Assembly (NCBI GenBank): GCA_964575455.1
Contig: CAZNRX010000007.1
Span: forward strand, 2,252-66,251
Length of the DNA stretch: 64,000 nucleotides
DNA from: an uncultured Anaerolineales bacterium
Lineage (GTDB): Bacteria; Chloroflexota; Anaerolineae; B4-G1
Reading direction: 5' to 3'
How positions within the stretch are numbered: position 1 is the stretch's first letter; the number at the start of each line of letters is the position of its first letter. A program made the translations under genes and the position numbers. Positions 1-64,000 of the stretch are shown here, piece by piece. The notes beneath the pieces were generated by a model. It did no database searches and was not told the DNA's origin. It saw only the letters and a program-made list of their open reading frames with translations.

Positions 1-746
1 TCCTCGTCGACCACTGCAGCACGGGCGGTGTTGATCAAGAAGGCGCCAGGTTTCATCTTCGCTATCTCCGCGGCGCCTATCATCTCTTTTGTCTCCTTCG
101 TCGCAGGCACGTGGAGCGAGACGAAGTCACTACGTCTAAGAAGGCTCTCCAGGGCGACCATCTCCACCAGGCCATCGAGCTCCTCAGTGTCGGCATAGGG
201 ATCGTAGGCCAGCACGTCCATCTGCAGTGCCTGGAGGCGGCTGGCCAGCGCCCTACCTATCTGCCCACAGCCCACCAGCCCCACGGACCTGCCGCTGAGC
301 TCTGGACCCCGAAAATGGAAGTAGGGGATCTTCCCCTCCACGTGCCACCCGGTGGTGCGGAGATGCCTATCAGCCTCACATATGCTGCGTCCGATCGCCA
401 GGATCAGACCCAGCGTGAAATCCGCCACTGACTCGGTGTTGCGACCCGGCGCGTGGAGCACTGGAATGCCTCTCAGTGTGGCCTCTGCTACGTCCACGTT
501 GGAGGGATTGCCGCGGCAGGCCGCAATCAGCTCTAACTCCTTGGCGGCATCCATCACAGATGCCGTAACCTGCTCCACCTCGACCACCAACAAGGAGACA
601 TCTCGGATGAGCTCTTGCAGGCGCTCCTCCGACAGAGCATGATGGGTCTGTCCCCACCCCGCAAGCTCAACCACGTACCCCAGGGATTCGAGAAGCGGAA
701 CAGCCTGGGTGTCGAACTCTGCCAGAACGAGCGCTTTCCTCGTCAA
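1..746 (-). CDS. D-isomer-specific 2-hydroxyacid dehydrogenase (NAD-binding); partial, C-terminus runs off the window edge
   Basis: My minus-strand translation is continuous with no stops from 746 to 1 and contains [11 protein letters not shown] (GxGxxG Rossmann motif) and typical 2-HADH catalytic-domain sequence. TTG start with GGAGGGG RBS overlaps the upstream stop (TTGA). Confidence 0.7.
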
Positions 747-2296
747 CTGTCCCCTCCCTCGCCGCCAAAGTGCTCTTGCATGCCATCGAAGACACGACGA
801 TATGCCCTGTAGTGTGGTTCGTAAGCCATCGCTCGCCCCGGATCGGCCTCATAGCGGGTCGTATCCGGCACCGCGAGCTGGCCTCCGTCCTGGCGACTCC
901 TGAGGACCAGCCGCGCTCCGGCCACCGCAGCAGGCTCTGGCACGTCCGGCACCTCAATGGCGCGCCCCAGGACATCGGTCATCATCTGGGCCCACAAGGG
1001 CACAGACGCACAGCCCCCTGTGAACAGGATGCGGTCGAACGGATGCGGAGCGACCCTCTCCAGATGCTCCAGGTTACCTCGCACACCGTAGCAGACGCCC
1101 TCCAAGACGGACCGAGCCAGGTGGCCCAGGCTGTGACTGACGTCGAAGTTGAAGAGAACGTAGGGGGCTTTGTCGCGCCAGGTGTCGACGGACCAGCGGG
1201 GGTTTGCCGCCACGGCTAGCAATCCGTCGCACCCGATGGGGGCGGCCGAAGCGGCTGCGTTAAGCTCATCGTACGGTACGGAGCCCGCCGCCCCTGTACC
1301 GGCATCCCCATGCGCCTCCAGCAGCAGCCTGCCCAACCATTCGTAGACCATGCCCGTGTGTCCGGCGTTCATCTCCGCCGTCCAACGGTCGGGAAGCAGG
1401 TGCGTGCTGACCCACGCATAGCGTTCTGGATCCACCACGGGGACGTCGGTGGTCAGCATCAGGGGCGCGGTTGAGCCCCCCACGATCACGACGTCGCCGG
1501 GTCGGGTGGCCCCGACACCCAGACTCGCGAACTGCGTGTCCCCTCCCCCAACGTGGACCGGCGTTCCCGGCAGAAGCCCCGTAGCGCACGCCACGTCCTC
1601 CTGCAGGCCACCCAGCACGTGACCGGCCTCGTGCACCGGGGGCAGGATGTCAGTGGGCAGCCCGAGTTCGTGCATCAAGCTATCGCTCCAGCCTCTTCGG
1701 CCGACATCTGCCATCTGCGCCGAGCAGACCATGGTGGCATTCGTGCCAAACTCACCACACAGACGATACAGCACCCAGTCGTGGATGAAGAGCATCGTCC
1801 CGACGCGATCCCAGACCGCGGGCCTCTCGGACCGGAACCAAAGCAGTTTAGGAAGGGTCAACTCCGGCGCCGACCAGTGCCCCGATACATCATAGAGCTC
1901 CTCCACGCCGCAGACGGCGTCGACCACGTAGGTGTACCCGGCGCCGCGCCGGTCGTAGTTGAGGACCCCAGGCCCCAGAGGATGCCCATCGGCGTCCAGG
2001 AGAACGAAACCCTGGCGAAGGCTCGTGGCAGTGATCCCCAGGTAGTCGTCAGCGGGCCGCCCGACGGTCTCCACGACCTCCCGGACCGCGCTGACGATTC
2101 CCTCCCACCATTCCTCCGGTACGAACTCGGCTCGGTGCAGGGCTGGGTGGCGGACCCTGGAGGGACGGGCAGCGACACCGAGCGTGCAGCCTTCCCGCAC
2201 CGAGAAGACGCAGGCTCGCATGCTCCCCGTACCGGCATCGATTACCAAGACCAGGTCTGACATGGGCGACGTCGTCGTGGCTGGCGCCTCCATCAC
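743..2296 (-). CDS. FGGY-family carbohydrate kinase (xylulokinase/glycerol-kinase-like)
   Basis: 517-aa ORF. N-terminal [13 protein letters not shown] matches the FGGY phosphate-1 motif. ATGA start/stop overlap with the upstream alcohol dehydrogenase gene. Confidence 0.8.
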
Positions 2297-3321
2297 GGTA
2301 TCAGGACCGTCTTGATGGAGGTGACGCCCTCACCACTCTTGACGGCGATGGCCTCTCTAAACTCGGACAGCAGGAACGTGTGGGTCGCCATAACGCTGGC
2401 ATCGATCCGCTTCTCCTTCAGGAGCCTAATCGCCGTCGGGTAGCTGTGCGGGCTCAGGTGCCCTCCCTTCACCGTCAACTCCTTGAACTCACTGATCTGG
2501 TTGAAGTCGACCGTCGCCTCGCGACCGTAGACGCCAAAGATGACCAGCCGTCCGCCCTTGCGCAGAAGACCAAGCCCGGTGCGGATCGACGCTGGGCTGC
2601 CGGAGGCTTCGATGTACACGTCGCAGCCGCGTCCGTCGGTGAGGCGATCGATCTCGGCCTGCACGTCATCCTCAATCGGGTCTAGGGCACGGTCGGCGCC
2701 CAGCTGATGAGCGACATCGAGCAAGTCGGCATCGAGGTCAAGACCGATCAAGTGGCGGGGGTGCTTCAGGCGCGTCACCTGAAGCATCCCCATACCAATG
2801 GCTCCCAGTCCCCCGATCACGACGGTGTCGCGCAGCCCAATATCGCCCAGCTCGACGCCATGGATGGAGCAAGCGAGAGGCTCGACGAGAGCTGCCTCCA
2901 CTGCAGAGAGCTCCTCCGGCACCCGATGGACAATGGCACCTCGTGGAATCCGCAGATACTCAGCCCAGGCCCCCACGCAGGTGTCAGGCCGGTCGCATAA
3001 GTGGTAGAGCCCACGCTCGCAGAACCAGCACGTGCGGCACGGGACGATGATCTCTGCCGTGACACGGTCGTCAAGTCGGTACCCGCGGGCCTCCGCCCCC
3101 TCACCCAGCTCTGTGATCCTCCCTACGTACTCGTGTCCGGGTATGTACCTGTCGGGAAGCTCCCAGGGATGGTCCCCACTGAAGATCTTCCGGTCAGCGG
3201 CGCAGATGCCAGCGGCTTCGATCTGAATGACCAGGTCACCTGGTCCGGCGCGAGGTCTTTCGATTGTCTCGTAGTGGAAGTCATGGCCGTTGTGGACCAC
3301 CACTGCCTTCATGCTCGCCAT
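2293..3321 (-). CDS. Zn-dependent alcohol/polyol dehydrogenase (MDR family; sorbitol/threonine-dehydrogenase-like)
   Basis: GHEYVG Zn ligands and the CxxCxxC structural-Zn motif (CRTCWFCERG). Start moved to M11 (MASMKAVVVH), which has a GAGGAGG RBS. Confidence 0.8.
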   Translation of the reverse strand: MASMKAVVVHNGHDFHYETIERPRAGPGDLVIQIEAAGICAADRKIFSGDHPWELPDRYIPGHEYVGRITELGEGAEARGYRLDDRVTAEIIVPCRTCWFCERGLYHLCDRPDTCVGAWAEYLRIPRGAIVHRVPEELSAVEAALVEPLACSIHGVELGDIGLRDTVVIGGLGAIGMGMLQVTRLKHPRHLIGLDLDADLLDVAHQLGADRALDPIEDDVQAEIDRLTDGRGCDVYIEASGSPASIRTGLGLLRKGGRLVIFGVYGREATVDFNQISEFKELTVKGGHLSPHSYPTAIRLLKEKRIDASVMATHTFLLSEFREAIAVKSGEGVTSIKTVLIP

Positions 3322-3331
3322 AGCAGCCTCC

Positions 3332-4357
3332 TCACTCATCAGCGTTCTCATCCCCTGTCGCCGCTTCAGCGCGCTCGATCACGGCGGTGGCGGTGGGCGC
3401 ATCGGTGATGAGCACATCCAGGCATGACGTCCGCAAGGCGCCCAGGATAGCCTCCGTCTTCTCCAGCCCGCCGGCGACGGCCACGGTCATAGGCACCCCA
3501 CGCAGATGGTCCATGCTAAGGGCAACCAGCCGATCATCCACAGCGCACGTGACAGGCTGTCCGTCAAGATCGTAGAAGTGACCGATAATGTCCCCCACGG
3601 CACCTGCTTCGCGCAGCGTGTCGATCTCCTCAGTATTGCAGTTCCCCAGCTGTAGGAGCAGCATGTCCGGGCCCACGTCCCCGATGCCGATCATCGCCAC
3701 GTCCGATTCCGCCGCTTCCTGCAAGGCCCCCGCTATTTGCGGGTCATTTGCCAACGTGTCTCGCATCTCCGCTGTATCGGTCACGACGGGCGCGAAGACG
3801 TGCCGGGTGCGCCCACCACACGCCTTCGCTAGACTCCAGCTCACGTTGTAGGTGTCGAAGCCGAGATCGGTCTGACCGGCCCCACCGACCATCTCCTGAA
3901 AGATGCAGCCCTCCTTGTGTCCGTCCACCTCCAGGAAGGGTGGTATCTGGGCCAGGGTTCGGCCCATCCCGAGACCGATTCTGACGTTTGGCCGGATCAG
4001 ATCCTGCAGAAACGTGGCGCCCGCCTTGCCCAGAGAGCGCCTAAGGCCCTCCCCCTCGTCCTCGGTGGGAACGATGAAAGCATCGCTCAGGCCGAACCCA
4101 TCACAGAGTCGCTGCTCGAGCCGCAGGTGGCCCGTGGGTTTCGTGATGCGGAATTCGACGACGCCCGTCTCGCGCGCCTCCTTGAGGAGACGCGTCACCT
4201 TCACGCGCGAGAGATGGAGCCGCTCCGCTGTCTCCTTTTGTGTCAGGCCTTCGACATAGTAGAGCCAGGCAGCGCGGACGAGCACTTCCTCTTCACTGAT
4301 ACCTTTCACGCTCCGCTCCTTTGAACGATACGTCCCTCGCATCCGCCCGACAGCCAT
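3332..4357 (-). CDS. SorC/DeoR-family sugar-binding transcriptional regulator
   Basis: N-terminal HTH (GLTQKETAERLHLSRVKVTRLLKEARE) plus a C-terminal sugar-phosphate-binding domain, 341 aa. It heads the catabolic cluster. Confidence 0.75.
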   Translation of the reverse strand: MAVGRMRGTYRSKERSVKGISEEEVLVRAAWLYYVEGLTQKETAERLHLSRVKVTRLLKEARETGVVEFRITKPTGHLRLEQRLCDGFGLSDAFIVPTEDEGEGLRRSLGKAGATFLQDLIRPNVRIGLGMGRTLAQIPPFLEVDGHKEGCIFQEMVGGAGQTDLGFDTYNVSWSLAKACGGRTRHVFAPVVTDTAEMRDTLANDPQIAGALQEAAESDVAMIGIGDVGPDMLLLQLGNCNTEEIDTLREAGAVGDIIGHFYDLDGQPVTCAVDDRLVALSMDHLRGVPMTVAVAGGLEKTEAILGALRTSCLDVLITDAPTATAVIERAEAATGDENADE

Positions 4358-4462
4358 TGGCCGTTGGCAAGACTAACAGCCTCTCCCGCGTCCAGATCTT
4401 ACACTGCGCCACTGTGATTCCCCGCATTGCGTGCCTTCAGCGCCCCCCACACCAGGCCATAT

Positions 4463-5335
4463 TCACCGTCGATTGACGGCCTCTCGAGCCCAGGCGTCGT
4501 GCAGGATGGCGTAGAACTGATCCACGTTGAGGATTCGGGTAGGGAGATTGACGACGGCACCGTCATCCGCCTCGCTGTGGACGATCGTCCCGGACGCCAG
4601 ATCTGACAGCGCGGTCGAGACTCGCATGGGATGCTCGTCGAACAGGCTGCCGAAGGAGACATAGACCGCTGGCAGCAGGTCCCAGAGGTACTCGCTTGGC
4701 CCCAGCCCCTCAGCCACGCGCCAAAACAGGTAGTCACGGAGCATAGCATAGGTCTTGCTGCGGTCATACTGCTCGATGATCGGCAGCTGGCGCAGGTTGA
4801 AGGGCACTTGCAGGCAGATCTGCGCCGTCATGAGCGTCACGGGACAAGAGGCACGCAGCACCCGTTGTGCCGCGATGGGATCCGACGAGAGATTGAGCTC
4901 GCCAACCCTCTCCCAACCCGGTGCGTCCAGGGCGCCCGTATAGCCCCCCATGATCACGATCTCCTCGAGGTGATCGAAGAACTGCGGGTCTTGCTCCGCA
5001 GCTGCTCTCAGATTGTTCAGCGGACCGAGGGCCAGGACTGTGATCTCGCCTGGATGAGCGGCTGCGGTCTCGACGAGGAACCGTGAGGCGTCTGTCTGCA
5101 TCTCCCCAGCCTCATTGGCCCCTCGGTGCAGGGGAAGCGCCTGTCCAATACACTCCAGGAGCCGCTTCGTCGCCCCATAGGTCTGCTCTCCGGTGCTGTT
5201 GCCAAACACAGTGGTGACGCCCAGTACGTCGATGTCCGGGCGGCCGAAGAGATACAGAAGCGCCTGCCCATCATCGACAGGCTTCCCAGGCATGCCCATG
5301 GTGTTGTCACAGTCGCAGATCACGCGTCTTTTCAT
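4463..5335 (-). CDS. Nucleoside hydrolase (IU-NH family)
   Basis: N-terminal ICDCDNTMG....DDG aspartate-cluster motif typical of inosine-uridine-preferring nucleoside hydrolases. 290 aa. Confidence 0.85.
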   Translation of the reverse strand: MKRRVICDCDNTMGMPGKPVDDGQALLYLFGRPDIDVLGVTTVFGNSTGEQTYGATKRLLECIGQALPLHRGANEAGEMQTDASRFLVETAAAHPGEITVLALGPLNNLRAAAEQDPQFFDHLEEIVIMGGYTGALDAPGWERVGELNLSSDPIAAQRVLRASCPVTLMTAQICLQVPFNLRQLPIIEQYDRSKTYAMLRDYLFWRVAEGLGPSEYLWDLLPAVYVSFGSLFDEHPMRVSTALSDLASGTIVHSEADDGAVVNLPTRILNVDQFYAILHDAWAREAVNRR

Positions 5336-5389
5336 CGATGAGCACCCATTATCTCGGTAGGGCAGCAGCGGGCACGAAGCATCAGACCC

Positions 5390-6250
5390 TCACACCTCCA
5401 CCTGGTCCCAGGCCTGGAAGAGCACCTGCATGAAGCGTTCCCGATCAACTATAGTGCTGGGCATGTTGACGCGGCTTCCCTCTCCCTGCTCTCCGATTAC
5501 CAGCGTGCCGGTCTGGAGGTCCTCGACGGTGGAAGTTATACAAACCGGGTTCTCGTCGAACAGTTCCGGGTGGGAGAAGTAGACCGCGGGCAGCAAGTCC
5601 CAGAGATAGAAGACCGAGAGGCCACACGCCGCCTCCATCGCCTCCAGCCATTGGCGCAGGATCTGCAACGTTTCGGCGCGCCAATGACTCAGCTTCGACA
5701 GATGCTCTTCCTGGAAGGGCGCCTGGAGGCAAGTATGCGCGTTCATGACCGTGACAGGGCAAGGGGCGTGCAGGACATCGAAGGCCGCCCTGGGATCCGA
5801 GGCCAGGTTCAGCTCATCCACCTCTCGCTTACCCACACGCAGCGGCCGGAGATAGCCCCCCATCAGCGCTATCTCTTTCACCTGCTTGAAGAAGTCAGCA
5901 TTGACCTGCGCTGCCCCGCGTAGGTTGCCCACCGGCCCAATGGCCAGCACACTGATCTCTCCTGGATGGGCGGCCACGGTCTCGGCCAGGAAATGGGCCG
6001 CTGGCGTCGGTGCCTGGTCCGCCTCACCCGCACCTCTGTATAGCGGTATGTCCTCCCGACCGACGTCCTCCAGCAAGGCCTCGGTGACGGGATGCACCTC
6101 GTCGATGGTCCCGTTGCCGAAGGTGGTGGTGATGCCCACCACCTCGATATCGGGACAGCCCAGCAGGTAGAGGAGCGTCAGGCCATCGTCTACCTCGCGA
6201 TACGAAATGCCCATCGTGTTGTCACAGTCTAGAATCACGCGATGTGTCAT
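5390..6250 (-). CDS. Nucleoside hydrolase (IU-NH family), paralog
   Basis: The ORF-track entry runs to 6553, but homology starts at MTHRVILDCDNTMG (M102), which has a GGGGAGG RBS. 286 aa. Confidence 0.8.
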   Translation of the reverse strand: MTHRVILDCDNTMGISYREVDDGLTLLYLLGCPDIEVVGITTTFGNGTIDEVHPVTEALLEDVGREDIPLYRGAGEADQAPTPAAHFLAETVAAHPGEISVLAIGPVGNLRGAAQVNADFFKQVKEIALMGGYLRPLRVGKREVDELNLASDPRAAFDVLHAPCPVTVMNAHTCLQAPFQEEHLSKLSHWRAETLQILRQWLEAMEAACGLSVFYLWDLLPAVYFSHPELFDENPVCITSTVEDLQTGTLVIGEQGEGSRVNMPSTIVDRERFMQVLFQAWDQVEV

Positions 6251-6284
6251 TGGTCCTACCTCCCCGACGTCCTTTTCTGATGCG

Positions 6285-7403
6285 CTATGACTTGTACGGC
6301 GCCAGCAAGCAGTCCACCTGGGCCACGGTCTGGCGCAGGCTGCGCTGCCTTTCCCGCACCACTTCCGCGAGACCGAGCGACAACGCCTCGATTGAGGGTT
6401 CTGGATTCGCTCGCTCGACCGTTTCTCGCCACTGGGACGGAATGGCGTCTGTCCCGTGCAATGCCCCGGCGATGGCTCCACCCACGCTGGCGTAGCTGTC
6501 GTTATCGCGCCCGTAGTTGACGCACCCAAGGAGCGTTTGCGAGATATCTCCATCTGCCGCGACCAGCATGCCCAGGGCCACCGCCAGGGTCTGGGCGGCT
6601 TCTGAACCCAGGGGGCTCACCTGGAGGGCCTCGTAGTAGTCCGGTCTGAGACTGAACACGTCGTCGTGACGCTGGGCTATGTCGACCGCCTTCCGCACGA
6701 GTCTCTCGTTGACCTGAAAGACGTGCTCGTACCAGTGCCAGCGTCGTGTCAGCTCGCCCTCCACGCGGTGAGCCTCGGACGCGGTCATCACGTCCTCCAC
6801 TACCGACTCGACAGTTGCTTCTGGAGACGTGGCTGCCGAGACCGCTGCGGCGGCCATGGCTGCCGAGTACTTGGCGTACCCATCGCTGATGAAGTCAACG
6901 TCGTAGGAGAGCGCAAAGGCACGCTCCGGATCGCTCGGGCAGATGAGGCCTAGCGGGGCGTTCATCATGATGAAACCGTTGGTCGGTTGACCACCCCAGA
7001 TCAGCTTATCCTCCCCGTAGATGCCGGCCAGGACGTACTCCTCCAGGAAGCCGCGCTCCAGGTCAGTCTCGGCGGCGTAGTACGCGTCGATGCAGGCTTT
7101 GACCAGATCGCCCCGTCGGGGCAGTCCCTCACAGTTGAGGATGGCCCGACACAGGATGTGCTTGAGCCGCGTGTCGTCCGTGTAGCTGCCGGCCTCGGTC
7201 GAGAAATGCGAGTGGTAGTCGGGTGCATCCGCATACGGCAGGAGCTCGTCCACAACCCCGTGCTGCTCGACGATTTCCTCGTAGTGCCAGCCTTCCACGG
7301 GGCCGCCCATGGCATCGCCAATGGCGCCGGCTAGCATGGCGGCGTGGGTCTTGTCGAAAAGGATGGTCTGCTCCAAGTTGTCCGGATCCATGTCGATCTT
7401 CAC
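6285..7403 (-). CDS. ADP-ribosylglycohydrolase family protein (DraG/ARH-like)
   Basis: N-terminal AMLAGAIGDAMGGPVEG matches the ADP-ribosylglycohydrolase metal-binding signature. 372 aa. Confidence 0.8.
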   Translation of the reverse strand: MKIDMDPDNLEQTILFDKTHAAMLAGAIGDAMGGPVEGWHYEEIVEQHGVVDELLPYADAPDYHSHFSTEAGSYTDDTRLKHILCRAILNCEGLPRRGDLVKACIDAYYAAETDLERGFLEEYVLAGIYGEDKLIWGGQPTNGFIMMNAPLGLICPSDPERAFALSYDVDFISDGYAKYSAAMAAAAVSAATSPEATVESVVEDVMTASEAHRVEGELTRRWHWYEHVFQVNERLVRKAVDIAQRHDDVFSLRPDYYEALQVSPLGSEAAQTLAVALGMLVAADGDISQTLLGCVNYGRDNDSYASVGGAIAGALHGTDAIPSQWRETVERANPEPSIEALSLGLAEVVRERQRSLRQTVAQVDCLLAPYKS

Positions 7404-7409
7404 TCCATA

Positions 7410-8528
7410 CTACTTGTAAGAGCCAAATGCTCTTCCGACCTCGGCCATGACCTGCAGGCTCTCGACAGGCGTGTCGTGGTACATCTCGTCGCCGGTCATC
7501 AAGATGTACCCGCCGCCCACCTTGCCTGTCAAGACCGTCTTCTTGACCACTATGGCTATCTCCTCGGTCGTCCCTTTGCGGAGTAGGTGGACCTGGTCGA
7601 TGTTCCCGAGCACCACGCCCGAGTCTCCCAGGACGCGCTTGACGGTGCCGATATCCCCGTCCCCCATGGGCGGCGATGGGAAGGTCTCGAAGGCGTCGCT
7701 GCCTAACTCTGTGTACAGGCCGAGCAGGTTGCTGCTGTAGCCGCAGTTGTGATAGACGGCGCGAAGCCCGCGCTTGTGAAGCTCCTGTATGTAGCGGCGA
7801 TCGTAGGGCAGGACGTTCTCCCGATAGAAGTCCGGTCCGACGAAGTTGCCCTGGGCCATCAGCCCGCCGATCTGACAGAGGTCTGGCTTGAGCCCCTCCA
7901 GTGCGTCGAGCAACGGCGTCTCGTAGATGATGGCCCAGTTCAGCAAGCGCTCGTAGAGCGTGGGCCTCTCTAGGGCGTCCATGGTGAGCTGGGCCAGACC
8001 TCGCAGGTAGAGGGCTGCCCCCGTATGGGCGGCTCCGCCACCGTACGTGACCACGATTCCGTCATCCCCGATCAGTTCCAGGGCTCGCTCCAGCGGTTTC
8101 GTGTCGACGGGTGGCCTAACCACGCGGTATCGTTCCATCAGGCGCAGGTCATCCTCTGTGCTGACCAGGTGCTCGTCCGTATGGCGGAAGAACCGACCCG
8201 GTTGCGACTCCTTCACGACGACCACTTCGCGCAGCTCACCCTCGGGCGTCTCGATTGTCTTGACTCGCCTCTGCGCGCCGTCCAGGTCGCGGATTCGCGT
8301 CGTGAGCCGCCACTGGTCGGTCTGCCAGGTTGTCACCTCGTCCAGGTAGACGCGCAGGATGGTGTCGAAGCCAAGGGCCTTGGACACTCGGATCGTCTCG
8401 GCAAGGGTATCGAAGTCGGTGTGGCCCAGATACCCCTGCAGGAAGGCCGGGTCGATCCAGGCCACCACGGGCACCCGGTCCGGTATGCTGCCTTCCAGCA
8501 CGTTCAACAGACGCTGCCTCGAATCCAT
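7410..8528 (-). CDS. Uroporphyrinogen-decarboxylase (URO-D)-like family protein (MtaA/CmuA-type putative methyltransferase)
   Basis: 372 aa with URO-D fold-like sequence and an HNCG motif as in Zn-dependent MtaA-like proteins. No haem-pathway context. Confidence 0.65.
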   Translation of the reverse strand: MDSRQRLLNVLEGSIPDRVPVVAWIDPAFLQGYLGHTDFDTLAETIRVSKALGFDTILRVYLDEVTTWQTDQWRLTTRIRDLDGAQRRVKTIETPEGELREVVVVKESQPGRFFRHTDEHLVSTEDDLRLMERYRVVRPPVDTKPLERALELIGDDGIVVTYGGGAAHTGAALYLRGLAQLTMDALERPTLYERLLNWAIIYETPLLDALEGLKPDLCQIGGLMAQGNFVGPDFYRENVLPYDRRYIQELHKRGLRAVYHNCGYSSNLLGLYTELGSDAFETFPSPPMGDGDIGTVKRVLGDSGVVLGNIDQVHLLRKGTTEEIAIVVKKTVLTGKVGGGYILMTGDEMYHDTPVESLQVMAEVGRAFGSYK

Positions 8529-8633
8529 GCGTCTCCTAGTGGCGCCGCGAGACCGGAGGGCGGATGACCGCCCTCTCCCCGCGGGCGTTGGGCGAGACGG
8601 CGCCAGACCAACCCCGGTCGCAGACTGGGCATC

Positions 8634-9683
8634 TCACTCGCGTGGCATCAACCAGATGTTATCCCGGGGGAGGGTCAGCGAGACCGTGTCATCCTGGCAC
8701 AGACGCTTGGCCCAGGACGCGTCGGCCTCAACCTCAAACGACCACGCCTCCCTCCGCGCCGTGAGACGGGTGCACGTACCCAGGTAGATGCAGGTGTCGA
8801 TCTTGGCCTCGATGGTGTTTTCCGCCCCCTCCTCGCCGATCCGTAGGTTCTCGGGACGCACCGTCAGGATCACGGGGCCGTCTTCGATGTCCTGCTGGTT
8901 CACGTTGAAGACACCCAGCGGCGTCTTGACCTCCCGTCCCTGCTTCAGGCCTTCCAGGAAGTTGACCGCGCCGAAGAAGTGAGCGATCTCCTCGTTGGCC
9001 GGGCGCTCGTAGAAGGCGCTCGGCTCAGCGAACTGCTGGAGCTCGCCCTCGAAGATCAGGGCGACCTGGTCAGCCAACATGACCGCCTCCTCCTGGTCGT
9101 GGGTCACGAACACCATGGTGATGTCGAACTCGCTCTGGATGCCGAGGATGAGATCGCGCATCTCATCACGCAGGTGGGCGTCGAGGTTGCTGATCGGCTC
9201 GTCGAGCAGCAGGACCTTGGGCTCGATGATCAGCGCGCGCGCCAGGGCCACCCGCTGCTGCTGACCCCCGGAGAGCTGGCTGGGGCCGCGATCCTGGTAG
9301 CCGGGCAGGCGGACAAGATCGAGCATATCGGCCACCTTCTCGTCGATGGTCGCCTTGTCCACGTGGCGCATGCGGAGGCCGAAGCCGACATTATCGCCGA
9401 CCGACATGTAGGGGAAAAGCAGGTACTGCTGGAACACCATCGCAGCACCGCGCTTCTCGGCCGGGACGTCCAGCACCGATCGACCGTCGAACGTGATGTC
9501 GCCCTCCGTCGGCCACAGCAGTCCGGCGATCATCTTCAGGGTCGTCGTCTTGCCGCAGCCGGAGGGTCCCAGAAAGGCCGTGATCCTGCCCGACTCTATC
9601 GTCAGATCGAGATCGTTGACGGCCATGACCTCATCCTCGCCCTGGAAGACCTTCTTGAGCCCGTGCAGACCTACCTCAGTCAT
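8634..9683 (-). CDS. ABC transporter ATP-binding protein (PotA/FbpC-like importer ATPase)
   Basis: Walker A GPSGCGKTT, ABC signature LSGGQQQR, Walker B LLLDEP, and a C-terminal TOBE-like domain. Start re-called at MTEVGLHGL (M69) with a GGAGGCG RBS. Confidence 0.85.
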   Translation of the reverse strand: MTEVGLHGLKKVFQGEDEVMAVNDLDLTIESGRITAFLGPSGCGKTTTLKMIAGLLWPTEGDITFDGRSVLDVPAEKRGAAMVFQQYLLFPYMSVGDNVGFGLRMRHVDKATIDEKVADMLDLVRLPGYQDRGPSQLSGGQQQRVALARALIIEPKVLLLDEPISNLDAHLRDEMRDLILGIQSEFDITMVFVTHDQEEAVMLADQVALIFEGELQQFAEPSAFYERPANEEIAHFFGAVNFLEGLKQGREVKTPLGVFNVNQQDIEDGPVILTVRPENLRIGEEGAENTIEAKIDTCIYLGTCTRLTARREAWSFEVEADASWAKRLCQDDTVSLTLPRDNIWLMPRE

Positions 9684-10558
9684 GCCTCTACGCCTCCTAT
9701 TGCAACGCTCTCGCCCGTCAGGTAGCGAGAGCTGACGATCAAGTATAGAACCGACGGTGCGATGAAGATCAAGCACAGTACCGCTGTGAAGGGATGCTTT
9801 CTCGCTCCGGCAAACGTGAACAGCAGCAGGGGCACCGTCAGCACCCTCCCGCCGCTGATGAGAAGCGTGGTGATGTACTGACCCCACGAGATGATGAAGG
9901 CGAACAGCCCGGCCACAACGATGCCGGGCAGGATCGTGGGGAGCGTCACGTGGAGGAACGTGCGCACGGGGCCCGCCCCCAGCGTCCTGGCCTGCTCCTC
10001 GTACTCGGGGTCGTAGTTGGCGAAGACGCTGGCCATCACGGTGGTGACGTAGGGCGTGATGGGGATCAGATGGGCCAGCACCACGCCGACCATCGTCCCG
10101 GACAGTCCCAGCTTGATAAAGATCACATGAATGCCCATGAGGGACGTCATCGCGGGGACGATGGAGGGGGCCAGGATCAGGAACTCCACGAGTCGCTTAC
10201 CGCGGAAGTTGTGAAGTCCGAGCGCCCGTCCCGCCGGCACGCCGATGATCAGCGAAAGTAGGGTGGCAGCCAGCGCGATGATGCCCCCTGCTCGCGCCGC
10301 CTCACCGGCGCGAGAAGCCGGGGAGAGCACGTATCGCCAGGCGTGCAGGCTCCACTCGGGCGGAGCCAGTTTGGGGTAGAACCAACGGTTGGTAAACGCC
10401 CAAAGGACGATCGGAAGCAGCGGCAGCAGGATGCTCACCACGATGCCCGCCATCACCAGATAGCTCACCACGCGGAGAGGGTCGCTCCGTCCTGGTCGGG
10501 CCGCATCCCCACCACCCCTCACGCGTCTGAGGATTCCCTCGTATGCTCTATTCGCCAT
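9680..10558 (-). CDS. ABC transporter permease (PotC/CysW-like)
   Basis: Six predicted TM helices with the EAA-loop region. Overlaps the ATPase gene, suggesting translational coupling. Confidence 0.8.
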   Translation of the reverse strand: MANRAYEGILRRVRGGGDAARPGRSDPLRVVSYLVMAGIVVSILLPLLPIVLWAFTNRWFYPKLAPPEWSLHAWRYVLSPASRAGEAARAGGIIALAATLLSLIIGVPAGRALGLHNFRGKRLVEFLILAPSIVPAMTSLMGIHVIFIKLGLSGTMVGVVLAHLIPITPYVTTVMASVFANYDPEYEEQARTLGAGPVRTFLHVTLPTILPGIVVAGLFAFIISWGQYITTLLISGGRVLTVPLLLFTFAGARKHPFTAVLCLIFIAPSVLYLIVSSRYLTGESVAIGGVEA

Positions 10559-10621
10559 ACCACTCCCCCTGTTACACCAATATGCGCCGAGAAGCCAGCA
10601 GCCGTTCGTGTTCGCTTCACG

Positions 10622-11506
10622 CTATTCCTGTCGGACGCGGGCCGCCAGCCGCATGTAGAACCAGACCAGGATGGTGACCAGCACGGCCATAACCGTGGCC
10701 ATCGCCATGGCCTCCTTTCGGAAGCCCAGATCGACGTTCGTGTAGTACTCGAAAGCCAGGACCGCCAATGCCTTGGGATGGGACGCGCCTAACAGGAACG
10801 GGATGGCATAGGAGCTGAACACGGCGGCGAAGACCAGAATCGCGCCGCGCAGGAGTCCCGGCATGATAAGCGGAAGAAGCACGTGCCGCACGCGCTGCCA
10901 CCGGTTGGCGCCCAGCGTGCGCGCCAAATCCTCATAGTCCTCGCCGACGGACTGCAGGGTGGCCAACAGGATGATGCCCGTGAACGAGACGCCCTTCCAG
11001 ACGTAGACGAGGATGACGGAGATCAGGTTCTTGTCGTACACCAGCGCCGGGAAGCTCGTGGGGTCCTGTGCTAGTCCGACCTGATACGCCAGCCGCGAGA
11101 GCAGACCGGCCCGTGAGAGCAAGAAGATGGCGGCAATGGCGCCCATCACGTGTGGGATGGGGATGTTGAGCTGGAAGATGAAGGTGACGACCTTCTTCCC
11201 CCACAGGGACTGTCGCAGCACCAGGGCGCAGATCACGGCCAGAACCGACATCAGCACCGTGGTGGAGATCGACACCCGGAGCGTCAAGAGGAGCGCGCCG
11301 ACGAACCTTTCGTCCGTCAGGACGTTGACGTAGTGCTGCAGGTTCACCCCGTAGTCCCCGGCCAGCGGCTCCATCCCGAAGCTCTGCAAAACGCCGAGGA
11401 CCAGCCCGCCCATGAACAACACGAGGATGACCGCCAGCGCACCGGACAGCATCAGGGGCACCTGGAGTCGTCTATAGAGCCTGGTTGTGGTCAGCCGAGA
11501 AAGCAT
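10622..11506 (-). CDS. ABC transporter permease (PotB-like)
   Basis: Polytopic membrane protein. Start re-called at M11, which has a GGGAGGG RBS. Confidence 0.8.
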   Translation of the reverse strand: MLSRLTTTRLYRRLQVPLMLSGALAVILVLFMGGLVLGVLQSFGMEPLAGDYGVNLQHYVNVLTDERFVGALLLTLRVSISTTVLMSVLAVICALVLRQSLWGKKVVTFIFQLNIPIPHVMGAIAAIFLLSRAGLLSRLAYQVGLAQDPTSFPALVYDKNLISVILVYVWKGVSFTGIILLATLQSVGEDYEDLARTLGANRWQRVRHVLLPLIMPGLLRGAILVFAAVFSSYAIPFLLGASHPKALAVLAFEYYTNVDLGFRKEAMAMATVMAVLVTILVWFYMRLAARVRQE

Positions 11507-11580
11507 ATGTGGCCCTCCCTGAGGATGGCGCGACACGGGGCTCTCTGATGCCCGTGTCGCGCGCTCTCTTTAAGCCGTGG

Positions 11581-12888
11581 CTAGTCGAGCTGGACGTTCT
11601 CCTCCCAGCCTTCCTCGATGGCGGTCAGCCAGTCAGCCTGGAGCTCCGGCAGCTTGAATTCCGCTCTTACGTCCGGCGGCAGCGTGTAGGGTCCTAGCTG
11701 ATCCGCAAAGGCCTGGTACCGCTCCTGGTACTCCGGGGGGAGCGAGTCGAGGTCGACCGGCGGGAAGGTGTCCTGCACCTCCAGCCGGAAGTAGAACTGG
11801 GCCTCGAGCCCCGTGATGTAGTTGGCCGTGACCACCGCGGCTGCCGGATGGGCGGCGTTGTAGGCGACGGCGATGTAGTTGGTGTTGCCGATCATCCCGC
11901 TCTTCAGCATGTGGGGACGGGCCGTCTCTGGCAGCGTGCCCTCGTCCACCAGGGATTTGATGCCGGAGCCGCCGTAGCTGATGTACATGTCGATCTGAGC
12001 ATTGGCGAATAGATCCTGCAGCTCGGCGCTGCCAGTGGGGTAGGTGGTTCCCTCTCGCCACAGCGAGGGCTCGAGCTCGTTGAGCAGATCCCAACACGCC
12101 TGGAACTCCTCCTCGAACAGCTCCTGGTCGAAGGGGCCAAGGAACTGCTCGTAGCCACCGGTGGCGTGGTAGCAGAAGTGCCGCACGTTCAGGCTTCCCG
12201 TGAAGTCGGGCGGCGCGGGGTAGGTGAACCGTCCTGGGTTGTCCTTGATCCATTGGATCAGGGCCGCCATGTCCTCCGGGGGCTCCGGCATTCTGGCGCT
12301 GTCGTATACCATGGCGCTCTGCGCCGAGCCCCACGGCATCTCGTAGCCCTCAACCGGGTAGCCGAAGTCGTTGGCTATGGCGGGATCGCTCCAATCGTAG
12401 TACTGGCCTGAGGGCACCGACTCCGCCCAGGGTCCGTAGAGCAGATCGGCCTCCTTCATGGTGCGGAAGTTCTCGCCGTTGATCCACATGATGTCGACGG
12501 CGCCGCCGGTGTCCTTCCCGGCTGCCTTCTCGTCCCGCACCTGGTTGATGAACTCGGTGGGTCCGGCCACCGGCACCTGCTTCATCGTGATGTTGTAGTT
12601 CTCCTTGAGCTTATCGGCCAGCCAGCCGTTGACCCATTCGTTGTAGACTGAGCTACCGCCCCACATCCAGAAGGTGACCTCCTGGCCGTTGGCCTGGGCG
12701 ACGATCTCCTCCCAGGTCATGCCGTCGAGGGGCGCCGGCAGGCCCAGCGTCTCTGGGGCCTCCGTGGGCTCCTCCGTCGGAGGTTCTGTCGGCACCTCGG
12801 TCGGTTCGGGGGTCGGACCGGCGCAGGCCCCCATGACCAGGGCGACGACGATCAGGGCACTAAACACAACCAGCGACTTGCGCATCAT
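11581..12888 (-). CDS. ABC transporter substrate-binding lipoprotein (SBP family 1, PotD/AfuA-like)
   Basis: Signal peptide with lipobox (VMGACAG), then a Pro/Thr/Glu linker and a 400-aa periplasmic-binding-protein domain. Confidence 0.8.
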   Translation of the reverse strand: MMRKSLVVFSALIVVALVMGACAGPTPEPTEVPTEPPTEEPTEAPETLGLPAPLDGMTWEEIVAQANGQEVTFWMWGGSSVYNEWVNGWLADKLKENYNITMKQVPVAGPTEFINQVRDEKAAGKDTGGAVDIMWINGENFRTMKEADLLYGPWAESVPSGQYYDWSDPAIANDFGYPVEGYEMPWGSAQSAMVYDSARMPEPPEDMAALIQWIKDNPGRFTYPAPPDFTGSLNVRHFCYHATGGYEQFLGPFDQELFEEEFQACWDLLNELEPSLWREGTTYPTGSAELQDLFANAQIDMYISYGGSGIKSLVDEGTLPETARPHMLKSGMIGNTNYIAVAYNAAHPAAAVVTANYITGLEAQFYFRLEVQDTFPPVDLDSLPPEYQERYQAFADQLGPYTLPPDVRAEFKLPELQADWLTAIEEGWEENVQLD

Positions 12889-12964
12889 CTCACTCCTTTG
12901 TTTCTAGTCTCCACTTCCTATGGGCTCTTGGGCCCACACCTGTCTTGCACGTCACGACGAAGCC

Positions 12965-14428
12965 TCACTTGGTGGGTAAATCACCTCCTTCCGGCATGGT
13001 ACTTGCAGATGTCGAGAAATCACGATAGGGGACAAGTTTCATGATGTCGATGTCCGCCCAAGCGGCCAGCTCCTGGAAGGCGTCCGCCCAGTCGCCCAGG
13101 GCCAGAGGATAGTGATGGGGAAGGCCCTGGTAGCTTGCCGTCTCGATGAGATCGCGGGCCCGAGCTGGTTCGCCGTCGATGCGCAAGTCGGTCACCCACC
13201 CCCGGCTCCCCTGGTAGCCCCGGCTTGGTCCTTCGACCACCTGTCCGGTCAAGAGGAAGGCCTGGGAGGCGTCCGGGCTGAACCGAGCCACCGTCAGCGG
13301 GCCCGGTCGCAGCACCACGTCGGACGATGCGCCAGAGCGAGGCGCTCCCGGCGGGTTGGAGCGATCGAGGGTGGGGTGATACGTGATGCACTGACCGGCG
13401 TCGTCAGCCAGGCCACCCGGCGTGGGCCCACAGTGCCACAGATGGATCAGGTCTTCCTCGTCGATCACAGTCACCAGATCCATCATCGTGGTTGGTGCTT
13501 CGCTCAAGTGGTGCAGAGCGAGCATACTGATCGCTCCCACCACGTCTCCCTCGCACGACGTGGGAAGTCCGTGGTCGTTCAGCCAGGCGACGGCGGCACA
13601 AGGCCCCAGGCCGTCCATCTGCTCCTGGAACTCGGGCCAGCAGCGGAGAGCGACGGCGTCGTAATCACCATCCACGGCGGCGTCTCGGACGGCCAGGACG
13701 GCTCGGCCGGTTAGCTCGAGCCACGACCGGTCAACGGCCACTCGCGCCGCGCTTGCTGCCATGTCGTCGACCAGTGTCGAGACCTCCTGCTCGGTGTAGC
13801 CTTGGGCCCGCTCGAAGACATCGCCCAGGTCGTGCCGCTCCACCCTCAGGCCCAGCCGGGTCTCGATGGCTGCCGGGTCATAGGTCAGGTTGTAGAAGGT
13901 GGGCGCCACGTCCCCCAGCAGCAGGATGCGGGTCGCACGCAGGTTCTTCAGCGCGGTGAGCGCCCTGACCGTAAGGCACAGTCGCCGTTGAAAGAACTCG
14001 TCATCGGCATCACCGTAGAACCATTTGAAGGGCTGCTGGCGGTCCGGAAGGTTCTTTCGGAGCAGGCTGGTGGCCAGGTTCAGGCCACTGAACGAGTTGA
14101 GCGGGATCTCGCCGCTCAGCGACGGCTCCGGCACCGACCAGATGCCCAACGGCGCCTCTATCTTGAGCAATGGCATCCACACGTCACCGAGCGCAAAAGA
14201 GCTGGCCTGGATCAGAACGAAGTCAACCTCTTCGTCGGCGAGCCGCCGCGCCGCCTTCTCAGCGTCCTCCGCGGACTGCACGGCGTCCGGGAGAGGCAGG
14301 AGATTGAAACCCCAAGCCTCGGCCAGCGCCTCCAGGCCCTCCACGGCGTGTTGATAGACGCCGTACTCCTTGGCCGAGAAGTTGGCGAAGGATGTGCCCA
14401 CAAAGCCTAAGCGGAGTTTCTCCATCAA
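12965..14428 (-). CDS. L-fucose/L-arabinose isomerase-like family protein
   Basis: 487-aa soluble protein with sugar-isomerase-like N- and C-terminal regions. Assigned by weak similarity only. Confidence 0.45.
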   Translation of the reverse strand: MMEKLRLGFVGTSFANFSAKEYGVYQHAVEGLEALAEAWGFNLLPLPDAVQSAEDAEKAARRLADEEVDFVLIQASSFALGDVWMPLLKIEAPLGIWSVPEPSLSGEIPLNSFSGLNLATSLLRKNLPDRQQPFKWFYGDADDEFFQRRLCLTVRALTALKNLRATRILLLGDVAPTFYNLTYDPAAIETRLGLRVERHDLGDVFERAQGYTEQEVSTLVDDMAASAARVAVDRSWLELTGRAVLAVRDAAVDGDYDAVALRCWPEFQEQMDGLGPCAAVAWLNDHGLPTSCEGDVVGAISMLALHHLSEAPTTMMDLVTVIDEEDLIHLWHCGPTPGGLADDAGQCITYHPTLDRSNPPGAPRSGASSDVVLRPGPLTVARFSPDASQAFLLTGQVVEGPSRGYQGSRGWVTDLRIDGEPARARDLIETASYQGLPHHYPLALGDWADAFQELAAWADIDIMKLVPYRDFSTSASTMPEGGDLPTK

Positions 14429-14429
14429 C

Positions 14430-15323
14430 CTATCCTTTCGAGAAGTGAATCCGAATCAGCCAGAAGACGCCTGCCAGGATGAGCGCCCCGCCCAGCAGCT
14501 CGAGAGCGCTCGGCAGCTCGCCCAAGGCAAGATACGCCATGGGCACGACGAAGAGCGGCTGCACGCCCAGGACCAGTGTGACGTGGGAGAGCGACCAGCA
14601 CTGGAGAGCCCGGTAGCGGAGCAGGAAGCTGGCGCAGGGCCCCAGGAAGGCGCCCAACAGGGTCACGAGCCAGTATGAGCGGGCCGCGCGAAAATCCAGC
14701 CTGCCGGTGGCGAGCCCCCAGCCCGCGATGGCCACCACCCCCACCGCCGCTCTGTAGAAGACCACCACGTTGGGGTGGGTCACCGCCACGGCCACCTTCG
14801 CCAGCAGGCCCTGGACCGCACCCAGACAGCACGCCAGCAGCGTCAGAATCACACCTGCACCGACCAGCTCCCAGCGTCCAAAGGTGGTGACGACCCCACC
14901 CGCGATCATCAGCGCCCCAGGAGCCAGCTCCATCGGCGTCAACCTCTCGCCCAGGAAGACGGCGCTGGCCAGGATGGTCAGTAAAGGAGCGAAGCGCCAC
15001 AGGAAGGAGGAGAGCGAAGAGGTCAGCAGGCTGAGGCCGCCCCAGGTGAGGAGCATGCCGACGCCACTTGCCAGCCCAAGGACGGTCATCCTACCCACCA
15101 GGTCACCGGGCAGCCTCAGATCCTCGCCATGGCCGGATATCAGCACGGCGAGCAACGAGTAGCCCGCAGCAGCCGCGCACCACACCAGCCCGAATGTCTC
15201 TATGTTGAATGCCCCCAAGCCGTACTTGGCGGTGATGAAATTCGTGGAGAGTAAGAAGGTACCAGCTATGGACAACACGAACCCTCTCGTTGGCTGTGTC
15301 GACACGGTGTTCCGTGCTCCCAT
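14430..15323 (-). CDS. DMT-superfamily (EamA-like) transporter
   Basis: About 10 TM helices with two EamA-like halves. Start re-called at MGARNT to avoid overlap with the upstream gene. Confidence 0.7.
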   Translation of the reverse strand: MGARNTVSTQPTRGFVLSIAGTFLLSTNFITAKYGLGAFNIETFGLVWCAAAAGYSLLAVLISGHGEDLRLPGDLVGRMTVLGLASGVGMLLTWGGLSLLTSSLSSFLWRFAPLLTILASAVFLGERLTPMELAPGALMIAGGVVTTFGRWELVGAGVILTLLACCLGAVQGLLAKVAVAVTHPNVVVFYRAAVGVVAIAGWGLATGRLDFRAARSYWLVTLLGAFLGPCASFLLRYRALQCWSLSHVTLVLGVQPLFVVPMAYLALGELPSALELLGGALILAGVFWLIRIHFSKG

Positions 15324-15336
15324 GGCTAACTGATCC

Positions 15337-17478
15337 TCACTGGATGAGCAGCGCGGTGCCGTCGTAGGGTGCCACGGTGACGTCGAAGCGCAGCGCTGCC
15401 GCATCCGGATCCACTTGAATCATCCGGTGCGCCAGCAGGTCCTCGACCGTGACCCTCGGGGCCGCATCAGGGACTGTGACCGTGACGGACGAGGCATCGG
15501 CGCCGTGATTGACGAGCACCAAGAGCTGCTGCTGTCCCCGCCCCAACAGATGCCCATCCAGGTCCGACCCGCCGCTGATGACGACGGGACGCTTGACGCC
15601 GGCCATGTTAGCGAGGTTGGCGTACACCCGGGCGTAGCCGGGAACGGGCGACGTGTGCGCGGCCACGTCCGCGTGCGTGCCGAAGGCAATGGCGTTCCCC
15701 TCGCCGTGTCTCCTGAGCGTCACGGCCGGCTGATCATCCCTGTAGCGCGCCAGGATCTGGACGTCGTCGGCCAGGTCGAAATCCTGACGGTGCCAGTGAC
15801 CGGGCAGTGAGCTGTCCACACCTTCAAACAGCTCCGTGTCCGGTTCCGGCGACAGCGCCACCGTATCGATCTGCTGGACGAGACGCTCGCGGACGCCGAA
15901 GAGCTCGCTCAACCCCGCCCCGGGCCGCTCGTGCCAGTACCAACTCTGCCCGTCGAGCATGGCGCATTTAGCGAAGGACACCAGCGTCCCGCCCCCGCTC
16001 ACGAAGTCCGTCAGCGCCTCGGCCGTCTCCGCCGTCACGAGCATCATAAAGGGCAGCAGCAGCAGCCGGTAGGGATGCGTGCCGCTCTGGGCGAGCAGGT
16101 CTGGCGTCACGAACTCCACCGGGTACCCCTGCGACCAGAAGGCTTGGTAGAGGCCTCGCACCGCGTCCAGCAGGAACTCGTTGGCCGCCATACCATAGGC
16201 CACGTTGGCGTTGGCCTGATCCCAGAGGAGTGCCACTTGCGCCCGGACCGGCTGGGCCTCCAGGAAGAGGGCCTCGTGCGCCGCAACCATCTCATTGATC
16301 TGTCGGGCGGCGTCGTAGCGCTCGGTCGGCACGCCCTCCAGGTCGACCAGCGCACCCCAGTGCATCGGCAGCGGATCCCATTCCCGATAGCCTTGATAGA
16401 GGATCATCTTGGCGCCGTGCCCGATGGCCTCCAGGTCGTATCGTCTAATGTCGCTCGCGGTGGTGGCGTGTTTGGGCCCCAGCACCCAATCCCCGATGGG
16501 GCCGCTCTCTATCTCCGGCAGCCAGAACGGCTGGCCAGCGTGGAGGGCCGGTGCCCGGGCGTAGTCGAGCGAAAGCGAGATGAAGTAGGGTGCGTCCTGG
16601 GCCCGATCGATGGGGTAGAGATCGTATCCCAGGGCGTCTACCGCGTCTGGATAGAGCCATGGATCCACGCCAAAGGCGACGTCCGTTGTCCGCACCAGGT
16701 TCGTGGTCACCGGATGCTCGTTGTCGATCTCCTTGATGATCCCGCTCTGCCAGGCGACGAAGCCGGCGAAGTTCTCGTTGATAAACATCCGCCAGTCGAG
16801 CCACGCCCCGGGAGAGCCGAGCGAGCCGAATCTGGCGGGAGCCGCACGTGGGGGCTGGATCTGCGCCCAGCGGCTGTAACGGTGGCGGGTGGGTGTGCAG
16901 GCCCAGGCCTCGCTCAGCGCCTCGAGGTCGTCGTACCTGCGGCGGAGCCAGGCCCGGAAGTGATCCACGGTGTGAGGGCAGTAGCAGTAGAGCTTCTGGT
17001 CCGGTGGTCGAGTCGGGTAGCCAATCTCGTTGTGGATCTGCCATCCCAGGAGCGCCGGATGGTCCCCATACCGGTCCAGGAGCACCCGGAGGTATCGCTC
17101 GGCCTCTTCGAGGAAGCCTGGATTGTCGATGCAGGCCCATCCCCATCGGGCACCGGTGGGGTAGGGCACGCCCTCGTGAGAGACCACCTGGGCATCCGGG
17201 TACTCATCAAGGAGCCAGACGGGCGGGCTCCCGGCCCCGGTTCCGAGGAGAATCTGCAGACTGTGCTTAGCGGCCAGCTCGAAGATCCTGTCCAGCCAGC
17301 TGAAATCGAAGTCACCCCGGCTGGGCTCGATCCAGTCCCAGCTGGCGATGAGCTCGGCGGTGCGGATGGCGTTGAGCCCCGCCTCCGCCATGCGCTCCAC
17401 GTCGCACGCCCAATCCTCGGGCTCGTGGAAGGGTGGGTAGTAACTCGAACCGATGGGGAAGAAATCAATCTCTGGCAT
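15337..17478 (-). CDS. Glycoside hydrolase family 42 beta-galactosidase
   Basis: 713 aa. N-terminal FFPIGSSYYPPFHEPEDW...GLNAIR matches the GH42 TIM-barrel N-terminus. Domain organisation typical of BgaB-type enzymes. Confidence 0.85.
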   Translation of the reverse strand: MPEIDFFPIGSSYYPPFHEPEDWACDVERMAEAGLNAIRTAELIASWDWIEPSRGDFDFSWLDRIFELAAKHSLQILLGTGAGSPPVWLLDEYPDAQVVSHEGVPYPTGARWGWACIDNPGFLEEAERYLRVLLDRYGDHPALLGWQIHNEIGYPTRPPDQKLYCYCPHTVDHFRAWLRRRYDDLEALSEAWACTPTRHRYSRWAQIQPPRAAPARFGSLGSPGAWLDWRMFINENFAGFVAWQSGIIKEIDNEHPVTTNLVRTTDVAFGVDPWLYPDAVDALGYDLYPIDRAQDAPYFISLSLDYARAPALHAGQPFWLPEIESGPIGDWVLGPKHATTASDIRRYDLEAIGHGAKMILYQGYREWDPLPMHWGALVDLEGVPTERYDAARQINEMVAAHEALFLEAQPVRAQVALLWDQANANVAYGMAANEFLLDAVRGLYQAFWSQGYPVEFVTPDLLAQSGTHPYRLLLLPFMMLVTAETAEALTDFVSGGGTLVSFAKCAMLDGQSWYWHERPGAGLSELFGVRERLVQQIDTVALSPEPDTELFEGVDSSLPGHWHRQDFDLADDVQILARYRDDQPAVTLRRHGEGNAIAFGTHADVAAHTSPVPGYARVYANLANMAGVKRPVVISGGSDLDGHLLGRGQQQLLVLVNHGADASSVTVTVPDAAPRVTVEDLLAHRMIQVDPDAAALRFDVTVAPYDGTALLIQ

Positions 17479-17626
17479 AGCGCTCCTAGATCATGTCATG
17501 GCTTCAGATAGGCTGCTGGCCGTTTCTGTGGACAAATGTGCAACGGAACTCGTGCAACCGGGAGAACGGATCGCTTCGACTGCCCCGAGTAGAGGCTCCT
17601 CGAAGGTGTCTCGCCGCCAAAGGCGG

Positions 17627-18649
17627 CTACGGCGAAATGACGATCTTCAGCGACTCGCCTGCCTCTCCCAGCAGCTCGATCGCGTCGCTGACCTGGCCCA
17701 GGTCGAAGCGGTGGGTGACCAGCTCGTCCGCCGGGATGCGTCCGTTGGCCAGGAACGCCACTACCTGCCTCGTTTCAATGTGCGTGGTGGAGTAGGTGGT
17801 GGTCAGTGTGAGCTGGCGGAAGAAGTAGTCGTTCACGTCTAGTTTGAGCTGCGAATCGGGCGGCGGGGGCGCGAACATATGCACGGTGGCCCCCCTACCG
17901 GCCAGGCTCAGCCCAAACTCGACTGGCGCGAGCTCGTGCGGCGTGACGATCACCGAGTCGGCCCCGCGGCCCTGGTTGACCTCCAGAAGCCTCGCCTTGC
18001 CGTCCTCTTCCTTGGGGTTGATGGTGTGATTCGCCCCCAGCTTCCGGGCCTTCTCCAGCCGCCACTCGGAGAAGTCGAGGGCCACCACCTTGGCCGCTCC
18101 CCACATCTGGGCGAAGTGGACGAAGCTGAGCCCCATCAGCCCAGCGCCGATCACGGCCACCGTGTCGCCAGGCTGAATGCCGGCCACCTTGATGCCCTTG
18201 AGCACGCAGGAGAGCGGTTCGATCAGCGTTCCCTCCTCGAAGGAGACGTGGTCGGGAAGGAGGTGTGTGTCGAGGCGCACCAGCTCGGCCGGCACGCGGA
18301 CGTACTCGGCGAAGCCGCCGGGCTCGATGTTGAGCTCGGTGAAGTGCTCGCACATAGTGAAGTCGCCGCGCCGGCAGTAGTGGCACGCCATGCAGCCGAC
18401 GTGATGATGGACGTAGACGCGATCACCCTCCTCGAACCTCTCCACACCTGCTCCCACCTGGGCAACGGTCCCGGTAGGCTCGTGCCCCAGGATGATGGGC
18501 GCTTTGTGGAGCAGGTACCACTCCATGGTGTCGCCACCGCAAAGGCCGCAGGCCTCGACCTTGACCAGCAGCTCCCCCGGCCCGATCTCAGGCACGGGGC
18601 GCTGCTCTACCCGCACGTCCTGGTTGTTGTAGTAGACCGCTGCCCGCAT
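17627..18649 (-). CDS. Zn-dependent alcohol dehydrogenase (MDR family)
   Basis: Zn-ligand and nucleotide-binding motifs (CGLCGGD; GAGLMG). Start re-called at MRAAVYY with a GGGGAGG RBS; the track ORF carries a 107-aa spurious extension. Confidence 0.8.
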   Translation of the reverse strand: MRAAVYYNNQDVRVEQRPVPEIGPGELLVKVEACGLCGGDTMEWYLLHKAPIILGHEPTGTVAQVGAGVERFEEGDRVYVHHHVGCMACHYCRRGDFTMCEHFTELNIEPGGFAEYVRVPAELVRLDTHLLPDHVSFEEGTLIEPLSCVLKGIKVAGIQPGDTVAVIGAGLMGLSFVHFAQMWGAAKVVALDFSEWRLEKARKLGANHTINPKEEDGKARLLEVNQGRGADSVIVTPHELAPVEFGLSLAGRGATVHMFAPPPPDSQLKLDVNDYFFRQLTLTTTYSTTHIETRQVVAFLANGRIPADELVTHRFDLGQVSDAIELLGEAGESLKIVISP

Positions 18650-18672
18650 CGTCTTTCTCACGCGTTCCTCCC

Positions 18673-19713
18673 CTAGCCAGGTATGATGGCGGTCTTGATG
18701 CACTCGCCTCGGATGACCATCTGGAGCGCCTCCTCCAGCTGCTCCAACGGCCTCTCGTGCGTGATCAAGACCTCCGGGTCGACAACGCTGCCGCCCAGCA
18801 GCTGCAAGGCTCGGTAGCAATCCACCGGCGTCAGGTGGTAGGGCCCGATGAGGGTGAGCTCGTCGTAGTGAACCCGGACGGCGTCCACCTCGATCTGGGT
18901 GCCGCTGGGCAGACCCCCGAACCAGAGCACGCGCCCACCTTTGCGAACCGCCTGAACAGCGCTCAGCCACGCCTGTTTGGCACCGGCACTCTCGATCGCC
19001 ACATCGGCGCCCCGACCGTCCGTCAGCTCCCTGACCGCCTCGACCGTGTCCTCCTCAGCGGCGTTGACCGTCCGCGCCGCTCCAAGCCGCTCGGCCACCC
19101 TGAGACGCTCCTCGCTGAGGTCCACGGCGATGACCTGCACAGCGCCCTGACGAAGGGCGAGCTGAAGATGCATCAGGCCAATCGGGCCGCCGGCGCCGAT
19201 GATGACCACTGACTCGCCGGGCTGGATCTGCAGCAGGTCTTGCCCGTGAAGGACACAGGCCAGAGGCTCCATCAGCGCCGCGTGTTGGTAGGGCAAAGTG
19301 TCCGGTATCTGATAGGTGTTCTGGCGAACGATGGCCTCGGGAACGGCGATGTACTCGGCGAAGGCGCCCAGATTGACGGTCAGGTTGTCACACAGGTTGT
19401 GCTGCCCGTGCTTGCAGTAGTAGCACTCGTTGCATGGTGCGGAGTTGCCGGCCACGACGCGCATCCCGGGCTCGAAGAAAGTCACATCCTGGCCAACCGC
19501 TACCACGTCTCCTGAGAACTCGTGGCCGAACAGGGTGGGAGGTGGGATCTTGGGGTGCCCGCGCCGGTACGTCTTGACGTCGGTGCCGCAGGTGAGGGCG
19601 ACCCGAACGCGAACCAAGATGTCCTCCGCGCCCACGTCGGGCACGGGCACGGTCCGCAGCTCCAGCACACCGGGCTCCAGATATGCCACAGCCTGCATCT
19701 CGTCTGGCTTCAC
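18673..19713 (-). CDS. Zn-dependent alcohol dehydrogenase (MDR family)
   Basis: Zn-ligand/structural-Zn motifs (CGTD...GHEFSG; CNECYYC) and Rossmann GAGGPIG. GTG start with AGGAG RBS. Confidence 0.8.
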   Translation of the reverse strand: MKPDEMQAVAYLEPGVLELRTVPVPDVGAEDILVRVRVALTCGTDVKTYRRGHPKIPPPTLFGHEFSGDVVAVGQDVTFFEPGMRVVAGNSAPCNECYYCKHGQHNLCDNLTVNLGAFAEYIAVPEAIVRQNTYQIPDTLPYQHAALMEPLACVLHGQDLLQIQPGESVVIIGAGGPIGLMHLQLALRQGAVQVIAVDLSEERLRVAERLGAARTVNAAEEDTVEAVRELTDGRGADVAIESAGAKQAWLSAVQAVRKGGRVLWFGGLPSGTQIEVDAVRVHYDELTLIGPYHLTPVDCYRALQLLGGSVVDPEVLITHERPLEQLEEALQMVIRGECIKTAIIPG

Positions 19714-19728
19714 ACCACGCTCCTGGGT

Positions 19729-20799
19729 CTAGTTGGAGATCGGATAGCGGCCGTATCTCTCCGCCGCTCGAATCAGAGCTTCAATGTTCTCTAGGGGGGT
19801 CTCTCCGTCCAGGCAACCGGAGGCACTGAGGACGTACCCGCCTCCCGGACCCGCGTCGAGGATCTGCTGGCGGCACGTCTGCTCCACTTCCTCAGGAGTG
19901 CCCTTGAGGAGCACGCCGTGGTGGGGATCAAGGTTGCCGATGAGGGCGATCTCTTCGCCGACTCGTCGCTTCGCGTCACCGATCTCGACGTCGGGGGCCA
20001 ACTGGAGCGCGTCGACGCCGGTGTCGACGTAGAGCTCAAGCAGGTGAGCCACTCGGTAGCAGTTGTGGGCGATGGTGATCACGTCGTCGGGTATGCTCTC
20101 CACGAGGCGCTTCATGTACTGTCCCGAGAAGGCCTCCCAATGCTCGGGGGACAGTTGTGACCCCGAATCATCGGAGAACATGATCTGCCGTATGGTTCCT
20201 CCGGTCGCTTCGTACTGGGCGTTGGCCCACATAATGCAGGTCTCGGTGATCACGTCCATCAGTGCGTGGACTCCGTCGGGATCTTCGTATAGGTCCTCGA
20301 AGAGTTCGGTCGCGCCCCGCACGAGGAGTGCCACGTCGAAGGGGTCGTGGAGGAAGCCAGCTGTGACCTCGAAGCCGTGCTCCGGCAAGCGCTCGGCGAG
20401 CCAGCGGAAATGGTCCAGCACCATAGGCATGCGACCATCGCGCTCGGGGTCGGGAATGTCTAGCTTCGCAACATCCCGCCGCAGATCGTGGACAATGGGA
20501 TTGGCATGGGGCGTTTGTTCCTCAAGCACGACGATCTCGCATCCCAGCGCGGACGCCTCAACCGTCGAGCCACAGGAGGCCCGGAACCCCGGGAAGTACT
20601 GCAGATCCGGAAAGCGGGTGTAGAATTCGACCATGGCCCGGAGCTGAAGCTCACGGTCCTCATACCACTCCTCCGGCTCCACGCCGTAGTGAGGGGCGAA
20701 GAAGGCACTGGTCACCCACGGGCAAGCCGGGACCCGGTCGGGCTCCTCCAGCTTCATGGTGGTGACGAAGCGCTCCTCGGGGGTCATCTCATGGGGCAT
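19729..20799 (-). CDS. URO-D-like family protein (MtaA/CmuA-type), second paralog
   Basis: Homology begins at MPHEMTPEERFV (M119 of the track ORF), which has a GGAGA RBS. HNC and SGC putative Zn ligands. The upstream 118 codons are repeat-derived and non-coding. Confidence 0.7.
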   Translation of the reverse strand: MPHEMTPEERFVTTMKLEEPDRVPACPWVTSAFFAPHYGVEPEEWYEDRELQLRAMVEFYTRFPDLQYFPGFRASCGSTVEASALGCEIVVLEEQTPHANPIVHDLRRDVAKLDIPDPERDGRMPMVLDHFRWLAERLPEHGFEVTAGFLHDPFDVALLVRGATELFEDLYEDPDGVHALMDVITETCIMWANAQYEATGGTIRQIMFSDDSGSQLSPEHWEAFSGQYMKRLVESIPDDVITIAHNCYRVAHLLELYVDTGVDALQLAPDVEIGDAKRRVGEEIALIGNLDPHHGVLLKGTPEEVEQTCRQQILDAGPGGGYVLSASGCLDGETPLENIEALIRAAERYGRYPISN

Positions 20800-21075
20800 G
20801 ATCGATCTCCTTTGGTTAGAGCTCTCTCGGTTGCGAACCAGCATATCATATTTGTGTACATTTGTCAAGTGGTTGAACAAGCGTTCATGCCGCAAGGTGC
20901 ACGCGGTCCCGTATGGGCGCCGGTCGCGACAGAATGATACTGAGGATGCACGAAGAGGCTTGGAGATATCTGAACGGACGGGGATGTGCCCGTGACACCA
21001 AGCCGCCTTCGAGACGAACTTATAGTCAGCCGAAGATGCCAAGCCAGTATCCGCCGGGAGCGGAATACTCAACGC

Positions 21076-21190
21076 GGTCACCCGGGTCGACACTGTCACC
21101 CAGGTCGACACTGTCACCCAGGTCGACACTGTCACCCGGGTCGACGCTGTCACCGGGTCGACGCTGTCACCGGGTCGACGCTGTCACCGG
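21076..21190. repeat. Tandem direct repeat, about 6.5 copies of a 17-18-bp unit GTCGACRCTGTCACC(C)RG, each carrying a SalI-type GTCGAC palindrome
   Basis: Read directly from the sequence. Lies between the stop of the bactofilin-like gene and the start of the URO-D-like gene. Confidence 0.9.
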
Positions 21191-21194
21191 TGCT

Positions 21195-22367
21195 CTAGCC
21201 TTCCTTGCTCGCTGTATCCTCTTCTACCTCCTCGCCCTCGACCTCGATTGTTGGCTCGGGTCGCTGCGCCTCTCTCTGTTGAGGCGCGGTCGGGCCTTCC
21301 ACGGAGGGCGGTGGCGGGGCAGGAGCGACCGGCTTTCGGGTCTGACGGGGATATGCGCCATTCCCAGGCACGTATGGCGTGGTGCCGAAACGCGTCAGCA
21401 CGACGGCGCCAAGCCCAAAGCATCCGATCACGAAGGTCAGTAGCCATCCCAGGGGAGACAGGCAGAAGGCTGTGCTGAGCCCCACGGTGATCAGGGTGAT
21501 GATCAACGTGCCCAAGCCAGCGCTCCACAGCGGCGCCACCTCACCTGCGTTAAGTGCCCGCAACAACCGCTCTCCAAGCCGAGCGCCGATGGCGATCCAT
21601 CCAAATAGCCCGGCCGTACTCAGGGCGAGCGCCACCAGTGCCGCCGCGGGGGAGAGACAGATGGTGATTGCCAAAGCGATGATCAGGGTTACACCAGCGA
21701 CAATCGTCAGGAACCCCACCCCCAGGCTGGTCCCTGGCGCTTCGAAGACGGCACCTCCAACCTGGTCAGTTGCCTTTGGCCAGATCAGCGCCACGATGCC
21801 TCCTATGGCAGCTATCACGAGCACTGTCACCACGCGCCGCACGATGCGGAAGATCCACCGCAGCAGGTGCTCGGGGCCGGACCGCCAGAACGGCTCTGAC
21901 TCGAAGGTCGGTGCCTCTATTCGCAGACCGGGCTCGCCCAGCTCGCCAAAGGGGATCCCGCGCAGGGACGGGCCTTCGATGAGATCTCCGTCGACGCGAG
22001 CGTCCTCCACCTGCTCGATGTCGCAGTTCCACGTGCACACAACGTCGCCCTGGACGTGGGCGTTCTCTTCCAGCCGGATGTCGCCGTTTGAAGCGACCAG
22101 GTTGCCCTCCACGACGCCGTCTATGTCGGCATTGCCGTTCCAGACAACCACGTCCCCCTTGACTCGACTTCCGGACTCTAGGGTTGCGTCGCCGTTGAAG
22201 ACGACCAGGTCGCCGTCCAGTTCTTCATCCTCGGCAAGGGTGTAGTCCTCGTTCCAGATGACGACGCCGTCATTTGGTTGGTCGCTCGCTGCTGTCACCG
22301 TTGTGACCGGGAGCAACAGCGCTCCGAGGATGATCACCGTTAACAGAACTATCATTCGCCTATACAT
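21195..22367 (-). CDS. Membrane protein with bactofilin-like (polymer-forming, DUF583-type) beta-helical repeats, a multi-TM domain and a Pro-rich acidic tail
   Basis: Signal/TM segment, then repeated GDVVV.NG / GDL.V.NG motifs, then about 6 TM helices. Start at MYRRM with a GGAGGTG RBS. Confidence 0.55.
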   Translation of the reverse strand: MYRRMIVLLTVIILGALLLPVTTVTAASDQPNDGVVIWNEDYTLAEDEELDGDLVVFNGDATLESGSRVKGDVVVWNGNADIDGVVEGNLVASNGDIRLEENAHVQGDVVCTWNCDIEQVEDARVDGDLIEGPSLRGIPFGELGEPGLRIEAPTFESEPFWRSGPEHLLRWIFRIVRRVVTVLVIAAIGGIVALIWPKATDQVGGAVFEAPGTSLGVGFLTIVAGVTLIIALAITICLSPAAALVALALSTAGLFGWIAIGARLGERLLRALNAGEVAPLWSAGLGTLIITLITVGLSTAFCLSPLGWLLTFVIGCFGLGAVVLTRFGTTPYVPGNGAYPRQTRKPVAPAPPPPSVEGPTAPQQREAQRPEPTIEVEGEEVEEDTASKEG

Positions 22368-22414
22368 GTTTGCACCTCCGTTATAGCTCCGGAAGAATGG
22401 CTCCAAAGGAGCCC

Positions 22415-23311
22415 TTAGTCTCTAGCACCTTCCTCAATCAAACGTACGTTGCCGACTCCTGTCGTGACATCTATGTGCAGATTGACGTCCGTCTCGCCGA
22501 AGGCATTGTTCGTGTAGGTGCCGCCCATCTGTCTCAGTCCATAGGCCTCAACGTTGGTCAAGCCCCCCTTTGTCTCGATCTCGACGCCGACATCAGAGGG
22601 AAGGGTCAGCCTGAGCGCTCCGGCCCCGGCTCTGATCGTGATGTCGGACGAACGCGTCCAGGCCCCGGTCAGGTCCATAGCAATGTCGCCGAGGCCTCCT
22701 TGAAGCCTGACCTCCTTGGGGCTGGCGTGTCCAAGACCGATCACCTCGATCTTGGAAGCGCCCGTATCCAGGGTCATATGGTCCATCGGTGTCACACTTG
22801 GCTCGTCAAAGCGGAGGGTGAAATCTCCTGCTCCGACATCCACGTCGAGCTCGGAGATCTGAAGCCCCGTAAAATCGAGCTCACCGGCTCCGGCTCCGGC
22901 TCTCATGTTCATCGCCAGGATCACCTGTGGTGAGAACTCGAGCTCCCATCTGTTCCGTACATTCCCACTCGGAATGCCCCACTTATCCTTGCTTCCTCCC
23001 TGTTTGATCGTCAGCTTGTTTTCCTCGTGCGTGATCTCTGGCGCCCACTGCTCGACGTTGTAGCGAAAGACGCCCATGAACAGCTTGTCGGAGACAACGG
23101 CTTCGGTCTCAAGCCTCCCTGCACCGAAGATGACGTCGACGTCCGCTGTGTTCTCTTCGGGGAGGGGAATGGAGTGTCTCTCCTCCTTGACATCCCCGAC
23201 TTCGATTGTCGGTACGTTGATGTTGATCTCCGGCACCTGGGGCGTGATGGTGCATGCCAGGGTGGCTATCGACAGGGCCAGCGCAGCGGATAGTATCGTA
23301 AGCTTTCTCAT
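22415..23311 (-). CDS. Lipoprotein with DUF4097-like (putative adhesin / beta-helix) domain
   Basis: Lipobox ATLAC, then a repetitive beta-strand-rich region (GAGAG..DFTLRF etc.). Start re-called at MRKLTIL with a GGAGAGG RBS; the track ORF extends about 170 aa into the anti-sigma gene. Confidence 0.6.
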   Translation of the reverse strand: MRKLTILSAALALSIATLACTITPQVPEININVPTIEVGDVKEERHSIPLPEENTADVDVIFGAGRLETEAVVSDKLFMGVFRYNVEQWAPEITHEENKLTIKQGGSKDKWGIPSGNVRNRWELEFSPQVILAMNMRAGAGAGELDFTGLQISELDVDVGAGDFTLRFDEPSVTPMDHMTLDTGASKIEVIGLGHASPKEVRLQGGLGDIAMDLTGAWTRSSDITIRAGAGALRLTLPSDVGVEIETKGGLTNVEAYGLRQMGGTYTNNAFGETDVNLHIDVTTGVGNVRLIEEGARD

Positions 23312-23382
23312 ATCCATCCTCTCCCATTCATCTCTATCTGCTTCTTCGTCGTCTATCCTTGCTCTCTTGACCACTCGCGTCG

Positions 23383-23916
23383 TCAGCGCGTTGCGCGCAG
23401 CTTGCGCATCGTGCCAATCCACAATCCATTCAGCGCCGCGGTCAGCAGGAGGCTGCCTGAAGCCAAGACGGCGAGCGGCACGGCGAACTGATCCAGGAGG
23501 ACAAGCAGCACGCGGCCCAGGCCATCGACGAGGGTCAGGAGCTGCGTGACGGTCTTCACGCCCCCGATGAGCAGAGCTGGCGCGACGCCCAGGTTGCCCA
23601 GCAGCCCCAAGGCAATGGGGACGAGGGTCAGTAGCGCCACGACCGTTGCGCCCAGCGCCAGTGTCAGGCCGCCAACGATGGCGCGGCGGGCCTGCTCCCT
23701 GCGGTTGATGCGGGCCATGACCTGAGCATGCAGATGAAGAGGGGCCGATCTCATTGGCGTCGACCGGAGCAAGCGATCCAAGGCATGCATCCTCTGCCAC
23801 TCGGCTCGACACGCGCTGCACGTGGTCAGGTGTTCCTCCAGCTCCTTGCTCGCTGCTTGGTCAAGATGGCCATCCAGTCGGTCTGCCATCAGGTGGCTAG
23901 CTCGTCTGCAGTGCAT
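23383..23916 (-). CDS. Anti-sigma factor (zf-HC2 type, single TM)
   Basis: MHCRR...LDGHLD....HLTTCSACRAEW matches the zf-HC2 putative zinc finger, followed by a C-terminal TM segment. GGAAGGAG RBS. Overlaps the end of the sigma gene. Confidence 0.7.
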   Translation of the reverse strand: MHCRRASHLMADRLDGHLDQAASKELEEHLTTCSACRAEWQRMHALDRLLRSTPMRSAPLHLHAQVMARINRREQARRAIVGGLTLALGATVVALLTLVPIALGLLGNLGVAPALLIGGVKTVTQLLTLVDGLGRVLLVLLDQFAVPLAVLASGSLLLTAALNGLWIGTMRKLRATR

Positions 23917-24490
23917 ACGCTTCTCCTTCCATCTGCTCCGCCAGAGCGCGTCGAGCACGATAGAGTCTTGATTTGACCGCGCTCACCGTCAGCTCCAGCG
24001 TCTCCGCGATCTCTTTGTAGGGATAGTCATACCAGTAATGCAGGGTTATCGCCGCTCGGTCTGTGGGGGATAGGGTGCTCATAAGCTTCTGGATCCAGGC
24101 CTCCCGATCCCGATCGGTTACCACGGTCTCCGGGTTGGGGACCTTTCCCGACCAGGCGCTCGCCGTCCCGGCTGGCTCTGCGATCTCCTCCTTCAGCGGC
24201 ATCCAGTCGATCCTCCGGCGTCTCAGCCGATCAATACAATAGTGAGAGGCGATGGAAAAGAGCCAGGTGTTGAAGGGCCGCCGCGGGTCGTAGCTATCAA
24301 GGTATCTGTAGGCCCTGATGAACGCCTCCTGAGCCGCATCCTCGGCTTCTGGCGCGTTCCCCAACATCCGATACGTTAGGTTGTATATAGGGTTCTGGTA
24401 GGCTTCCACCAAACGCCCGAAAGCCTCCTTGTCTCCCTCTCGAGCTGCCTCGATCCATCTTTCTTCGTCAGTCACTGGGTGGGATGCCAC
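23897..24490 (-). CDS. ECF (sigma-70 family, group IV) RNA polymerase sigma factor
   Basis: Region 2 (FGRLVEAYQNPIYNLTYRMLGN...DAAQEAFIRAYR) and region 4 (YKEIAETLELTVSAVKSRLYRAR). 197 aa. Confidence 0.85.
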   Translation of the reverse strand: MASHPVTDEERWIEAAREGDKEAFGRLVEAYQNPIYNLTYRMLGNAPEAEDAAQEAFIRAYRYLDSYDPRRPFNTWLFSIASHYCIDRLRRRRIDWMPLKEEIAEPAGTASAWSGKVPNPETVVTDRDREAWIQKLMSTLSPTDRAAITLHYWYDYPYKEIAETLELTVSAVKSRLYRARRALAEQMEGEAYALQTS

Positions 24491-24582
24491 CTACACGCTC
24501 CATGGGTCCTCTCTGTCTTCAGAATTCCGATGCCTGGCACTATGCACTACGTATTATAGTCGATAAAGTTGCGGCCAAAAGC

Positions 24583-24622
24583 AAGGTGACCGGCACTTGT
24601 GGTTTGAAGTGCCGGTCACCTT
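24583..24622. promoter_or_regulatory. Perfect 16-bp inverted repeat (AAGGTGACCGGCACTT / AAGTGCCGGTCACCTT) with an 8-nt loop, in a divergent intergenic region
   Basis: Read directly from the sequence. Both flanking genes point away from it, so it is an operator or leader-structure candidate rather than a terminator. Confidence 0.5.
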
Positions 24623-24738
24623 TGGTTGCCTAATGTCAGAATAGCGAGTATACTTGTTGGATGGGTAAGGTGCCTAGCGTTGGACGGGTGAGGTGCCTGG
24701 CACGTTTACTCGCGTTCAATTGGGTCGAGGAGACAACT

Positions 24739-26205
24739 ATGTGGCAAGTGTATGACACCCCTACCAGTATCGACGACGCCCTGCGGCTTCTTGCTGAGCG
24801 CGGCCCCAAGGCTCGTATCATCGCCGGTGGGACCGATCTGTTGGTCGAGCTAAAGCGGGGCACTCTAGAGGCTGACAGCTTGATCGACATCACTCGCATC
24901 GGCGGGCTGAATCGCGTAGCGCTGGATGACGGACCTTCCGATTCACGCATTCACATAGGGCCGACCGTGACGCACAACAGCGCTGTGGCCGCGGATCTGC
25001 TGTTCGAACGGGGATACCCGCTGGCATCAGCTTGCTGGCAGGTCGGCACGCCGCAGCTGCGCAATCGCGGCACAATTGCGGGCAATCTGGTCACGGCATC
25101 CCCGGCCAACGACACGATCACGGCGCTCTGGGCTTTGGATGCCAGGCTGAGGTTGAGCAGCGTGGATGGCGAGAGGAAGCTCTCATTCCCCGATTTCTAT
25201 CAAGGGGTGCGTCAGACGGCTTTGGCACCCTATGAGATGGTGACGGACATCTCCTTCCCAGCCCTGCGGCCTAATCAGCGCGGTACGTTCGTGAAGCTGG
25301 CTCTGCGACGGGTACACGCGATCTCCGTGGTCAACGCGGCGGTCGTGCTCTCCTTCGATGAATCGACTGTCACTGGGGCTCGTATCGCGATGGGTAGTGT
25401 GGCCCCCACCGTGATTCGCGCGCGCGAGGCGGAGGGCGCTTTGGTGGGCAGGAAGCTGAGTGCGGAGAGTATCGAGAGAGCCGCGGAGTTGGCTGGGAGA
25501 GCGACGTCCTGTATCGACGACATCCGCTCGGGGGCCGATTATCGTCAGGAGGTCATCACGGTGTTGGTACGTCGTGCACTGGCGTCGCTCCGCGCCGGGG
25601 ACGAGAAAGAGGCATATCCCGACGTGCCGGCGATGCTGTGGGGTACCACGAGCGGCACTTACCCGCGCCTGGCAGGCAAGACGGTGTGTCACCATCGCGA
25701 GGGCCTTGAGCCGATTGAGTTTGTGGTCAACGGTGAGAACGTGGTCATACAGGGAGCCAATCATAAGACGTTGCTGGAGATGCTGCGCCAGGACCTGGGC
25801 CTCACGGGAACGAAGAACGGCTGTGGCGAGGGGGAATGCGGCGCCTGCACAGTCTGGATGGACGGGATCGCCGTGCTGGCCTGCCTGACGCCGGCGCCAC
25901 GCGCCCACGGCACGCACATCGTCACCATTGAGGGGCTTCCGGGAGGGACTGACGTCCTTACTGCAGATGGGCTTCACCCGGTGCAGCAGGCCTTCATCGA
26001 CGAGGGTGCGGTCCAGTGCGGGTACTGCACTCCGGGGTTCGTGATGGCGGGGGCGAACTTGCTGGAGGAGATTCTGGAGCCCACGCGAGAGCAGATCGAG
26101 ATTGGACTGAGCGGGAATCTGTGCCGCTGCACGGGCTACTACAAGATCGTGCGGGCCATTGAGAAGGCCGCGGGTTTTGATCCAGGCCTTCCTCTCGGGG
26201 AGTGA
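24739..26205 (+). CDS. Xanthine-dehydrogenase-family medium/small fused subunit (FAD-binding CoxM-like domain fused to [2Fe-2S] CoxS-like domain)
   Basis: N-terminal FAD-binding molybdopterin-dehydrogenase domain (IIAGGTDLLVELK). C-terminal two [2Fe-2S] cysteine clusters (CGEGECGACTV; CRCTGY). Start re-called at MWQVYDT with a GAGGAG RBS. Confidence 0.85.
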   Translation: MWQVYDTPTSIDDALRLLAERGPKARIIAGGTDLLVELKRGTLEADSLIDITRIGGLNRVALDDGPSDSRIHIGPTVTHNSAVAADLLFERGYPLASACWQVGTPQLRNRGTIAGNLVTASPANDTITALWALDARLRLSSVDGERKLSFPDFYQGVRQTALAPYEMVTDISFPALRPNQRGTFVKLALRRVHAISVVNAAVVLSFDESTVTGARIAMGSVAPTVIRAREAEGALVGRKLSAESIERAAELAGRATSCIDDIRSGADYRQEVITVLVRRALASLRAGDEKEAYPDVPAMLWGTTSGTYPRLAGKTVCHHREGLEPIEFVVNGENVVIQGANHKTLLEMLRQDLGLTGTKNGCGEGECGACTVWMDGIAVLACLTPAPRAHGTHIVTIEGLPGGTDVLTADGLHPVQQAFIDEGAVQCGYCTPGFVMAGANLLEEILEPTREQIEIGLSGNLCRCTGYYKIVRAIEKAAGFDPGLPLGE

Positions 26206-26220
26206 GAGCGTAAGGTGGGC

Positions 26221-26317
26221 GGCTTAGGCTTCGCACGCTTGGTGCTTCACCTCCCTCTTATCCCCCCCGGAGGGAGGGAAGGTGGCGCTGTGGGCACGTG
26301 CAACGCACCGGTGAGGG
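26221..26317. repeat. Intergenic composite repeat: GGCTTAGGCTTCGCACGCTT...CACGTGCAACGCA element carrying a nested C7-GGA-GGGAGGG hairpin core
   Basis: Same flanks as the 'empty' copy at 28285-28327. The core matches the in-ORF insertions. Confidence 0.8.
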
Positions 26318-26335
26318 GCGCGTCAGAAGGGTAGG

Positions 26336-28291
26336 ATGGAGAGGACCGTCCCCACCACCGGCAGTGAAGAGATCTCGCTCTACATGCGCACCTACTACTC
26401 CCTCCTGCGCACCACGGATGAGGTGCAGGTGCGCTCCTTCGTCGAATCACATCTGGGCATGAACTCATCCCTACACGTGGGGGCTCGCGATAAGGTACCG
26501 GACGTCGCGGTGCTCATCTACTGCTCGCTGCGCCTTCCACACGCGATTCGGCAGACCAGGTTGGTGGTGATGGGGCAGTCGGAGCGCGTCTTCGCTCGCC
26601 GCGGGTACGACAAGGTCGAGGAGTGGAGGCCGGTTGGAGCCCCAGGCCGTCGCCGCCGCACGTTCTTTGACGGTCACGAGACGATGGCAGCCTTCATCGC
26701 CAGCGTCTCCGATATCGACGACCTCATTCCGATGTTGACCGCTTTCCAGATTGAGTGGAACAAGATGTATCGGCGTCTGAAGGGTCACTCTCTATTGGAG
26801 AGATTGGAGGTACATCGCGATGTCCCCCCCTCTTATCCCCCCCAGAGGGGGGGAGGGAACACTCGCCCCCAGAGGGGGGGAGGGAACACTCGCCCCCAGA
26901 GGGACGGAGGGAACGCTCCCCCTCAAAGAGAGGTAGGGAATGCTCCCCCCGTCTTATTCCCCCCAGAGGGAGGGAGAGAAGCGCTGCGCCAAGAGATTGC
27001 AGAGGTGCTGGAGCTCAGCCTCGACGATCTAGGCCGCCTGGAATCGATCTGGGATGACCCGGGCCATTCGTTGTTCGATCTGCTGTGCGACGTGGGACGG
27101 GAGCCGAAGCAGTTCGCTGTGCGATTGTTGGCCGGCTCCCGGGTTGACTATCGGAAGGCCACGCGGCACTGGTGGGGTTTCATCGCCGACGCGTCGCCGG
27201 TCGACTTGAGCGAAAGGCCGGTTTACTTCATCTCCAGCAATGTGCACAGCGTGGTGAATATGCTGTCCGGATTTGCGCTACGGCGCGAGAAGGAGCTGAC
27301 ACGCCATCTCCGAGAGAAAGGCGATCATGAGCTGGCGGGTGGGGTGTCACCTGGAGAGTACGCTCGCATTCGCGATGGGGAGACCTCATCCCGGCTCGAG
27401 AATCTCCTCTACTTCATCCTCCGTGACTACATGGAGGTCCATCGCGACGACGAGATATGGGATGAGCGGGAGGAAGAGGAGGCCCTGTGCGGCATCAGGC
27501 ACATCGACAGCCACCACGTCTTTGACGTCGAGGCCCAGGTGATCGAGATGTGCCGCCTGTGCCCGGATTGGCTCGACCCGCGGTTGCGAGTGCCGGAGCT
27601 GGATAGGGCCGATGCAGCCGCTATGCTTCCTGGGCTTCGTGAGAGCGACGCCGTGATCGTCAACATCGACTACCCGCTGGGGATGGGAGCCTATCACATC
27701 CTTTCGCAGGTCGCTACAAGTGTCGATTCGCTTCGGGGCGTGTACAGCCTGGGCAAGGCCGCCACGCTCAACGGCCGCATCGGCGATGTGATGATCCCCT
27801 ATGTCGTTCACGACGAGCACTCCCGCAATACGTATCTGTTCAACAACTGTTTCACCGCCGCCAGCGTGGCGCCCTATCTTGTCCACGGCACGACGCTCGA
27901 CAATCAGAAGGCGATCAGTGTGCGAGGGACGTTTCTGCAGAACGAGCGCTATATGGATGTCTTCTACCGCGAGGGGTACACAGATATTGAGATGGAGGCC
28001 GGGCCATACCTCTCAGCTGTCTACGAGGCGGTGCGCCCCTCCCGCCATCCAACCAACGAGATCGTCACCCTCTACGCGGACACTGTGCCATTTGACGTCG
28101 GGATCATACACTACGCATCGGATACGCCGCTGGAGAAGGGCGGGTGGGATCAACCGAGGAACCTCGGTGCACAACGTCTCTCTTACTTCGGCGTGGATTC
28201 CACGTATGCGGCCACCGTGGCCATCCTGCGCCGGGTGCTGTGGCTGGAGACGCAGCGTGGGCAAGGGAAAGGTGCGTCGCATTGGGCTTAG
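26336..28291 (+). CDS. AMP-nucleosidase-like protein (PNP/UDP phosphorylase-fold C-terminal domain) with a long N-terminal extension
   Basis: The C-terminal VIVNIDYPLGMGA...LGKAATLNGRIGDVMIPYVVHDEH aligns by eye to the Amn catalytic region (ITLVNIGVGPSNA...IGHCGGLRESQAIGDYVLAHAYLRDDH). The N-terminal 250 aa are unassigned and contain a repeat insertion. Confidence 0.5.
   Translation: MERTVPTTGSEEISLYMRTYYSLLRTTDEVQVRSFVESHLGMNSSLHVGARDKVPDVAVLIYCSLRLPHAIRQTRLVVMGQSERVFARRGYDKVEEWRPVGAPGRRRRTFFDGHETMAAFIASVSDIDDLIPMLTAFQIEWNKMYRRLKGHSLLERLEVHRDVPPSYPPQRGGGNTRPQRGGGNTRPQRDGGNAPPQREVGNAPPVLFPPEGGREALRQEIAEVLELSLDDLGRLESIWDDPGHSLFDLLCDVGREPKQFAVRLLAGSRVDYRKATRHWWGFIADASPVDLSERPVYFISSNVHSVVNMLSGFALRREKELTRHLREKGDHELAGGVSPGEYARIRDGETSSRLENLLYFILRDYMEVHRDDEIWDEREEEEALCGIRHIDSHHVFDVEAQVIEMCRLCPDWLDPRLRVPELDRADAAAMLPGLRESDAVIVNIDYPLGMGAYHILSQVATSVDSLRGVYSLGKAATLNGRIGDVMIPYVVHDEHSRNTYLFNNCFTAASVAPYLVHGTTLDNQKAISVRGTFLQNERYMDVFYREGYTDIEMEAGPYLSAVYEAVRPSRHPTNEIVTLYADTVPFDVGIIHYASDTPLEKGGWDQPRNLGAQRLSYFGVDSTYAATVAILRRVLWLETQRGQGKGASHWA
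26824..26978 (+). repeat. In-frame repeat insertion: C7TCTTATC7-AGA-G7AGGG hairpin core with a 3x tandem 27-bp subunit
   Basis: Encodes PPSYPPQRGGGNTRPQRGGGNTRPQRDGGNAPPQREVGNAPPVLFPPEGGRE inside the AMN-like ORF. Read directly. Confidence 0.85.
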
Positions 28292-28327
28292 CGGCTGGCG
28301 CTTGGCACGTGCAACGCAGCGTTGTGA
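28285..28327. repeat. Intergenic GGCTTAG...CACGTGCAACGCA element ('empty' copy lacking the C-rich core)
   Basis: Sequence identity to the flanks of the 26221-26317 element. Confidence 0.7.
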
Positions 28328-28351
28328 GCCGCTGGAGATGAGGGATTCACT

Positions 28352-30760
28352 ATGACTACGTTTGTTGGACAGTCCGCCGCTCGCTTGGATGCGCGCGCCA
28401 AGGTCACGGGCGAGGCAAAGTACCCCGGCGATTTCGCTATGGAGGGTATGCTCCACGCCAAGATCCTCTTTGCCGGTCGGCCGCACGCTCGGGTGTTGAG
28501 CATCGACACGTCCGAAGCGGAGGATGTGCCGGGCGTGGTAGCGATCTTCACGGCCAGAGACGTGCCGGTGAACGAGTATGGCCTGCAGACGCGGGATCAA
28601 CCGGTGCTGTGTGGCCCCCCCCCTCTTGTCCCCCCCGGAGGGAGGGAGGATAGTGGCCCCTCTTCTCGTAACCCCCCTGGAGGGAGGGAGGATGGTGGTT
28701 CCCTCTCTCTTAACTCCCACGGAGGGAGCCCCCCCCTCGTATCCCCCCCGGAGGGAGGGAGGGAGGTGCCAGGAACTGATGTGGTCCGCTTCGTCGGTGA
28801 TCAGGTGGCTCTTGTGGTGGCGGAGAGCGAGGAGGCTGCTGCCCGCGCTCGAGGTCGGATCCACGTCGAGTATGAGGAATTGCCTTTCGTGACCGATCCC
28901 TTCCGAGCTCTTGAGCCAGACGCGCCGCAGCTCCACCCTGACCGACAGCCGAATGAAAGCCATCCGGAGTTGAGCACCGAGGGTAATCTCATCTGCCATC
29001 ATCAGATCCGCAAGGGCGACATGGACGCCGGGTGGGAGGCCGCGGACATCGTTGTCGAGGGTGAGTACCGAACGCCCGCTCAGGAGCACGCCTATCTGCA
29101 GCCGGAGGCTGGTCTCTCTTACATCGACGATCAGGGTCGTGTCACGGTGGTGGTGGCCGGCCAATGGACGTGGGAGGATCAACAGCAGATCGCACACGCA
29201 CTGGACCTACCACCAGAGCAGGTCCGAGTGATCTACCCGGCCATCGGAGGTGCCTTTGGTGGGCGCGAGGATATGTCCGTGCAGATCGTGCTGGCTCTGG
29301 CGGCCCATCGTCTGCAGCGCCCGGTCAAGATCGTCTGGAGCCGCGAGGAATCGATCGAGGGGCACTGCAAGCGGCATGCGATGTGGTTCCACTGCAAATG
29401 GGGCGCCACCCGGGAGGGAAAGCTGGTCGCCGCCGAGGTTCGAGTGATCGCCGATGGGGGCGCTTACTGCTACACCACCAACAAGGTGCTGGGCAACACA
29501 GCGATTACGTGCACGGGTCCCTACGAGTTTCCAAACGTCAAAGTTGACGTGGACGGCGTCTATACCAACAATCCACCGGCCGGGGCCTTCCGGGGCTTTG
29601 GAGCGCCGCAAGGCATCTTCGCTGCCGAGATGCAGATGAACAAACTGGTGGCCAAAATGGTTGGGGCGCTGGACGTGGACCCGGTTGGGCTGCGGGTCAA
29701 GAACTTGCTGCGTGATGACTCCCTGACCACGGTGCGCACCCCGCTGCCGGGTGGCGTCAGCCTGGTGGAGGTCACCCGGCGCTGTGCCCGTGCCATCGGA
29801 TGGAAGCAGACGGATGAGGAGGCGCCTGAGGCGCCATCGGGGTCGTCAGCGGCAGACACCCGCGAAGCGATTCGCAGTAAGCCCGACAGCGGCATTGGGC
29901 TGGCCGTTGGCTTCAAGAACGTCGGATTCTCCTTCGGGTATCAGGAGAGTTGCTGTGCCAGGATCGAGCTGCAGGGTGAGGAGGAGATCGAGCGAGCTAC
30001 CGTCAGCATTGGAAGTGCCGACGTGGGGCAGGGGGCTCATACCGTGATCCGGCAGATGGCGGCTGAGGCGCTTGACGTACCGTTGACGCGGGTGCGCATG
30101 GAGACATCGGACACGGGTACCAGCCCAGGCAGTGCCGGCTCCACGTCCGCATCCCGGATGACCTTCATGGCGGGCAACGCTGTGCGGAAGGCAGCGGGGG
30201 AGGTGCTGAACCGCTGGCGGAAGGGAGAGCGTCCGGCCATCACCGAGCAGACCTATCTGGCCCCAAGCACCACGCATTTTGATCCAGAGACGGGCGAGGG
30301 TCTGCCCAATTTCGCCTACGGGTACGTGGCGCAGGCCGTGGAGGTCGCGGTCGATGTGGAAACCGGCGAATTGGAGATCCGACGCGTCGTCTGCGTCGAT
30401 GACGTGGGCAAGGCGGTCAATCCTCAGCAGGTTGAAGGGCAGATTGAGGGGGGTGTGGCGCAGGCGGTGGGCTGGGCCACGTGTGAGAACTTCATCACCG
30501 ACGAGGGACGCGTGCTCACGCCACATCTGAGCACGTATCTGATCCCCACCATCGCCGACGTGCCGCGAAGCGTTGAATCGATCGTCGTGGAGAATCCAGA
30601 TCCTTGCGGCCCCTGGGGTGTGCGCGGGATGGGTGAGATGCCCTTCATCCCCCTGGCCCCGGCCCTGGTCGCTGCCGTCCACGACGCGACTGGGGTGTGG
30701 ATTGACGAGCTACCGCTGACCCCAGAGCGCGTGCTATGCGCCTTGAAGGGTCGTTCGTAG
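28352..30760 (+). CDS. Xanthine-dehydrogenase-family molybdopterin-binding large subunit (CoxL/XdhA-like)
   Basis: 802 aa with Ald_Xan_dh_C and C2 domain motifs (GGAFGGRED; GxGxPQG active-site region AFRGFGAPQG). Has a 55-aa in-frame insertion at 28613-28774. Confidence 0.85.
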   Translation: MTTFVGQSAARLDARAKVTGEAKYPGDFAMEGMLHAKILFAGRPHARVLSIDTSEAEDVPGVVAIFTARDVPVNEYGLQTRDQPVLCGPPPLVPPGGREDSGPSSRNPPGGREDGGSLSLNSHGGSPPLVSPPEGGREVPGTDVVRFVGDQVALVVAESEEAAARARGRIHVEYEELPFVTDPFRALEPDAPQLHPDRQPNESHPELSTEGNLICHHQIRKGDMDAGWEAADIVVEGEYRTPAQEHAYLQPEAGLSYIDDQGRVTVVVAGQWTWEDQQQIAHALDLPPEQVRVIYPAIGGAFGGREDMSVQIVLALAAHRLQRPVKIVWSREESIEGHCKRHAMWFHCKWGATREGKLVAAEVRVIADGGAYCYTTNKVLGNTAITCTGPYEFPNVKVDVDGVYTNNPPAGAFRGFGAPQGIFAAEMQMNKLVAKMVGALDVDPVGLRVKNLLRDDSLTTVRTPLPGGVSLVEVTRRCARAIGWKQTDEEAPEAPSGSSAADTREAIRSKPDSGIGLAVGFKNVGFSFGYQESCCARIELQGEEEIERATVSIGSADVGQGAHTVIRQMAAEALDVPLTRVRMETSDTGTSPGSAGSTSASRMTFMAGNAVRKAAGEVLNRWRKGERPAITEQTYLAPSTTHFDPETGEGLPNFAYGYVAQAVEVAVDVETGELEIRRVVCVDDVGKAVNPQQVEGQIEGGVAQAVGWATCENFITDEGRVLTPHLSTYLIPTIADVPRSVESIVVENPDPCGPWGVRGMGEMPFIPLAPALVAAVHDATGVWIDELPLTPERVLCALKGRS
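28613..28774 (+). repeat. In-frame repeat insertion: about 4 tandem ~40-bp units CCCTCTTNTC-C6-7-NGGAGGGAGGGAGGAT, with a C10 run
   Basis: Encodes GPPPLVPPGGREDSGPSSRNPPGGREDGGSLSLNSHGGSPPLVSPPEGGREV between the conserved DQPVL and VRFVGD blocks. Confidence 0.85.
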
Positions 30761-30847
30761 TCAGACACGCAGCCGTGCGGAGTGCTGTCCAACCGCAATG
30801 GTTCTCGTGGTTGGTAGTCAGGCACGGAGCCGCGCGGAGTGCCGTCC
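30758..30847. repeat. Two imperfect ~33-bp direct repeats (TAGTCAGRCACGSAGCCGYGCGGAGTGCYGTCC) flanking a CCAACC/GGTTGG hairpin, starting at the XDH large-subunit stop codon
   Basis: Read directly. Candidate terminator or leader structure between the XDH operon and the histidine kinase gene. Confidence 0.6.
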
Positions 30848-30877
30848 GTATATTGAAGGTACTGAAGGCAATTCACT

Positions 30878-33334
30878 ATGAGGCGACGATATCTTTCTGC
30901 TATCTATCTCGTAGCTGGCCTGGTGGTGTTGGGGCTTCTGATCTGGCTGACTGCCAACGCTAGCATGGTCACCCCACCCACCCCGGAAGAGCTCCTGTCA
31001 GGGGCGCTGTTCATCGCGATGATCATCTTCACCGATGTCTTCGGCGTGCGCCTGGCGGGAGGCGTCGTGTCGCTGCTGCCGATGACGACGGTTGCGGCCT
31101 ACCTGGTGATGGGGCCGATAGCGACGGGATGGGCTGCGTTGATAGGCGCCGGCGTGCACGCCGTGCTCCGCTACCGCTGGGCCGAGCGGCTGGGACTCCC
31201 GCGGGTGACGGGCATCCCATCGATCATCACCATAGGCGCGGCGAACGCAGTGGCACACACGGTGAGCGTGTTAGTGGGCGGTGTGGTCTTCCAGGCACTT
31301 CAGGGGGAGATACCCTTAACTCGAATTGATCCCCAGGATGTCCTGGCGCTGGTGTTGTTCGCTCTCACCTACTTGCTCTTCAATCACCTGGCCTTCCTGC
31401 CCGCCATCGCGGCGCGGGGTCGGGAGTCGCTGCGACACTACGCGCACTCGCTCCCCAACCTGATCTTCTACGAGGGGAGCCCGTTGACCCTGGCGCCTCT
31501 GATGGCGTTGATCCACACGCGGCTGGGTGTGGTGATGTTTGCCCTTTTCGCCCTCAGCATGGTCGTCGCTTCGTTGATCACGCGCAGCTTGGCGCAGACC
31601 AGTCAGCGACTCCAGCGCCGGGTGAGAGAGCTGCGTGGCCTCCAGGCAGTGGGGCAAGCTCTCAGCGCCAACCTGGACATCGAGGCCGTGGTGTCGGCGA
31701 TCTACGAGCAGGTTGCCCGGCTTATGCCCGCTCGCAACTTCTACGTCTCCCTCTACGATCCGCAGGTGGATGAGGTCTCGTTCCCGCTGGCCGTGGAGGA
31801 GGGAGAGCATGTGCAGTGGCGCTCGCGCCGAACGGGCTCCGGCCTCACGGAATACGTCCTGCACAGCCGGGAACCCCTGTTGATGAGGAGCGATGTTGGG
31901 GCTAAGCTCGACAAGCTTGACGTCGACTCCATCGGCAAGCCGGCCGAGTGTTGGCTTGGCGTGCCAATCTTGGCAGCGGACGAGGTGCTTGGCGTCATAG
32001 CTGTCCAGTCGTACGATGCAGCGGAGGCCTACGACCTACCCCATCAGAGGGTGCTCACCACCATCGCTGCCCAGGCCGCTGTGGCCATCCAGAATGCCCG
32101 CCTCTACGAACGCACCGACGAGGCGCTGGCCCGCCGGGTGCAGGAGCTGGACTCCATTCTCAGAACCGCCAGGGAGGGCATCATGCTGCTGGATACGGAC
32201 TGGCGTATCGTGGCGGCTAACCGCGCGCTAGCTGACCTCTTGGACGTCGCTCAGCTAGAGCTGCTTGGACAGATCTTCGAGACCCCTGGAGGAGAGGATA
32301 ACCAGCCTCTGGTGAGGCTGCTGGGATACAGCGAAGAGGATCTGAGGAGCGACTGTCAGAGCCTGAGGGACGCAGGGGAGGGCGAGGCCGCTGACCCAGT
32401 GGCTGACGCTCCGGTGGCCGCCCACCCGCACGTCGGGGTCAAGCAGGCGATCGTCACTCTGAGCGCATCGGGTCGCCACATCGAGCGGACGTTGACGCCG
32501 GTGCGAGGCCAGAAAGGCGTCATCACTGGTTGGCTGCTTGTCCTCCGAGACGTCACCGAAGAGATCGAGCTGGGGCGCCTGAAGGACGATATGACGTACA
32601 TGTTGGTCCACGACCTGCGCTCGCCACTCACGGTGTTGGGCAACAGCTTCACCCTCATGGAGGAGGCTTTCGCCGAGGACGACTCAGAGCTGTTCAAGAC
32701 CTTTATCGACATGGCGCAGCGGAGCAGCGATCGCATGTTGGGCCTGGTCAACGGCCTTCTCGACGTCAGCGAGCTCGAGAGCGATGAGATCGATTTGAGC
32801 CTTGAGGCCGTGGATCCGAGAACCTTGCTGCAGGAGACTGTCACACAGCTGTCTCCGCTGGCGGCCTCGGCTCAGATCACGATCGAGGTCTCCGTCGCCG
32901 CCGACCTCCCGCCACTCCACGTGGACGTGGGATTGATCAGACGTGTGCTGAACAATCTCATCGACAACGCCATCAAGTTCGCCCCCGATGGCAGCTGGGT
33001 CCGGGTGTGGGCTCGGCCTGACCCAGAGAGCGCACGGCTAGAGGTCCAACCACGGGAGATTCGGCTGCATCAACTGCTGATCGGCGTCAGCGATGAGGGC
33101 CCTGGCATACCGGAGGAGGAGCAGTCCAAGCTGTTCGAGAAGTTCCACCGTGTCTCCTCGGTGACAGGGCGCCGTTCCGGGAGCGGGCTGGGGCTCCCCT
33201 TCTGCAAGCTGGCCGTGGAGGCGCACGGGGGTAGGATCTGGGTGGAGAGCCCCTCCGGCGGAATCGCGTCCACCGAGGTGGGAAGCACGTTCTTGATGAA
33301 GCTGCCTACGGTACCATCCGATTCATCACGCTGA
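30878..33334 (+). CDS. Sensor histidine kinase (N-terminal ~8-TM domain, GAF, PAS, HisKA, HATPase_c)
   Basis: N-terminal hydrophobic helices; GAF region ending ...IQNARLYERTDEA; H-box HDLRSPLTV; N/G boxes NLIDNAIKFAP and GSGLGLPFCK. Confidence 0.8.
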   Translation: MRRRYLSAIYLVAGLVVLGLLIWLTANASMVTPPTPEELLSGALFIAMIIFTDVFGVRLAGGVVSLLPMTTVAAYLVMGPIATGWAALIGAGVHAVLRYRWAERLGLPRVTGIPSIITIGAANAVAHTVSVLVGGVVFQALQGEIPLTRIDPQDVLALVLFALTYLLFNHLAFLPAIAARGRESLRHYAHSLPNLIFYEGSPLTLAPLMALIHTRLGVVMFALFALSMVVASLITRSLAQTSQRLQRRVRELRGLQAVGQALSANLDIEAVVSAIYEQVARLMPARNFYVSLYDPQVDEVSFPLAVEEGEHVQWRSRRTGSGLTEYVLHSREPLLMRSDVGAKLDKLDVDSIGKPAECWLGVPILAADEVLGVIAVQSYDAAEAYDLPHQRVLTTIAAQAAVAIQNARLYERTDEALARRVQELDSILRTAREGIMLLDTDWRIVAANRALADLLDVAQLELLGQIFETPGGEDNQPLVRLLGYSEEDLRSDCQSLRDAGEGEAADPVADAPVAAHPHVGVKQAIVTLSASGRHIERTLTPVRGQKGVITGWLLVLRDVTEEIELGRLKDDMTYMLVHDLRSPLTVLGNSFTLMEEAFAEDDSELFKTFIDMAQRSSDRMLGLVNGLLDVSELESDEIDLSLEAVDPRTLLQETVTQLSPLAASAQITIEVSVAADLPPLHVDVGLIRRVLNNLIDNAIKFAPDGSWVRVWARPDPESARLEVQPREIRLHQLLIGVSDEGPGIPEEEQSKLFEKFHRVSSVTGRRSGSGLGLPFCKLAVEAHGGRIWVESPSGGIASTEVGSTFLMKLPTVPSDSSR

Positions 33335-33464
33335 CGCAGGTCTCGTTCCTTCGAAACGGGGGGCGCCCCGGAGCACAGTCGCGGCCCTGAGGTGCGAGCA
33401 GGCCTTCCCATCACGCGCTGTTCCTGCACGGTCGTTCCCTTTCTTCGAGTGTTCGACGCTCTGG

Positions 33465-34337
33465 CTACCAGCGCAGTTCCACAGGATCGCCCGGCTGGAG
33501 GCCCAGTCTCTCGGCGCCGCTTCCCTCGCGCACGGCGATCTCCAGGTGCCCGCCGCTGCCCACCAGGGCCAGTGCGTCGCCGGGTTCAACGTCGGCGTAG
33601 GTACGGCGCACGCTCTCTATCTCCCGACCCTCGGTTTGGGGGCCACCGGAACCAAGGGCAACTACAGCCTCGTCGGCCGTAAGACGAGCCCGCTCGTCGC
33701 TTTGCTGTCGAAACGCTGGCTCCAGTGAGAGCTCGTCCCCTCTCCAGAGAAGACGCCCTATGCTCGTGATCGCGTTGCCGAAGTGGTCCGTGTGGAGGAC
33801 TTCGCCGCCGATGTGACGGGGGCCTGTCTCCAGGCGTGGAGGTGGGAGCACGACCGGGTCGGGCACTGTCGGGCCGAGTTCGTCGACGGGGACGCCGGCC
33901 GCCAGGTGGGCAGCAGCGGGGGCAAAGATGTCGCGCCCGTGGAAGGTCTGGCTCACCAGGGGGAGCCGATGGCGCGGTTCAGTGAGCTCGACGGTGGTCT
34001 CCACGGCCCCCTCGGCCATGACGTAGCTGAAGACGCCGTTGTCGGGTCCGACGAAGGTGCCGTGGGAAAGCCGGACGGCGATGGGGCGACGCGCGCTGCC
34101 GACGCCGGGGTCCACCACCACCAGATGGACGGACCCCGAGGGGAAGAAACGATACGCGGTGTGGAGAACGTACGCCGTCTGGCGGACGTTCTGACGTGTG
34201 ATGTCGTGCGTGATGTCCACCAAACGAGCATGCGGGGCGATATTGAGCATGACGCCCTTCATCGTTCCCACGTAGCCATCGGCGATGCCGAAATCTGTGG
34301 TCAGAGTGATGATCGGCCATTTATTCATACACTGCAT
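33465..34337 (-). CDS. SAM hydroxide adenosyltransferase / SAM hydrolase (DUF62, fluorinase/chlorinase-like family)
   Basis: N-terminal ITLTTDFGIADGYVGTMKGV matches the family signature. About 290 aa from MQCM. Confidence 0.75.
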   Translation of the reverse strand: MQCMNKWPIITLTTDFGIADGYVGTMKGVMLNIAPHARLVDITHDITRQNVRQTAYVLHTAYRFFPSGSVHLVVVDPGVGSARRPIAVRLSHGTFVGPDNGVFSYVMAEGAVETTVELTEPRHRLPLVSQTFHGRDIFAPAAAHLAAGVPVDELGPTVPDPVVLPPPRLETGPRHIGGEVLHTDHFGNAITSIGRLLWRGDELSLEPAFRQQSDERARLTADEAVVALGSGGPQTEGREIESVRRTYADVEPGDALALVGSGGHLEIAVREGSGAERLGLQPGDPVELRW

Positions 34338-34500
34338 TCTACCTACGGCTGCAGGTCTCGTCAACTCACTCCGGCTTGACCGTCGGGTGGGTGTCGGTAT
34401 AATTGATCTTGAACACTCACGTTGTCTACACCATAGACGCAATATCCTCGTACACGGCACCCGTCACCGATATCTGAGATGCACCGAGGGAGGTTTGGAG

Positions 34501-34812
34501 ATGGCGAACATACTCGAAAAGACGTTGCTCATGGGATTGGGCGTCTTCACCCTGACGCGCGAGAAGGTGAGGGAGGCCGTCAACGAGCTGGTGGAGGAGG
34601 AAGGGGTCGAGCCCGAGGAGGCTCAGAAGCTGGCCGATGCCTTGGCGGCCAAGGGGGAGCAGGAGCGCGAGAAGCTCCGCGGCGAACTCCGCGACATGGT
34701 CCGCCAGGAGATGAGCCGCGTCAAACCTGTCACGCAGAGGGAGTTCGAGGCGCTGAAGCAGAAGGTAGACGAGCTGGCAGACAAGATCGACACCCTGGTG
34801 GAGTCGGAGTGA
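34501..34812 (+). CDS. Phasin-like / PHA-granule-associated-type coiled-coil protein
   Basis: 103-aa charged helical protein (MANILEKTLLMGLGVF...), GGAGG RBS. The track ORF has a spurious 72-aa leader. Confidence 0.45.
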   Translation: MANILEKTLLMGLGVFTLTREKVREAVNELVEEEGVEPEEAQKLADALAAKGEQEREKLRGELRDMVRQEMSRVKPVTQREFEALKQKVDELADKIDTLVESE

Positions 34813-34846
34813 GGAAGAAGGCCATGGTGACGGCGGGCCGAAGGAC

Positions 34847-35746
34847 ATGACGGCGTCAAGGGAGAGCGAGGGGAGACCCAAGATCGGCCTGGCTCTCAGC
34901 GGAGGAGGCGCGCGGGGTTTGGCCCACATCGGCGTGCTCAAGGTGCTTGAGCAAGAAGGGATGTCGATCGACTTGCTGGCGGGCACCAGTATGGGTGGGG
35001 TGGTGGCAGCGGCCTACGCCGCTGGGCTGACGCCTGGTTTTATGGAGCAGGAGGCCATGCGAATGACCAACCCGCGTCGGCTGCTGTCCCTGGCCGATCC
35101 AACCCTGCCGCGACGCGGGTTGTTTGAGGGACAGAAGGTGACCGAGTATCTGAGCCATCATCTGGGGGAATGCACCTTCGACAGCCTTCGGCGCCCTCTC
35201 AGCCTGATCGCCGTTGATCTGGAGGCGAGTGAGGTCGTGACGTTGAACGAGGGCCAGGTGATCGACGCCGTGCGGGCGACTATCGCTCTGCCAGGGCTCT
35301 TCAAACCGGTGGAACGGGAGTCACAGAGCGAGTCGCGGAGCGACAGGCAACTGCTTGTTGATGGAGGGCTGCTGGACAACCTTCCCGCCGACGTGACACG
35401 ACAGATGGGGGCTGACGTTGTGATCGCCGTGGATGTGATAGGCGACAACAGCACCTTCTCCGCGATGATCAAGACGTTACGTGAGCGTCGCTACGTGCCC
35501 GGCGGGCTGGCCAGTACCTTTGAGGTCATGCTGCGCTCGCTGGACGTCATGATGAAGGAGATCAATCGGCGCTGCCTGGTGGAAGCTGCTCCTGAGATCA
35601 TTATTCGCCCCGACGTCCCGCCGGACGTCAGCGTGCTGCTCGGCTTCACGCGGGCTGCCGATACAATAGCTATTGGGGAGAAGGCTGCTGTAGAGGCCCT
35701 TTCGGACATCCGGAGCGTGCTGGAGGCGACGGCGCCGGCAGTATGA
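34847..35746 (+). CDS. Patatin-like phospholipase
   Basis: GGGARG oxyanion motif, GTSMG (GxSxG) nucleophile, DGG catalytic Asp motif. Confidence 0.85.
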   Translation: MTASRESEGRPKIGLALSGGGARGLAHIGVLKVLEQEGMSIDLLAGTSMGGVVAAAYAAGLTPGFMEQEAMRMTNPRRLLSLADPTLPRRGLFEGQKVTEYLSHHLGECTFDSLRRPLSLIAVDLEASEVVTLNEGQVIDAVRATIALPGLFKPVERESQSESRSDRQLLVDGGLLDNLPADVTRQMGADVVIAVDVIGDNSTFSAMIKTLRERRYVPGGLASTFEVMLRSLDVMMKEINRRCLVEAAPEIIIRPDVPPDVSVLLGFTRAADTIAIGEKAAVEALSDIRSVLEATAPAV

Positions 35747-35905
35747 GCGGTCTGACACGCCAGGGCGACAAGGCGATAAAGCGAGAAGGCGCCAAAGCGA
35801 CTATGACAGACAGGAACAAGCCGCGGAGCTTCTGCAGCCGTGAGGTTTCGGCGCGTACGGCTTGCTTCGCGAGCAGATAAGTCCTAGGCCGCGCACGAGG
35901 CTACG

Positions 35906-37678
35906 GTGGTGAGAGGTCCTCAACGTACGATCCGGCATCTGAGGCGCTATCAAGAGATTGCGGAGGTCTTCATACGTCACGGCCTCGGTGAATTGGTCGA
36001 CCTGCTGGAACTGCAACCTTATCTGGCGTTTCCCCGCCGGCTGGTGCGCCAATGGCGTGAGGAGGCACCGCCGCTTGGCGCTCCTCAGCGCCTCCGTCTG
36101 GCGCTGGAGGAGCTGGGGCCGACGTTCATCAAGTTGGGTCAGGTACTCAGCACACGCCCCGATCTGATACCTCCCGCCTACGTCGCTGAACTGGCCAAGC
36201 TGCAGGATACCGTCCCCCCGGAGCCTTGGGAGCCTGTTCGAGAGCAGATCGAATCCGAGCTGGGCAAGCCGGTCACAGAGCTGTTTGCCATCCTTGAGGA
36301 GGAGCCCATCGCGGCCGCTTCGTTGGCCCAGGTCCACTCGGCGACGCTGTATGAGCCCCCCCCTCTTGTCCCCCCCAGTGGGGGGGAGGGTGACGGTGCT
36401 CCCCATCCTGTCCCTCCCAGTGGGGGGGAGGGTGCCCCTGTGGTCGTCAAGGTACAGCGGCCCGACATCGAGGAGGTCATTGACGTCGATCTGGAGATCC
36501 TTCAAGATGTGGCGGAGCTGCTGGAGGGACGTGTGCCACTGGCAAGGATGTACGACCTGCCGGAGATCGCGCGGGGGTTCGCTGCGACGCTGCGCATGGA
36601 GCTGGACTTCTATCGAGAAGCCCATAACGCTGAACGCTTTCGAGAGAACTTCGCCGGCAACCCCTATCTGTACGTGCCTGAGGTCATCGGCTTAGCTTCG
36701 CACGCTGGGGACTTCACCACACGGCGCGTGCTGGTCATGGAACGCATCGATGGCATCAAGATTGACGACGTGAAGGCCCTGGACGAGGCAGGGTACGACC
36801 GACATCAGATCGCCGTCCACGCAGCCCAGATGGTGCTCAAGGAGGTGCTCGAAGATGGCTTCTTCCACGCCGATCCGCACCCTGGCAACTTCGTCGTCAT
36901 GCCTGGGGAGGTCATCGGTGCGATGGACTTCGGGCTCGTTGGGCATTTGAGCTATGGTCTGCGTTCCGATCTGACGCGTCTTTACATCGCTGTTGTGCAG
37001 ATGGACACACAGAGCGTTGTCGATCAGCTCATCCGTATGGGCGCGACCACGAAGTCCGTCAATAGAGTGGCCCTTCAGCGGGATCTGGCTCGTCTTTTGC
37101 GGAAGTACCGCGGGCTGCCGCTGCAGGCGATCAGCGCCCAGGAGGTGATGCGGGACGCGACCCCTGTTGCCTTTCGTCATCATCTGCGGTTGCCTTCGGA
37201 GCTGTGGCTGTTGGGTAAGACGCTGGCCATGTTGGAGGGGGTAGCCCTCAGGCTGGATCCCGATTTCGACATCATTGCCTTCTCCAGGCCTCACATCCGA
37301 CGTTTCCTGATGCAGTTAGTCCTTCCACGTAATCTAGCGCCAAGGCTGATCAAGGCAGGGGGAGATTGGAGTGACTTGTTCAGCCTCCTGCCCCGCATCG
37401 GCTCACAGCTTCTGGTCCAAGCCGAGCGAGGGGAGCTTGGGATGACGCTTGAGCACAAGGGCCTGGATCAGGCATTGAGCCGTCTGGATCGGTCGGCGAA
37501 TCGCATCTCGCTGAGCGTTCTCCTGGCTGCCCTCATCGTGGGGCTGGCTTTGGTCATTCCGGCCTTCAACCTGGCGGAGGAGGTTGGTTTGGCGACCATT
37601 GTGGTCATTGTCGGCTTTGTAGGCGTCAGTTTGTTGGGTATTTGGCTCGCTTTCTCCATTTGGCGTTCAAATAGGTAG
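35906..37678 (+). CDS. UbiB/ABC1-family atypical protein kinase
   Basis: ABC1 domain (LGPTFIKLGQVLSTRPDLIP...AAASLAQVH...KVQRPDI...HADPHPGN). Two C-terminal TM helices. Contains in-frame repeat insertions. Confidence 0.85.
   Translation: MVRGPQRTIRHLRRYQEIAEVFIRHGLGELVDLLELQPYLAFPRRLVRQWREEAPPLGAPQRLRLALEELGPTFIKLGQVLSTRPDLIPPAYVAELAKLQDTVPPEPWEPVREQIESELGKPVTELFAILEEEPIAAASLAQVHSATLYEPPPLVPPSGGEGDGAPHPVPPSGGEGAPVVVKVQRPDIEEVIDVDLEILQDVAELLEGRVPLARMYDLPEIARGFAATLRMELDFYREAHNAERFRENFAGNPYLYVPEVIGLASHAGDFTTRRVLVMERIDGIKIDDVKALDEAGYDRHQIAVHAAQMVLKEVLEDGFFHADPHPGNFVVMPGEVIGAMDFGLVGHLSYGLRSDLTRLYIAVVQMDTQSVVDQLIRMGATTKSVNRVALQRDLARLLRKYRGLPLQAISAQEVMRDATPVAFRHHLRLPSELWLLGKTLAMLEGVALRLDPDFDIIAFSRPHIRRFLMQLVLPRNLAPRLIKAGGDWSDLFSLLPRIGSQLLVQAERGELGMTLEHKGLDQALSRLDRSANRISLSVLLAALIVGLALVIPAFNLAEEVGLATIVVIVGFVGVSLLGIWLAFSIWRSNR
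36355..36442 (+). repeat. In-frame repeat insertion: 2 units of C7TCTTGTC7-AGT-G7AGGG
   Basis: Encodes PPPLVPPSGGEGDGAPHPVPPSGGEGA between the conserved AQVH and VKVQRP blocks of UbiB. Confidence 0.85.
36689..36718 (+). repeat. GGCTTAGCTTCGCACGCT-family element inside the UbiB ORF (in-frame, about 9 aa GLASHAGDF)
   Basis: Matches the start of the intergenic elements at 26221 and 28285. Sits between the conserved PEV and TTRRVLVME blocks. Confidence 0.6.
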
Positions 37679-37688
37679 GGGTCTTAAG

Positions 37689-40600
37689 ATGGGTGAAAAC
37701 AGGATTCTAGCTGAGGAGACGTATCGTAGCCTGATTGAGCGGGCGAACGACGGCATCGTCATCATTCAGGATATGCAATTCAAGTACGTCAACCCCCGGC
37801 TGGCGGAGATCCTTGGCTGTGGCGTGGAGGAGCTTCTCGACAAGCCCTTCGCCGACTACGTACATCCCCAGGATCGGGCCAAGGTCGTTGATCGATACCA
37901 GCGGAGAATGCGTGGGGAAGGACTCCCCGGGACGTCGCCTATCCCCACGATCTACCAGGTGAAGCTCAGGCGCAAGGACGGCAGCGACGTCCTGGTGGAA
38001 CTCAACGCTGGCCTCACGACCTACCAGGGAGAGCCGGCTGACCTGGCGATTGTCCGCGATATCACCGATCGTGGCTTAGCTCCGCACGCTAGGCGACTGG
38101 AGCAGGAGGTCAGGAAGCGTCAGCTGTATCTGGAAGGGGTTCTGGAATCCACACCCGACGCCATCGTCACCTTGGATCCCGATCATCGGGTCTCGGAGTG
38201 GAACCCGGGAGCGGAGAAGCTGTTTGGGTACTCATCGGAGGAAGCGGTTGGGCGCGATCTTGACGCGCTAATTGCCGGGCCGGATCCGGAGATGTTCGAG
38301 CAGGCGACCAAGCTCACGTGGCACGTCCTGGCGGGGGAGGTGGTTCCTCGTGCCGAGAGCACGCGGTACCGAAAGGACGGCACCCCGGTGAATGTGATCC
38401 TGGCCGGGGCCCCAATCGAAGTCGAGGATGAGTCGGTCGGCGCGGTGGTGGCCTACACCGACATCACCCAGCGCAAGCAGGTTGAAGAGGCGCTGCGAAG
38501 GCGTACCCAGCAGCTGGAAGCGCTGCGGGACGTGGGACTGGATATCATAGGCGAGTTGGAGCTCGACGAGTTGCTGCAGAGCATCGTGAAGCAAGGCTGT
38601 CGTCTGCTGGGCGTCAAAGGCGGCAGTCTTTATCTCGTTGACGGCTGTCGCCAGGGTAAAAGGCCTTCGTCCAGGTATCTCGTAGGCACGAAGCGTGCGA
38701 GGCGGCGTCACGCACCGGAGGCAGAAGGCGGCCTTGAGCAGGTGGTCAGCTATGGATACAAGAGAGATCGCACAGGGTCGAGAATTACACGGGGCGAAGG
38801 AACCGCCGGCAAGGCCTGGCAGGAAGGCAAGCCTGTGGTCGTGGACGACTATCACCATTGGGAGGGACGAGCAGCCGAGTGGGAGGATGAGGAGCTTACT
38901 GCTTCCCTCGCTGTACCGCTGAAGCACGGCGACCAGATCGTTGGCACGCTTGGTTTCGACGCTGTGACCGAGGACAGATCCTTCGACGAGGATGACGTGT
39001 GGTTGACCTCGCTCTTCGCCAATCAGGCCACCATCGCCATTGAGAACGCTCGTTTGTATGAGGAGACCGCATATCGCCTCGCCGAGACGGAGGCGTTGCG
39101 AAAGGTTATGCTGGCGGCCGCTTCGACCCTCGACCTGGATCAGCTGCTGGAGCGGTCGCTGCGGGTTATCCATCGGGCACTGGACATCAAGCATCTGAGC
39201 TTCTCGTTTCCGGATGATTCGGGGGAGTTCATGGTGGTCCATCCTTCGCAGATTGGATTCTCCGTTCCACCCGGCGAAGCTCTCCGGCTTCCTATGGACG
39301 CCAGCGTTGCCGGTCGCGCCTACGTCAACCAGAGCCCGGTCTTGATCAAGGACACCTCCGAGACGCCCTACTATCACGAGTACAAGCCCGAGATGCGATC
39401 GGAGTTGACGGTGCCGGTATTCATAGGAGACGAGGTGGTCGGCGTGCTGAATGCCGAGAGCCCAGAGGTGGGCGCGTTTGATGAGGGCACGCTCCACATC
39501 TTTGAGGCCGTCGCCGCCCAGCTGGCGACGGCGATGGAGAACGTCCGGCTACACGAGGAGACCGAGCGGCGGGCCTCTCGGCTGAGGGCCGTCAACCGCG
39601 TTGCGCGCAGGGCGAACTCGCTGCTGCATCTGGATGATCTTGTTGAGGCGGCATACCAGGAGATAGATTCGACCTTCGAGGTGGATGCCTTCTTTCTCGC
39701 TCTCTACGATAGGGAGGAGGATGAGCTGGACTTCCGCCTCTCGGTCGACGAGGGTACGAGGGAGCCCCCTCTTCGACGGCCCTTGGAGCCTGGGCTGACT
39801 GCTTCTGTCGTCAGCAAGGGCGAGCCCCTGCTCATCTACGACTATGTCTGTGAGCAGGAAAGGGAGGACCTGCCTCCAGCGGAGACCTGGGGCACAGGCA
39901 AGATCTCACGCTCGTGGCTGGGCGTGCCGATGCGAGCTGCAGGGGAGGTGACGGGGGTCATCTCAGTGCAGGCTTATCGTTCCTTTGCCTACGATGATGA
40001 GGACGAACAGCTTCTTTCCACCATCGCTGACCAGGTAGCCATGGCGTTGGAGAAGACACGCCTGTATGAGGAATCTCAGAGACGGGCCAGCCAGGCCGCG
40101 CTGCTGTATGAGGTAGGGCGACACGTAAGCAGTGAGCTGGAGCCCGATATACTGCTCGACACCATCGTCTCCTCCGTGCGAGAGTCATTTGACTATCACA
40201 ACGTGATCCTTATGTTGCTTGATGGATGGGTGGGGGCCGCCGGGGAGGGGCTGAAGCCCTCGCCGCGGGAGGGGGGATACACGTCATCCCGGGGATACAC
40301 GTCATCCCATGACGAGCACGCTGCGGAGGAGCGCCTCCGGATGCAATCCATCGCCGGTGCCTACGTTGGTATTCTCCCCCCTGATATCTCGTTGGCCATC
40401 GGAGAGGGTATGATAGGCTATGCGGCGTTGAGCGGTGAGACACAGTTGAGCAATGATGTGAGCACAGATCCTCACTATGTACGTAAGGCGACGGAGAACA
40501 CGAAGTCTGAGCTCGCTGTGCCGATCAAGAGCGGCGACAGGGTGATCGGCGTGCTCGATCTGCAGGATGATGAACTAGGGGCTTTTGATCAGTCGGATGT

Positions 40601-43600
40601 GACGACCCTGGAGACGCTCAGCAGCCAGATCGCTGCGGCCATTGAGAACGCACGTCTCTTCCAGGCCGAGCGCGAGAGGTCGGCGCAGCTAGCCACCGTC
40701 TCGAAGGTGGCCGAGAGCATCACTTCTACCCTGGATCCGCGGGTGGAGGCCCCCGATGATGGGTCGAAGGGCGATGTTGCCTTTTCACCGGTGCTGGACA
40801 GAACGGTGGAGATGATCACCGAGGCTTTCGACTACTATTACGCGAGCATCATGCTTCTGGACGAGGAGAGCGGCGACCTGCTCTTCAAGGCGGGTGCGGG
40901 CGGTTTCGCGGGCGGAACCGCCGAGCAGATGCCCCCCGATTTTCATCAAGCCATTGGGGAGGGGATGATAGGATGGGTGGCAGAGCAGGGAGAGACCCTG
41001 CTCGCCAATGATGTGAGCCAGGAGCCACGCTACATCCCCGCCTATTTGGATGAGACCAAGTCTGAGTTGGACGTACCGCTCAACTATCGCGACAAAGTGA
41101 TCGGTGTGCTGGATCTTCAGAGCAAGGAGCTCGACGCCTTCAACGAGCATGACGTCATGGCCATGGAGGCCCTTGCGGGCCACGTCGCCGCTGCCATTGA
41201 GAATGCGCGCTTATTTGGGGTTGCCAGGCGGCGTGTGGCTGAGCTCCGGGCGGTGCGTCAGGCGAGCCTCCAGCTTACCTCCACGCTGGAGCTTGAGCCT
41301 GTCCTGGAGACGATTCTCGAGAACGCCCTTAACCTAGTAGCAGCAGACGATGCTCACATCTTTCTCTACGACAGCGGGGATAGAAGCCATTCCCTGGGCC
41401 GGCGGATCACGGATCTGCCGGGAGCGGGAAGGAGGGAGGCGGGCAAGGGAGGAGCGGGGGGTGAAGAAGCAGGAAGGGTAGGGGCCCGAAGGGGAGATGA
41501 GCAGGGCGGGAAACTGACCTTCGGCGCTGCCATGTGGGACGGCGAGCGTCGCGAGGAGCCCATTGACACCATCCGACCGCACGGTCTGACGTACACCGTG
41601 GCCCGCCGAGGGGAGCGTATCGTTGTCTCCGATGCGATGAATCATCCGATTTTCGAGGGCCGTCGATGGGATGGCGCCATTGTCGGCCTGCCACTCACCA
41701 TCGGTGATGAGGTGCAAGGGGTGATGAACGTCGCCTATCAGCACCCTCACGTCTTCACCGACGAGGAGCTGTGGGTGCTTGATCTGCTGTCCGATCAGGC
41801 AGCTATCGCCATTCGAAACGCCAGGCTTTACGACGAAGCCCGAGATCGGGCTCTGGAGCAGGAGACCTTGCGGGAGGCGGCTCTTGCCCTGACGACGGCC
41901 CTGGAACGCGACGAGGTCGTCGAGCGCGTGTTGGCGCAGACGCAGCGTGTAGTGCCCTACGATACCGCCTCGGTGATGCTTCTCTCCGGAGACTGCGTGG
42001 ACATCGTGGGTGGTCGAGGGTTTCCGAACCTGTCCGAGATTGTAGGGGTGTCCTTCCCACTGAGTGATGAGCATCCGAACCGAGAGGTAATTCGGACTGG
42101 CGAGCCCGTCATCCTTGAGGACGCACCAGAGGCCTATGAGGCTTTTCGTCGAGAACCTCACGCCCTGGCCGAGATTCGCTCCTGGCTGGGCGTGCCGATG
42201 CTCGTGGGAGATCGGGTGATCGGCATGATCGCTCTCGACAAGTGTACGCCTGGATTCTACACGGACGAGCATGCCCGTCTGGCGCGGGCGTTTGCTGCGC
42301 AGGCGGCTGTCGCTTTCGAAAATGCTCGGCTCTACGAAGCGGAACAGGAGCAGCGGGAGCTATCCGAGCGGCTCCGTGAAACAGCTCTTCTCCTGAACAG
42401 GAGCTTGGATCTCCAGGAGGTTCTGGAGATGATCCTGGAGCAGTTGGCCAGCGTCGTCAACTATCACAGCGGAAGCGTCCAGATCCTGCAGGATGACAGA
42501 GGTCCACGTGGGAGGGCCACCGAGGTGATTGCCGCCCGGAACCTGCCCGGGAAGGAGCTAGGGCACGCTTACCCGCTGGAGCACTATGCGTACAACCGTC
42601 GTCTCGTCGAGGAAGCGGAGCTCGTCGTGATCGACGATGTGCGCGAGAACAGCCAAGGCTGGCGTGGGGTCGGAGGGTTGGAGCACGTGCGGGCCAACGT
42701 CGGTGTGCCCCTCCAGGTCCGAGATCAGGTGATTGGCATCCTCACGGTGGATAGCTGCCATCCAGAAGCTTATGCGGAGGATGACGCCCGCCTGATACAA
42801 GCGTTTGCCCAACAGGCGGCTGTAGCTATCGAGAACGCCCGGCTCTACGAAGAGGCTCGGAAACGAGCACTGGAGCAGCAGACGTTGCGGGAAGCGGCCC
42901 TGGCGATGACGACGGCCTTGGAGCGGGATGAGGTCGTCGAACGCATCTTGGCTCAGCTACAGGAGGTCGTCCCATACGACACGGCGTCGGTCCAGTTGCT
43001 TCAAGATGGTCACGGTGATGGACGCCATTACCTGGAGATTGTAGGCGGGAGGGGCTTTCCCAATTTGGGGGAGCTGGTGGGCATTGCCTTTGACCTGACG
43101 AATGGGGATCACCCGAATCGGACGGTCATTTGCACGCGTCAACCGCTCATCCTGAGAGACGCTGGGGCGTCGTACGAGGAATTCCGGCGTGAGCCGCACA
43201 GACAGGCGGGTATGCGATCGTGGCTCGGCGTGCCTATGCTGGTCGGCGACCGATTGATCGGCATGATAACCCTGGACAAGCGAGAGCCAGAGTTCTACAA
43301 TCACGAGCATGCCAGGCTAGCCGAGGCGTTCGCGGCACAGGCTGGGATCGCTATTGAGAACGCCCAGCTGCATCAGGAGACGGTGAGACAGCTGGCGGAG
43401 ACAGAGGTTCTCCGTGAGACGATGCTGGCAGCCGCCTCCACGCTCGATTTTGACGAGGTGCTGGCTCGGACCATTGACGTCCTGGAGCGCGCCATGGGCA
43501 TTGAGTACCTGGGCTTCATGCTTCCTGAGGAGGATCGAAGCAGCGGTGAGACCTCCATGGTGAGCCATCCCTGCGTGCTGGGCTTCACGCCGCCCGAGGA

Positions 43601-45710
43601 GGGATATCGCTTCCCGGTTGATGAATGCTTGACCGGTCAGGTCTATCAGACTGGGGAACCCAGGATCCTATCTGACGTTCGCGAAGAGGGGCCTTACGCT
43701 GTTGCCGCTGAAGAGGTGCGTTCCGAGCTTGCTGTCCCTGTCAAAGCGGGCGACGAGGTCGTGGCGGTCCTCAACCTGGAGAGTGCACATCCCGGTGCGT
43801 TTGACGAACAGGATCTCGCCTTCTACACTGCGATTGCTGGTCAGCTCGGCATCGCGATGGAAAACGCCCAACTCTTCGAGGCGGAGCGGAAGCAGCGACA
43901 GCTGTCTGAGGCCCTGGAGAAGGCGGCTGTTGCGGTGAGCAGCACCTTGGAGCTTGAGCAGGTACTTGACCGTATCCTCAAGCAGGTCGAACAGGTCGTC
44001 CCTGGGGATAGCTTCAACATCATGCTGATCGAAGACAGTGAAGCTCACATCGTTCGCTCGCGAGGTTATGAGAGGCTGGGGGTTATGGAGGCGGTGAGGA
44101 CGTACTCTCTTCCTGTTTCAGACTATCCTCACTGGGTAGAGATGTCGCGCAGCGGCGAGCCTGTCGTGATCTCGGACACAGCTTTGGATGACGGTTGTTC
44201 ATTCAGCTACTGGAGTGGTCGCGAGGGTGGGGATAGACGCCAGGACGAGGATGGACGCCATCCTTGGGACTGGTTAAGGTCCTACGTGGCCGCACCTATT
44301 CGCGTGGGCGACACGACGGTTGGCTTTCTCAACGTGGACGGTCTGGAGCCGGGGCAGTTCAGTTTCAGTGATGCGGTACGATTGGAGACGTTCGCCAGCC
44401 ACGCTGCGACCGCCATAGAGAACGCTCGGCTGTATGAGAGGCTGCGTGATCACGCGGAGACCCTGGAGCTGCGTGTGGCGGAGCGTACGGCACAGCTCCA
44501 GGCTCAGTACGGGCGACTGGAGGCGATACTCGACAGCACCGTCGACGGTATCGTGGTCACGGGCCCCGATGGTGAGCTTGTGCTGGCGAATCCTGTCGCC
44601 CGAGAGTGGCTCACTCAGACACTTTCACCCGAGGAAGCCGGTCTGCTGCGCCTGACAATTCGGGAGATGGCCCAGCGTGCGGGTGGAGGACCGCCCGGGG
44701 AGGATCTGGAGGAAGTGCTCGAGTTGACCGGCCTGGACCTGCAGCTGCGGGCTGCGACTATTCACAAGCCAGGGTCGGAGGAGGACGGACACCATCCGGA
44801 TGCCAAGGCTGGAGATCCGGCCGCGGTCGTGGCGATTCACGACATCAGCCACCTCAAAGCCCTGGACCGCATGAAGTCTCGTTTTGTCTCCAACGTTTCT
44901 CATGAGCTGCGCACGCCGATTGCGACAATCAAGTTGTTTGTCCACTTGATGCGGAAGCAGCCGGGGAAGTGGCAAGAGTATCTGGAGCCCCTGGCTCAAG
45001 AGGCGGAGCATCAGGCGGATCTTGTGGGGGATATCCTGGAGATCTCCCGCGTGGATGTGGGCCGATTGGAGATCAAGCGAGAGCCGGCGAACCTGGAGGG
45101 GCTGGTTGATATAGTGGTAACCAACTGCGAGACGCGGGCGCAGGAACGGGGACTGACGCTTGAGCACGGGGATGTCGGGAGGCCTTGTGCTCCGGGTGAG
45201 GATGTCCGCGCGCGGCTTGATGCTGGGGACGCGCAAGGCACCGAGACACTGTCCGCGCTCCCTGTGGCCATGGTGGACACTCAACGTATGACACAGGTTC
45301 TGGACAACCTGATCAACAACGCCATAAGGTATACGCCGGAAGGCGGCAAGATCACGGTATGGACCGGGAGGGCCGAGGTCGGAGGGCGTGCATGGGGGAC
45401 GGTGACAGTGGCGGACACGGGTATGGGGATACCGGAGGACGAGCTGCCGCACGTCTTCGAGAGGTTCTTCCGTGGGGAGAAACCTCGCACGATGCAGATC
45501 TCCGGTACGGGCCTAGGCCTGGCCATTGTGAAGGAGATCATCGAGCTGCACGGAGGCCACGTGACGGTCGAGAGCGAGGTGGGCGAGGGCAGCCGCTTCA
45601 CCGTCTGGTTGCCGGCCGTAGACGCCTTGGCGGGAGTGGACGATGCCGCGGAGCTACCAGGTCCCCGATCAGAACTGGACGGGGAGCGGGACAAGGGAGC
45701 TGTGGGGTAG
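37689..45710 (+). CDS. Giant cytoplasmic sensor histidine kinase: PAS-PAS-(GAF x ~11)-PAS-HisKA-HATPase_c, 2673 aa
   Basis: Eleven GAF-terminal IENARLYEE-type motifs counted. H-box HELRTPIATI; N/G boxes NLINNAIRYTP and GTGLGLAIVKE. No TM segments seen. Confidence 0.85.
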   Translation: MGENRILAEETYRSLIERANDGIVIIQDMQFKYVNPRLAEILGCGVEELLDKPFADYVHPQDRAKVVDRYQRRMRGEGLPGTSPIPTIYQVKLRRKDGSDVLVELNAGLTTYQGEPADLAIVRDITDRGLAPHARRLEQEVRKRQLYLEGVLESTPDAIVTLDPDHRVSEWNPGAEKLFGYSSEEAVGRDLDALIAGPDPEMFEQATKLTWHVLAGEVVPRAESTRYRKDGTPVNVILAGAPIEVEDESVGAVVAYTDITQRKQVEEALRRRTQQLEALRDVGLDIIGELELDELLQSIVKQGCRLLGVKGGSLYLVDGCRQGKRPSSRYLVGTKRARRRHAPEAEGGLEQVVSYGYKRDRTGSRITRGEGTAGKAWQEGKPVVVDDYHHWEGRAAEWEDEELTASLAVPLKHGDQIVGTLGFDAVTEDRSFDEDDVWLTSLFANQATIAIENARLYEETAYRLAETEALRKVMLAAASTLDLDQLLERSLRVIHRALDIKHLSFSFPDDSGEFMVVHPSQIGFSVPPGEALRLPMDASVAGRAYVNQSPVLIKDTSETPYYHEYKPEMRSELTVPVFIGDEVVGVLNAESPEVGAFDEGTLHIFEAVAAQLATAMENVRLHEETERRASRLRAVNRVARRANSLLHLDDLVEAAYQEIDSTFEVDAFFLALYDREEDELDFRLSVDEGTREPPLRRPLEPGLTASVVSKGEPLLIYDYVCEQEREDLPPAETWGTGKISRSWLGVPMRAAGEVTGVISVQAYRSFAYDDEDEQLLSTIADQVAMALEKTRLYEESQRRASQAALLYEVGRHVSSELEPDILLDTIVSSVRESFDYHNVILMLLDGWVGAAGEGLKPSPREGGYTSSRGYTSSHDEHAAEERLRMQSIAGAYVGILPPDISLAIGEGMIGYAALSGETQLSNDVSTDPHYVRKATENTKSELAVPIKSGDRVIGVLDLQDDELGAFDQSDVTTLETLSSQIAAAIENARLFQAERERSAQLATVSKVAESITSTLDPRVEAPDDGSKGDVAFSPVLDRTVEMITEAFDYYYASIMLLDEESGDLLFKAGAGGFAGGTAEQMPPDFHQAIGEGMIGWVAEQGETLLANDVSQEPRYIPAYLDETKSELDVPLNYRDKVIGVLDLQSKELDAFNEHDVMAMEALAGHVAAAIENARLFGVARRRVAELRAVRQASLQLTSTLELEPVLETILENALNLVAADDAHIFLYDSGDRSHSLGRRITDLPGAGRREAGKGGAGGEEAGRVGARRGDEQGGKLTFGAAMWDGERREEPIDTIRPHGLTYTVARRGERIVVSDAMNHPIFEGRRWDGAIVGLPLTIGDEVQGVMNVAYQHPHVFTDEELWVLDLLSDQAAIAIRNARLYDEARDRALEQETLREAALALTTALERDEVVERVLAQTQRVVPYDTASVMLLSGDCVDIVGGRGFPNLSEIVGVSFPLSDEHPNREVIRTGEPVILEDAPEAYEAFRREPHALAEIRSWLGVPMLVGDRVIGMIALDKCTPGFYTDEHARLARAFAAQAAVAFENARLYEAEQEQRELSERLRETALLLNRSLDLQEVLEMILEQLASVVNYHSGSVQILQDDRGPRGRATEVIAARNLPGKELGHAYPLEHYAYNRRLVEEAELVVIDDVRENSQGWRGVGGLEHVRANVGVPLQVRDQVIGILTVDSCHPEAYAEDDARLIQAFAQQAAVAIENARLYEEARKRALEQQTLREAALAMTTALERDEVVERILAQLQEVVPYDTASVQLLQDGHGDGRHYLEIVGGRGFPNLGELVGIAFDLTNGDHPNRTVICTRQPLILRDAGASYEEFRREPHRQAGMRSWLGVPMLVGDRLIGMITLDKREPEFYNHEHARLAEAFAAQAGIAIENAQLHQETVRQLAETEVLRETMLAAASTLDFDEVLARTIDVLERAMGIEYLGFMLPEEDRSSGETSMVSHPCVLGFTPPEEGYRFPVDECLTGQVYQTGEPRILSDVREEGPYAVAAEEVRSELAVPVKAGDEVVAVLNLESAHPGAFDEQDLAFYTAIAGQLGIAMENAQLFEAERKQRQLSEALEKAAVAVSSTLELEQVLDRILKQVEQVVPGDSFNIMLIEDSEAHIVRSRGYERLGVMEAVRTYSLPVSDYPHWVEMSRSGEPVVISDTALDDGCSFSYWSGREGGDRRQDEDGRHPWDWLRSYVAAPIRVGDTTVGFLNVDGLEPGQFSFSDAVRLETFASHAATAIENARLYERLRDHAETLELRVAERTAQLQAQYGRLEAILDSTVDGIVVTGPDGELVLANPVAREWLTQTLSPEEAGLLRLTIREMAQRAGGGPPGEDLEEVLELTGLDLQLRAATIHKPGSEEDGHHPDAKAGDPAAVVAIHDISHLKALDRMKSRFVSNVSHELRTPIATIKLFVHLMRKQPGKWQEYLEPLAQEAEHQADLVGDILEISRVDVGRLEIKREPANLEGLVDIVVTNCETRAQERGLTLEHGDVGRPCAPGEDVRARLDAGDAQGTETLSALPVAMVDTQRMTQVLDNLINNAIRYTPEGGKITVWTGRAEVGGRAWGTVTVADTGMGIPEDELPHVFERFFRGEKPRTMQISGTGLGLAIVKEIIELHGGHVTVESEVGEGSRFTVWLPAVDALAGVDDAAELPGPRSELDGERDKGAVG
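38073..38095 (+). repeat. GGCTTAGCTCCGCACGCT-family element inside the giant histidine kinase ORF (encodes GLAPHARR)
   Basis: Sequence match to the 26221, 28285 and 36689 copies. Confidence 0.55.
40228..40311 (+). repeat. In-frame G-rich hairpin repeat with a 2x tandem 18-bp GGGGATACACGTCATCCC unit inside a GAF domain
   Basis: Encodes GAAGEGLKPSPREGGYTSSRGYTSSHDE. Read directly. Confidence 0.7.
41417..41512 (+). repeat. In-frame purine-rich repeat (GGGAGCGGGAAGGAGGGAGGCGGGCAAGGGAGGAGCGGGGGG...) inside a GAF domain
   Basis: Encodes GAGRREAGKGGAGGEEAGRVGARRGDEQGGK. A near-identical 32-bp copy lies intergenic at 50041-50072. Confidence 0.75.
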
Positions 45711-45713
45711 GCT

Positions 45714-46109
45714 ATGGAAGACAGGAAGAAGATACTCGTGGTGGAGGATCATCAGCCCATGGCGGGGGCTATTGAGAGCATCCTTACAATGAAGGGGTAC
45801 AGCGTGGCGAGGGCCGCCAATGGAATCGAGGCTCTCGATGTCATGGAGGATATCCTGCCCGATCTGATCATAGCTGATATCCTCATGCCTGAGATGGATG
45901 GGTATGCGTTCTATCAGGAGGTGCAGAAGCGTTCGGAATGGCGCCATATCCCTTTCATCTTCCTGACCTCCATGGCGGAGAGAGAGGACATTCAGAAAGG
46001 TCGGGATTTGGGCGTCGACAGCTACATCACCAAACCCTTCGATCCGGAGGATCTATTGGCGGCGACGCGCAGTGAGCTGGAGCAGCCGGGAGTAGAGGGC
46101 GGCGAGTAG
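45714..46109 (+). CDS. Response regulator, receiver domain only (CheY-like)
   Basis: DD...D57-equivalent (IADILMPEMDG)...T/K motifs. 131 aa. Starts 4 nt after the giant kinase stop. Confidence 0.85.
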   Translation: MEDRKKILVVEDHQPMAGAIESILTMKGYSVARAANGIEALDVMEDILPDLIIADILMPEMDGYAFYQEVQKRSEWRHIPFIFLTSMAEREDIQKGRDLGVDSYITKPFDPEDLLAATRSELEQPGVEGGE

Positions 46110-46117
46110 CGGCGTCC

Positions 46118-46738
46118 CTAGCCGTAGATGCCGCGGTATTTCTCTGGGAGCAGCTCAGCGATGCGGTGCATGATGATATCCGTGTACTGGTGCAGCTTCT
46201 CGCTTCTAATGTGGCCGCTTTCGGGCAGACGGAACGGTTCACCAATTGCGACGCGCACCTTGGGGCGGTGGAGCCGCAAGAGGCTTCTCCTGATTTTCTC
46301 CGAGCCGGCGATTCCTACTGGAACGATAAGCGCATCGGCGCGCGTGGCCACGTAGGCGGCTCCCGCTTTTCCCTCCTGAAGCGCGTGGCTCGTGTCGGCC
46401 CTCGTACCTTCGGGGGCTATGCCCAACACCTCACCCCGCTCCAGGACGGCCAGTGCCTTTCGGAGAGCTTGACGGTCGACTTCCTCCCGCCGCACCCAGA
46501 TCGCGCCAGAACCAACCAAGATCGGTGCGAAGAGCGGGTTCGATTGGTGTTCGATAGCGGCCAGTGCTCGCACCGCGTGCGGGAAGGTGGCCGCTAGCAA
46601 GGGGATATCAAACGCCGACAGGTGATTGGTCGCCAGGATGTAGGGTGGGTCGGATGGTATGTTCTCCGCACCGATGACGTGCGTCCGGGTCGTCAGCCGG
46701 GTGAGAATGATCGCAATGACGCGCAGTATGGGGTACAC
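46118..46738 (-). CDS. plsC: 1-acyl-sn-glycerol-3-phosphate acyltransferase (PlsC family)
   Basis: NHLSAFD (HxxxxD) and PEGTR acyltransferase motifs. Confidence 0.8.
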   Translation of the reverse strand: MYPILRVIAIILTRLTTRTHVIGAENIPSDPPYILATNHLSAFDIPLLAATFPHAVRALAAIEHQSNPLFAPILVGSGAIWVRREEVDRQALRKALAVLERGEVLGIAPEGTRADTSHALQEGKAGAAYVATRADALIVPVGIAGSEKIRRSLLRLHRPKVRVAIGEPFRLPESGHIRSEKLHQYTDIIMHRIAELLPEKYRGIYG

Positions 46739-46741
46739 GAC

Positions 46742-47863
46742 CTATCCTCCCGAGGTTATCCCTTCCGCTGCATGCCCTAGTACGGTGATGGTGAAGTCAT
46801 AGGGGACGTCTCCATGGGTGGCGAGTGAGCAACTGAAGGTCACCTCTGCTCCCGGGGCGAGCCCCTCTTCGACCAGCCCGCTGCCGCTCGAAGAGCCTGG
46901 GGCGGATGGACCTGCTTTGGTCTTGCGGAATCCCGTGACTGTCCCTTCAGCGTCATACGTGGTGATAAAGACATCCACCGAATCGGCAGCGCGTTGTGTG
47001 CTCGTATTCTTGACCGTGCCGTTCACTTGGAAATGTGGGCCTGAGGGGTTGCCCTCGGCCGCCACCACCGACAGTGGCACATAGGCGCTGGCGACGGCCC
47101 CAGCCTCCTGCCCGCGTATGACGGTCGCCTGATAGCTGACCCAGTCTGGTGGTGGTGTCGTGAACAGGACTCTGAAGGGCGAAAGCTCTCCGGCTGGTAT
47201 GATATCCATGGCGACGAACGTGTTGGCCTCCATCACCGGCTCGCTGGCGGCATTCAGAAGTGCTACCTGTACCTGCACGTTCGTCAGCGTGACGGCTGTC
47301 GTGTTGGCGACCTCTCCCAGGGCTAGAAGGCTGTCAACAGGCGTCTCGTAGAATCCCATGCCCTGGATTTGGATCGGTTGTGGCGTGGGCGTGGGCAGGA
47401 GTTGGCCTGGCGTGGTCTGACCTGGTTCCTCTTGGCGGGGAATGACCAGTCGTTGTCCTACTTGAAGGAATTGGGGGTTCTCAACCCCGTTGGCTTTCTG
47501 GAGGGCCTCTACGCTCACTCCGAAATCGAAAGCGATGGCCTGCAGTGTGTCCCCCTGTTGGACGACGTGTACGATCGGCGTGGGCGTGATGGTCGGTGTC
47601 GCCGTATCAGGCTGTGAACCGGAGGGCACTTCTGTGGCTGGGCGATGTAGGGGGGTGGTGAGGTGGGTGGCATCCGACACGGCGGTCGGCGTGTCTGCGG
47701 ACAGGGATGCCCGAGTAGGTTCCGGTGTGACGACCTGACCACAGGCCGCCAGCAAGACCACGGTTCCCATGAGGAGGGTGAGAAGCAATGGTAGGCCGAG
47801 TGCCTCGCTTGCGATCTTCCGATGGTCGATCATCCATTCATCAGCTGATCTATCCTCAAACAT
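46742..47863 (-). CDS. LysM peptidoglycan-binding domain membrane-anchored protein
   Basis: N-terminal TM segment, Pro/Thr linker, LysM (VVQQGDTLQAIAFDFGVSVEALQKANG...GQRLVIP), and a C-terminal beta-rich domain. Confidence 0.7.
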   Translation of the reverse strand: MFEDRSADEWMIDHRKIASEALGLPLLLTLLMGTVVLLAACGQVVTPEPTRASLSADTPTAVSDATHLTTPLHRPATEVPSGSQPDTATPTITPTPIVHVVQQGDTLQAIAFDFGVSVEALQKANGVENPQFLQVGQRLVIPRQEEPGQTTPGQLLPTPTPQPIQIQGMGFYETPVDSLLALGEVANTTAVTLTNVQVQVALLNAASEPVMEANTFVAMDIIPAGELSPFRVLFTTPPPDWVSYQATVIRGQEAGAVASAYVPLSVVAAEGNPSGPHFQVNGTVKNTSTQRAADSVDVFITTYDAEGTVTGFRKTKAGPSAPGSSSGSGLVEEGLAPGAEVTFSCSLATHGDVPYDFTITVLGHAAEGITSGG

Positions 47864-48107
47864 CCTGGACCTTACGGCTGGCGATTATACCATGCCTGTG
47901 GTTATCGGCCCAGTGACCATCGGATCTTGGATGTTCGGAGAATGACAAGAGACTCTGCAGGATTCGCATCGTTTGACTTTTGGGGCGTTTGACGGTATCT
48001 TATAGATATGTTGCATTGCTCCCACGATTGACGGCGGCCTAGGCCGCTGTGTTTCCGGGCTTCGCGTGCTACAGTGGCCTTTGCTGTTCCGAGCCAAGGA
48101 GGTAGCT

Positions 48108-48296
48108 ATGGTTGAGGATCTGCGGGAACATATGGTTGAGGAGGATCTGGAGGTTGAAGAGGAGGGCCTTACTCAGGAATTCCTCAACCTGAAGCCGTGG
48201 CAACGACTGGTCTTGGCCTTGCTGCTTTTCTTCGATGTGGCGCTTTGTGGATGTATGGGGTTGGTTATGATGGGGCGTGTGCTGCCACCGTTCTAA
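48108..48296 (+). CDS. Small hypothetical protein (acidic N-terminus plus one TM helix)
   Basis: Strong AAGGAGG RBS 7 nt upstream of the ATG. No homology assigned. Confidence 0.35.
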   Translation: MVEDLREHMVEEDLEVEEEGLTQEFLNLKPWQRLVLALLLFFDVALCGCMGLVMMGRVLPPF

Positions 48297-48299
48297 TGA

Positions 48300-50003
48300 A
48301 TGAATAGCGATACGACGCTTGTCTGGACATCCGCTCCCCGCAAGACAGCTCAGGTCCATTTTCCTGACGGACGTACATTCGAGGCTCCTGTAGGCACGCC
48401 GTTGGAGCATTACTTCCGCGCCGCCGTTGGGGAATCGACGATCCCCTTCATCGCGGCGCTGGTCGACGGCGATCTGCGGGAGTTGAACTACAAGATATGG
48501 ACTGATGCCACAGTCGAGCCTTTGTTCCTGTCCGATTCAGATGGCATTCGCATCTATCGTCGATCCCTCTCGTTCCTGTTGGTCACCGCGATCCGGGAGC
48601 TTTTTCCGGAGGCTTTCGTCTTCATCGATCATTCGCTTCCATTTGGAGGTTTCTTCTGCGAGGTGGGGGGACGAAAGAATTTCAGCGAGGAGGAGTTGGC
48701 ACAGATAGAGAGCAGGATGCACGAGATTGTTGAGCAGGACTTTAGCATCCGACGAGAGAGGGTCCCGCTCGACGAGGCCATCGAGATGTTCCGTCAGCGG
48801 AGTGAAACGGATAAGTCCAAGCTGCTGAAGCACCGAGAAAGGGAAGACCTTAAGCTCTATAATCTGCGTGATTCGCGCGACTACTTCCACGGCTATATGG
48901 TGCCGTCGACCGGGTATCTGCGGCATTTCACCCTGCAGAAATGGCCTCCCGGTTTCATACTGCAGTATCCTCGCCGGACACATCCCACAAAGCTCGTATC
49001 GGCGCGTAACTACCCCCAACTCACGGCGATCTTCCGCGAGTACGGGAAGCGGCTGCGTCTGCTGGGCGTTGGCTCTGTGAGTGGGTTGAATGAAGCTGTC
49101 GACAGCGGGCGTATACGGGAGATCGTTCTCGTCTCCGAAGCGCTTCACGAGCAGCGCATCGCCCAGGTTGCCAGCCAGATCAGCCGTCAAGAGAAGGTGC
49201 GGCTGGCGTTGATCGCCGGGCCCTCAGCCTCTGGCAAGACCACCTTCTCCAAGCGTCTTTCTATTCAGTTGTTGGCCGAGGGCATTCGGCCGTTCCCTCT
49301 TGCGCTGGATGATTACTTCGTCGATCGAGAGAAGACGCCTCGGGATGAGGACGGCAACTTCAACTTCGAGGCGCTAGAGGCTCTCGATGTCGCGCTCTTC
49401 AACCAGAATCTGCAGGCCCTGATGCGCGAGGAGGAGGTGCAGTTGCCGCGCTTCAACTTCAAGACGGGCAGGCGGGAGAAGGGCGAGAAGGTCAAGCTCG
49501 GCCCCGATCACATCATCATTGTGGAGGGTATTCACGGTCTGAACCCCAGGCTCGTGGCTGGCGTGCCGGACGAGCGCATTTACCGCGTCTATGTCTCTGC
49601 CTTGACCCAACTGAACATTGATCGCCACAATCGCGTGCCGACGACGGACACGCGCCTCATCCGGCGCATCGTGCGCGACGCGACCTACAGAGGATACACG
49701 GCCGAAGAGACGTTGGAGCACTGGGATATGGTGCGAAGGGGGGAGAAGGAGTTCATTTTCCCCTATCAGGAGCACGCCGACATCATGTTTAACTCAGCGC
49801 TGGTCTACGAGCTGGCTGTGCTCAAGGAATTGGCCGAGCCGCTCCTGCTGCAGGTGAAACCATCGAGCCCGCGACGTGTGGAGGTCAAGCGGCTGCTCGC
49901 CCTCCTACAATGGTTCGAGCCGTGCGTCATGGAGTTGGTCCCCGACAACTCCATTCTGCGGGAGTTTATCGGGGGCTCGATTCTGCGCGACTACATCCCC
50001 TGA
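48300..50003 (+). CDS. TGS-domain / uridine-kinase (PRK-family) fusion protein
   Basis: N-terminal ThrRS/TGS-like beta-grasp region. Central Walker A GPSASGKTT and a uridine-kinase-like fold. Confidence 0.7.
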   Translation: MNSDTTLVWTSAPRKTAQVHFPDGRTFEAPVGTPLEHYFRAAVGESTIPFIAALVDGDLRELNYKIWTDATVEPLFLSDSDGIRIYRRSLSFLLVTAIRELFPEAFVFIDHSLPFGGFFCEVGGRKNFSEEELAQIESRMHEIVEQDFSIRRERVPLDEAIEMFRQRSETDKSKLLKHREREDLKLYNLRDSRDYFHGYMVPSTGYLRHFTLQKWPPGFILQYPRRTHPTKLVSARNYPQLTAIFREYGKRLRLLGVGSVSGLNEAVDSGRIREIVLVSEALHEQRIAQVASQISRQEKVRLALIAGPSASGKTTFSKRLSIQLLAEGIRPFPLALDDYFVDREKTPRDEDGNFNFEALEALDVALFNQNLQALMREEEVQLPRFNFKTGRREKGEKVKLGPDHIIIVEGIHGLNPRLVAGVPDERIYRVYVSALTQLNIDRHNRVPTTDTRLIRRIVRDATYRGYTAEETLEHWDMVRRGEKEFIFPYQEHADIMFNSALVYELAVLKELAEPLLLQVKPSSPRRVEVKRLLALLQWFEPCVMELVPDNSILREFIGGSILRDYIP

Positions 50004-50023
50004 GGCAGCAGCTTGGGCCACGG

Positions 50024-50072
50024 CGGATCGCGGATCCGCAGGGAGCGGGAAGGGGAGGTGGGCAGGGCGAAG
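50024..50072. terminator. GCGGATC-GCG-GATCCGC hairpin followed by a G-rich repeat copy, at a convergent gene junction
   Basis: Read directly. Candidate bidirectional terminator plus repeat element. Confidence 0.4.
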
Positions 50073-50091
50073 CACCTCTTGCACGTCCGCC

Positions 50092-52542
50092 CTACTGGTA
50101 GATCACAAGCCGCGGCGGTGGATCGAGCGACAACACGTCCTCTGGCGTCATCAGCGGCTCGTCGTACACGTAGAAGATCTTCAGGCCCCCGTACTCAAAG
50201 CCTGGCTCCGCCTTGTACTGATCGTAGTCCTGGACCTTGGCGCCTGGACCGCCGAACCCATCGGCATCCCAAACCAGATCGACCAGAGGGTAGTCAAGGA
50301 TCATCTCCTTGTGCTCGATCATTCGGTCGTTGAACTGATGGACAATCAGCAATTTGCGCTGACCGGTCTCTCGTGCCACACGATCCATGCGCGCCTGAAT
50401 CCAGTTGATTTGAGAGCCCGTGATCTTCCCCAGGTCCTCTCCGGGCACCTGAGTGTCACCCACGATGAACTCTGGGTCTATCGCTAGATGGACCTTGGGC
50501 TCGTGCAAGAGCGGCTCAATCGCATTCAGCTCGTCCACCAAGTCGGCTCGACCCGGCTGTATGTCCAGTATCGACCATCCTCCCTCTGTTCTCACGCCTT
50601 CGATCCAGCGACGGATGGTGTCATGTGGGACGCGGTGGCTGTAGGTCCCGTCCGGGCCGGGGAAGCCGTCGGCGATGGTGGTCACCATATGGAACGTGGG
50701 AATCGTGTCCACAGATGGATCTAGATTCTTGTAGACCTGGAGCTGCTCCTTGAGCAGTCTCAGCGTCTCCGTGATGCCGTGGCGCCCCAGAATGCCAAGG
50801 CCAGGCCCCAATGGCGTTCCATAGTAGGCGATCAGGCGGCGGCCGTCCAGCAGCGGACCGGGACATAGCTCCGACCTTTGATCCCCCTCTCTCTGCTTCA
50901 AAGCCTCTATGAGGGCGGGGGGCTTCTTTGAGGGGCCGGGAGCGATGCGCCAGCGATCCCCCCAGGTGGGCCCGAAGCCCCAGATGGTAGACACCGCGAA
51001 GCCAGCCTCCCCTCTCTTCTCCCGTTGGGCTGCGTACAAGGTGCACCCGTCTGCAGCCCACTGAAGATCCGTCAGGGGCCGAGCGTCGTCGGCGTGGATC
51101 AGGGGTTGATGCTCCGCCGTCGCTCGGTTCCAGAGCATCAACCCCTCCCCATGGGTATCCGATCCGTTCACACTGTAGATCAGATAGACGCCCCGGGGCG
51201 ACCATGCCAAGTCCCAAAGGCGCAGGTGTCCCGCTGACACGATGGTGGTGGTTTGACCGGAGGCCACGTCCACCACGCTCATATCGCACGTCGTGTCGTC
51301 GCAGCCGAAGCTGGCCAGAAGGCGACCATCCGGCGACCACGCGACTGGGAGAAGGCCGGGGAGGCTCTGGGTCTCGCTGAGCCCTTGGGTATCCGCCAGG
51401 AACATACGGGGCTCCTGTTCCGCTTTGGTCACCGATCCGTAGGCCACCCAGCGGCCATCCGGTGACCAAAGAGGGTCGTGTCCCGAGACTGTGACGGTCG
51501 GTTGGCGAGGTAGGGAGAGCGGGGGCGCCTGTGTCTGGCCCGAGAGGGGTAGGATGTGGAGCCTCTGCTCGCTGCTAGGCTGACCCTTGAACAAGGCCAC
51601 GTAGTCTCGATCGGGCGAGAGCGCGTAGAGGTCACGGGTGAGGGACCACTCGGTGAGGAGCCACCCGAGCTCCCCAGTCTTCGTGAGGGTCTGCGTCGGG
51701 GGACCGACGGTCACCAGGTGAGCATCCTCTCCGAGCCTTTCCCATAGCACCGTGTCCTCATCTAACCACGTTGCAGCGTCGAGCGATTGCTCAGCCACGC
51801 GCCAGATGTGCATCGACGCTACGTCGAGCACCCAGGCCCCCGGTGAGGAGGACTCGCTGGAGTGTTGGAACAGGATGCGGGTCCCTTGGGGTGACCAGAT
51901 TGCGTCGTGGACGCTTGAGAGGTCCGATGGGAAGTCGGGGTCGTCGCGCGCTAGATTGAGTGTCTCCCCCAGCCGACTGTCCCATAGCTGAATCGTCTGA
52001 CGCTCCCCCGCTGCGCCCGTCCCGGAGCCGCCTGTTGCCGCGGTGTACAGTAGCCAGCGACCATCGGGGGACCATGCCACGCTTTGAGCGCTTGGGCTCG
52101 ACGAACTCACCACGGGATGCGTGACGCCGTCCGCAACCACTGTCGCGCTGAAGTTTTGGGGCCTCACGACGGACAGCATGTCACCTTCCACGTAAGCCAG
52201 CGCTCCGGTTGAGCTGAGGAACGGAGGGGATACAGCCACAGGCATGGGGGTAGGTGTCGGTATCGGCGTGGGTGTTGAGGTGGGTGCTGGCGTGGCCGTT
52301 GGCGCGTTCGTGGGCTGGGGGGATGTCGCGGTGTAGGAGACAGGCTGTGAGGTGCTCGAGGGGGTTGGCGTGGCCCTTTTGGAGGGAGTCGGGCTAGGGC
52401 GAGCAGCATCCTGCGGATAGACGAGATTCGTGGAGGCAACGATGATGAGCAAGAGCCCCGTCAGGCCCGAGATGAGAAGCAGGTACGGAATAGGGTTAGC
52501 TGGCCCTCTGGATGGGGAATGAGGTGTTGGGCTCTCCTTCAC
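50092..52542 (-). CDS. Membrane-anchored TolB-like beta-propeller protein with Pro/Thr-rich linker and an uncharacterised C-terminal (hydrolase-like) domain
   Basis: Signal-anchor, PT-rich linker, repeated WSPDGRW / WSPQG propeller blades, and a 330-aa C-terminal domain of unknown family. Confidence 0.55.
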   Translation of the reverse strand: MKESPTPHSPSRGPANPIPYLLLISGLTGLLLIIVASTNLVYPQDAARPSPTPSKRATPTPSSTSQPVSYTATSPQPTNAPTATPAPTSTPTPIPTPTPMPVAVSPPFLSSTGALAYVEGDMLSVVRPQNFSATVVADGVTHPVVSSSSPSAQSVAWSPDGRWLLYTAATGGSGTGAAGERQTIQLWDSRLGETLNLARDDPDFPSDLSSVHDAIWSPQGTRILFQHSSESSSPGAWVLDVASMHIWRVAEQSLDAATWLDEDTVLWERLGEDAHLVTVGPPTQTLTKTGELGWLLTEWSLTRDLYALSPDRDYVALFKGQPSSEQRLHILPLSGQTQAPPLSLPRQPTVTVSGHDPLWSPDGRWVAYGSVTKAEQEPRMFLADTQGLSETQSLPGLLPVAWSPDGRLLASFGCDDTTCDMSVVDVASGQTTTIVSAGHLRLWDLAWSPRGVYLIYSVNGSDTHGEGLMLWNRATAEHQPLIHADDARPLTDLQWAADGCTLYAAQREKRGEAGFAVSTIWGFGPTWGDRWRIAPGPSKKPPALIEALKQREGDQRSELCPGPLLDGRRLIAYYGTPLGPGLGILGRHGITETLRLLKEQLQVYKNLDPSVDTIPTFHMVTTIADGFPGPDGTYSHRVPHDTIRRWIEGVRTEGGWSILDIQPGRADLVDELNAIEPLLHEPKVHLAIDPEFIVGDTQVPGEDLGKITGSQINWIQARMDRVARETGQRKLLIVHQFNDRMIEHKEMILDYPLVDLVWDADGFGGPGAKVQDYDQYKAEPGFEYGGLKIFYVYDEPLMTPEDVLSLDPPPRLVIYQ

Positions 52543-52868
52543 AGCGGGATAACACAGATGAAGCGCAGCGGTCTGTCTCCCGTGTTGCGATAGCCGTGAG
52601 GTTCGCTGGGGGGGACGTAGAGCGCGGTGCCAGGGCGCATCTTCTGCTCACCATCCGGCGCATGCACCACCCCTTCCCCTTCCAGCACGAAGATCTCATG
52701 CTCATAGGGGTGTTCGTGTGTCTCGAAGACAGCTCCAGGCTCAAACTCGATCACGCGCATGGCGAAGTTGGGCGCGCCCTCCGGCTCGCCGATGAGCCAG
52801 CGGATGGACTTGTCCTCGCCAACGGGCTCCTTGGGAACGTCACGATAGTCTCGGTGCAACATGGTCAC
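52539..52868 (-). CDS. Cupin-domain protein
   Basis: HEHPYEHEIFVLEG...EPHGYRN cupin_2 motifs (G(X)5HXH...PXG...H). Confidence 0.75.
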   Translation of the reverse strand: MTMLHRDYRDVPKEPVGEDKSIRWLIGEPEGAPNFAMRVIEFEPGAVFETHEHPYEHEIFVLEGEGVVHAPDGEQKMRPGTALYVPPSEPHGYRNTGDRPLRFICVIPL

Positions 52869-52893
52869 CTCCAGATGATGTACATCCTCACTC

Positions 52894-54042
52894 TTAGGCT
52901 ATCGGCTCGGCATCTGAGCGGTGCTTCACCGGTAGTCTTTTACTCAAACCCAACAGGACGTTGGGTATAGCACGGACCGCCATGCGACGATAGGAGATCT
53001 CCCCGGCGAACAGGCGAAGGAAGTCCCTCACGAACAGAGGGTTTCTCACCGCCAGCTCGAAGCTGCCTCGCGGATGGTTGTAGAAAAACTGTGCCCAACG
53101 CCGTCCCCAGAGCAGGTCGCGACCGATCTCTCGGTGTACCCGCTGGGAATAGCCCTGTGGCCTGTCATTCAGAATCGATTCAGCTGCCAACCGACCACTG
53201 TCGACTGCATGGCGAATGCCCTCCCCCAGTAGGGGATCCATCAACCCGGCAGCGTCGCCAAGCAGCAACACCCGTCCTCGACGAAGGGGTTCGCGTTTTA
53301 GGTGAATGGGAAGGGGATGACCACGCAACCTCGTCCCATCGATTTCAATCCCTAGCTCTGCTATCTTGCCCCGCAGGGTGTGTTTTATGTTGGTTACATG
53401 CTCCTGAAACGTGCCAATCCCCACCGAGAGATGCTTGGCCTTGGGGAAGATCCAGAGATATCCCTTGGAGAGTGTTCCGAAGACGAAGAGGGCTGTATGG
53501 ACGTACTCCTCCAACAGGTCCTCGTCGGCGGGAACCTCGGCCTCGATGGCCACCCCCATCTGGCTGTCCCGCCGCAGGTCGACAAGCCGTGACACACGCG
53601 AGTTTGCTCCATCAGCTCCAAGGAGGTAGCGCGCGCGGAGGGTCTCGCCCGAAGCGGTGGTTACTGTAACACCCGATTCATCCTGCTGAAGGGTGGTGAC
53701 AGGTGCCTGGTCCATCACGTCGGCCTGAGCGTGGTTGAGAATGTGTAGATCAAAGCGATCGCGCATCACCATCGCTATCGAGCGCTCCGGGAGGTCGGCG
53801 ACTATCTCCCGACCGTCTCGGAAGCGAAAGCGAACGTGCTGGATCCAGCGTTCTACGATGGTGGAGAAATCAAAGGGGAAGCGGTCGAAAACCGTCCTGG
53901 GAACGCCCCCTCCGCAGGGCTTATAGCGGGGTAACTCCTCTTTCTCAAGGACGGCGACCCGATGTCCAGCCTCGCCCAGCCAATAGGCGGCGGAGGCGCC
54001 GGCCGGCCCGGCTCCCGCGACGATGACGTCATAAGTCATCAA
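52894..54042 (-). CDS. Geranylgeranyl-reductase-family FAD-dependent oxidoreductase
   Basis: N-terminal YDVIVAGAGPAGASAA (GxGxxG FAD site). C-terminal GDAAG motif. 382 aa. Confidence 0.75.
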   Translation of the reverse strand: MMTYDVIVAGAGPAGASAAYWLGEAGHRVAVLEKEELPRYKPCGGGVPRTVFDRFPFDFSTIVERWIQHVRFRFRDGREIVADLPERSIAMVMRDRFDLHILNHAQADVMDQAPVTTLQQDESGVTVTTASGETLRARYLLGADGANSRVSRLVDLRRDSQMGVAIEAEVPADEDLLEEYVHTALFVFGTLSKGYLWIFPKAKHLSVGIGTFQEHVTNIKHTLRGKIAELGIEIDGTRLRGHPLPIHLKREPLRRGRVLLLGDAAGLMDPLLGEGIRHAVDSGRLAAESILNDRPQGYSQRVHREIGRDLLWGRRWAQFFYNHPRGSFELAVRNPLFVRDFLRLFAGEISYRRMAVRAIPNVLLGLSKRLPVKHRSDAEPIA

Positions 54043-54302
54043 TCGCTCTGCTGAGGCTGTTTCCAGAAGCAGATCATCTGGTCCGGCCTGAATGTGACCT
54101 GGACCAGTTCCCAGCCCTTAGCGCCGACGTCGCTCAGAAGACGCTCAACAGCTTCCGTAAAGGGATTCGGCCCCTCGTCGAAGTAACACGCCCCCTTGTC
54201 ATCGCAGTAGATCGCTGGGGGGACATCCTCCATGACCTTAACGAGGTGCTCCAGGATATCCTTGGCCTCGTGAACGGTGATCTTGTAGCGCCAGTTAGGC
54301 AT
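54039..54302 (-). CDS. DUF4177-like small protein
   Basis: C-terminal GAKGWELVQV motif typical of DUF4177. 4-nt overlap with the downstream gene. Confidence 0.45.
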   Translation of the reverse strand: MPNWRYKITVHEAKDILEHLVKVMEDVPPAIYCDDKGACYFDEGPNPFTEAVERLLSDVGAKGWELVQVTFRPDQMICFWKQPQQSD

Positions 54303-54452
54303 GTCTGTTCCTTTCCGAGTTCTGTAGTCCTCGCTTGAGCCGTCATCAGACGCACCTGGTCATGCCTGTTGCTCAGGCCTGCTGATTATAGCACAGAACC
54401 TCGTGCGGCGACAAAGCGAGGGCTACGCCCGTCGTCGCACGTTGGATCGCGG

Positions 54453-54659
54453 CTAGACGATGACAGCGTTGAAAGGACAGGCGGGCATGCATGCACGACA
54501 CCCATGGCAGCGGTTATCGTCGATGAATGGTGCCTCACCTGGATCGAGGGCGATAATGGCTTTGGTTCGACATGCAGCCCTCGCCGCGCATTTCTCGCAG
54601 ATACGACACTGGCTCTCGTCAACGTGCGGCAACCTGGACGTTGGCACATGATGCATCAT
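54453..54659 (-). CDS. 2x[4Fe-4S] ferredoxin
   Basis: Two CxxCxxCxxxCP clusters (CRICEKCAARAAC...; CHGCRACMPACP). Confidence 0.75.
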   Translation of the reverse strand: MMHHVPTSRLPHVDESQCRICEKCAARAACRTKAIIALDPGEAPFIDDNRCHGCRACMPACPFNAVIV

Positions 54660-54677
54660 GACGTAGGTGGTGGAGAT

Positions 54678-55658
54678 CTAGCGGCTCCAGTCTGGGCGTA
54701 GCTGCTTGCGACCGTGCAGGTGGCGATCAACGGCTATGGCGGCCTCCACACCCTCCGCAGCCGCGATAGCCGCCTGCTTCACGTGCTTGCAGAGCACGTC
54801 ACCCACCGCGAAGACGCCCTCGACACCCGTCTGGAATATCTCGTCGACCACCAGACACCCCTCTTCGTTGATAGATACCTGCTCATCCAGGAAGTCGATG
54901 ATCGGCACGTTGCCCTGAAGGTAGACGAAGACCCCGCTGACTTCGATGGTCTTCGTTTCACCCTGGGCTATGATGTCAATCGCTTCGACCTGGTTCTCGC
55001 CCTTGATCTCCTTGATTCGCGTGGAGGGATGGATCGTCACATTGTCACGGGTCTTGAGCTCCTCCACCAGTTCGTCGGAGGCCCGTAGGTCAGACTGGGT
55101 TACAAGAACGTGAACCCGCGAGGCAAAGCGAGTCAGGGTAAGCGCCTCCTCGGCGGCCTCATCATTGCCCCCTGCTACGGCCACCTCTTGATTGCGGAAG
55201 AAGGCGCCATCACACGTGGCGCAGTAGCTAACGCCGCGGCCTACCAAGCGTTCCTCACCGGGGAAGCGATTGGTTCGTCCCATCGCACCGGTGGCGATGA
55301 TCACCGCACGACCCTTGTAGCCGCCCTCCCCCGTCCAGACCTGCTTCGGTGCGCCATCGAGATCCACACGCAGGACCTTCTCGTTGATGAACGTTGCACC
55401 GAAGGAGTGCGCCTGATGTCGTATCTTACGCACGAGATCTGCACCTTTGACAGGCTCCGGAAGGCCGGGGTAATTGGCAATCTTCGAGGCCATGCCCAGC
55501 GCACCGGCGGTGATGCCCTTGTCGATCACCAAGGTCTTGAGATCCGATCGGGCTGTGTAGATGGCCGCGCTGGCTCCGGATGGCCCGCCACCGATGACGA
55601 TGACGTCGTAGACCTCGGGCTTCGAGGACTCCTTCTCCGCAATAAAGCTCATGTTCAT
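54678..55658 (-). CDS. trxB: Thioredoxin-disulfide reductase
   Basis: FAD GxGxxG (VIVIGGGPSG), redox-active CATC, NADPH-binding GGGNDEAAEEA. Start ambiguous among GTG/ATG candidates at 55658-55670. Confidence 0.85.
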   Translation of the reverse strand: MNMSFIAEKESSKPEVYDVIVIGGGPSGASAAIYTARSDLKTLVIDKGITAGALGMASKIANYPGLPEPVKGADLVRKIRHQAHSFGATFINEKVLRVDLDGAPKQVWTGEGGYKGRAVIIATGAMGRTNRFPGEERLVGRGVSYCATCDGAFFRNQEVAVAGGNDEAAEEALTLTRFASRVHVLVTQSDLRASDELVEELKTRDNVTIHPSTRIKEIKGENQVEAIDIIAQGETKTIEVSGVFVYLQGNVPIIDFLDEQVSINEEGCLVVDEIFQTGVEGVFAVGDVLCKHVKQAAIAAAEGVEAAIAVDRHLHGRKQLRPDWSR

Positions 55659-55769
55659 CCTGGTACGCACCTTTTGTTACCTACTGCAGTCGCTCGGCAG
55701 CGCTCTACATCACGTCTGTGAACGGTGATATCGGGTTGACGGGTCGAGACCGGCGGTTTGCCAGGCGCC

Positions 55770-56759
55770 TCACGGATACTTGTCCAGGTAGCGCTCGGCT
55801 TCCATCGCTGCGATGGCGCCGGTGCCAGCCGCGATCACCACCTGACGGTAGTGGGGATCCTGGATGTCACCCGCCACGAAAACGCCAGGCACGTTGGTAT
55901 GCTGCCGGCGATCCGAAACGACGTAACCTTGTCTGTCCAGTTCTAGCTGTCCAACGAAAAGATCTGACTTCGGCTCCATCCCGATGTAGATGAAGACGCC
56001 ATCCGTCCTGATCATATTGCTCTCTTCGGTCTTCACATTGCGCACTCGCACGCCGGTTACGGCCTGATCGCCCAGAATCTCCTCCACCACAGAATCCCAC
56101 GCAAAGTCTATCTTGGGATTTGCAAAGGCTCTTTCCTGGTAGATCTTGGTGGCCCGCAACTCGTCACGGCGATGGATAACGGTCACCTTCTCGGCGAACT
56201 TGGTCAGGAATATGGCTTCGTCAACGGCGCTGTCGCCGCCACCGACGACGACGACCTGCTTGTCGCGATAGAAGAAGCCGTCGCACGTGGCGCAGGACGA
56301 GACACCTCGACCATAGAACTTCTCCTCACCGGGAATCCCCAGACGGCGGGGGGCAGCGCCTGTGGCCACGATCACGCTCTGAGCCTGGTATCGCCTTCGA
56401 GAGGACTTAAGGACGAAGGGATGCTTGGAGAAATCGACCTCCGTCACCATCTCTGGGACGAGGGTAGCACCAAATCTACTGGCCTGGTCTTGGAAGCGCT
56501 GGGCCAGCTCGCTGCCGGTAATCCCCTCGGGAAAGCCAGGGAAGTTGTCCACCCCGGCTGTGTTGGCCGGTTGACCGCCCGGAAGTGTGCCGATCAGGGC
56601 GCAGGTTGGAACCCGGGCCCGGCCGGCGTAGATCGCTGCGGTCAACCCGGCCGGGCCTCCACCGATGATGACCAGCTCATATGCCTCGGGCTGTTCGCCG
56701 GTGACCGCATCGACGTGTCCCACCGTCTCTAGAGAGGTCATCTTCGGCTCGAAGTCCAT
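55770..56759 (-). CDS. trxB: Thioredoxin-disulfide reductase (second copy)
   Basis: LVIIGGGPAG, CATCDG, VVVVGGGDSAVDEA motifs. Confidence 0.85.
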   Translation of the reverse strand: MDFEPKMTSLETVGHVDAVTGEQPEAYELVIIGGGPAGLTAAIYAGRARVPTCALIGTLPGGQPANTAGVDNFPGFPEGITGSELAQRFQDQASRFGATLVPEMVTEVDFSKHPFVLKSSRRRYQAQSVIVATGAAPRRLGIPGEEKFYGRGVSSCATCDGFFYRDKQVVVVGGGDSAVDEAIFLTKFAEKVTVIHRRDELRATKIYQERAFANPKIDFAWDSVVEEILGDQAVTGVRVRNVKTEESNMIRTDGVFIYIGMEPKSDLFVGQLELDRQGYVVSDRRQHTNVPGVFVAGDIQDPHYRQVVIAAGTGAIAAMEAERYLDKYP

Positions 56760-56764
56760 CGCTG

Positions 56765-57466
56765 CTATACCTCCTCTGTGACCGTTTCGGCCCGGGAAGC
56801 TACCAGTTCCTGGAGCTTCTCCAAGACCATAGGCTCTGGCGTCGCACCCTCAATGTGGGCTGACTCGTTGATGACTGTGCGCGGAACCCCCATGACCTGA
56901 TACTTCGTGGATAAGTGAGGGAACTCCTGGGCCTCAACCATGTCGGCACGCACCATTGGGCTGGCCAAGGCCATCCGATGGGCTAGCACTACCGCCTGCG
57001 GACAATAGGGACAGGTCGGCGTGACAAAGACCTGCATATGAACCGGCTCGGTCAGCTCTGAAAGATAGGCCTCCGTCTCCTGGCTGAGTTCGTGATTCCC
57101 GTTTGCCACGGACTGGATTGCCTCCAGCAGTGACGTGAACTCGTAGCCTGAGGGGATCCCGTAGAAGCGTATGCCGTGATCCTCCTCTCCAATGACGGCG
57201 ATGGCCGGGATCTTGTCGATGCCGTACTCCTCGACCATCTCCTCATCGGTGACGAAGTTGTAGATTTCGGCCGTCAACTGGTCCGACAGGCCGGTTACCT
57301 CCTCCACCAGCTGCCGCGTCTCGGCGCAGTACTGACACTCAAACTCCTGGGTGAACATCACCAGTCGGACTGGCTGATCTAGGCCAGCCAGTTGCTGCTT
57401 GACTTGCTGTTGGACTTCCTCATTGAGTAGAGGCATGAACGATCTCCTTTGATCTGTGAACTGCAA
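56765..57466 (-). CDS. Two-domain thioredoxin-fold protein disulfide oxidoreductase (glutaredoxin-like, PDO-type)
   Basis: Two CxxC active sites (CQYC, CPYC) in tandem Trx-like halves. Confidence 0.65.
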   Translation of the reverse strand: MQFTDQRRSFMPLLNEEVQQQVKQQLAGLDQPVRLVMFTQEFECQYCAETRQLVEEVTGLSDQLTAEIYNFVTDEEMVEEYGIDKIPAIAVIGEEDHGIRFYGIPSGYEFTSLLEAIQSVANGNHELSQETEAYLSELTEPVHMQVFVTPTCPYCPQAVVLAHRMALASPMVRADMVEAQEFPHLSTKYQVMGVPRTVINESAHIEGATPEPMVLEKLQELVASRAETVTEEV

Positions 57467-57498
57467 TCGAATGGTGAACCACTATGTCTCTCTGGGGC

Positions 57499-57810
57499 CT
57501 ATGCCAATCTGGATAGGGCCATGGCGAGCGCATCAGCGATCTCCTCTGCGTCGGCATCGGAAACCATACACTCGGTGGCGTAGGATCGTACCAGCGCGAT
57601 GGTCGCCTGGTGAGCGGCCGACCGGACGGCGGCCAATTGCTGAAGGATCTCGCTACAGTCGCGGTCCTCCTCAATCATACGTGCGACACCACGCGCCTGT
57701 CCCTCGATACGCCGGACCCGTCTCAGTAGTTTGGTCTTGGCTTCTTGGTCGGCTAGCTTCACGTCGTCCTCCCCTGGGGGCTCACGGCCCCCTAGCGGCT
57801 CGTCCCTCAT
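57499..57810 (-). CDS. CsoR/RcnR-family metal-sensing transcriptional repressor
   Basis: LLRRVRRIEGQARGVARMIEEDRDCSEIL matches the DUF156/CsoR signature (R-x-E-G-Q...C). Confidence 0.75.
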   Translation of the reverse strand: MRDEPLGGREPPGEDDVKLADQEAKTKLLRRVRRIEGQARGVARMIEEDRDCSEILQQLAAVRSAAHQATIALVRSYATECMVSDADAEEIADALAMALSRLA

Positions 57811-58004
57811 ATCGGGCCGGGGCCACAGGAGGCGCTGCTATCGCGACTTGCTCCCGCACCACCGACGCCGAACAGAGATATCGCCTTCTTGACCTTGGTG
57901 CTCCCGCAACGGGGGCACTCGGGCTCTCTTCGCTGCGTGGCGGAGCGCACGAACAGGTCGAAGTCCTCATCACACGCTTCACAGTGATATTCATATATGG
58001 GCAT
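57807..58004 (-). CDS. FmdB-family zinc-ribbon protein
   Basis: MPIYEYHCEACDEDFD...CPRCGS matches the CxxC...CxxC FmdB signature. Confidence 0.7.
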   Translation of the reverse strand: MPIYEYHCEACDEDFDLFVRSATQRREPECPRCGSTKVKKAISLFGVGGAGASRDSSASCGPGPI

Positions 58005-58295
58005 CGTGTGCTTCTCCTCCGTTATGCCTCAACGTATCCATGACGTCTACGGCTGACTATATACCTATCGCCAGTATAGTATAACACGATCCCGTTGGGC
58101 TGTCAATGCGGACTTGTTCATTCGCGCCGCATCTTGTATACTAAGAAGCGTTCAAGAATGACTTCGCGATGGCCATGCTTTGCTTGGAAGCTGTTCGACG
58201 CTCCAAATGCGGGATCTGTTTGGTTACAGCAGTGACCGTTGGCGCGGTGCAATCCCCGATGGCTCTTGAGCATCCTTCGTCAATGAGGAGGTCTA

Positions 58296-59960
58296 TTGGA
58301 TAGTCCAGGACGTGCCAAGAAGGCGTGGGAGAAAGAGACGGTTGAACCTGCGCTTGAGCGCTTCCCTGAGCGTCGCGAGGCGTTCGAGACACTCTCCGGC
58401 ATACCCCTTGAGCGCGCTTACACCCCTGCTGATGTCGATGTTGATTACCTTGAAGCCCTTAGCTTTCCAGGCCAGTCTCCCTTCACGCGTGGCGTATACC
58501 CCACGATGTATCGCGGCAGACTCTGGACGATGCGGCAGTATGCCGGATACGCCTCTGCGGAGGAATCGAACGCGCGCTACAAATACCTGCTGGAGCAGGG
58601 GCAGACTGGCCTCTCGGTGGCGTTTGACCTCCCTACGCAGCTGGGCTACGACGCCGATGACCCCCTGGCTGCGGGAGAGGTGGGCAAGGTGGGGGTCGCA
58701 ATCAGCTGCCTGGACGACATGCGCCGGCTTCTCGATGACATTCCCCTGGACAAGGTCAGCATCTCCATGACCATAAATGCCCCGGCGGCCGTGCTCCTAG
58801 CCATGGTCATCGCGGTGGCGAGGGAGCAAGGTGTTGAACCACGACGACTTCGAGGCACTGTTCAAAACGACATTCTGAAGGAGTATATCGCTCGCGGGGC
58901 CTATATCTTTCCGCCGCGTCCCTCTATGCGCCTGGTGACTGATCTGTTTCGCTATTGTGCGGTCGAGGTGCCGAAATGGAACACCATCAGCATCAGCGGC
59001 TACCATATTCGCGAGGCCGGATCCACCGCCGCTCAGGAGATCGCTTTCACGTTGGCCAACGCCATTGCCTACGTCGAGGCCGCGATCAAGTCTGGCTTGA
59101 GCGTGGATAGCTTCGGGCCCCGACTCTCCTTCTTCTTCAACGCGCACAACGACTTCCTGGAGGAGATCGCCAAGTTCCGCGCCGCTCGCCGCCTCTGGGC
59201 GAGGTTGATGGAGGAGCGATTCGGCGCCAGCAATCCGCGCTCGTGCATGCTGCGGTTCCACACGCAGACCGCAGGGAGCTCACTCACTGCTCAGCAGCCG
59301 GAGATCAACGTGGTACGTGTGACGCTGCAGGCACTGGCGGCGGTGCTGGGCGGTACGCAGTCGCTGCACACCAACTCTCGCGACGAGGCGCTGTGGCTGC
59401 CTACTGAGGAGTCCGTTCGCATCGCACTGCGCACCCAGCAGATCATAGCTCACGAGTCGGGCGTCGCTAACACGGTCGATCCCCTGGCGGGCTCCTACAC
59501 GATCGAGTACCTTACCAATGAGATTGAGCAGCGGGCCATGGCCTACATCGAGAGGATTGACGACCTGGGTGGTGCGCTGGTGGCCATCGAGCAGGGATAC
59601 GTCCAGCAGGAGATCGCCGATGCCGCTTATCGCTACCAGAAGCAGGTCGAAGAAGAGGATCGAGTCGTGGTGGGCGTCAATGCCTATCAAGTCGATGAAG
59701 AAAGGCCGGACATGGAAAGGTTGACGGTCGATCCGGCCATCGAGGAGCAGCAGAGGGAGCGCTTGGCAGAACTGCGCGCTCGCCGTCCCGGCGAGCGCGC
59801 ATCGACCGCTCTGGGCCGAATCGTGAAAGCGGCGCGCGCCGAGACCGAGCCACTGATGCCCCTGTTCATCGTCGCTGTAGAGGCAGGTTGCACGCTGGGG
59901 GAGATCTGCGACGTACTGCGGCAGGAGTGGGGGGAATACCAGCCACGTGTGAGTGTGTAG
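58296..59960 (+). CDS. Methylmalonyl-CoA mutase-family large subunit (substrate-binding TIM-barrel domain only, no B12-binding domain)
   Basis: [24 protein letters not shown] and [15 protein letters not shown] match MCM/ICM catalytic-domain motifs. 554 aa. Confidence 0.85.
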
Positions 59961-60030
59961 GTGCCATTCTTGCCTCCATGCCTTTAGTGTTCGTGATATG
60001 AATGAGGAGATCTGACCCATGACGCATGCC

Positions 60031-60423
60031 ATGGACCACATAGCCGTCGTCGTGCGCGATCTGAATGAGGCCCTGAGCTTCTATCGAGATGCGCTGGGCC
60101 TGGGGGTGGACGAGCGCCGTGAGGTGCCTGAGGAGCAGGTTGAGGTGGCGAGCCTCTCCCTTGGGGAGACGTCAATCGAGCTGGTTCAACCTTTGAGCGC
60201 GGAGAGCGGCGTTGCTCGCTTCTTGGAGAAGCGGGGGGAAGGCCTGCATCACGTCTGCTTGACCGTGGAAGACATCACGGCGGCGATGGACCAACTGCGA
60301 GACGCTGGTGCGGATCTGATCACTGAGGAACCTCGTGTCGGAGCCAATGGCAAACGCTATGTCTTCATCCATCCCAAGTCTGCGCACGGCGTGCTTCTCG
60401 AGCTGTATGAAGGAGCAGAATGA
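60031..60423 (+). CDS. Methylmalonyl-CoA epimerase / VOC (glyoxalase-fold) family protein
   Basis: MDHIAVVVRDL...GLHHVCL...HGVLLEL VOC metal-ligand pattern. Adjacent to the mutase gene. Confidence 0.7.
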   Translation: MDHIAVVVRDLNEALSFYRDALGLGVDERREVPEEQVEVASLSLGETSIELVQPLSAESGVARFLEKRGEGLHHVCLTVEDITAAMDQLRDAGADLITEEPRVGANGKRYVFIHPKSAHGVLLELYEGAE

Positions 60424-60550
60424 GCCTTTGGCTCAGCGGTGTGGCTCGCCTGCAGACGTGTTCTCATGCTCTTTCGCTCACTTTCGCGTGTGAACGTCAG
60501 TCCACACGCTACCATTCCAACGTAATCTATACAAGCCTGTGGAGGAGACC

Positions 60551-61657
60551 ATGACCAAAGAAGCCAGAATTCGCGTGGAGTCAGATGCCTTGAAGGGGTT
60601 CTGCGTACGGACGTTGCGAAGCATGGAGATCCCAGAGGAGGACGCTCGTATCACCGCCGACGTGTTGGTCAGCGCCGACGTGCGGGGCACCAGCAGCCAC
60701 GGTGTAGCTCGCCTGCGTCGCTACGTCAATGGGCTGCGAGATGGGATGATGATCGCGCAGCCGGACACAGAAGTGGTCGCCGAGACGCCAACGACGATCC
60801 TCATAGATGCTGGCGGCGGGCTCGGTCAGCCGGTCTCGTATCGGGCGATGGAGAGTGCGATCGAGAAAGCTGAGGCGTATGGCAGCGGGTTTGCCACCGT
60901 GCGCAACTCCAACCACTTCGGCATCGCTGGATACTACGCCATGATGGCGTTGGAGCACGATTGTGTTGGCCTCTCGATGACCAACGCCTCCGTGCTGGTG
61001 GTGCCGACGTTCGGCAGGGATGCGATGCTAGGGACCAATCCCATCTCCGTGGCGGCTCCTGCCGGGCAGGAATGGCCCTTCGTCCTCGATATGGCCACCA
61101 GCACGGTGCCTCGTGGGAAGCTTGAGGTCTATCGGCGACTGGAGAAGTCGCTCCCGTTGGGCTGGGCCACCGATGAGACGGGGGAGCCAACCGCCGATAC
61201 CGAACGTGTCCTGAAGAACTTGAAGGAGCGGGCTGGGGGCGGGTTGTTGCCGCTCGGGGGCGCTGGCGAGTTGCTGGGCGGGCACAAGGGGTACGGCCTG
61301 ACGCTCCTGGTCGACATCCTGTGTGGCGTTCTCCCTGGCGCGGCCTACGCCAATCTGGTCTACCCCAAGGACGAGGAGGGGAATCCACTGCCCTCGGCGA
61401 TTGGACACTTCTTCGGTGCGTGGCGCGTGGATGCCTTCCGGCCCGTGGATGCGTTCAAGGACGCGATGGACGACCTGCAGCAGCGGCTCAAGAACGCGCC
61501 CAAAGCGGAGGGTCAGGACCGCATCTATGTCCACGGAGAGAAGGAGTACGAGGAGGCGGAGGAGAACGCTCGCAAGGGGGTGCCTCTGAATCCCAAGGTG
61601 GCAGCCGATCTACAGGCGCTGGGTGAGGAATTGGGCGTCGCGTACGATCTAGAGTAG
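60551..61657 (+). CDS. Ldh2-family (type 2 malate/L-lactate/ureidoglycolate) dehydrogenase
   Basis: COG2055-type sequence (SSHGVARL...NSNHFGIAGYY...GGHKGYGL). ATG with GGAGGAG RBS; the track ORF begins at a GTG inside the RBS. Confidence 0.8.
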   Translation: MTKEARIRVESDALKGFCVRTLRSMEIPEEDARITADVLVSADVRGTSSHGVARLRRYVNGLRDGMMIAQPDTEVVAETPTTILIDAGGGLGQPVSYRAMESAIEKAEAYGSGFATVRNSNHFGIAGYYAMMALEHDCVGLSMTNASVLVVPTFGRDAMLGTNPISVAAPAGQEWPFVLDMATSTVPRGKLEVYRRLEKSLPLGWATDETGEPTADTERVLKNLKERAGGGLLPLGGAGELLGGHKGYGLTLLVDILCGVLPGAAYANLVYPKDEEGNPLPSAIGHFFGAWRVDAFRPVDAFKDAMDDLQQRLKNAPKAEGQDRIYVHGEKEYEEAEENARKGVPLNPKVAADLQALGEELGVAYDLE

Positions 61658-61740
61658 CGTCGCTTGGGGCTTGCGAACGCAAGCTGGGGCGCTTTCGAGC
61701 TTTGCATGCGAGGAGATGGGGCGTGAACGGACTGGAACCA

Positions 61741-61956
61741 ATGGCTAAGCTAATGGTAGCGATGGGCGTTGCGCTCGTCCTCCTTGGGGGCTTAGTGTGG
61801 CTGTTTTCCAAGACGGCCTTCTTTGGCCGGCTGCCAGGTGATATCCGCGTCGAGCGTAACGGCTTCACCTGCTTGATTCCTGTGGTCAGCTCAATCATCC
61901 TCAGCATCTTGCTGACGATTGTGTTGAACGTCATCTTACGTATCATCAATCGCTGA
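61741..61956 (+). CDS. DUF2905-family small membrane protein
   Basis: MAKLMVAMGVALVLLGGLVWLF...FTCLIP..SIILSILLT pattern. Confidence 0.45.
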   Translation: MAKLMVAMGVALVLLGGLVWLFSKTAFFGRLPGDIRVERNGFTCLIPVVSSIILSILLTIVLNVILRIINR

Positions 61957-61972
61957 AGGGAGGAACAACATT

Positions 61973-62320
61973 ATGAGTCAGGTGGACATTCTCATTAACG
62001 TGCTTCCGGGAATCCCCATCGTGCTGGCTCACTTGGCAGGTGTCGTGGTCGCCATTGTCCTGTTGGTTCGCCAGCGGAGAAAGACCGTCCCGGCTGTGCT
62101 GGCCCTGGCTGGCTTTGGTCTGCTCCTTGTTCTCGACCTGGCCAACTTCGCCCGCGGGCCGGTGATCCGACAACTGCTCCATTGGATGGTCGTTGGGGAT
62201 CGCGCAACGGCCATTGGGGTCCGCTGTTGCTGCGGGATCTTCGATGTGGCGGGCATCGTCTGCCTGATCATCGCCCTTTGGCAGGCCACGTCGGGCGCTG
62301 GGGTGGAGGGGGGCAGCTAG
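61973..62320 (+). CDS. Hypothetical small membrane protein (3-4 TM helices)
   Basis: GGGAGG RBS 8 nt upstream. Hydrophobic. Confidence 0.4.
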   Translation: MSQVDILINVLPGIPIVLAHLAGVVVAIVLLVRQRRKTVPAVLALAGFGLLLVLDLANFARGPVIRQLLHWMVVGDRATAIGVRCCCGIFDVAGIVCLIIALWQATSGAGVEGGS

Positions 62321-62326
62321 AGGGCG

Positions 62327-63448
62327 GTGAAGACGGCTGAGTTTGACTATGATCTCCCTCCTGAGCTGATCGCTCAGGAACCGGTGGAGCCTAGGGATAC
62401 CTCGCGGCTCATGGTGGTGAATCGAGGCAGCCGCTTTGCTTCCAAGAGCCGCTCCACTTCCGAGACAGGCGAGATCCATCATCACCGCTTCTACGACCTT
62501 CCGAGGTTCCTCGACCCCGGGGACCTGCTCGTCCACAACCAGACACGCGTCGTACGCGCACGCCTGTTCGCCGTGAAGCCGACCGGCGGTAAGGTGGAGA
62601 TCCTGCTGCTCAGACGGCGAGGCGACGGTATCACTGCAAGAGCCAGGACCTGGGAAGCGCTGATCGGCGGTAGGCGGGTGCGCCCCGGCATGACCCTTAC
62701 GCTGCTCGATGGACCGGGTGGCGCGCCCGTTGATGCTCAGGCTGAGGTGATCGAGCGAGGCGAGCGCGCCATGAGGGTCCTCAGATTCGACCGGCCCGTG
62801 CTCCCACTGACAGAGGAGATAGGCGTCACGCCGCTTCCTCCCTACATCCACAAGGCGCTCGAAGATGATGAGGACTATCAGACGATCTACGCCCGGGAGC
62901 TGGGGTCTGCGGCGGCGCCGACAGCGGGGCTTCACTTCACCCCCGAGTTACTGCGTGACCTCGAGGACATGGGCGTGCGCTCGACGTTCGTCACGCTACA
63001 CATTGGTTTGGACACCTTCCAACCTGTGCGTGAAGAGCGGATCGAAGAGCACCAGATGCACAGTGAATACTGTGTGATACGACCGGATGTAGCAAGGGAG
63101 GTTAACCAGACGAAGCTGAAGGGGCGGCGGGTGGTGGCGGTGGGGACAACGAGCGTGCGCGTCCTGGAGACCGCGGCGCTGGAGACGATGGAGGATAAGG
63201 GCGAATCCGAGGCCTGTCCCCGGCAGGCCGTCGCTGTGTTTGAGGGCGAGACAGATCTCTTCATCTACCCGAGCCACAGCTTTCGCGCGGTCGATGCGCT
63301 GCTCACCAACTTCCACCTACCGCGCTCAACCTTGTTGATGTTGGTAGTCGCCTTCGCTGGCAAGGAACTGATCGAGCGTGCCTACGCTGAGGCCATCGAT
63401 CGCGCCTACCGTTTCTATAGCTTCGGCGATGCCATGCTGATCCTGTGA
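62327..63448 (+). CDS. queA: S-adenosylmethionine:tRNA ribosyltransferase-isomerase
   Basis: MKTAEFDYDLPPELIAQEP...GLHFTPELL...GTTSVRVLE match the QueA signature. Confidence 0.85.
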   Translation: MKTAEFDYDLPPELIAQEPVEPRDTSRLMVVNRGSRFASKSRSTSETGEIHHHRFYDLPRFLDPGDLLVHNQTRVVRARLFAVKPTGGKVEILLLRRRGDGITARARTWEALIGGRRVRPGMTLTLLDGPGGAPVDAQAEVIERGERAMRVLRFDRPVLPLTEEIGVTPLPPYIHKALEDDEDYQTIYARELGSAAAPTAGLHFTPELLRDLEDMGVRSTFVTLHIGLDTFQPVREERIEEHQMHSEYCVIRPDVAREVNQTKLKGRRVVAVGTTSVRVLETAALETMEDKGESEACPRQAVAVFEGETDLFIYPSHSFRAVDALLTNFHLPRSTLLMLVVAFAGKELIERAYAEAIDRAYRFYSFGDAMLIL

Positions 63449-63568
63449 CGATGGTTTGGCGTTTTCGCGGCGACGGCACCTCGCGCGGCTACGTGCCTGA
63501 CTACGAGCGGGAGTGCCTGCCGGGCGGGGGGTTAGTCCGATGATGCCCGGACGTGGAGGCCGAGGGAG

Positions 63569-64000
63569 ATGGTAGCACAGGGGACTCGACGTATCGGCTT
63601 TGTGTCCACGCGTCTGGCAGGCACCGACGGTGTCTCGCTCGAGACCCGCAAGTGGGCGGACGTGCTCAGAGGTCTCGGCTATGAGTGCTTCGCCTTCGCT
63701 GGCGAGTCCGACTGGCCAGCGGAGCGGAGCCACGTAGTGCCCGAAGCGCACTTCCAGCATCCCAAGGTTCGGGAGCTGCATGCATCGCTCTTCCAGACCA
63801 ACAGTCGCTCCTCAGCCACTTCGCGAGGGGTATGGAGGATCAAGCAACGTCTGAAGGCGCGCCTGCGTCGCTTCGTGCGTACCTTCGACCTGGATCTGCT
63901 CATCGTTGAGAATGCGCTCGCGATCCCTATGCACGTGCCGCTGGGTTTGGCGCTGGTCGAGTTCATCGCTGAGGTGGGCATGCCAACCGTTGGCCACCAT
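63569..64000 (+). CDS. Glycosyltransferase family 4-like protein, N-terminal part (runs off the window edge)
   Basis: RIGFVSTRLAGTDGVSLE resembles the GT4 N-terminal Rossmann domain. GAGGGAG RBS. Confidence 0.4.
   Translation, partial: MVAQGTRRIGFVSTRLAGTDGVSLETRKWADVLRGLGYECFAFAGESDWPAERSHVVPEAHFQHPKVRELHASLFQTNSRSSATSRGVWRIKQRLKARLRRFVRTFDLDLLIVENALAIPMHVPLGLALVEFIAEVGMPTVGHH

Follow-up and report, generated by a model that had tools for sequence, protein, structure and literature searches.

The left end of the window (the whole stretch of DNA that was analysed, 64 kb in length, from an uncultured Anaerolineae bacterium) holds a real and conserved gene cluster, the features of which are collected in Table 1. 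Every gene named in the preliminary description is present on the minus strand, and its domain calls were all borne out by open reading frames, Pfam and NCBIfam. The genes are also co-directional and tightly spaced as claimed, with the same strand used throughout and neighbouring genes either overlapping or standing no more than 105 bp apart; among the named genes, the spacing ranges from -20 bp (the overlap of the SorC and ADH genes) to 105 bp, the latter being found both 5' of UROD1 and 5' of the SorC gene. The limits of 3332 to 12888 originally given for the locus are, however, too narrow, because conserved synteny reaches the window edge on the downstream side and about 20,800 on the upstream side, and the unit stretches between the left edge of the window and a promoter-like site near 20,868. 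Newly included are an FGGY kinase resembling LsrK and a sugar isomerase resembling SftI, together with two further Zn-ADHs, another MtaA-like gene and a D-2-hydroxyacid dehydrogenase, the gene of which runs past the left end of the window. The first gene of the array is UROD2w, with the candidate promoter-like site about 40 nt upstream, and a search for a riboswitch found none. Spacing and synteny suggest that the array is transcribed as one unit.

Table 1. Features of the array in the window, from left to right.
Feature	Coordinates	Strand	Family match or remark
D-2-hydroxyacid dehydrogenase, 5' part only	3..740	-	PF02826 139 bits, PF00389 61 bits
FGGY-family sugar kinase	743..2296	-	PF00370 + PF02782
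ADH-3, Zn-dependent MDR dehydrogenase, threonine/sorbitol-dehydrogenase-like	2293..3351	-	PF08240 + PF00107
SorC/DeoR(Bacillus)/LsrR-type regulator	3332..4357	-	PF04198 202 bits + HTH
N-ribohydrolase B (IU-NH fold, Trp-type)	4463..5335	-	PF01156 132 bits
N-ribohydrolase A (IU-NH fold, Trp-type)	5390..6250 (corrected start)	-	PF01156 131 bits
ADP-ribosylglycohydrolase-family hydrolase (ARH)	6285..7403	-	PF03747 147 bits
UROD1, URO-D-superfamily MtaA-like protein	7410..8528	-	PF01208 73.5 bits
ABC ATPase with TOBE domain	8634..9686	-	PF00005 + PF08402; true start 'MTEVGL'
ABC permease 2	9680..10558	-	PF00528
ABC permease 1	10622..11536	-	PF00528
Lipoprotein solute-binding protein, YnjB family	11581..12888	-	PRK11622
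SftI-like sugar isomerase	12965..14428	-	NF048012 SftI E=2e-48
EamA-family transporter, accessory	14430..15404	-	PF00892
GH42 glycoside hydrolase, accessory	15337..17478	-	PF02449 + PF08532
ADH-2, Zn-dependent MDR dehydrogenase	17627..18700	-	PF08240 + PF00107
ADH-1, Zn-dependent MDR dehydrogenase	18673..19713	-	Pfam
UROD2w, second MtaA-like URO-D-family protein	19729..20799	-	PF01208 185 bits
Promoter-like site (candidate, read from sequence)	20840..20868	-	TTGACA, 17 nt, TATGCT

The N-ribohydrolases A and B are paralogues with 49% identity. The true start of A is the ATG at 6250, which is preceded by a GGGGAGG ribosome-binding site, and the gene call on contig L001 gives the same 286 aa; a 387-aa open reading frame reaching to 6553 was rejected, as it over-extends into the ARH gene. 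Across 27 N-ribohydrolase sequences, residues D8, D10, D21, D22, E146, N148, W217 and D218 vary little or not at all, and B retains the Ca2+ Asp residues, the E/N and the W-D motif. Trp217 of A stands in the alignment where group I enzymes have their catalytic His, and a Trp in this position is the signature of group II N-ribohydrolases (PMC8910321). Where canonical enzymes carry the 5'-OH-binding Asn, the alignment shows a Val in these proteins. The ARH, which likely starts at the ATG at 7391 (368 aa), reached 47.6 bits against the NCBIfam model of DraG and 36 bits against that of Tri1, both far below the cut-offs. Its GDAMGGPVEG, TDDT and GRDNDS motifs are invariant in five orthologues, and the di-metal motifs are intact, with invariant E37, T75-D76-D77 and D300-x-D302-S303 aligning with ARH3 and MJ1187. 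With their catalytic residues retained, the N-ribohydrolases and the ARH look active. Homologues of A number more than 780, mostly in Chloroflexota, and the subfamily is widespread in Anaerolineae, often adjoining only an MFS transporter or, on L009, an APH-family kinase; given the spread beside an MFS transporter alone, the N-ribohydrolases may be ordinary nucleoside hydrolases.

The description of UROD1 as MtaA-like was supported, in that the family profile matched the MtaA structure 4ay7 with E=5e-7, compared to only about 0.5 for structures of the decarboxylase HemE. The HxC motifs of the profile and 4ay7 align, and D347 falls under the third Zn-binding Cys of MtaA. UROD1, a member of a rare clade, has the motif His260-x-Cys262...Asp347 and a beta-sheet insert at about residues 67-119. 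It has retained the His-x-Cys metal motif of MtaA, with an invariant Asp replacing the third Cys, and conservation of the three residues is 90% or higher even when sequences as little as 23% identical are included. The AF2 model (pLDDT 90) gave a Foldseek TM of about 0.65 to both HemE and MtaA. UROD1 looks like a cobalamin-linked methyl-transfer enzyme, not a haem-pathway decarboxylase, though it reached only 59 bits against the MtaA/CmuA model (cut-off 235) and, with Asp in place of one Zn-binding Cys, may do different chemistry. It is also rare: a set of 5.8 billion proteins yielded about 25 close homologues, and a set of 185,579 species genomes had it in 2. UROD2w carries the canonical His-x-Cys...Cys motif, scored 137 bits against the NCBIfam methylcobalamin:CoM methyltransferase subfamily (cut-off 244) and only 72 against HemE, and has orthologues on L014 (90%) and L010 (66%). 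Substrate-specific corrinoid methyltransferases, CdmB for instance, belong to the URO-D family (PMC13222342). In agreement with the initial observation, no corrinoid partner for the MtaA-like enzymes is encoded in the 64-kb window, and neither a corrinoid protein, a corrinoid activase nor a pterin-binding methyltransferase was found in the window or any syntenic cluster. An HgcAB-like corrinoid/ferredoxin fusion (NF043039 315 bits, cut-off 285) is the immediate upstream neighbour of a homologue with 59% identity to UROD1, and the organism encodes a B12-dependent methylmalonyl-CoA mutase.

The designation of the importer as PotABCD-type is right only in a loose sense, and the binding protein is a member of the YnjB family (432 bits against NCBIfam PRK11622, cut-off 203) and no PotD. 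It has a signal peptide, a Cys and a Pro/Thr/Glu linker, as read directly from the sequence. Kinship with PotD or FbpA was ruled out by sequence comparison, and the PDB held no sequence match. The AF2 model (pLDDT 89) gave Foldseek TM values of 0.5-0.64 to mixed binding-protein classes, from many of which it is equally distant by fold. The ATPase scored 312 bits against PhnT2, 293 against FbpC and 290 against PotA; neither it nor the permeases reach the cut-off of the PotA, PhnT or FbpC model.

The FGGY kinase is closest to the AI-2 kinase LsrK, both among NCBIfam models (241 bits, below the cut-off of 528; xylulokinase 203) and in the PDB (5ya0 LsrK, E=8e-52; next best 3e-38), and the SorC regulator scored 179 bits against DeoR and 164 bits against LsrR, both below cut-off. 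LsrK and LsrR/DeoR, to which kinase and regulator are most closely related among characterised proteins, form a pair handling a phosphorylated C5 sugar derivative. A role of the SorC gene as an upstream regulator gene was rejected, since it lies mid-array and overlaps the downstream ADH-3 by 20 bp. ADH-3 follows SorC in every complete cluster, its stop overlaps the kinase start by 4 bp, and its best PDB matches are L-threonine 3-dehydrogenases and sorbitol dehydrogenase. The best NCBIfam match of ADH-2 is IolM (205 bits) and ADH-1 reached 218 bits against TDH, both below cut-off; their orthologues on L014 are 84% and 90% identical, respectively. The isomerase, for which no Pfam match was found, is a distant relative of the sulfoquinovose isomerase SftI (165 bits, cut-off 700). 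The EamA and GH42 genes occur only in the window and on L003 and are absent from L014.

About 10 independent contigs, from Anaerolineae wherever they are named, share this gene order at protein identities of 40-95%, and the arrangement is therefore not due to chance. Identities to the window are 78-96% for the cluster on L003, 52-90% for L014, 55-70% for L004, 49-69% for L006 and 40-62% for L002, and the order is also seen on L005, L013 and two other contigs. In every contig long enough, the hydrolase genes and the SorC-ADH-FGGY-2-hydroxyacid dehydrogenase genes are adjacent and in the same order, with orthologues of the last following the FGGY gene on L002, L003, L004, L006 and L014 (53-90% identity). 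The isomerase gene always adjoins the binding-protein gene, lying directly upstream on L002 (54%), L003 (95%) and L014 (59%). The suggested neighbourhood analysis of the IU-NH, ARH and URO-D-like genes thus revealed a recurring order, but the latter two are each absent once, the ARH from L004, which is otherwise syntenic and complete, and UROD1 from the closely related syntenic cluster on L014. Since each is missing from one otherwise syntenic cluster, neither constitutes an obligatory step, and both are accessory parts of the cluster. Sulfatase and LarA-like genes were observed in four related clusters.

The cluster most likely imports and dismantles a ribose-linked small molecule. A fuller reading, which appears about evenly poised between right and wrong, is that the ~21-kb array serves the catabolism of an imported small molecule with ribosyl (pentofuranosyl) bonds and probably a methyl group: a modified riboside would be taken up, de-ribosylated and probably demethylated in a corrinoid-dependent manner, followed by sugar catabolism by isomerase, ADH and kinase. 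Uptake would proceed through the YnjB-type lipoprotein and the ABC system of two permeases and one ATPase, and the two paralogous Ca2+-type N-ribohydrolases would cleave beta-N-ribosidic bonds in the cytoplasm; both carry the Trp signature of purine-type enzymes, in which aromatic stacking activates the leaving group. The ARH, with its intact di-metal site, may cleave a second kind of ribosyl linkage where present, while the MtaA-like Zn-type UROD1 (His-Cys-Asp) and UROD2w (His-Cys-Cys) could remove or transfer an O- or S-methyl group with a corrinoid partner presumably encoded elsewhere. The SftI-like isomerase would then isomerise the freed sugar, the MDR dehydrogenases would oxidise or reduce it and the LsrK-like FGGY kinase would phosphorylate it. 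The product would enter central metabolism, where a C3/C4 acid would be dealt with by the 2-hydroxyacid dehydrogenase. The phosphorylated intermediate is probably what the SorC/LsrR-like repressor senses. For the phosphorylated sugar, the array offers neither an aldolase nor any other evident way out. The earlier proposal of an uptake and de-ribosylation unit thus stands insofar as a conserved unit couples an ABC importer and ribosyl-bond hydrolases, but the stepwise order is not fixed, given the absence of UROD1 on L014 and of the ARH on L004.

It is conceivable, but unlikely, that the array instead consists of separate units, namely nucleoside salvage (ABC importer, ARH and N-ribohydrolases) and a polyol/pentulose operon (SorC, ADH, FGGY and 2-hydroxyacid dehydrogenase), with the URO-D-like proteins doing something other than methyl transfer. 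SorC together with an MDR dehydrogenase and an FGGY kinase is a common polyol-operon pattern, and the two 105-bp gaps, the comings and goings of UROD1, ARH, GH42 and EamA among clusters and the wide occurrence of the N-ribohydrolase subfamily elsewhere, with just an MFS transporter or an APH-type kinase as neighbour, point the same way. Against this, the adjacency of the hydrolase and SorC-ADH-FGGY-2-hydroxyacid dehydrogenase genes persists down to 40-60% identity, which is hard to explain without functional coupling, and the isomerase gene is just as constant a neighbour of the binding-protein gene.

Still less probable is a role in the disposal of SAM by-products, i.e. 5'-substituted ribosides such as 5'-methylthioadenosine, 5'-deoxyadenosine or S-adenosylhomocysteine (SAH). 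Nucleosidases would free the 5-substituted ribose, the SftI-like isomerase and FGGY kinase would yield a ketose phosphate as in the DHAP shunt, and the MtaA-like enzymes would take the methyl off the methylthio group in the way that MtsA acts on methyl sulfides; MtsA exemplifies that URO-D-family enzymes demethylate methylthio compounds. Consistent with such substrates are the Val in place of the 5'-OH-binding Asn, the action of the isomerase's only characterised relative on an omega-sulfo-deoxy sugar, the resemblance of kinase and regulator to LsrK and LsrR, which handle an SAH-derived product, and the APH-family kinase on L009. On L010, an N-ribohydrolase of the same type furthermore adjoins an MtaA-like gene, a RuBisCO-like protein of methionine-salvage type (215 bits, cut-off 409), an aldolase and an isomerase homologue, but this neighbourhood lies on the opposite strand and may be a matter of chance. 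The window cluster also lacks aldolase, MtnA, MtnK and RuBisCO-like genes, the family matches are all below their cut-offs, the ARH is left without a role, and the sulfatase and LarA-like genes do not fit.

Scavenging of ADP-ribose or NAD-derived compounds, where the ARH would act on an ADP-ribosylated or alpha-linked compound to yield ADP-ribose or ribose, the N-ribohydrolases would strip off adenine and nicotinamide and the ribose would be catabolised, is similarly improbable. The ARH retains all di-metal residues of ARH3 and DraG, and the NH-fold protein XopQ, which binds ADP-ribose, offers a precedent (PMC8910321). By fold, the better matches of the binding protein include a dinucleotide-binding protein (TM 0.61-0.63), but this match is no better than those to sugar, polyamine or phosphonate binders, and the ARH is far below the DraG and Tri1 models and missing from the otherwise complete L004 cluster. 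The ADP-ribose option of the preliminary description found no specific support, as no Nudix, phosphatase, macrodomain or ribokinase gene is present in any cluster, and such a breakdown has no role for three MDR dehydrogenases, the SftI-like isomerase and the MtaA-like proteins.

Finally, a polyamine, iron or phosphonate ABC importer merely next to unrelated enzymes, as automated annotation would have it, is very improbable: JGI labels the binding-protein homologues 'putative spermidine/putrescine transport system substrate-binding protein' and the ATPase and permeases score best against PhnT, FbpC and PotA models, but these scores are all below cut-offs, the YnjB-family binding protein without PDB sequence match has PotD, FutA and TbpA only as remote fold matches (TM 0.5-0.57), and the transporter genes remain linked to the hydrolase genes in all clusters.

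The two N-ribohydrolases, the ADP-ribosylglycohydrolase-family hydrolase (ARH) and the URO-D-superfamily, MtaA-like protein UROD1 lie within a minus-strand array. In general type this is a familiar catabolic operon, assembled from uncharacterised subfamilies and unusual in its linkage of riboside hydrolases with MtaA-like proteins. Every domain named in the preliminary description was recovered with Pfam and NCBIfam, and the genes it had called co-directional are on the minus strand throughout. The extent it proposed was too narrow, as same-strand genes continue the array downstream to the window edge and upstream to a second MtaA-like gene, UROD2w. The start of hydrolase A was moved from 6553 to the ATG at 6250, which is preceded by a GGGGAGG site, in agreement with the gene call in locus L001, and that of the ABC ATPase was set at 9686, while the ARH gene most likely starts at the ATG at 7391.

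Genes and sites of the minus-strand array, from the window edge to the promoter-like site
Feature	Position	Strand	Match or remark
D-2-hydroxyacid dehydrogenase	3-740	minus	after FGGY kinase, continues past window edge
FGGY kinase	743-2296	minus	4-bp overlap with MDR dehydrogenase gene 2293-3351
Zn-dependent MDR dehydrogenase	2293-3351	minus	downstream of SorC gene, 20-bp overlap with it
SorC-type regulator	3332-4357	minus	PF04198, 202 bits
IU-NH-fold hydrolase B	4463-5335	minus	PF01156
IU-NH-fold hydrolase A	5390-6250	minus	PF01156
ADP-ribosylglycohydrolase-family protein	6285-7403	minus	PF03747, 147 bits
URO-D-family protein (UROD1)	7410-8528	minus	PF01208, 73.5 bits
ABC ATPase	8634-9686	minus	PF00005, PF08402
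Two ABC permeases	9680-10558, 10622-11536	minus	PF00528
Lipoprotein binding protein	11581-12888	minus	PRK11622
Isomerase-like protein	12965-14428	minus	no Pfam match; distant SftI (sulfoquinovose isomerase) match, E=2e-48, under cut-off
EamA transporter, GH42 glycosidase, two more MDR dehydrogenases		minus	further upstream, in this order
Second URO-D-family gene (UROD2w)	19729-20799	minus	last upstream gene of the series
Promoter-like site TTGACA-17-TATGCT	20868-20840	minus	precedes UROD2w gene; read from sequence

The conservation of the array was assessed on syntenic contigs that were reached via homologues of the URO-D-like proteins and of the N-ribohydrolases and compared with the window by tblastn. 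A common core order was found, running from the isomerase through the binding protein, two permeases and the ATPase to UROD1 (where present), ARH, one or two N-ribohydrolases, the SorC-type regulator, an ADH, the FGGY kinase and the 2-hydroxyacid dehydrogenase. Identities to the window proteins were 78-96% in L003 (metagenome), 52-90% in L014 (GCA_964390305.1), 55-70% in L004 (Anaerolineae MAG), 49-69% in L006 (metagenome) and 40-62% in L002 (metagenome), and part of the order was also seen in L005, L013 and two further contigs. The four enzyme types of the originally described locus co-occur repeatedly among these contigs. L014 carries the whole array, including the leading second MtaA-like gene and the two ADHs, without UROD1, GH42 and EamA, and the L004 cluster has no ARH. 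UROD1 and ARH are frequent accessories, and the fixed core is made up of the transporter, the N-ribohydrolase(s) and the SorC-ADH-kinase-dehydrogenase set.

In several clusters the binding-protein gene is followed directly by a third URO-D paralogue, and LarA-like, HIBADH-like or Fe-ADH genes are likewise found in several of them. A sulfatase gene adjoins the UROD1-type gene in four of approximately 11 contexts (L005 6840-8300, L013 3427-4776, and contigs YRhn5nDu and TDJXnmwp), often together with a gene for a LarA-like (nickel-pincer) isomerase, and the substrates of these variants may be sulfated. Scanning metagenome contigs for additional UROD1 loci yielded only two weak fragments. The E1/E2 genes that follow the cluster in L014 and L004 were considered as a possible acetoin-dehydrogenase-like system for C-C cleavage, which was rejected as NCBIfam assigned them to ordinary pyruvate dehydrogenase. 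A different arrangement was observed in L010 (8584-20858), where an MFS transporter and a window-type N-ribohydrolase stand back-to-back with an opposite-strand array comprising an MtaA-like gene (66% identity to window 19729-20799), a methionine-salvage-type RuBisCO-like protein (215 bits, under the cut-off), a protein with an FBP-aldolase domain, an isomerase homologue (37%), a DAK kinase, a TIM protein resembling xylose isomerase, an EIIC-GAT protein and a GH42.

The two N-ribohydrolases, IUNH-A and IUNH-B, are paralogues sharing 49% identity, and their PF01156 scores of 132.4 (IUNH-B) and 131.0 bits (IUNH-A) against a gathering score of 34.2 bear out their early assignment as IU-type nucleoside hydrolases. 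Their subfamily comprises more than 780 matches, mostly from Chloroflexota, and the best sequence matches of the pair are plant and bacterial group I enzymes (E ~1e-18). Conserved residues include D8, D10, D21, D22, E146, N148, W217 and D218. E146 and N148 are invariant and align to the 'AEAN' of the group I enzyme 4kpo, at the Glu and Asn that bind ribose (in C. fasciculata numbering, E166 and N168). The residue before the last Ca2+-binding Asp is the leaving-group residue of these enzymes, being His in group I, Trp in group II and Cys in group III. In the invariant Y-L-W217-D218 stretch, the Trp aligns with the catalytic His of 4kpo and directly precedes the last Ca2+-binding Asp, as Trp260 does in the T. 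vivax enzyme, and Trp in this position is the group II, purine-type stacking signature (PMC8910321). With group II (IAG-type) nucleoside hydrolases the pair further shares the PF01156 fold, the Asp residues that bind Ca2+ and the ribose contacts of Glu and Asn. It departs from them in its DxDxxxDD fingerprint, where a 7-residue insertion (DCDNTMGxxxxxxDD) keeps D8-C-D10 and D21-D22 but places them 10 residues apart rather than 3, and in the loop of the second signature Trp/His, which is shortened and was not identified. Subfamily members elsewhere adjoin an MFS transporter (L008, L010) or an APH-type kinase (L009), and the enzymes may be fairly general nucleosidases. A literature search on Anaerolineae nucleoside hydrolases returned nothing relevant.

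The assignment of an ADP-ribosylglycohydrolase to the locus was likewise upheld, with ARH scoring 147 bits against a PF03747 gathering score of 26.2. Like ARH3, DraG and MJ1187, it has the PF03747 fold and all di-metal ligand motifs (the Glu of GDALGxPxE, here E37; TDDT, here T75-D76-D77-T78; and DxDT/S, here D300-N-D302-S303), which are invariant in five orthologues and align to MJ1187 and ARH3. In contrast to these enzymes, only its two metal-binding segments align with solved members, it stays under the cut-offs of every named subfamily, and it is dispensable in one cluster. Its overall score is distant from DraG, Tri1 and ARH3, and its equivalog scores were 47.6 against 337 for DraG and 36.2 against 490 for Tri1, both under the cut-offs. 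The gene context points to a small-molecule riboside as its target and away from a modified protein.

UROD1 belongs to a rare lineage. Approximately 25 homologues above 45% identity were found among 5.8 billion proteins, it occurs in two of 185,579 species genomes (both Anaerolineae), and among 1.84 billion representatives it amounts to practically a single cluster at 50% identity, within a wider clade of 106 clusters at E<=1e-30. Its AF2 model (pLDDT 90) matched HemE and MtaA structures alike in Foldseek, at a TM of ~0.65, and contains an extra four-stranded beta insert of ~50 residues (~67-119). At the profile level, the best solved relative of the family was the MtaA-type 4ay7 (E=5e-7), compared to 0.03 for CdmB, a chloromethane methyltransferase (PMC13222342), and ~0.5 for HemE structures. 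UROD1 as a HemE was consequently discarded, as TIGR01464 gave no match either and the common fold is shared only at the superfamily level. In the profile alignment, 'YHNCG' of UROD1 falls on 'LHICG' of MtaA and the invariant Asp347 on the Cys of the MtaA 'PGCG', and His260, Cys262 and Asp347 are at least 90% conserved down to 23% identity. The three URO-D types found near the clusters differ only in this third metal-ligand position, which is Asp in UROD1, His in the paralogue after the binding-protein gene and Cys in UROD2w, the latter thereby having a complete H-x-C...C motif.

MtaA, MtsA, the MtvB-type O-demethylase MT-I and CdmB are corrinoid-dependent methyltransferases of the URO-D/MtaA family. 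UROD1 resembles them in its TIM-barrel fold, in the aligned His-x-Cys and in having one homologue beside a corrinoid protein. It differs from them in its third Zn ligand, Asp instead of Cys, in the beta insert, and in the setting of its gene, not a C1 but a riboside/sugar operon, in a cluster without a corrinoid protein. It also scores far under the cut-off of the MtaA/CmuA models (TIGR01463 / PRK06252; 59.2 against 235.4), as does UROD2w to a lesser degree (136.7 against 244). The earlier term 'URO-D/MtaA-like' is apt as regards the nearest profile and the aligned His-x-Cys, while membership of MtaA/CmuA proper is spoken against by the missed cut-off. Because of the MtaA-nearer profile, the metal motif and a corrinoid neighbour in L007, the sequence evidence supports metal-dependent, corrinoid-linked alkyl transfer as the putative activity of UROD1 and argues against a role as decarboxylase.

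This neighbour was found at L007 409-3091, where a 59%-identical UROD1 homologue (P0018) lies downstream of and adjacent to a membrane-bound corrinoid/ferredoxin fusion of the HgcAB-like type (NF043039, 315 bits against a cut-off of 285; cap-helix motif 'NIWCSS'), and P0018 was the only homologue with a corrinoid protein next to it. The pairing of such a fusion with a URO-D-family protein is a separate observation, which may have a bearing on what these fusions do. As already noted in the preliminary description, no corrinoid protein partner is encoded in the 64-kb window, and none was found in the syntenic clusters; tblastn of the window with the L007 HgcAB-like protein and a regular-expression search for the B12-binding motif DxHxxG...SxL...GG revealed nothing real. 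A corrinoid activase or methyl acceptor enzyme is likewise absent from the cluster. The window does encode the large subunit of the B12-dependent methylmalonyl-CoA mutase (58296-59960, 764 bits), from which it follows that the organism uses cobamides. A literature search for URO-D-like genes in polysaccharide loci gave nothing relevant.

The transporter was originally described as PotABCD-type, which was confirmed insofar as it is an ABC importer with two permeases and one ATPase, while the PotA and PotD equivalogs were missed and the binding protein proved to be of the YnjB family. For the ATPase and permeases, none of the PhnT, FbpC and PotA cut-offs was reached (290 against 482 for the ATPase and PotA), and the binding protein passed PRK11622 (432 against 203 bits) without a PotD or PotF match. 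The system is in this respect like E. coli YnjBCD, for which a literature search found no substrate, so the match names no ligand; a search specifically for YnjB ligands also returned nothing relevant. No sequence relative of the binding protein was found in the PDB. In Foldseek, its AF2 model (pLDDT 89) came similarly close to PhnS-like, PotD, sugar, dinucleotide, thiamine and iron binders (TM 0.5-0.64, with PotD structures at only 0.5-0.57), and these remote, mixed matches do not allow a ligand class to be deduced.

The FGGY kinase was nearest to LsrK (240.7 against a cut-off of 528) and the regulator, of SorC-family architecture (PF04198 at 202 bits, with HTH matches at residues 26-69), was nearest to DeoR and LsrR, under the cut-offs (LsrR, 163.6 against 486). 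These affinities suggest a phosphorylated C5-type intermediate as the putative effector. The pairing of a SorC-family repressor with an FGGY kinase recalls the Lsr system and Bacillus DeoR; unlike in Lsr, the scores reach only about half the equivalog cut-offs, homologues of LsrF, LsrG and LsrACDB are missing and the ABC transporter is of another class. An aldolase or similar exit step is absent from the array.

Comparison of intergenic regions between orthologous loci revealed no conserved SorC operator, the promoter/terminator scan gave fewer matches than shuffled sequence and was uninformative, and intergenic RNA folded no better than shuffles. No riboswitches were found in the window at Rfam gathering scores, nor in 1-24,700 at E<=1, and a cobalamin or SAM riboswitch as a clue to the ligand was accordingly absent from these searches. 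A small hairpin, UGGGCCCAAGAGCCCA, lies at 12905-12925 between the isomerase and binding-protein genes and is kept in L003 (~5500-5520), with a folding energy indistinguishable from that of shuffled sequence. In addition, an 18-bp unit (ACGCTGTCACCCGGGTCG, 93% matches) is repeated 6.6 times in tandem at 21072-21188, in the interval from the stop of a bactofilin-like gene (21195-22406) to the promoter-like site, and could serve to bind a regulator or be a mere repeat.

Gene content, synteny and residue conservation were observed directly, and the chemistry, the regulation and the substrate are inferred. In the best-supported reading, the ABC system would take up a ribosylated small molecule, after which the two N-ribohydrolases would cleave beta-N-ribosidic bonds and ARH, where present, another ribosyl linkage. 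A methyl group would be stripped by the MtaA-like proteins via a corrinoid partner whose gene lies elsewhere, catabolism of the sugar would fall to the isomerase, dehydrogenases and kinase, and the SorC-type repressor would control the genes. More specific candidates for the substrate, between which the data give no ranking, are 2'-O-methyl nucleosides, arsenosugars and SAM-derived ribosides, for example MTA. We consider it improbable that the array is a new anaerobic route for methylated ribosides in which the His-Cys-Asp URO-D/MtaA-like clade passes the methyl group to a corrinoid and ARH serves as a ribosidase of small molecules instead of de-ADP-ribosylating proteins. The candidate substrates of such a route would be 2'-O-methyl nucleosides derived from RNA turnover, 5'-methylthioadenosine, or dimethylarsinoyl ribosides (arsenosugars), sulfated forms of which would explain the sulfatases in related clusters. 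A literature search for this gene combination found no paper describing it.

The known substrates of corrinoid-dependent methyl transfer are so far methanol, methylamines, methyl sulfides, aryl methyl ethers and chloromethane, and to our knowledge such transfer and riboside/sugar catabolism are normally separate areas. The best-supported reading, if right, would link the two, and would provide a first physiological context for the His-Cys-Asp URO-D-like clade (~100 clusters, E<=1e-30), for the YnjB transporter family and for an ARH-family hydrolase acting on small molecules. Should the modules only happen to be neighbours, the locus would be an ordinary nucleoside-plus-polyol locus of an uncultured Chloroflexota bacterium. 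The practical value lies in having five to six defined proteins for expression and a brief set of candidate ligands.

Several other features of the window were observed outside the array. A SAM hydroxide adenosyltransferase (PF01887/PF20257), an enzyme type that splits SAM into adenosine and methionine, is encoded at 33465-34460, 13 kb from the array, and may be relevant if the cluster handles SAM-derived ribosides. A queuosine-biosynthesis gene, QueA, is located at 62327-63448. The xanthine-dehydrogenase/CODH-type molybdoenzyme locus at 24661-30760 contains a 651-aa DUF6909 protein (682 bits) between the genes for the FAD/[2Fe-2S] and Mo-binding subunits, and a 2673-aa sensor histidine kinase with 11 GAF and several PAS domains (37689-45710) follows an ABC1-type kinase gene (35906-37678). 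Finally, translation of intergenic sequence on the minus strand at 22415-24600 revealed an ECF-type sigma factor frame upstream of a LiaF-like/toast-rack gene and a bactofilin-domain gene, which together form a probable envelope-stress module adjoining the array.

Follow-up and report, generated by a model that had tools for sequence, protein, structure and literature searches.

A short C7/G7 repeat lies in frame within three unrelated enzyme genes of an uncultured Anaerolineales bacterium

Several families of short repeat are known to enter bacterial coding sequence. The Rickettsia palindromic elements RPE-1 to RPE-10 measure about 105-146 bp, carry a family-specific conserved peptide and occur in Rickettsia only (Ogata et al. 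2000, as reviewed in PMC10969869, PMC3184786). REPs are imperfect palindromes of 20-40 bp that usually occupy the space between genes or downstream of them and in a minority of cases lie within one; their abundance is species-specific and some families have no dedicated transposase (PMC3733652). BRE of beta-proteobacteria, BOX/RUP/SPRITE and ERIC are MITE-like elements of 100-300 bp with terminal inverted repeats (PMC3184786).

In this study, we followed up a sequence-only reading of a window of 64,000 nucleotides from an uncultured Anaerolineales bacterium, in which hairpin-forming repeats had been proposed to be inserted in frame into at least five unrelated ORFs. We find a C7/G7 repeat that occupies one intergenic spacer and lies, in frame, within three unrelated enzyme ORFs, encoding a DUF6909 protein (previously called AMP-nucleosidase-like), an XDH molybdopterin (Mo) subunit and a UbiB/ABC1 kinase. 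The four loci, each verified where it had been reported, and their host genes are as follows.

26248-26287, + strand: single C7/G7 unit, intergenic (nhmmer, E=7.7e-11)
26336-28291, + strand: host gene 1, DUF6909 protein (Pfam DUF6909, E=7.9e-205)
26823-26983, + strand: array in the DUF6909 ORF (nhmmer, tandem-repeat analysis)
28352-30760, + strand: host gene 2, XDH/CO-dehydrogenase-family molybdopterin subunit (Pfam Ald_Xan_dh_C, MoCoBD_1, MoCoBD_2)
28613-28774, + strand: array of 3-4 units with a period of about 42 nt, in the XDH Mo-subunit ORF (nhmmer, tandem-repeat analysis)
35906-37678, + strand: host gene 3, UbiB/ABC1 atypical kinase (Pfam ABC1, E=1.1e-69)
36355-36442, + strand: two C7/G7 units with a period of 42 nt, in the UbiB/ABC1 ORF (nhmmer)

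All four loci share a C7-TCTTRT-C7-N3/4-G-run-A-G-run core and fall within 10 kb. Every one is on the + strand, contrary to the proposal that both orientations occur here; copies antisense to the host gene were found on other contigs only. The complete repeat reads C7-TCTTRT-C7-N3/4-G7-A(TGAA)-G7, about 33-45 nt, and the window copies have a degenerate right arm, GGAGGGAGGGAGG. We counted 8 occurrences of the motif CCCCCNNGAGGGRGGG where 0.29 would be expected, a count that none of 100 shuffles reached. The eight C7/G7 units are 69-100% identical to one reference, and the window loci match a profile of the repeat with nhmmer E-values of 1e-8 to 1e-11. By our own calculation, the clustering of four loci in 10.2 kb of the 64-kb window has a P of about 0.014.

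The host genes are not pseudogenes, as their ORFs are intact and dN/dS, measured against an independently assembled metagenome contig with about 91% DNA identity to the window (L007), is 0.10 for the DUF6909 gene, indicating purifying selection, 0.16 for the XDH gene and 0.11 for the UbiB gene. All three arrays keep the frame and introduce no stop in it, and orthologues of each host are without the segments, both as the sequence-only reading had held. In the DUF6909 gene, whose product matches the Pfam family in two separate stretches, full units at 26823-26859 and 26944-26983 accompany a 27-nt sub-repeat present 3.8 times in tandem at 26839-26940, and the array encodes VPPSYPPQRGGGNTRPQRGGGNTRPQRDGGNAPPQREVGNAPPVLFPPEGGRE (aa 163-215). 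L007 carries this array, too, but with two 27-nt units fewer (54 nt shorter), and three further relatives (L023, L024 and L026) have 9-14 unrelated residues at this position. The XDH array adds about 46 codons (aa 90-138) to the a/b-hammerhead domain; the segment is missing in every full-length orthologue among 120 homologues, which read CGP-GSxKPxAD-VVRF, and L007 has an unrelated 93-nt insert in the same loop and no C7/G7 copy. Between AQVHxATL and PVVVKVQRP the two UbiB units insert 25 codons; L024 and L026 are without the segment, and the L007 gene is 57 nt shorter and without the core. Aligned to solved structures, aa 88-142 of the XDH protein correspond to 1 residue of 3hrd_A and aa 147-174 of UbiB to 3 residues of 7cy2_A, placing both segments in loops. 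In-frame indels of 4-16 aa are frequent in loops of all the lineages compared.

The intergenic unit lies in a 131-nt spacer that follows the stop of an FAD/FeS subunit gene at 26205 and precedes the DUF6909 start at 26336. The FAD/FeS - DUF6909 - XDH operon holds three of the four loci. The intergenic unit is kept at the orthologous place in L007, and in L023, L024 and L026 the spacer upstream of the DUF6909 gene measures 21-97 nt and has no C7/G7 copy. Together with the syntenic relatives, whose UbiB and DUF6909 orthologues are without the window segments, these comparisons support a repeat that is lineage-specific, its presence and length varying between genomes about 91% identical. An artefact of assembling or sequencing homopolymer-rich reads is scarcely credible as their source. 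Errors do tend to arise in long runs of C or G, and two contigs that are 99.9% identical (L003 and L029) differ twice inside the element, but the intergenic unit and the DUF6909 array recur at the same loci in the independently assembled L007, assemblies from several projects contain the element, and the frame is always kept.

Two further host sites had been claimed in a giant histidine kinase, and a further intergenic copy at 50041-50072. Searched on either strand with nhmmer (--max, E<=10), the segments 40228-40311, 41417-41512 and 50041-50072 gave no match to the C7/G7 profile. The kinase inserts are real and in frame; they consist of other repeats, and the intergenic site belongs to a second repeat family.

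40227-40313, + strand: giant histidine kinase, insert that keeps the frame within a GAF domain, not of the C7/G7 family (nhmmer null, TRF)
41373-41507, + strand: another GAF domain of that kinase, insert of 45 codons that keeps the frame, not of the C7/G7 family (nhmmer null, homologue alignment)
50018-50070, + strand: second copy of the second repeat, GGCGGATCRCGGATCYGC-GGGAGCGGGAAGG (pairwise alignment with 41397-41450)

The first insert contains an 18-nt unit, GGGGATACACGTCATCCC, twice in tandem at 40273-40308 (TRF); L007 has four units at this site and L026 no insert. The second insert contains a copy of the second repeat at 41397-41450, and the six homologous GAF proteins that span its position read FLYD(x)G-LTFGAA and have no insert. 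The copy at 50018-50070 differs from that starting at 41401 by 3 mismatches across a 32-nt core and lies between convergent genes, a PRK-family gene (stop 50003) and a beta-propeller gene on the - strand ending at 50092, with no terminator-like site. The second repeat was undetected in all fetched loci, even in L024, whose sequence spans the orthologous spacer.

Frame offsets 0, 1 and 2 are all used by the C7/G7 units, and the peptides differ by frame; the identity therefore resides in the DNA and not in the peptide. Stop codons are nearly missing from the element in all six frames. The sequences thus support a dispersed DNA-level repeat that has no conserved peptide. Were the segments independent low-complexity expansions in situ, or Pro/Gly-rich linkers selected as peptide, their likeness would be convergence with no copying of DNA. 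The loop indels noted above and the unrelated in-frame tandem repeats of the kinase gene would fit such convergence, yet the 33-nt core is nearly exact across unrelated genes and genomes, three frames and elsewhere the opposite strand yield different peptides, and one copy is intergenic. Because of this DNA-level identity across frames, convergence is effectively refuted and very improbable.

Further copies occur in other Anaerolineae genomes, some of them within genes. A strict pattern of the repeat was found in at least 6 genome stretches and at least 15 metagenome stretches; L007 matches it, yet its sample lies outside the scanned collection. An Anaerolineales MAG has the core at 3 intergenic sites, 2 C-terminal tails (which it lengthens; one belongs to an RtcA protein and the other to an ammonium-transporter protein) and 1 unassigned site, and all four copies on its contig CAYQZG010000003.1 are co-oriented. 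On three contigs a PGA_cap gene carries the core with 0, 1 or 3 extra 30-nt units. On another Anaerolineae contig the core lies inside an AcnX gene, where a filled and an empty allele (about 92% DNA identity) differ by replacement of 15 nt by 45 nt. A Mu-like transposon, too, has the core in its leader, where it is more conserved than its flanks and strictly conserved across contigs of 44-65% GC.

Such conservation could point to a nucleic-acid element under selection, acting in mRNA or DNA as a hairpin, i-motif or G-quadruplex to tune translation speed, mRNA stability, transcription or replication in the operons concerned. The G-quadruplex potential that sequence predicts for the right arm GGAGGGAGGGAGGGAGG, the intergenic copy common to the window and L007, and the concentration of three of four loci in one operon would also agree. 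We nevertheless consider a functional element improbable, since the XDH and UbiB copies are missing in L007 and hence dispensable. Presence and length differ even at this close distance, and the C-runs have decayed in unit 2 of the arrays. Rfam has no family matching the repeat, and no terminator-like feature was found at it. As the sequence-only reading had supposed, the C-runs and G-runs are mutually complementary, but the predicted hairpins, with MFEs from -6 to -12 kcal/mol, are no more stable than those of dinucleotide shuffles (z -1.3 to +0.7).

How copies reach new places is a separate matter. One possibility, which we hold to be doubtful though real, is a non-autonomous element of the REP/REPIN or MITE type moved in trans by a dedicated hairpin-recognising enzyme encoded elsewhere in the genome. 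This could be a Y1 HUH transposase of the RAYT/IS200-IS605 type, working on hairpins in single-stranded DNA, or be supplied by the Mu-like DDE transposon in whose leader the core lies. HUH transposition is biased by replication strand, and the co-orientation of copies on a contig would fit it; Y1 enzymes are compatible with the missing target-site duplication, and the element's presence in several distinct lineages and its strict conservation in the transposon leader would likewise agree. The size and imperfect palindrome fit REPs, for which intragenic copies are documented (PMC3733652). Against mobilisation in trans, no Y1, RAYT or other transposase was found in the window or beside the MAG and metagenome copies, nor any transposase in the fetched loci (about 250 kb); neither a GTAG nor a CGTC tag is present in the core; and 12 independent sites share no conserved target motif in their 5' or 3' flanks. 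Filled-versus-empty comparisons, the AcnX alleles included, show no target-site duplication; in each of them, the XDH and UbiB junctions among them, a few target codons are replaced instead of being left intact. Within the Mu-like transposon, about 200 nt separate the core from the end and place it outside the terminal repeats, so the repeat is not a MITE derivative of it.

The account we favour, and think somewhat probable, is a short palindromic repeat family dispersed in Anaerolineae as selfish or neutral DNA of the intragenic REP/RPE type, shaped by a survival filter and slippage and presumably spread by templated copying. Copies arise at new places, both in intergenic spacers and in loop-coding parts of genes. 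Those that survive would be only the ones that add a multiple of three bases, are free of stops in the host frame and fall in tolerant loops, and they would be translated as Pro/Gly/Arg/Glu-rich loop extensions whose sequence is set by the frame. Once established, arrays gain and lose whole units of 27, 30 or 42 nt, a change that we attribute to slipped-strand mispairing. The most tentative step is the route of the presumed spread: templated copying linked to replication or repair, with a neighbouring copy as its source and microhomology in the C/G runs as its site, seems likelier than classical transposition because codons are replaced without target-site duplication and the four window loci share one strand within 10 kb, with no transposase in the neighbourhood. 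The replaced flanking codons could, rather than recording insertion, reflect later divergence of fast-evolving loops. The Mu-like transposon, with the core in its leader, could carry the sequence between genomes.

Conservation of the frame points to translation of the inserts. Yeast mitochondrial GC clusters, or 'byp', are short, mobile, GC-rich, hairpin-forming inserts in protein-coding genes that the ribosome bypasses, and their frame need not be preserved. The C7/G7 copies are likewise short GC-rich inserts within coding genes, and by this formal analogy the segments might go untranslated, through programmed bypassing as in T4 gene 60 and the byps or through removal at the RNA level. We regard this as extremely improbable. 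The length that each coding copy adds is divisible by three and free of stops in the host frame, and the variable units are all of 18, 27, 30 or 42 nt, a pattern expected only with translation; unlike byps, the C7/G7 copies always preserve the frame.

The repeat resembles, without matching, each described system. Coding minisatellites or VNTRs, arising by slipped-strand mispairing, likewise have units that are multiples of three bases and vary in number among close relatives, but they are local, whereas the core of the C7/G7 unit is dispersed among unrelated genes and genomes. BRE, BOX/RUP/SPRITE and ERIC are also dispersed repeats fused in frame, internally or 3'-terminally, to chromosomal ORFs; the C7/G7 repeat is several-fold shorter and has no terminal inverted repeats or target-site duplication. 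Intragenic REPs share a short imperfect palindrome partly inside genes and differ in the tag, which the core is without, and in the RAYT, which was not found in the window or beside the MAG and metagenome copies; three of four window loci being coding is atypical for REPs. The likeness to RPEs that the sequence-only reading drew holds for behaviour: both are palindromic, intergenic as well as in frame in unrelated housekeeping genes, with intact host ORFs, fold-compatible inserts and no associated transposase. Membership of an RPE family does not follow, as there is no sequence relationship, the units are 27-45 nt (33-45 nt for the complete repeat, against about 105-146 nt), they are read in three frames and no peptide is conserved. 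Unlike RPEs, the repeat also forms tandem arrays with copy-number variation, in free-living Anaerolineae of about 62% GC.

Altogether, the phenomenon is not new as a kind, in-frame intragenic REPs and MITEs being known outside Rickettsia (PMC3733652, PMC3184786, PMC10969869). What the Anaerolineae carry is a coding palindromic repeat of the REP/RPE-like kind that is much shorter than the RPEs.

The C7/G7 repeat is a family of 33-45 nt elements with the core CCCCCC-TCTTRT-CCCCCCC-(R)G(N)-GGGRGGGAGG, present in a window of ~62% GC whose best-named protein homologues come from Anaerolineae/Chloroflexota metagenome-assembled genomes (MAGs). A repeat search recognized a single family of eight ~39-nt units, which match its reference at 69-100% identity. 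All are on the plus strand, with starts at 26250, 26825, 26946, 28618, 28660, 28731, 36358 and 36400. An nhmmer profile made from these units and run with filters off (E<=10) placed them in four loci, with no other copy, and none on the minus strand, in the window:

26248-26287, plus strand, intergenic C7/G7 copy
26823-26983, plus strand, C7/G7 array in the DUF6909 ORF
28616-28768, plus strand, C7/G7 array in the XDH Mo-subunit ORF
36356-36435, plus strand, C7/G7 array in the UbiB/ABC1 ORF
26839-26940, 27-nt tandem unit, 3.8 copies (Tandem Repeats Finder)
28630-28728, 42-nt tandem unit, 2.4 copies (Tandem Repeats Finder)

An earlier sequence-only reading had reported the C7/G7 repeat at these four places, where it is indeed visible in the sequence and forms one family by both searches. 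That reading also described copies in both orientations; in the window there is only one, and antisense copies occur on other contigs, in PGA_cap and AcnX genes. The motif CCCCCNNGAGGGRGGG occurs eight times in the window against 0.29 expected, a count reached by none of 100 shuffles. Units of 42 nt make up both the XDH and UbiB arrays, and overall unit length is 27-45 nt, or 33-45 nt when sub-repeats are excluded. The right arm of the window copies is degenerate (GGAGGGAGGGAGG). With respect to the host ORFs, units begin at offsets 0, 1 and 2, and one DNA sequence accordingly yields PPSYPPQRGGG, PPVLFPPEGGRE and PPPLVPPGGRE in its three frames (insert-spanning examples are PPLVPPGGR and PPSGGEGDGAPHPVPPSGGEGAPVVVK). 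Because the peptide differs with the frame, the C7/G7 repeat is a repeat at the level of DNA and not a conserved peptide. The encoded peptides were rejected as database queries, since matches to an 11-residue low-complexity peptide cannot reach significance among 5.8 billion sequences.

The three host genes are identified by their Pfam domains:

26336-28291, host ORF 1, DUF6909 (E=8e-205)
28352-30760, host ORF 2, Ald_Xan_dh_C and MoCoBD_1/2
35906-37678, host ORF 3, ABC1/UbiB

Each carries a C7/G7 insert whose length is a multiple of three and which contains no stop codon. A check for pseudogenes found all three ORFs intact, with dN/dS between the window and L007, a syntenic relative, of 0.10 for DUF6909, 0.16 for XDH and 0.11 for UbiB. 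These genes are therefore under purifying selection and are not pseudogenes.

That the segments are insertions, as the sequence-only reading had proposed, is borne out by syntenic loci found through XDH homologues, namely L007 (~91% nucleotide identity) and L023, L024 and L026 (77-79% amino acid identity), and by solved structures. In XDH, the full-length orthologues among 120 homologues all read DQPVLCGP-GSxKPxAD-VVRFVGDQ across the loop, where the window protein has 49 extra-looking residues, a net gain of 46 codons; five orthologues have small lineage-specific extras of their own at this loop (P0002, P0020/P0032, P0043, P0094, P0109). The L007 loop (L007 9890-9985, orthologous to window ~28625-28765) holds a different 93-nt in-frame insert that has no second copy in the window and the collected loci. 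In UbiB, L024 and L026 read ATLH-D(G/D)xPVVVKVQ and lack the insert; relative to them, the window has 25 extra residues and L007 has 6. At the DUF6909 site, L023, L024 and L026 have 9-14 unrelated residues, L007 has 32 and the window has 50, the difference between the L007 and window arrays being exactly two 27-nt units. Of the four syntenic loci, L007 alone has the intergenic copy found in the window. Residues 88-142 of XDH correspond to a single residue of nicotinate dehydrogenase (3hrd_A). For UbiB, residues 147-174 correspond in 7cy2_A to three residues of the turn that precedes the VAVK strand. We took loop placement from this mapping onto PDB chains in place of an AlphaFold2 model of XDH built on 50 close orthologues, which was poor (mean pLDDT 55.6; insert modelled as coil, pLDDT 25-34) and was given no weight. 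As a separate observation, in-frame indels of 4-16 amino acids are common in loops of many orthologous proteins when window 21195-52542 is compared with L007, L023, L024 and L026, one example being the ESQ(G/S) repeats of a patatin gene (35318-35343). The two GAF histidine kinases on either side of this region in the window are both missing from L024.

The sequence-only reading had counted at least five unrelated ORFs with in-frame copies. Three ORFs and one spacer stand; the two sites in the multi-GAF histidine kinase fall outside the family, and neither these nor the site near 50 kb gives an nhmmer match to C7/G7. Other repeats lie there instead. The kinase (ORF 37689-45710, 2673 aa) has three lineage-specific in-frame inserts unrelated to C7/G7:

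38643-38732, kinase insert 1; at this place L007 has (RGLANA)x6, an 18-nt tandem
40227-40313, kinase insert 2; an 18-nt tandem unit, two copies in the window, four in L007 and none in a more distant relative
41373-41507, kinase insert 3; 45 codons containing a copy of a second repeat, GGCGGATCRCGGATCYGC-GGGAGCGGGAAGG

Insert 3 is missing from all six homologous GAF domains that cover its position, and the only other copy of the second repeat is intergenic, at 50018-50070. Elsewhere in the window, an 18/17-nt tandem of 6.6 copies (ACGCTGTCACCCGGGTCG) occupies 21072-21188, directly 3' of a bactofilin-domain gene (minus strand, stop at 21195) and upstream of a URO-D family gene, where it adjoins the end of L007 synteny (~21325). 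Since its last units are 17 nt long, it is probably non-coding.

Beyond the window, the same DNA sequence is dispersed among unrelated sites and genomes. Run against public collections, the strict pattern CTCNTRTCCCCCCCRGNGGGNGGGA returned 15 metagenome contigs, copies in the Anaerolineales MAG CAYQZG01 and one copy in an Anaerolineae MAG, counts that are lower bounds, given that L007 fits the pattern and its sample lies outside the scanned collection; viral contigs gave no match to the pattern. A Streptomyces match (L004; nhmmer E=0.18) was set aside as a GC-rich palindrome that arose by chance. With the profile, six sites were found in CAYQZG01, three of them intergenic inside gene clusters, two in the C-terminal tails of an RtcA protein and an ammonium-transporter protein, and one unassigned. 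In L002, from this MAG, two composite copies lie 2.5 kb apart (360-425 and 2930-2995), each with a second palindrome, GCCGTCGGGACGACGGC, interposed between the first C-run and the remainder of the repeat.

Two further genes provide natural alleles. The PGA_cap (CapA-type) gene carries an antisense element in five contigs, with zero, one and three extra 30-nt units, (RDRHPPRWGG)n, in L017, L020 and L015, respectively. In contigs L003 and L029, an aconitase-X (AcnX) gene contains a complete 45-nt copy in antisense orientation, and the orthologue in L027/L028 (92-94% protein and ~92% DNA identity) has an empty site; the filled allele has 45 nt in place of 15 nt (LESGA), with no target-site duplication (TSD). 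Complete copies in L003, L011 and L013 have the form C7-TCTTGT-C7-loop-G7-ATGAA-G7, a two-tier hairpin. Although L003 and L029 are 99.9% identical across 8 kb, their elements (L003 5646-5687, L029 10674-10713) differ at two positions (CAT CCC CCC CAC versus CAA CCC CCC CCC), through either homopolymer sequencing error or a hot spot of mutation. The AcnX proteins of L003, L029 and L027 also share a 33-aa lineage-specific insert (IEIAGCYPKCVETHSKTRFNGFGVTAARFNAPNN, residues ~290-325 of the L003 protein) that is missing from other orthologues and unrelated to C7/G7.

On nine contigs of 44-65% GC (L008, at 3937-3972, L014, L009/L018, L010, L016, L019, L021 and L022), an identical core of 33-36 nt, CCCCCCCTCTTATCCCCCCC-GGTG-GGGGGGGAGGAGGATAA, lies within a three-gene Mu-like transposon, ~200 nt in from one end. 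Its genes encode a small Zn-ribbon/HTH protein, a DDE transposase with rve and Mu-transpos_C domains, and an AAA_22 ATPase. Relative to the first of these genes the core is divergent. Both the core and a downstream GGCATnGCGGTTCCnGCTGTC box are more conserved than the surrounding DNA, and there is no Rfam match.

The hairpin character claimed at the outset is upheld in one respect, as the C-runs are complementary to the G-runs and pair to give a 20-40 bp imperfect palindrome of the kind described for repetitive extragenic palindromes (REPs). However, neither single units nor the whole XDH array folded, as DNA or as RNA, more stably than dinucleotide shuffles, and folding was therefore not used as evidence. 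Rfam scans, at gathering thresholds for the window and by E-value for 13 loci, gave only spurious sub-threshold miRNA-like hairpin matches, and near the intergenic copies neither terminators nor promoters were predicted more often than expected.

How, then, does the element spread? It has been gained or lost recently between genomes ~91% identical in DNA, its arrays expand and contract by whole units, and its inserts preserve the reading frame: the net inserts (138, 75 and 123 nt) and the copy-number-variable units (18, 27, 30 and 42 nt) are all multiples of three. As the element is nearly stop-free in all six frames, length is the main filter on coding insertion. We infer that inserts survive only in tolerant loops and are translated. 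Several findings speak against classical transposition. Pfam found no transposase in the 47 ORFs of the window, nor one adjoining copies elsewhere save the Mu-like transposon on unrelated contigs; no conserved insertion target or TSD was found; and the filled and empty junctions of AcnX, XDH and UbiB show 6-15 nt, or a few target codons, replaced. The main rival explanation is mobilization in trans by an unseen enzyme. Local templated copying is favoured by the clustering of the four loci in 10.2 kb out of 64 kb (P ~0.014 by our calculation), by their all being on one strand, and by the likeness of the window-specific XDH and UbiB arrays, which have in common the TCTTGT variant, the frame and a two-unit layout. 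The bases just upstream of these two arrays are similar (GCTGTGTGG versus GCTGTATGAG), and those at UbiB differ from the ancestral CTGCACGAC. We therefore favour a model in which the element would be inserted by templated copying associated with replication or repair, after which slippage may alter the number of units. It is also conceivable, if rather doubtful, that the C7/G7 double hairpin represents an active, previously undescribed class of mini mobile elements of Chloroflexota, ferried between genomes by Mu-like DDE transposons that carry a strictly conserved leader copy, copied and pasted locally from a template with neither transposase nor TSD, and still remodelling surface loops of core enzymes into protein-length polymorphism between strains.

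In-frame palindromic repeats are established for Rickettsia palindromic elements (RPEs), with further reports among BRE, intragenic REPs and several MITEs (PMC10969869, PMC3184786, PMC3733652). The likeness to RPEs suggested by the sequence-only reading holds for in-frame insertion into unrelated functional ORFs. It fails for length, since RPEs as published are ~105-146 bp (PMC3184786) and the C7/G7 unit is 27-45 nt, and for peptide, since each RPE family has a conserved peptide in a fixed frame, whereas C7/G7 is read at offsets 0, 1 and 2 and antisense. REP/REPIN elements share the 20-40 bp imperfect palindrome, with the reservation on folding energy, yet have a GTAG or CGTC tag at one end, which the C7/G7 core lacks and which is not conserved in the sequence flanking 12 independent sites, and are associated with a RAYT (Y1 HUH transposase) flanked by the repeat, of which there is none among the 47 window ORFs or the ORFs adjoining copies in the fetched loci. 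They also have a high copy number and are mostly extragenic; of the six C7/G7 copies in CAYQZG01, three are intergenic, two lie in C-terminal tails and one is unassigned. MITEs are 70-300 bp long and have TSDs as well as terminal inverted repeats in common with an autonomous IS; C7/G7 has 33-45 nt per unit, no terminal inverted repeats and no TSD at AcnX, XDH or UbiB, and the sequence shared with the Mu-like transposon lies ~200 nt internal and is not terminal. With coding minisatellites (VNTRs), the arrays share head-to-tail, multiple-of-three units that vary between close relatives. Thus, the C7/G7 repeat belongs to neither the RPEs, the GTAG/CGTC REPs nor the MITEs, yet behaves like them. 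The literature that we searched contained no description of such repeats for Chloroflexota or Anaerolineae. The repeat is a real and fairly clean case of palindromic repeats within coding sequence, in a phylum new to them, if a narrower case than first claimed.

Such segments disturb gene calling, as in L007, where the JGI call of XDH begins at an internal start 3' of its unrelated insert though the full ORF is open, and they split Pfam domain matches in MAGs. The filled, empty and length-variant alleles occur naturally in enzymes with solved homologues (the XDH family, the UbiB/ABC1 kinase, AcnX and PGA_cap), and could be used to probe how loops tolerate random Pro/Gly-rich insertions and to distinguish between two routes by which short hairpins might spread, transposition and templated insertion linked to replication. 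Most records to date of selfish palindromic DNA inside functional genes come from reduced intracellular bacteria and from a few proteobacteria, in elements three- to four-fold longer than C7/G7. If our reading holds, the RPE phenomenon would extend to a free-living, high-GC phylum.

Follow-up and report, generated by a model that had tools for sequence, protein, structure and literature searches.

Rickettsia palindromic elements (RPE) and other MITEs that occur in frame in ORFs are approximately 100-150 nt or longer, and are either palindromic or comprise terminal inverted repeats with target duplications. Far smaller repeats, the SDRs, also exist: a 2008 study (Genome Res 18:1484) reportedly described tiny mobile repeats in Nostoc, of which SDR4, 5, and 6 are reported to share a predicted secondary structure. 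SDRs are 21-27 nt in length and have been reported only in Nostocaceae, with none in other HIP1-enriched cyanobacteria (PMC5861425). REPs are imperfectly palindromic, carry a GTAG or CGTC tag, and occur outside genes as inverted doublets beside a RAYT gene (PMC3116915, PMC3733652, PMC6006769).

Here, we analyzed 64,000 nt of DNA from an uncultured Anaerolineales bacterium (the window) and found that a 17/18-base unit, GGCTTAGCTYCGCACGC (final T present or absent), is a real repeat that has been precisely copied within and between genes in many Chloroflexota. The core of the unit is 17 nt, 5'-GGCTTAGCT(T/C/G/A)CGCACGC-3', with a frequent extra T that extends it to 18 nt. A first-pass annotation of the window had proposed a repeat family whose copies are variously intergenic, nested, or inside ORFs, and checking of the window coordinates together with additional copies across genomes bears this out. 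Its proposed refutation, a lack of additional copies elsewhere, fails decisively, since scanning 185,579 species genomes with the motif gave at least 108 loci. Among the matches listed, 93 loci were from 21 assemblies labelled Chloroflexota that derive from different projects and include one contig of 4.18 Mb; in these, units occurred singly, in head-to-tail arrays, or joined to the tail found in the window, TGGCACGTGCAACGCACC. A search of 2.9 million viral contigs yielded only one motif match. In 671 kb of the retrieved genome loci, 248 units were identified at <=3 substitutions (versus 3 in shuffled sequence) and position 10 was the sole variable base; part of this conservation stems from the use of an exact pattern to fetch the loci. 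Within the window, the 18-mer at <=3 mismatches was matched twice (0.03 expected) and CTYCGCACGCT three times (0.13 expected), with GGCTTAG by itself not enriched (5 matches versus 4 expected). Dispersed units have a density of approximately 3 per 64 kb, and only two units in the window are intact, both of them within genes:

36689-36706, + strand: GGCTTAGCTTCGCACGCT, 18 nt in frame in the UbiB/ABC1 kinase gene, encoding GLASHA (residues 262-267)
38073-38090, + strand: GGCTTAGCTCCGCACGCT, 18 nt in frame in a histidine kinase gene, encoding GLAPHA (residues 129-134)

The UbiB insert corresponds to a 6-residue gap in 13 other aligned orthologues and is common only to the closest relative (P0002/L110). 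At the DNA level, the empty sites of three orthologues read ...A(G/T)(C/G)|TGGG..., and a structure model places GLASHA in a low-confidence coil. The first-pass annotation had extended this copy to position 36718; positions 36689-36706 are indeed the repeat, but 36707-36718 (GGGGACTTCACC) belong to the native coding sequence, and orthologues without the insert have them too. The second host protein is a 2673-aa PAS/GAF histidine kinase in which GLAPHA falls in a linker between PAS domains. This copy is absent from three relatives (L110, L111, and L164), including L110 with approximately 93% identical DNA, and judging from the aligned sequences it is the youngest copy. The empty site in L110 reads ...TCGC|AGGCGACTGG, L111 and L164 have the same CGC|A(A/G)GCGA junction, and the filled site reads ...TCGT-GGCTTAGCTCCGCACGCT-AGGCGACTGG, which is exactly 18 nt longer with no duplication; this clean junction comes from one very recent insertion only, and the adjacent CGC versus CGT places its breakpoints to within +/- ~1 nt.

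The unit has added six amino acids (GLASHA/GLAPHA) to two proteins of the window, and both copies are unchanged in an independent assembly (L001; Logan SRR7048220). A third insertion, in an acyl-CoA synthetase from another genome (L036), aligns with a 6-residue gap at GLASHA in PDB 8weu. Deletion in the comparison genomes is an unlikely explanation because 13 UbiB orthologues and the PDB homologues are without the segment. The possibility that the in-ORF matches are chance similarities is refuted, as each is an exact 18-nt block that is absent from orthologues. Comparison of filled and empty alleles shows new copies to be precise blocks without target-site duplication, and copies are found in coding and non-coding DNA alike.

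Older copies lie in or beside the intergenic regions on either side of the DUF6909 ORF:

26221-26239, + strand: c1 unit GGCTTAGGCTTCGCACGCT, 19 nt, one G more than the in-ORF copies
26240-26292, + strand: segment nested in c1, matching the gap in the c1-c2 alignment
26248-26284, + strand: C-rich hairpin CACCTCCCTCTTATCCCCCCCGGAGGGAGGGAAGGTG (family D3) within the c1 nested segment, fold computed
26293-26313, + strand: c1 tail GGCACGTGCAACGCACCGGTG, ending 23 nt before the DUF6909 start codon (26336)
28285-28324, + strand: c2, degenerate unit GGCTTAGCGGCTGGCGCTTGGCACG fused to tail GGCACGTGCAACGCAGCGTTG, with no nested hairpin

The c1 unit is intergenic, 15 nt past the TGA of the XDH FAD/FeS ORF (24661-26205), and its orthologue in L110 reads GGCTCAGGCTTCGCACGCT. 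Alignment shows that c1 equals the c2 element plus ~47-50 extra nt that hold the C-rich hairpin, and another MAG (L016) has the uninterrupted form, ...GGCTTAGCTTCGCACGCT-TGGCACGTGCAACGCACC. Both observations support the proposal that c1 is filled and c2 empty, and c1 is best described from its sequence as a unit and tail separated by an inserted C-rich hairpin. They are not a recent filled/empty pair, however, because both are already at the same sites in L110. Relative to L110, c1 and c2 have accumulated point changes at roughly the rate of the genome as a whole: over ~97 nt, c1 has 5 substitutions and 1 indel, and genome-wide DNA identity is ~93%. In the L110 hairpin, the right-side GGCGCTGTGGGCAC resembles a duplicate of the left-side GGCGCTTGGCAC, a duplication that is less clear in the window. 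The suggestion that the unit is a target or carrier for the hairpin agrees with the nesting in c1 but captures only one direction, as in L009 and L094 the unit is located in the loop of a C/G-rich hairpin.

In c2, GGCTTAGCGGCTGGCGCTTGGCACG spans 28285-28309 and the tail spans 28304-28324. This copy does not sit right after a stop codon, as had been claimed; rather, the DUF6909 ORF (26336-28291) takes its stop codon from the TAG inside the GGCTTAG of c2 (28289-28291). The Pfam DUF6909 match stops at residue 635 in a protein of 651 residues, indicating that the last ~15 codons run into c2. Copy c2 is conserved in L110 and is a decayed unit plus tail whose TAG now terminates DUF6909. The tail itself has a degenerate consensus, TGGCA[C/A]GTGCAA[C/G]GCAYC, and its 15-nt GGCACGTGCAACGCA occurs exactly twice in the window, each time ~30 nt upstream of the next ATG. 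The tail directly follows units in L016, a variant of it follows units in L038, and tail-like motifs follow 8 arrays (0.035% background). Between the window and L110 the tail has drifted from CACGTGCAACGCA to CACGCGCAACGGA, and matches to the exact tail 17-mer in metagenomes do not exceed chance level (51 matches, nearly all in unrelated contexts).

Two further segments involve related elements:

35859-35877, + strand: weak relative GGCTTGCTTCGCGAGCAGA, a small palindrome that reads GCTCGC-TTC-GCGAGC in L110
38643-38726, + strand: in-frame kinase insert, a tail-like stretch with no intact unit, compared with L110 and L111

The first of these was initially annotated as a degenerate copy at 35861-35905. 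Approximately 19 nt (35859-35877) are weakly related, but they resemble the core of a 32-nt unit and not the 17/18-mer. This 32-nt 'head' unit, identified in other genomes, contains a 6-bp hairpin and has the same termini (GGCTTAG...GCACGC) as the 17/18-mer. At the site of the second segment, (GGCTTAGCTAACGCACGC)x5 precedes GGGGAACGTGCAAGGG in L110, and L111 is empty. Comparison of the window with L110 revealed 17 indels of >=6 nt in 18 kb, mostly of small repeat units. Units combine with the degenerate tail, the 32-nt hairpin-bearing unit, and C/G-rich hairpin repeats, with nesting in both directions.

The placement of arrays tracks their period. Among the matches listed, period-17 arrays were intergenic in 24 of 24 cases and inside ORFs in none, whereas all six period-18 arrays away from contig ends were inside ORFs. 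Period-17 arrays of at least three units have a stop in each frame. All four stop-free frames of the unit are used in the Chloroflexota-labelled loci listed (~27 GLASHA, 6 LSFAR, 4 QRAKLS, and 4 ACEAKP), and array copy number varies between close relatives. At position -1 (n = 69), 93% of units have a pyrimidine (C 50, T 14, G 2, A 3); C is at position +1 in just 2 of 69. Right flanks of GG(G)CGA are enriched ~10-fold (9 of 116 versus 0.8% background). No recurrent transposase was detected among the families shown for 111 ORFs flanking arrays, which are ordinary housekeeping genes, and the unit is accordingly classed, from this gene content, as non-autonomous.

We consider it probable, though well short of certain, that the motif belongs to a very small, dispersed, non-autonomous repeat, precise copies of which arise beside a pyrimidine without duplicating the target and then expand by slippage. 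The source of new copies would be constrained in sequence and is most likely a putative trans-acting nicking or copying enzyme that recognizes the conserved termini; candidate intermediates are single-stranded DNA, RNA with reverse transcription, and template switching. Arrays would grow by insertion beside an existing unit and by slippage. Selection would then filter persistence, such that inside ORFs only multiples of 3 nt in stop-free frames survive and period-17 arrays persist only between genes. Near-identical units across distant lineages, together with decay of c1 and c2 at an ordinary rate, imply continuing production of new copies. Counting against this reading, the analysis yielded no enzyme, donor locus, or intermediate for the unit. 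Unit orientation was also unbiased with respect to local GC skew and gene direction; a lagging-strand single-stranded-DNA route might have left such a bias.

A route with no dedicated machinery is unlikely but deserves serious weight. Here, microhomology would guide template switching or break repair: a broken or stalled end that resembles the flank of an existing copy would anneal to it, copy a single unit, and return, and slippage would build the arrays. The empty UbiB site, AGCTGGG, already has GCTGGG, which matches the end of the unit together with its usual right flank, and this, with the GG(G)CGA enrichment, fits microhomology-guided copying as well as enzyme targeting. Similarly, the native right flank in the kinase, AGGCGAC, is identical to that after the L049 array; sub-families have longer common right flanks (ATCGCC in L014, L042, and L055; TGGCGAGTC in L003 and L054); direct and inverted duplications of unit ends surround units in a Chloroflexia MAG, L070, and L092; and arrays lack a linked transposase among the families shown for flanking ORFs. 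This route leaves unexplained the dominance of one 17-mer with 16 invariant positions across Anaerolineae-, Thermoflexales-, and Chloroflexia-labelled assemblies while old copies drift normally; moreover, left junctions have only a 1-nt preference and many right flanks (for example ACC, ACG, and ATT) are unlike known donor-copy flanks. Chance similarity or an assembly or sequencing artefact is effectively refuted: although matches are short and many arrays are at contig ends of short-read MAGs, this cannot account for the window counts, the in-ORF copies in L001 and the UbiB copy in L110 (a different dataset), the preserved reading frames, the concentration of the matches listed in one phylum and 21 assemblies of different projects, or the single viral match.

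Mobilization as a REP/REPIN-type element by a RAYT (REP-associated HUH tyrosine transposase) is very improbable, and the earlier label 'REP-like' does not fit the unit. The unit is short, abundant, and partly intergenic, forms mosaics with other small repeats as in BIMEs (bacterial interspersed mosaic elements), has a related 32-nt unit with a 6-bp hairpin, and in one Chloroflexia MAG lies between arms GGGCGC...GCGCCC. Yet neither the unit (-0.7 kcal/mol, z +1.5) nor unit plus tail (z +0.4) folds better than shuffled controls, stems around units are not enriched overall (mean score 3.3 versus 3.1 in controls), a palindrome and the GTAG/CGTC tag are absent, copies occur within ORFs, arrays are head-to-tail instead of inverted doublets, and the families shown for array-flanking ORFs include no recurrent Y1 transposase. 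We would be equally surprised by a selected, immobile cis-element, whether a site for protein binding or regulation, a signal for DNA uptake or recombination, or a GLASHA peptide module. Very strong conservation at 16 of 17 positions, the similar distance (~30 nt) of the tail from the DUF6909 and XDH-Mo start codons, and the predominance of the GLASHA frame in ORFs are in its favor. Nonetheless, copies arrive as block insertions and not by point mutation, c1 and c2, including the tail, diverge from L110 at a neutral-looking genome rate, metagenome matches to the exact tail 17-mer stay at chance level, each of the four open frames is in use and period-17 arrays are unable to encode a peptide, and host proteins and insertion sites are mutually unrelated. 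Uptake sequences also occur at densities far above that of the unit.

Among known systems, the nearest analogue of the unit appears to be the SDR 'very small mobile repeats' of Nostoc cyanobacteria. Both are tens of nt, too small to encode, and present as many near-identical dispersed copies; both show presence or absence at orthologous sites of related genomes, nest in other small repeats and tandem repeats, occasionally occur in frame in genes, and are without an identified transposase. The unit described here differs in its length (17/18 nt), its host phylum (Chloroflexota), its lack of a predicted hairpin, and its long arrays of itself, arranged head to tail (period 17 intergenic, 18 coding). 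With REP/BIME/REPIN elements it shares short, abundant, non-autonomous copies, intergenic mosaics of small motifs, and insertion of other elements into them, but the palindrome, tag, extragenic siting, inverted doublets, and, among the families shown for array-flanking ORFs, an adjoining RAYT are all absent. Like RPE and MITEs, it is comparable to selfish repeats that last in essential genes via an in-frame peptide at tolerated positions, but at 18 nt it is without palindrome, terminal inverted repeats, or target duplications. Coding minisatellites/VNTRs are similarly head-to-tail, with in-ORF periods that are multiples of three and copy number that differs between close relatives; however, slippage explains array length and not single precise insertions at unrelated loci in many genomes.

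The sequences that the first-pass annotation assigned to a small repeat family, namely two copies at the ends of genes (c1 and c2) and one copy each within the UbiB and kinase genes, are all present where it placed them. Its interpretation is partly right: the family and the nesting of a C-rich hairpin in c1 are real, but the element is not REP-like. The repeat unit is 17 or 18 nt long, begins GGCTTAG, ends GCACGC(T) and is in some places followed on its 3' side by a second, degenerate motif, here called the tail. The copies in the window and the genes that host or adjoin them are as follows.

24661-26205: xanthine-dehydrogenase (XDH) FAD/FeS ORF (Pfam FAD_binding_5, CO_deh_flav_C, Fer2)
26221-26239: c1 unit, GGCTTAGGCTTCGCACGCT, 15 nt 3' of the TGA of the XDH FAD/FeS ORF
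26248-26284: c1 C-rich hairpin, between unit and tail
26293-26313: c1 tail, GGCACGTGCAACGCACCGGTG
26336-28291: DUF6909 ORF (Pfam DUF6909 match stops at residue 635 of 651)
28285-28324: c2, GGCTTAGCGGCTGGCGCTTGGCACGTGCAACGCAGCGTTG, with the TAG that terminates the DUF6909 ORF at 28289-28291
35906-37678: UbiB/ABC1 ORF, with unit GGCTTAGCTTCGCACGCT at 36689-36706, read GLASHA
37689-45710: PAS/GAF histidine kinase, 2673 aa, with unit GGCTTAGCTCCGCACGCT at 38073-38090, read GLAPHA

Copies had been described as lying directly after stop codons; the c1 unit lies 15 nt past its TGA, and c2 contains the stop TAG itself. The Pfam match ends 16 residues before the DUF6909 stop, and the ORF therefore continues into c2. 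The UbiB copy, which had been drawn to 36718, comprises only 36689-36706, and positions 36707-36718 are native coding sequence corresponding to the WDFT/GDFT region of orthologues. The UbiB and kinase units share one reading frame, within the predicted peptides ...VPEVIGLASHAGDF... and ...DITDRGLAPHARR.... Across the window, the 18-mer with up to three mismatches has two matches against 0.03 expected and its 11-nt right half has three against 0.13 expected; GGCTTAG by itself is not enriched, the 15-mer GGCACGTGCAACGCA occurs exactly twice, and unit density is about 3 per 64 kb. Both in-ORF copies are also found in an independent assembly (L001).

Chance similarity of the in-ORF matches is ruled out by the absence of the 18-nt blocks from orthologues. 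The UbiB insert corresponds to a clean six-residue gap in 13 of 14 aligned orthologues and is filled only in the window and in P0002, the orthologue from the closest relative, L110, which is syntenic with the window at 92-93% DNA identity. Empty UbiB sites in the DNA of further relatives (L111, L164, L165) read GAG-(G/A)TC-A(G/T)(C/G)|TGG-G.., and the filled sites of the window and L110 read GAG-GTC-ATC-[18 nt]-GGG-GAC; the UbiB copy is older than the split between the two. In the kinase, the window has 18 nt more than L110, L111, and L164. The junction CGC|A(A/G)GCGA is common to the empty sites (...TCGC|AGGCGACTGG in L110), and the filled site reads ...TCGT-GGCTTAGCTCCGCACGCT-AGGCGACTGG. Comparison of filled and empty kinase sites reveals no target-site duplication; apart from the insert, they differ by a single synonymous substitution adjoining it, CGC to CGT. 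Because this site is filled in the window and empty in L110, the kinase copy is younger than their split. A homologue search with the kinase N-terminus returned distant fragments only.

Comparable insertions were observed elsewhere. The acyl-CoA synthetase of locus L036 shows a six-residue gap at GLASHA relative to PDB 8weu, and some insertions are common to orthologues of different MAGs (L006/L023/L086 and L014/L041). An AlphaFold model of UbiB, of low confidence with a mean pLDDT of 50, places both inserts in coil where the pLDDT is below 50, which weakly suggests that they may occupy surface loops. A non-coding or 5' filled/empty pair was noted in the orthologous loci L002 and L071, close to where an rve-type transposase ORF begins. 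The two loci have one unit in common, and L071, but not L002, carries an additional, inverted unit (GCGTGCGGAGCTAAGCC) 16 nt downstream of it (net +17 nt).

The repeat family claimed from the window is real, with further copies in other genomes. Screening of 185,579 species, each represented by one genome, for the pattern GGCTTAG-N0-1-CTYCGCACGCT revealed at least 108 loci. Among the matches listed, 93 loci derive from 21 assemblies labelled Thermoflexales, Anaerolineae/Anaerolineales, Chloroflexia, Dehalococcoidia or Chloroflexota, with the Thermoflexales MAG SKLM01 alone supplying nearly 40; the 15 loci from other phyla, nearly all single matches, are about what chance would be expected to yield. 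The Chloroflexota loci listed (671 kb) contain 248 units with up to three substitutions, compared to 3 in shuffled sequence. Sixteen of the 17 unit positions are at least 96% conserved, a conservation that is partly built in because loci were retrieved by an exact pattern. Position 10 alone is variable (T 176, C 48, G 20, A 4), and it is precisely here that the UbiB and kinase copies of the window differ. A search of viral contigs gave one match only and no link to phage, and a phage origin was rejected on this basis.

Units occur singly or in head-to-tail arrays with a period of 17 nt (GGCTTAGCTTCGCACGC), 18 nt (with a final T) or, occasionally, 19, 21, or 27 nt. All 24 period-17 arrays are intergenic, and all six period-18 arrays clear of contig ends lie within long ORFs. 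Three or more tandem 17-nt units generate TAG (forward) or TAA (reverse) in all frames, and the division of periods by location fits a frame filter. All four stop-free frames are used by single and arrayed units in ORFs of the Chloroflexota-labelled loci listed (roughly 27 GLASHA, 6 LSFAR, 4 QRAKLS, and 4 ACEAKP), these approximately 41 in-ORF units being counted in heuristically called ORFs of which a few are perhaps spurious. In L055 (CAZEBW010000031), a 27-nt period array at 5658-5756 in a 2062-codon ORF encodes DGLASHAID four times, and in L006 a 21-nt period pair at 1490-1540 encodes GLSSHAT-GLASHAT in what, judged by eye from the sequence, is probably an ETF-alpha-like protein; in the MAG group of these loci an Asp, Asn or Ser codon nearly always precedes the unit and Ile or Thr follows it.

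The tail motif lies 3' of eight arrays, against a background of 0.035%. In locus L016 it is exactly the window version (...GCACGC-TTGGCACGTGCAACGCACC), and other arrays are followed by GGGCAAGTGCAAGGCA or GGGCAGGTGCCAGGCACC. Two other readings of the tail were rejected. As an independent high-copy repeat, its exact 17-mer had 51 metagenome matches, almost all in unrelated contexts and at about chance level; as a parS-like site, its CACGTG-centred sequence agreed by eye with the parS consensus at only about 10 of 16 positions. A 32-nt unit, GGCT(T/C)AGGGCTCGCTGCGCGAGCT(T/G/A)GGCACGC, stands 5' of many arrays and has the same termini as the 17-mer and a 6-bp hairpin inside; c2 and a weak match at 35859-35877 are similar to it. 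One Chloroflexia MAG reiterates the unit ends separately, as (GGCTTAGC)n-TTC-(GCACGCT)m between arms GGGCGC...GCGCCC, and in L070 and L092 the unit is flanked by inverted copies of its own ends.

The nesting of the C-rich hairpin in c1 was borne out: once 26240-26292 is removed, c1 aligns to c2 via GGCTTAG, GC..TTGG and an identical 15-nt block, or about 24 nt if mismatches are allowed. Because L016 has an unbroken unit and tail, c1 is a composite with an inserted C-rich hairpin unit. The c1 hairpin of L110 has GGCGCTTGGCAC at its left and GGCGCTGTGGGCAC at its right, which looks like a duplication of 12-14 nt. L110 carries both c1, hairpin included, and c2. Over about 97 nt, the c1 sequences of the window and L110 are separated by 5 substitutions and 1 indel; c2 diverges at a similar rate, equal to that of the genome as a whole. 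Both are old copies with no visible constraint. The hairpin had been read as an insert in the element, and this is true of c1, but L009 and L094 show the reverse nesting, where a long C/G-rich hairpin holds the unit in its loop, and in L058, L063, and L076 the unit lies in other hairpins. That the unit always occupies a hairpin loop was rejected: this holds in some genomes only, and flanking stems are not enriched overall (mean 3.3 versus 3.1 for controls).

Aligned over 18 kb, the window and L110 differ by 17 indels of at least 6 nt, of which 13 are multiples of three. Most are small-repeat units, among them C-rich units of 27 and 57 nt, the 18-nt unit, another 18-nt unit present twice in a 36-nt stretch and, in L110 only, a 90-nt array of five GGCTTAGCTAACGCACGC units. 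This array belongs to a hypervariable in-frame insert of the kinase (38643-38726; 12698-12800 in L110), where L110 has the five units (RGLANA) plus a tail, the window has a tail-like remnant only and L111 has no insert. Tandem Repeats Finder detected periods of 18 (three mutually unrelated arrays), 27, 42, 16, 15, and 12 nt in the window. The three 18-nt period arrays and a third small repeat, GTAGTCAG(G/A)CACG(G/C)AGCCG(C/T)GCGGAGTGC(C/T)GTC, are located as follows.

21072-21188: 18-nt period array, ACGCTGTCACCCGGGTCG x 6.6
40273-40308: 18-nt period array, GGGGATACACGTCATCCC x 2
61422-61456: 18-nt period array, GGCCCGTGGATGCCTTCC x 1.9
30757-30789 (+): third small repeat
30814-30846 (+): third small repeat
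63472-63509 (inverted): third small repeat

L110 has two extra 18-nt units at the 40273-40308 site and an inserted 18-nt near-palindrome, AGGATGGACGTCATCCTG, at the equivalent of about 41395. The third repeat starts GTAG, as do GTAG-tagged REPs; its two direct copies lie in the spacer before a GAF kinase gene (30878), where the window has 45 nt more than L110, and the inverted copy is 32 kb away. The C-rich hairpin family, CCCCCCTCTT(A/G)TCCCCCCCGGAGGGAGGGAGG with 27-nt and 42-nt tandem versions, occurs at 26248-26284, 26825-26984, 28606-28770, and 36346-36438. It is in frame in DUF6909, the XDH molybdopterin subunit, and UbiB, adding at least 25 residues (PPLVPPSGGEGDGAPHPVPPSGGEG in UbiB) that are missing in 13 orthologues; at the XDH molybdopterin site, L110 has instead an in-frame insert that is not repetitive and about 40 residues long. 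The spacer between the Patatin and UbiB genes holds an 8-nt tandem repeat, (GCGA(C/T)(A/G)A(A/G))n, at 35760-35801, which is present with changes in L110 and missing in L111, together with a 20-nt segment in the window only and a 17-nt segment in L110 only. A 111-nt intergenic segment 3' of the GAF kinase gene (33353-33463) is missing in L110.

In a set of 69 non-redundant single copies, position -1 is occupied by C in 50, T in 14, G in 2, and A in 3, and C follows the 18-mer in only two. Since G is frequent at third codon positions in these genomes, its depletion at -1 is a real bias. Right flanks starting GG(G)CGA are about 10-fold enriched: the native right flank AGGCGAC at the kinase site is the flank after an array in L049, and the UbiB empty site contains GCTGGG, the unit end plus its commonest flank. 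Neither local GC skew nor the orientation of genes revealed any strand bias. The junctions agree with either of two models. In one, an enzyme of weak target preference inserts the unit and, because the unit itself ends ...CGC, could also insert beside existing units, building arrays. In the other, units arise by microhomology-guided copying from existing copies. Against such copying, the unit is near-invariant across assemblies labelled as different classes whereas old copies drift at a normal rate, from which we infer that new copies continue to form under sequence constraint. Of the two models, we favour insertion by an enzyme.

All-against-all clustering and a Pfam scan of flanking ORFs (best 25 of 61 families) identified no recurrent gene family near units or arrays. 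Housekeeping genes make up the 111 ORFs that lie within 2.5 kb of arrays, and the only transposase-like domain, again among the best 25 of 61 families, is rve_3 in two ORFs. Searched against Rfam, neither the window nor any of 17 array-bearing loci had a match at gathering thresholds, and a permissive scan of one array gave chance-level matches only. A tRNA or tmRNA origin was rejected, as neither gene type was found in the window. We tentatively propose, as a possibility that we consider rather doubtful, that the GGCTTAG...GCACGC termini are the substrate of an undescribed Chloroflexota-wide copying system that inserts the 17/18-nt unit precisely and without target duplication, that repeated insertion adjoining units builds arrays, and that in-frame peptides in housekeeping proteins are a by-product. 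Such a system might rely on a reverse transcriptase or on an enzyme of the nicking or HUH type, and the by-product proteins would include UbiB, xanthine dehydrogenase, electron-transfer flavoprotein (ETF), and acyl-CoA synthetase. If true, the unit would be the smallest actively mobile DNA known.

To our knowledge, the movement of repeats of about 20 nt, first described in Nostoc, has since gone unexplained. A further family, unrelated and from a different phylum, would provide comparative leverage on this problem, and the present one offers clean filled/empty sites, sharp termini, and hundreds of copies in public MAGs. Conserved enzymes can tolerate and keep gaining six-residue in-frame insertions, a source of protein length variation. 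The units also supply stop codons, extend ORFs (DUF6909) and inflate apparent orthologue divergence, and their arrays break short-read assemblies, with many at contig ends. Our literature search found no paper with the unit sequence and none on Thermoflexus or Chloroflexi in-frame repeats, although an earlier description may exist.

The REP-like nature first proposed for the element conflicts with its lack of a palindrome, its copies inside ORFs, and the absence of a GTAG/CGTC tag. REPs and REPINs are imperfect palindromes of 20-40 nt that form a stable hairpin, whereas the unit folds at -0.7 kcal/mol (z +1.5), unit plus tail at -8.1 kcal/mol (z +0.4), and three units plus tail at z +0.1; in c1 and c2, nothing folds above shuffled sequence except the nested C-rich hairpin. 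REPs are extragenic and typically form inverted doublets, in contrast to the UbiB and kinase copies, the other in-ORF copies and the direct head-to-tail arrays observed here. A GTAG or CGTC tag is conserved at one end of REPs (PMC3733652), while the unit starts GGCT and ends ACGC(T). REPs are accompanied by a cognate RAYT/Y1 transposase gene flanked by the repeats; within 2.5 kb of arrays, the best 25 of 61 families include one transposase-like domain, rve_3, in two ORFs.

Other systems differ as well. MITEs have terminal inverted repeats, a target duplication and a length of about 50-600 nt, unlike an 18-nt unit whose GGCTTAG and GCACGC ends are not mutually inverted, and the size, terminal repeats, and target duplication of RPEs are likewise lacking. 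Slippage, as in VNTRs, accounts for copy-number variation such as the five units of L110 where the window has none intact, and explains arrays but not dispersed single insertions. DUS/USS are over-represented throughout a clade, arise by point substitution with biased uptake and occur about once per kb, whereas unit copies are 18-nt block insertions at about 3 per 64 kb in the window. The small dispersed repeats (SDRs) of Nostocaceae, reportedly described by Elhai and colleagues in 2008 (cited in PMC3116915), resemble the unit in that their copies are dispersed, nearly identical and too short for any protein-coding sequence, and in being nested in other small repeats. Presence or absence at orthologous sites, by which SDR-type mobility is recognized, was observed at both the kinase and UbiB sites. 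SDRs are classed as short mobile elements, with none reported from other HIP1-enriched cyanobacteria (PMC5861425). By description the two are set apart, SDRs comprising families SDR1-8 of 21-27 nt in Nostocaceae and the unit being 17/18 nt, from Chloroflexota, with no predicted structure and with arrays of itself. Of the systems compared, the unit behaves most like the SDRs of Nostocaceae, yet by these features it stands outside the SDR family.
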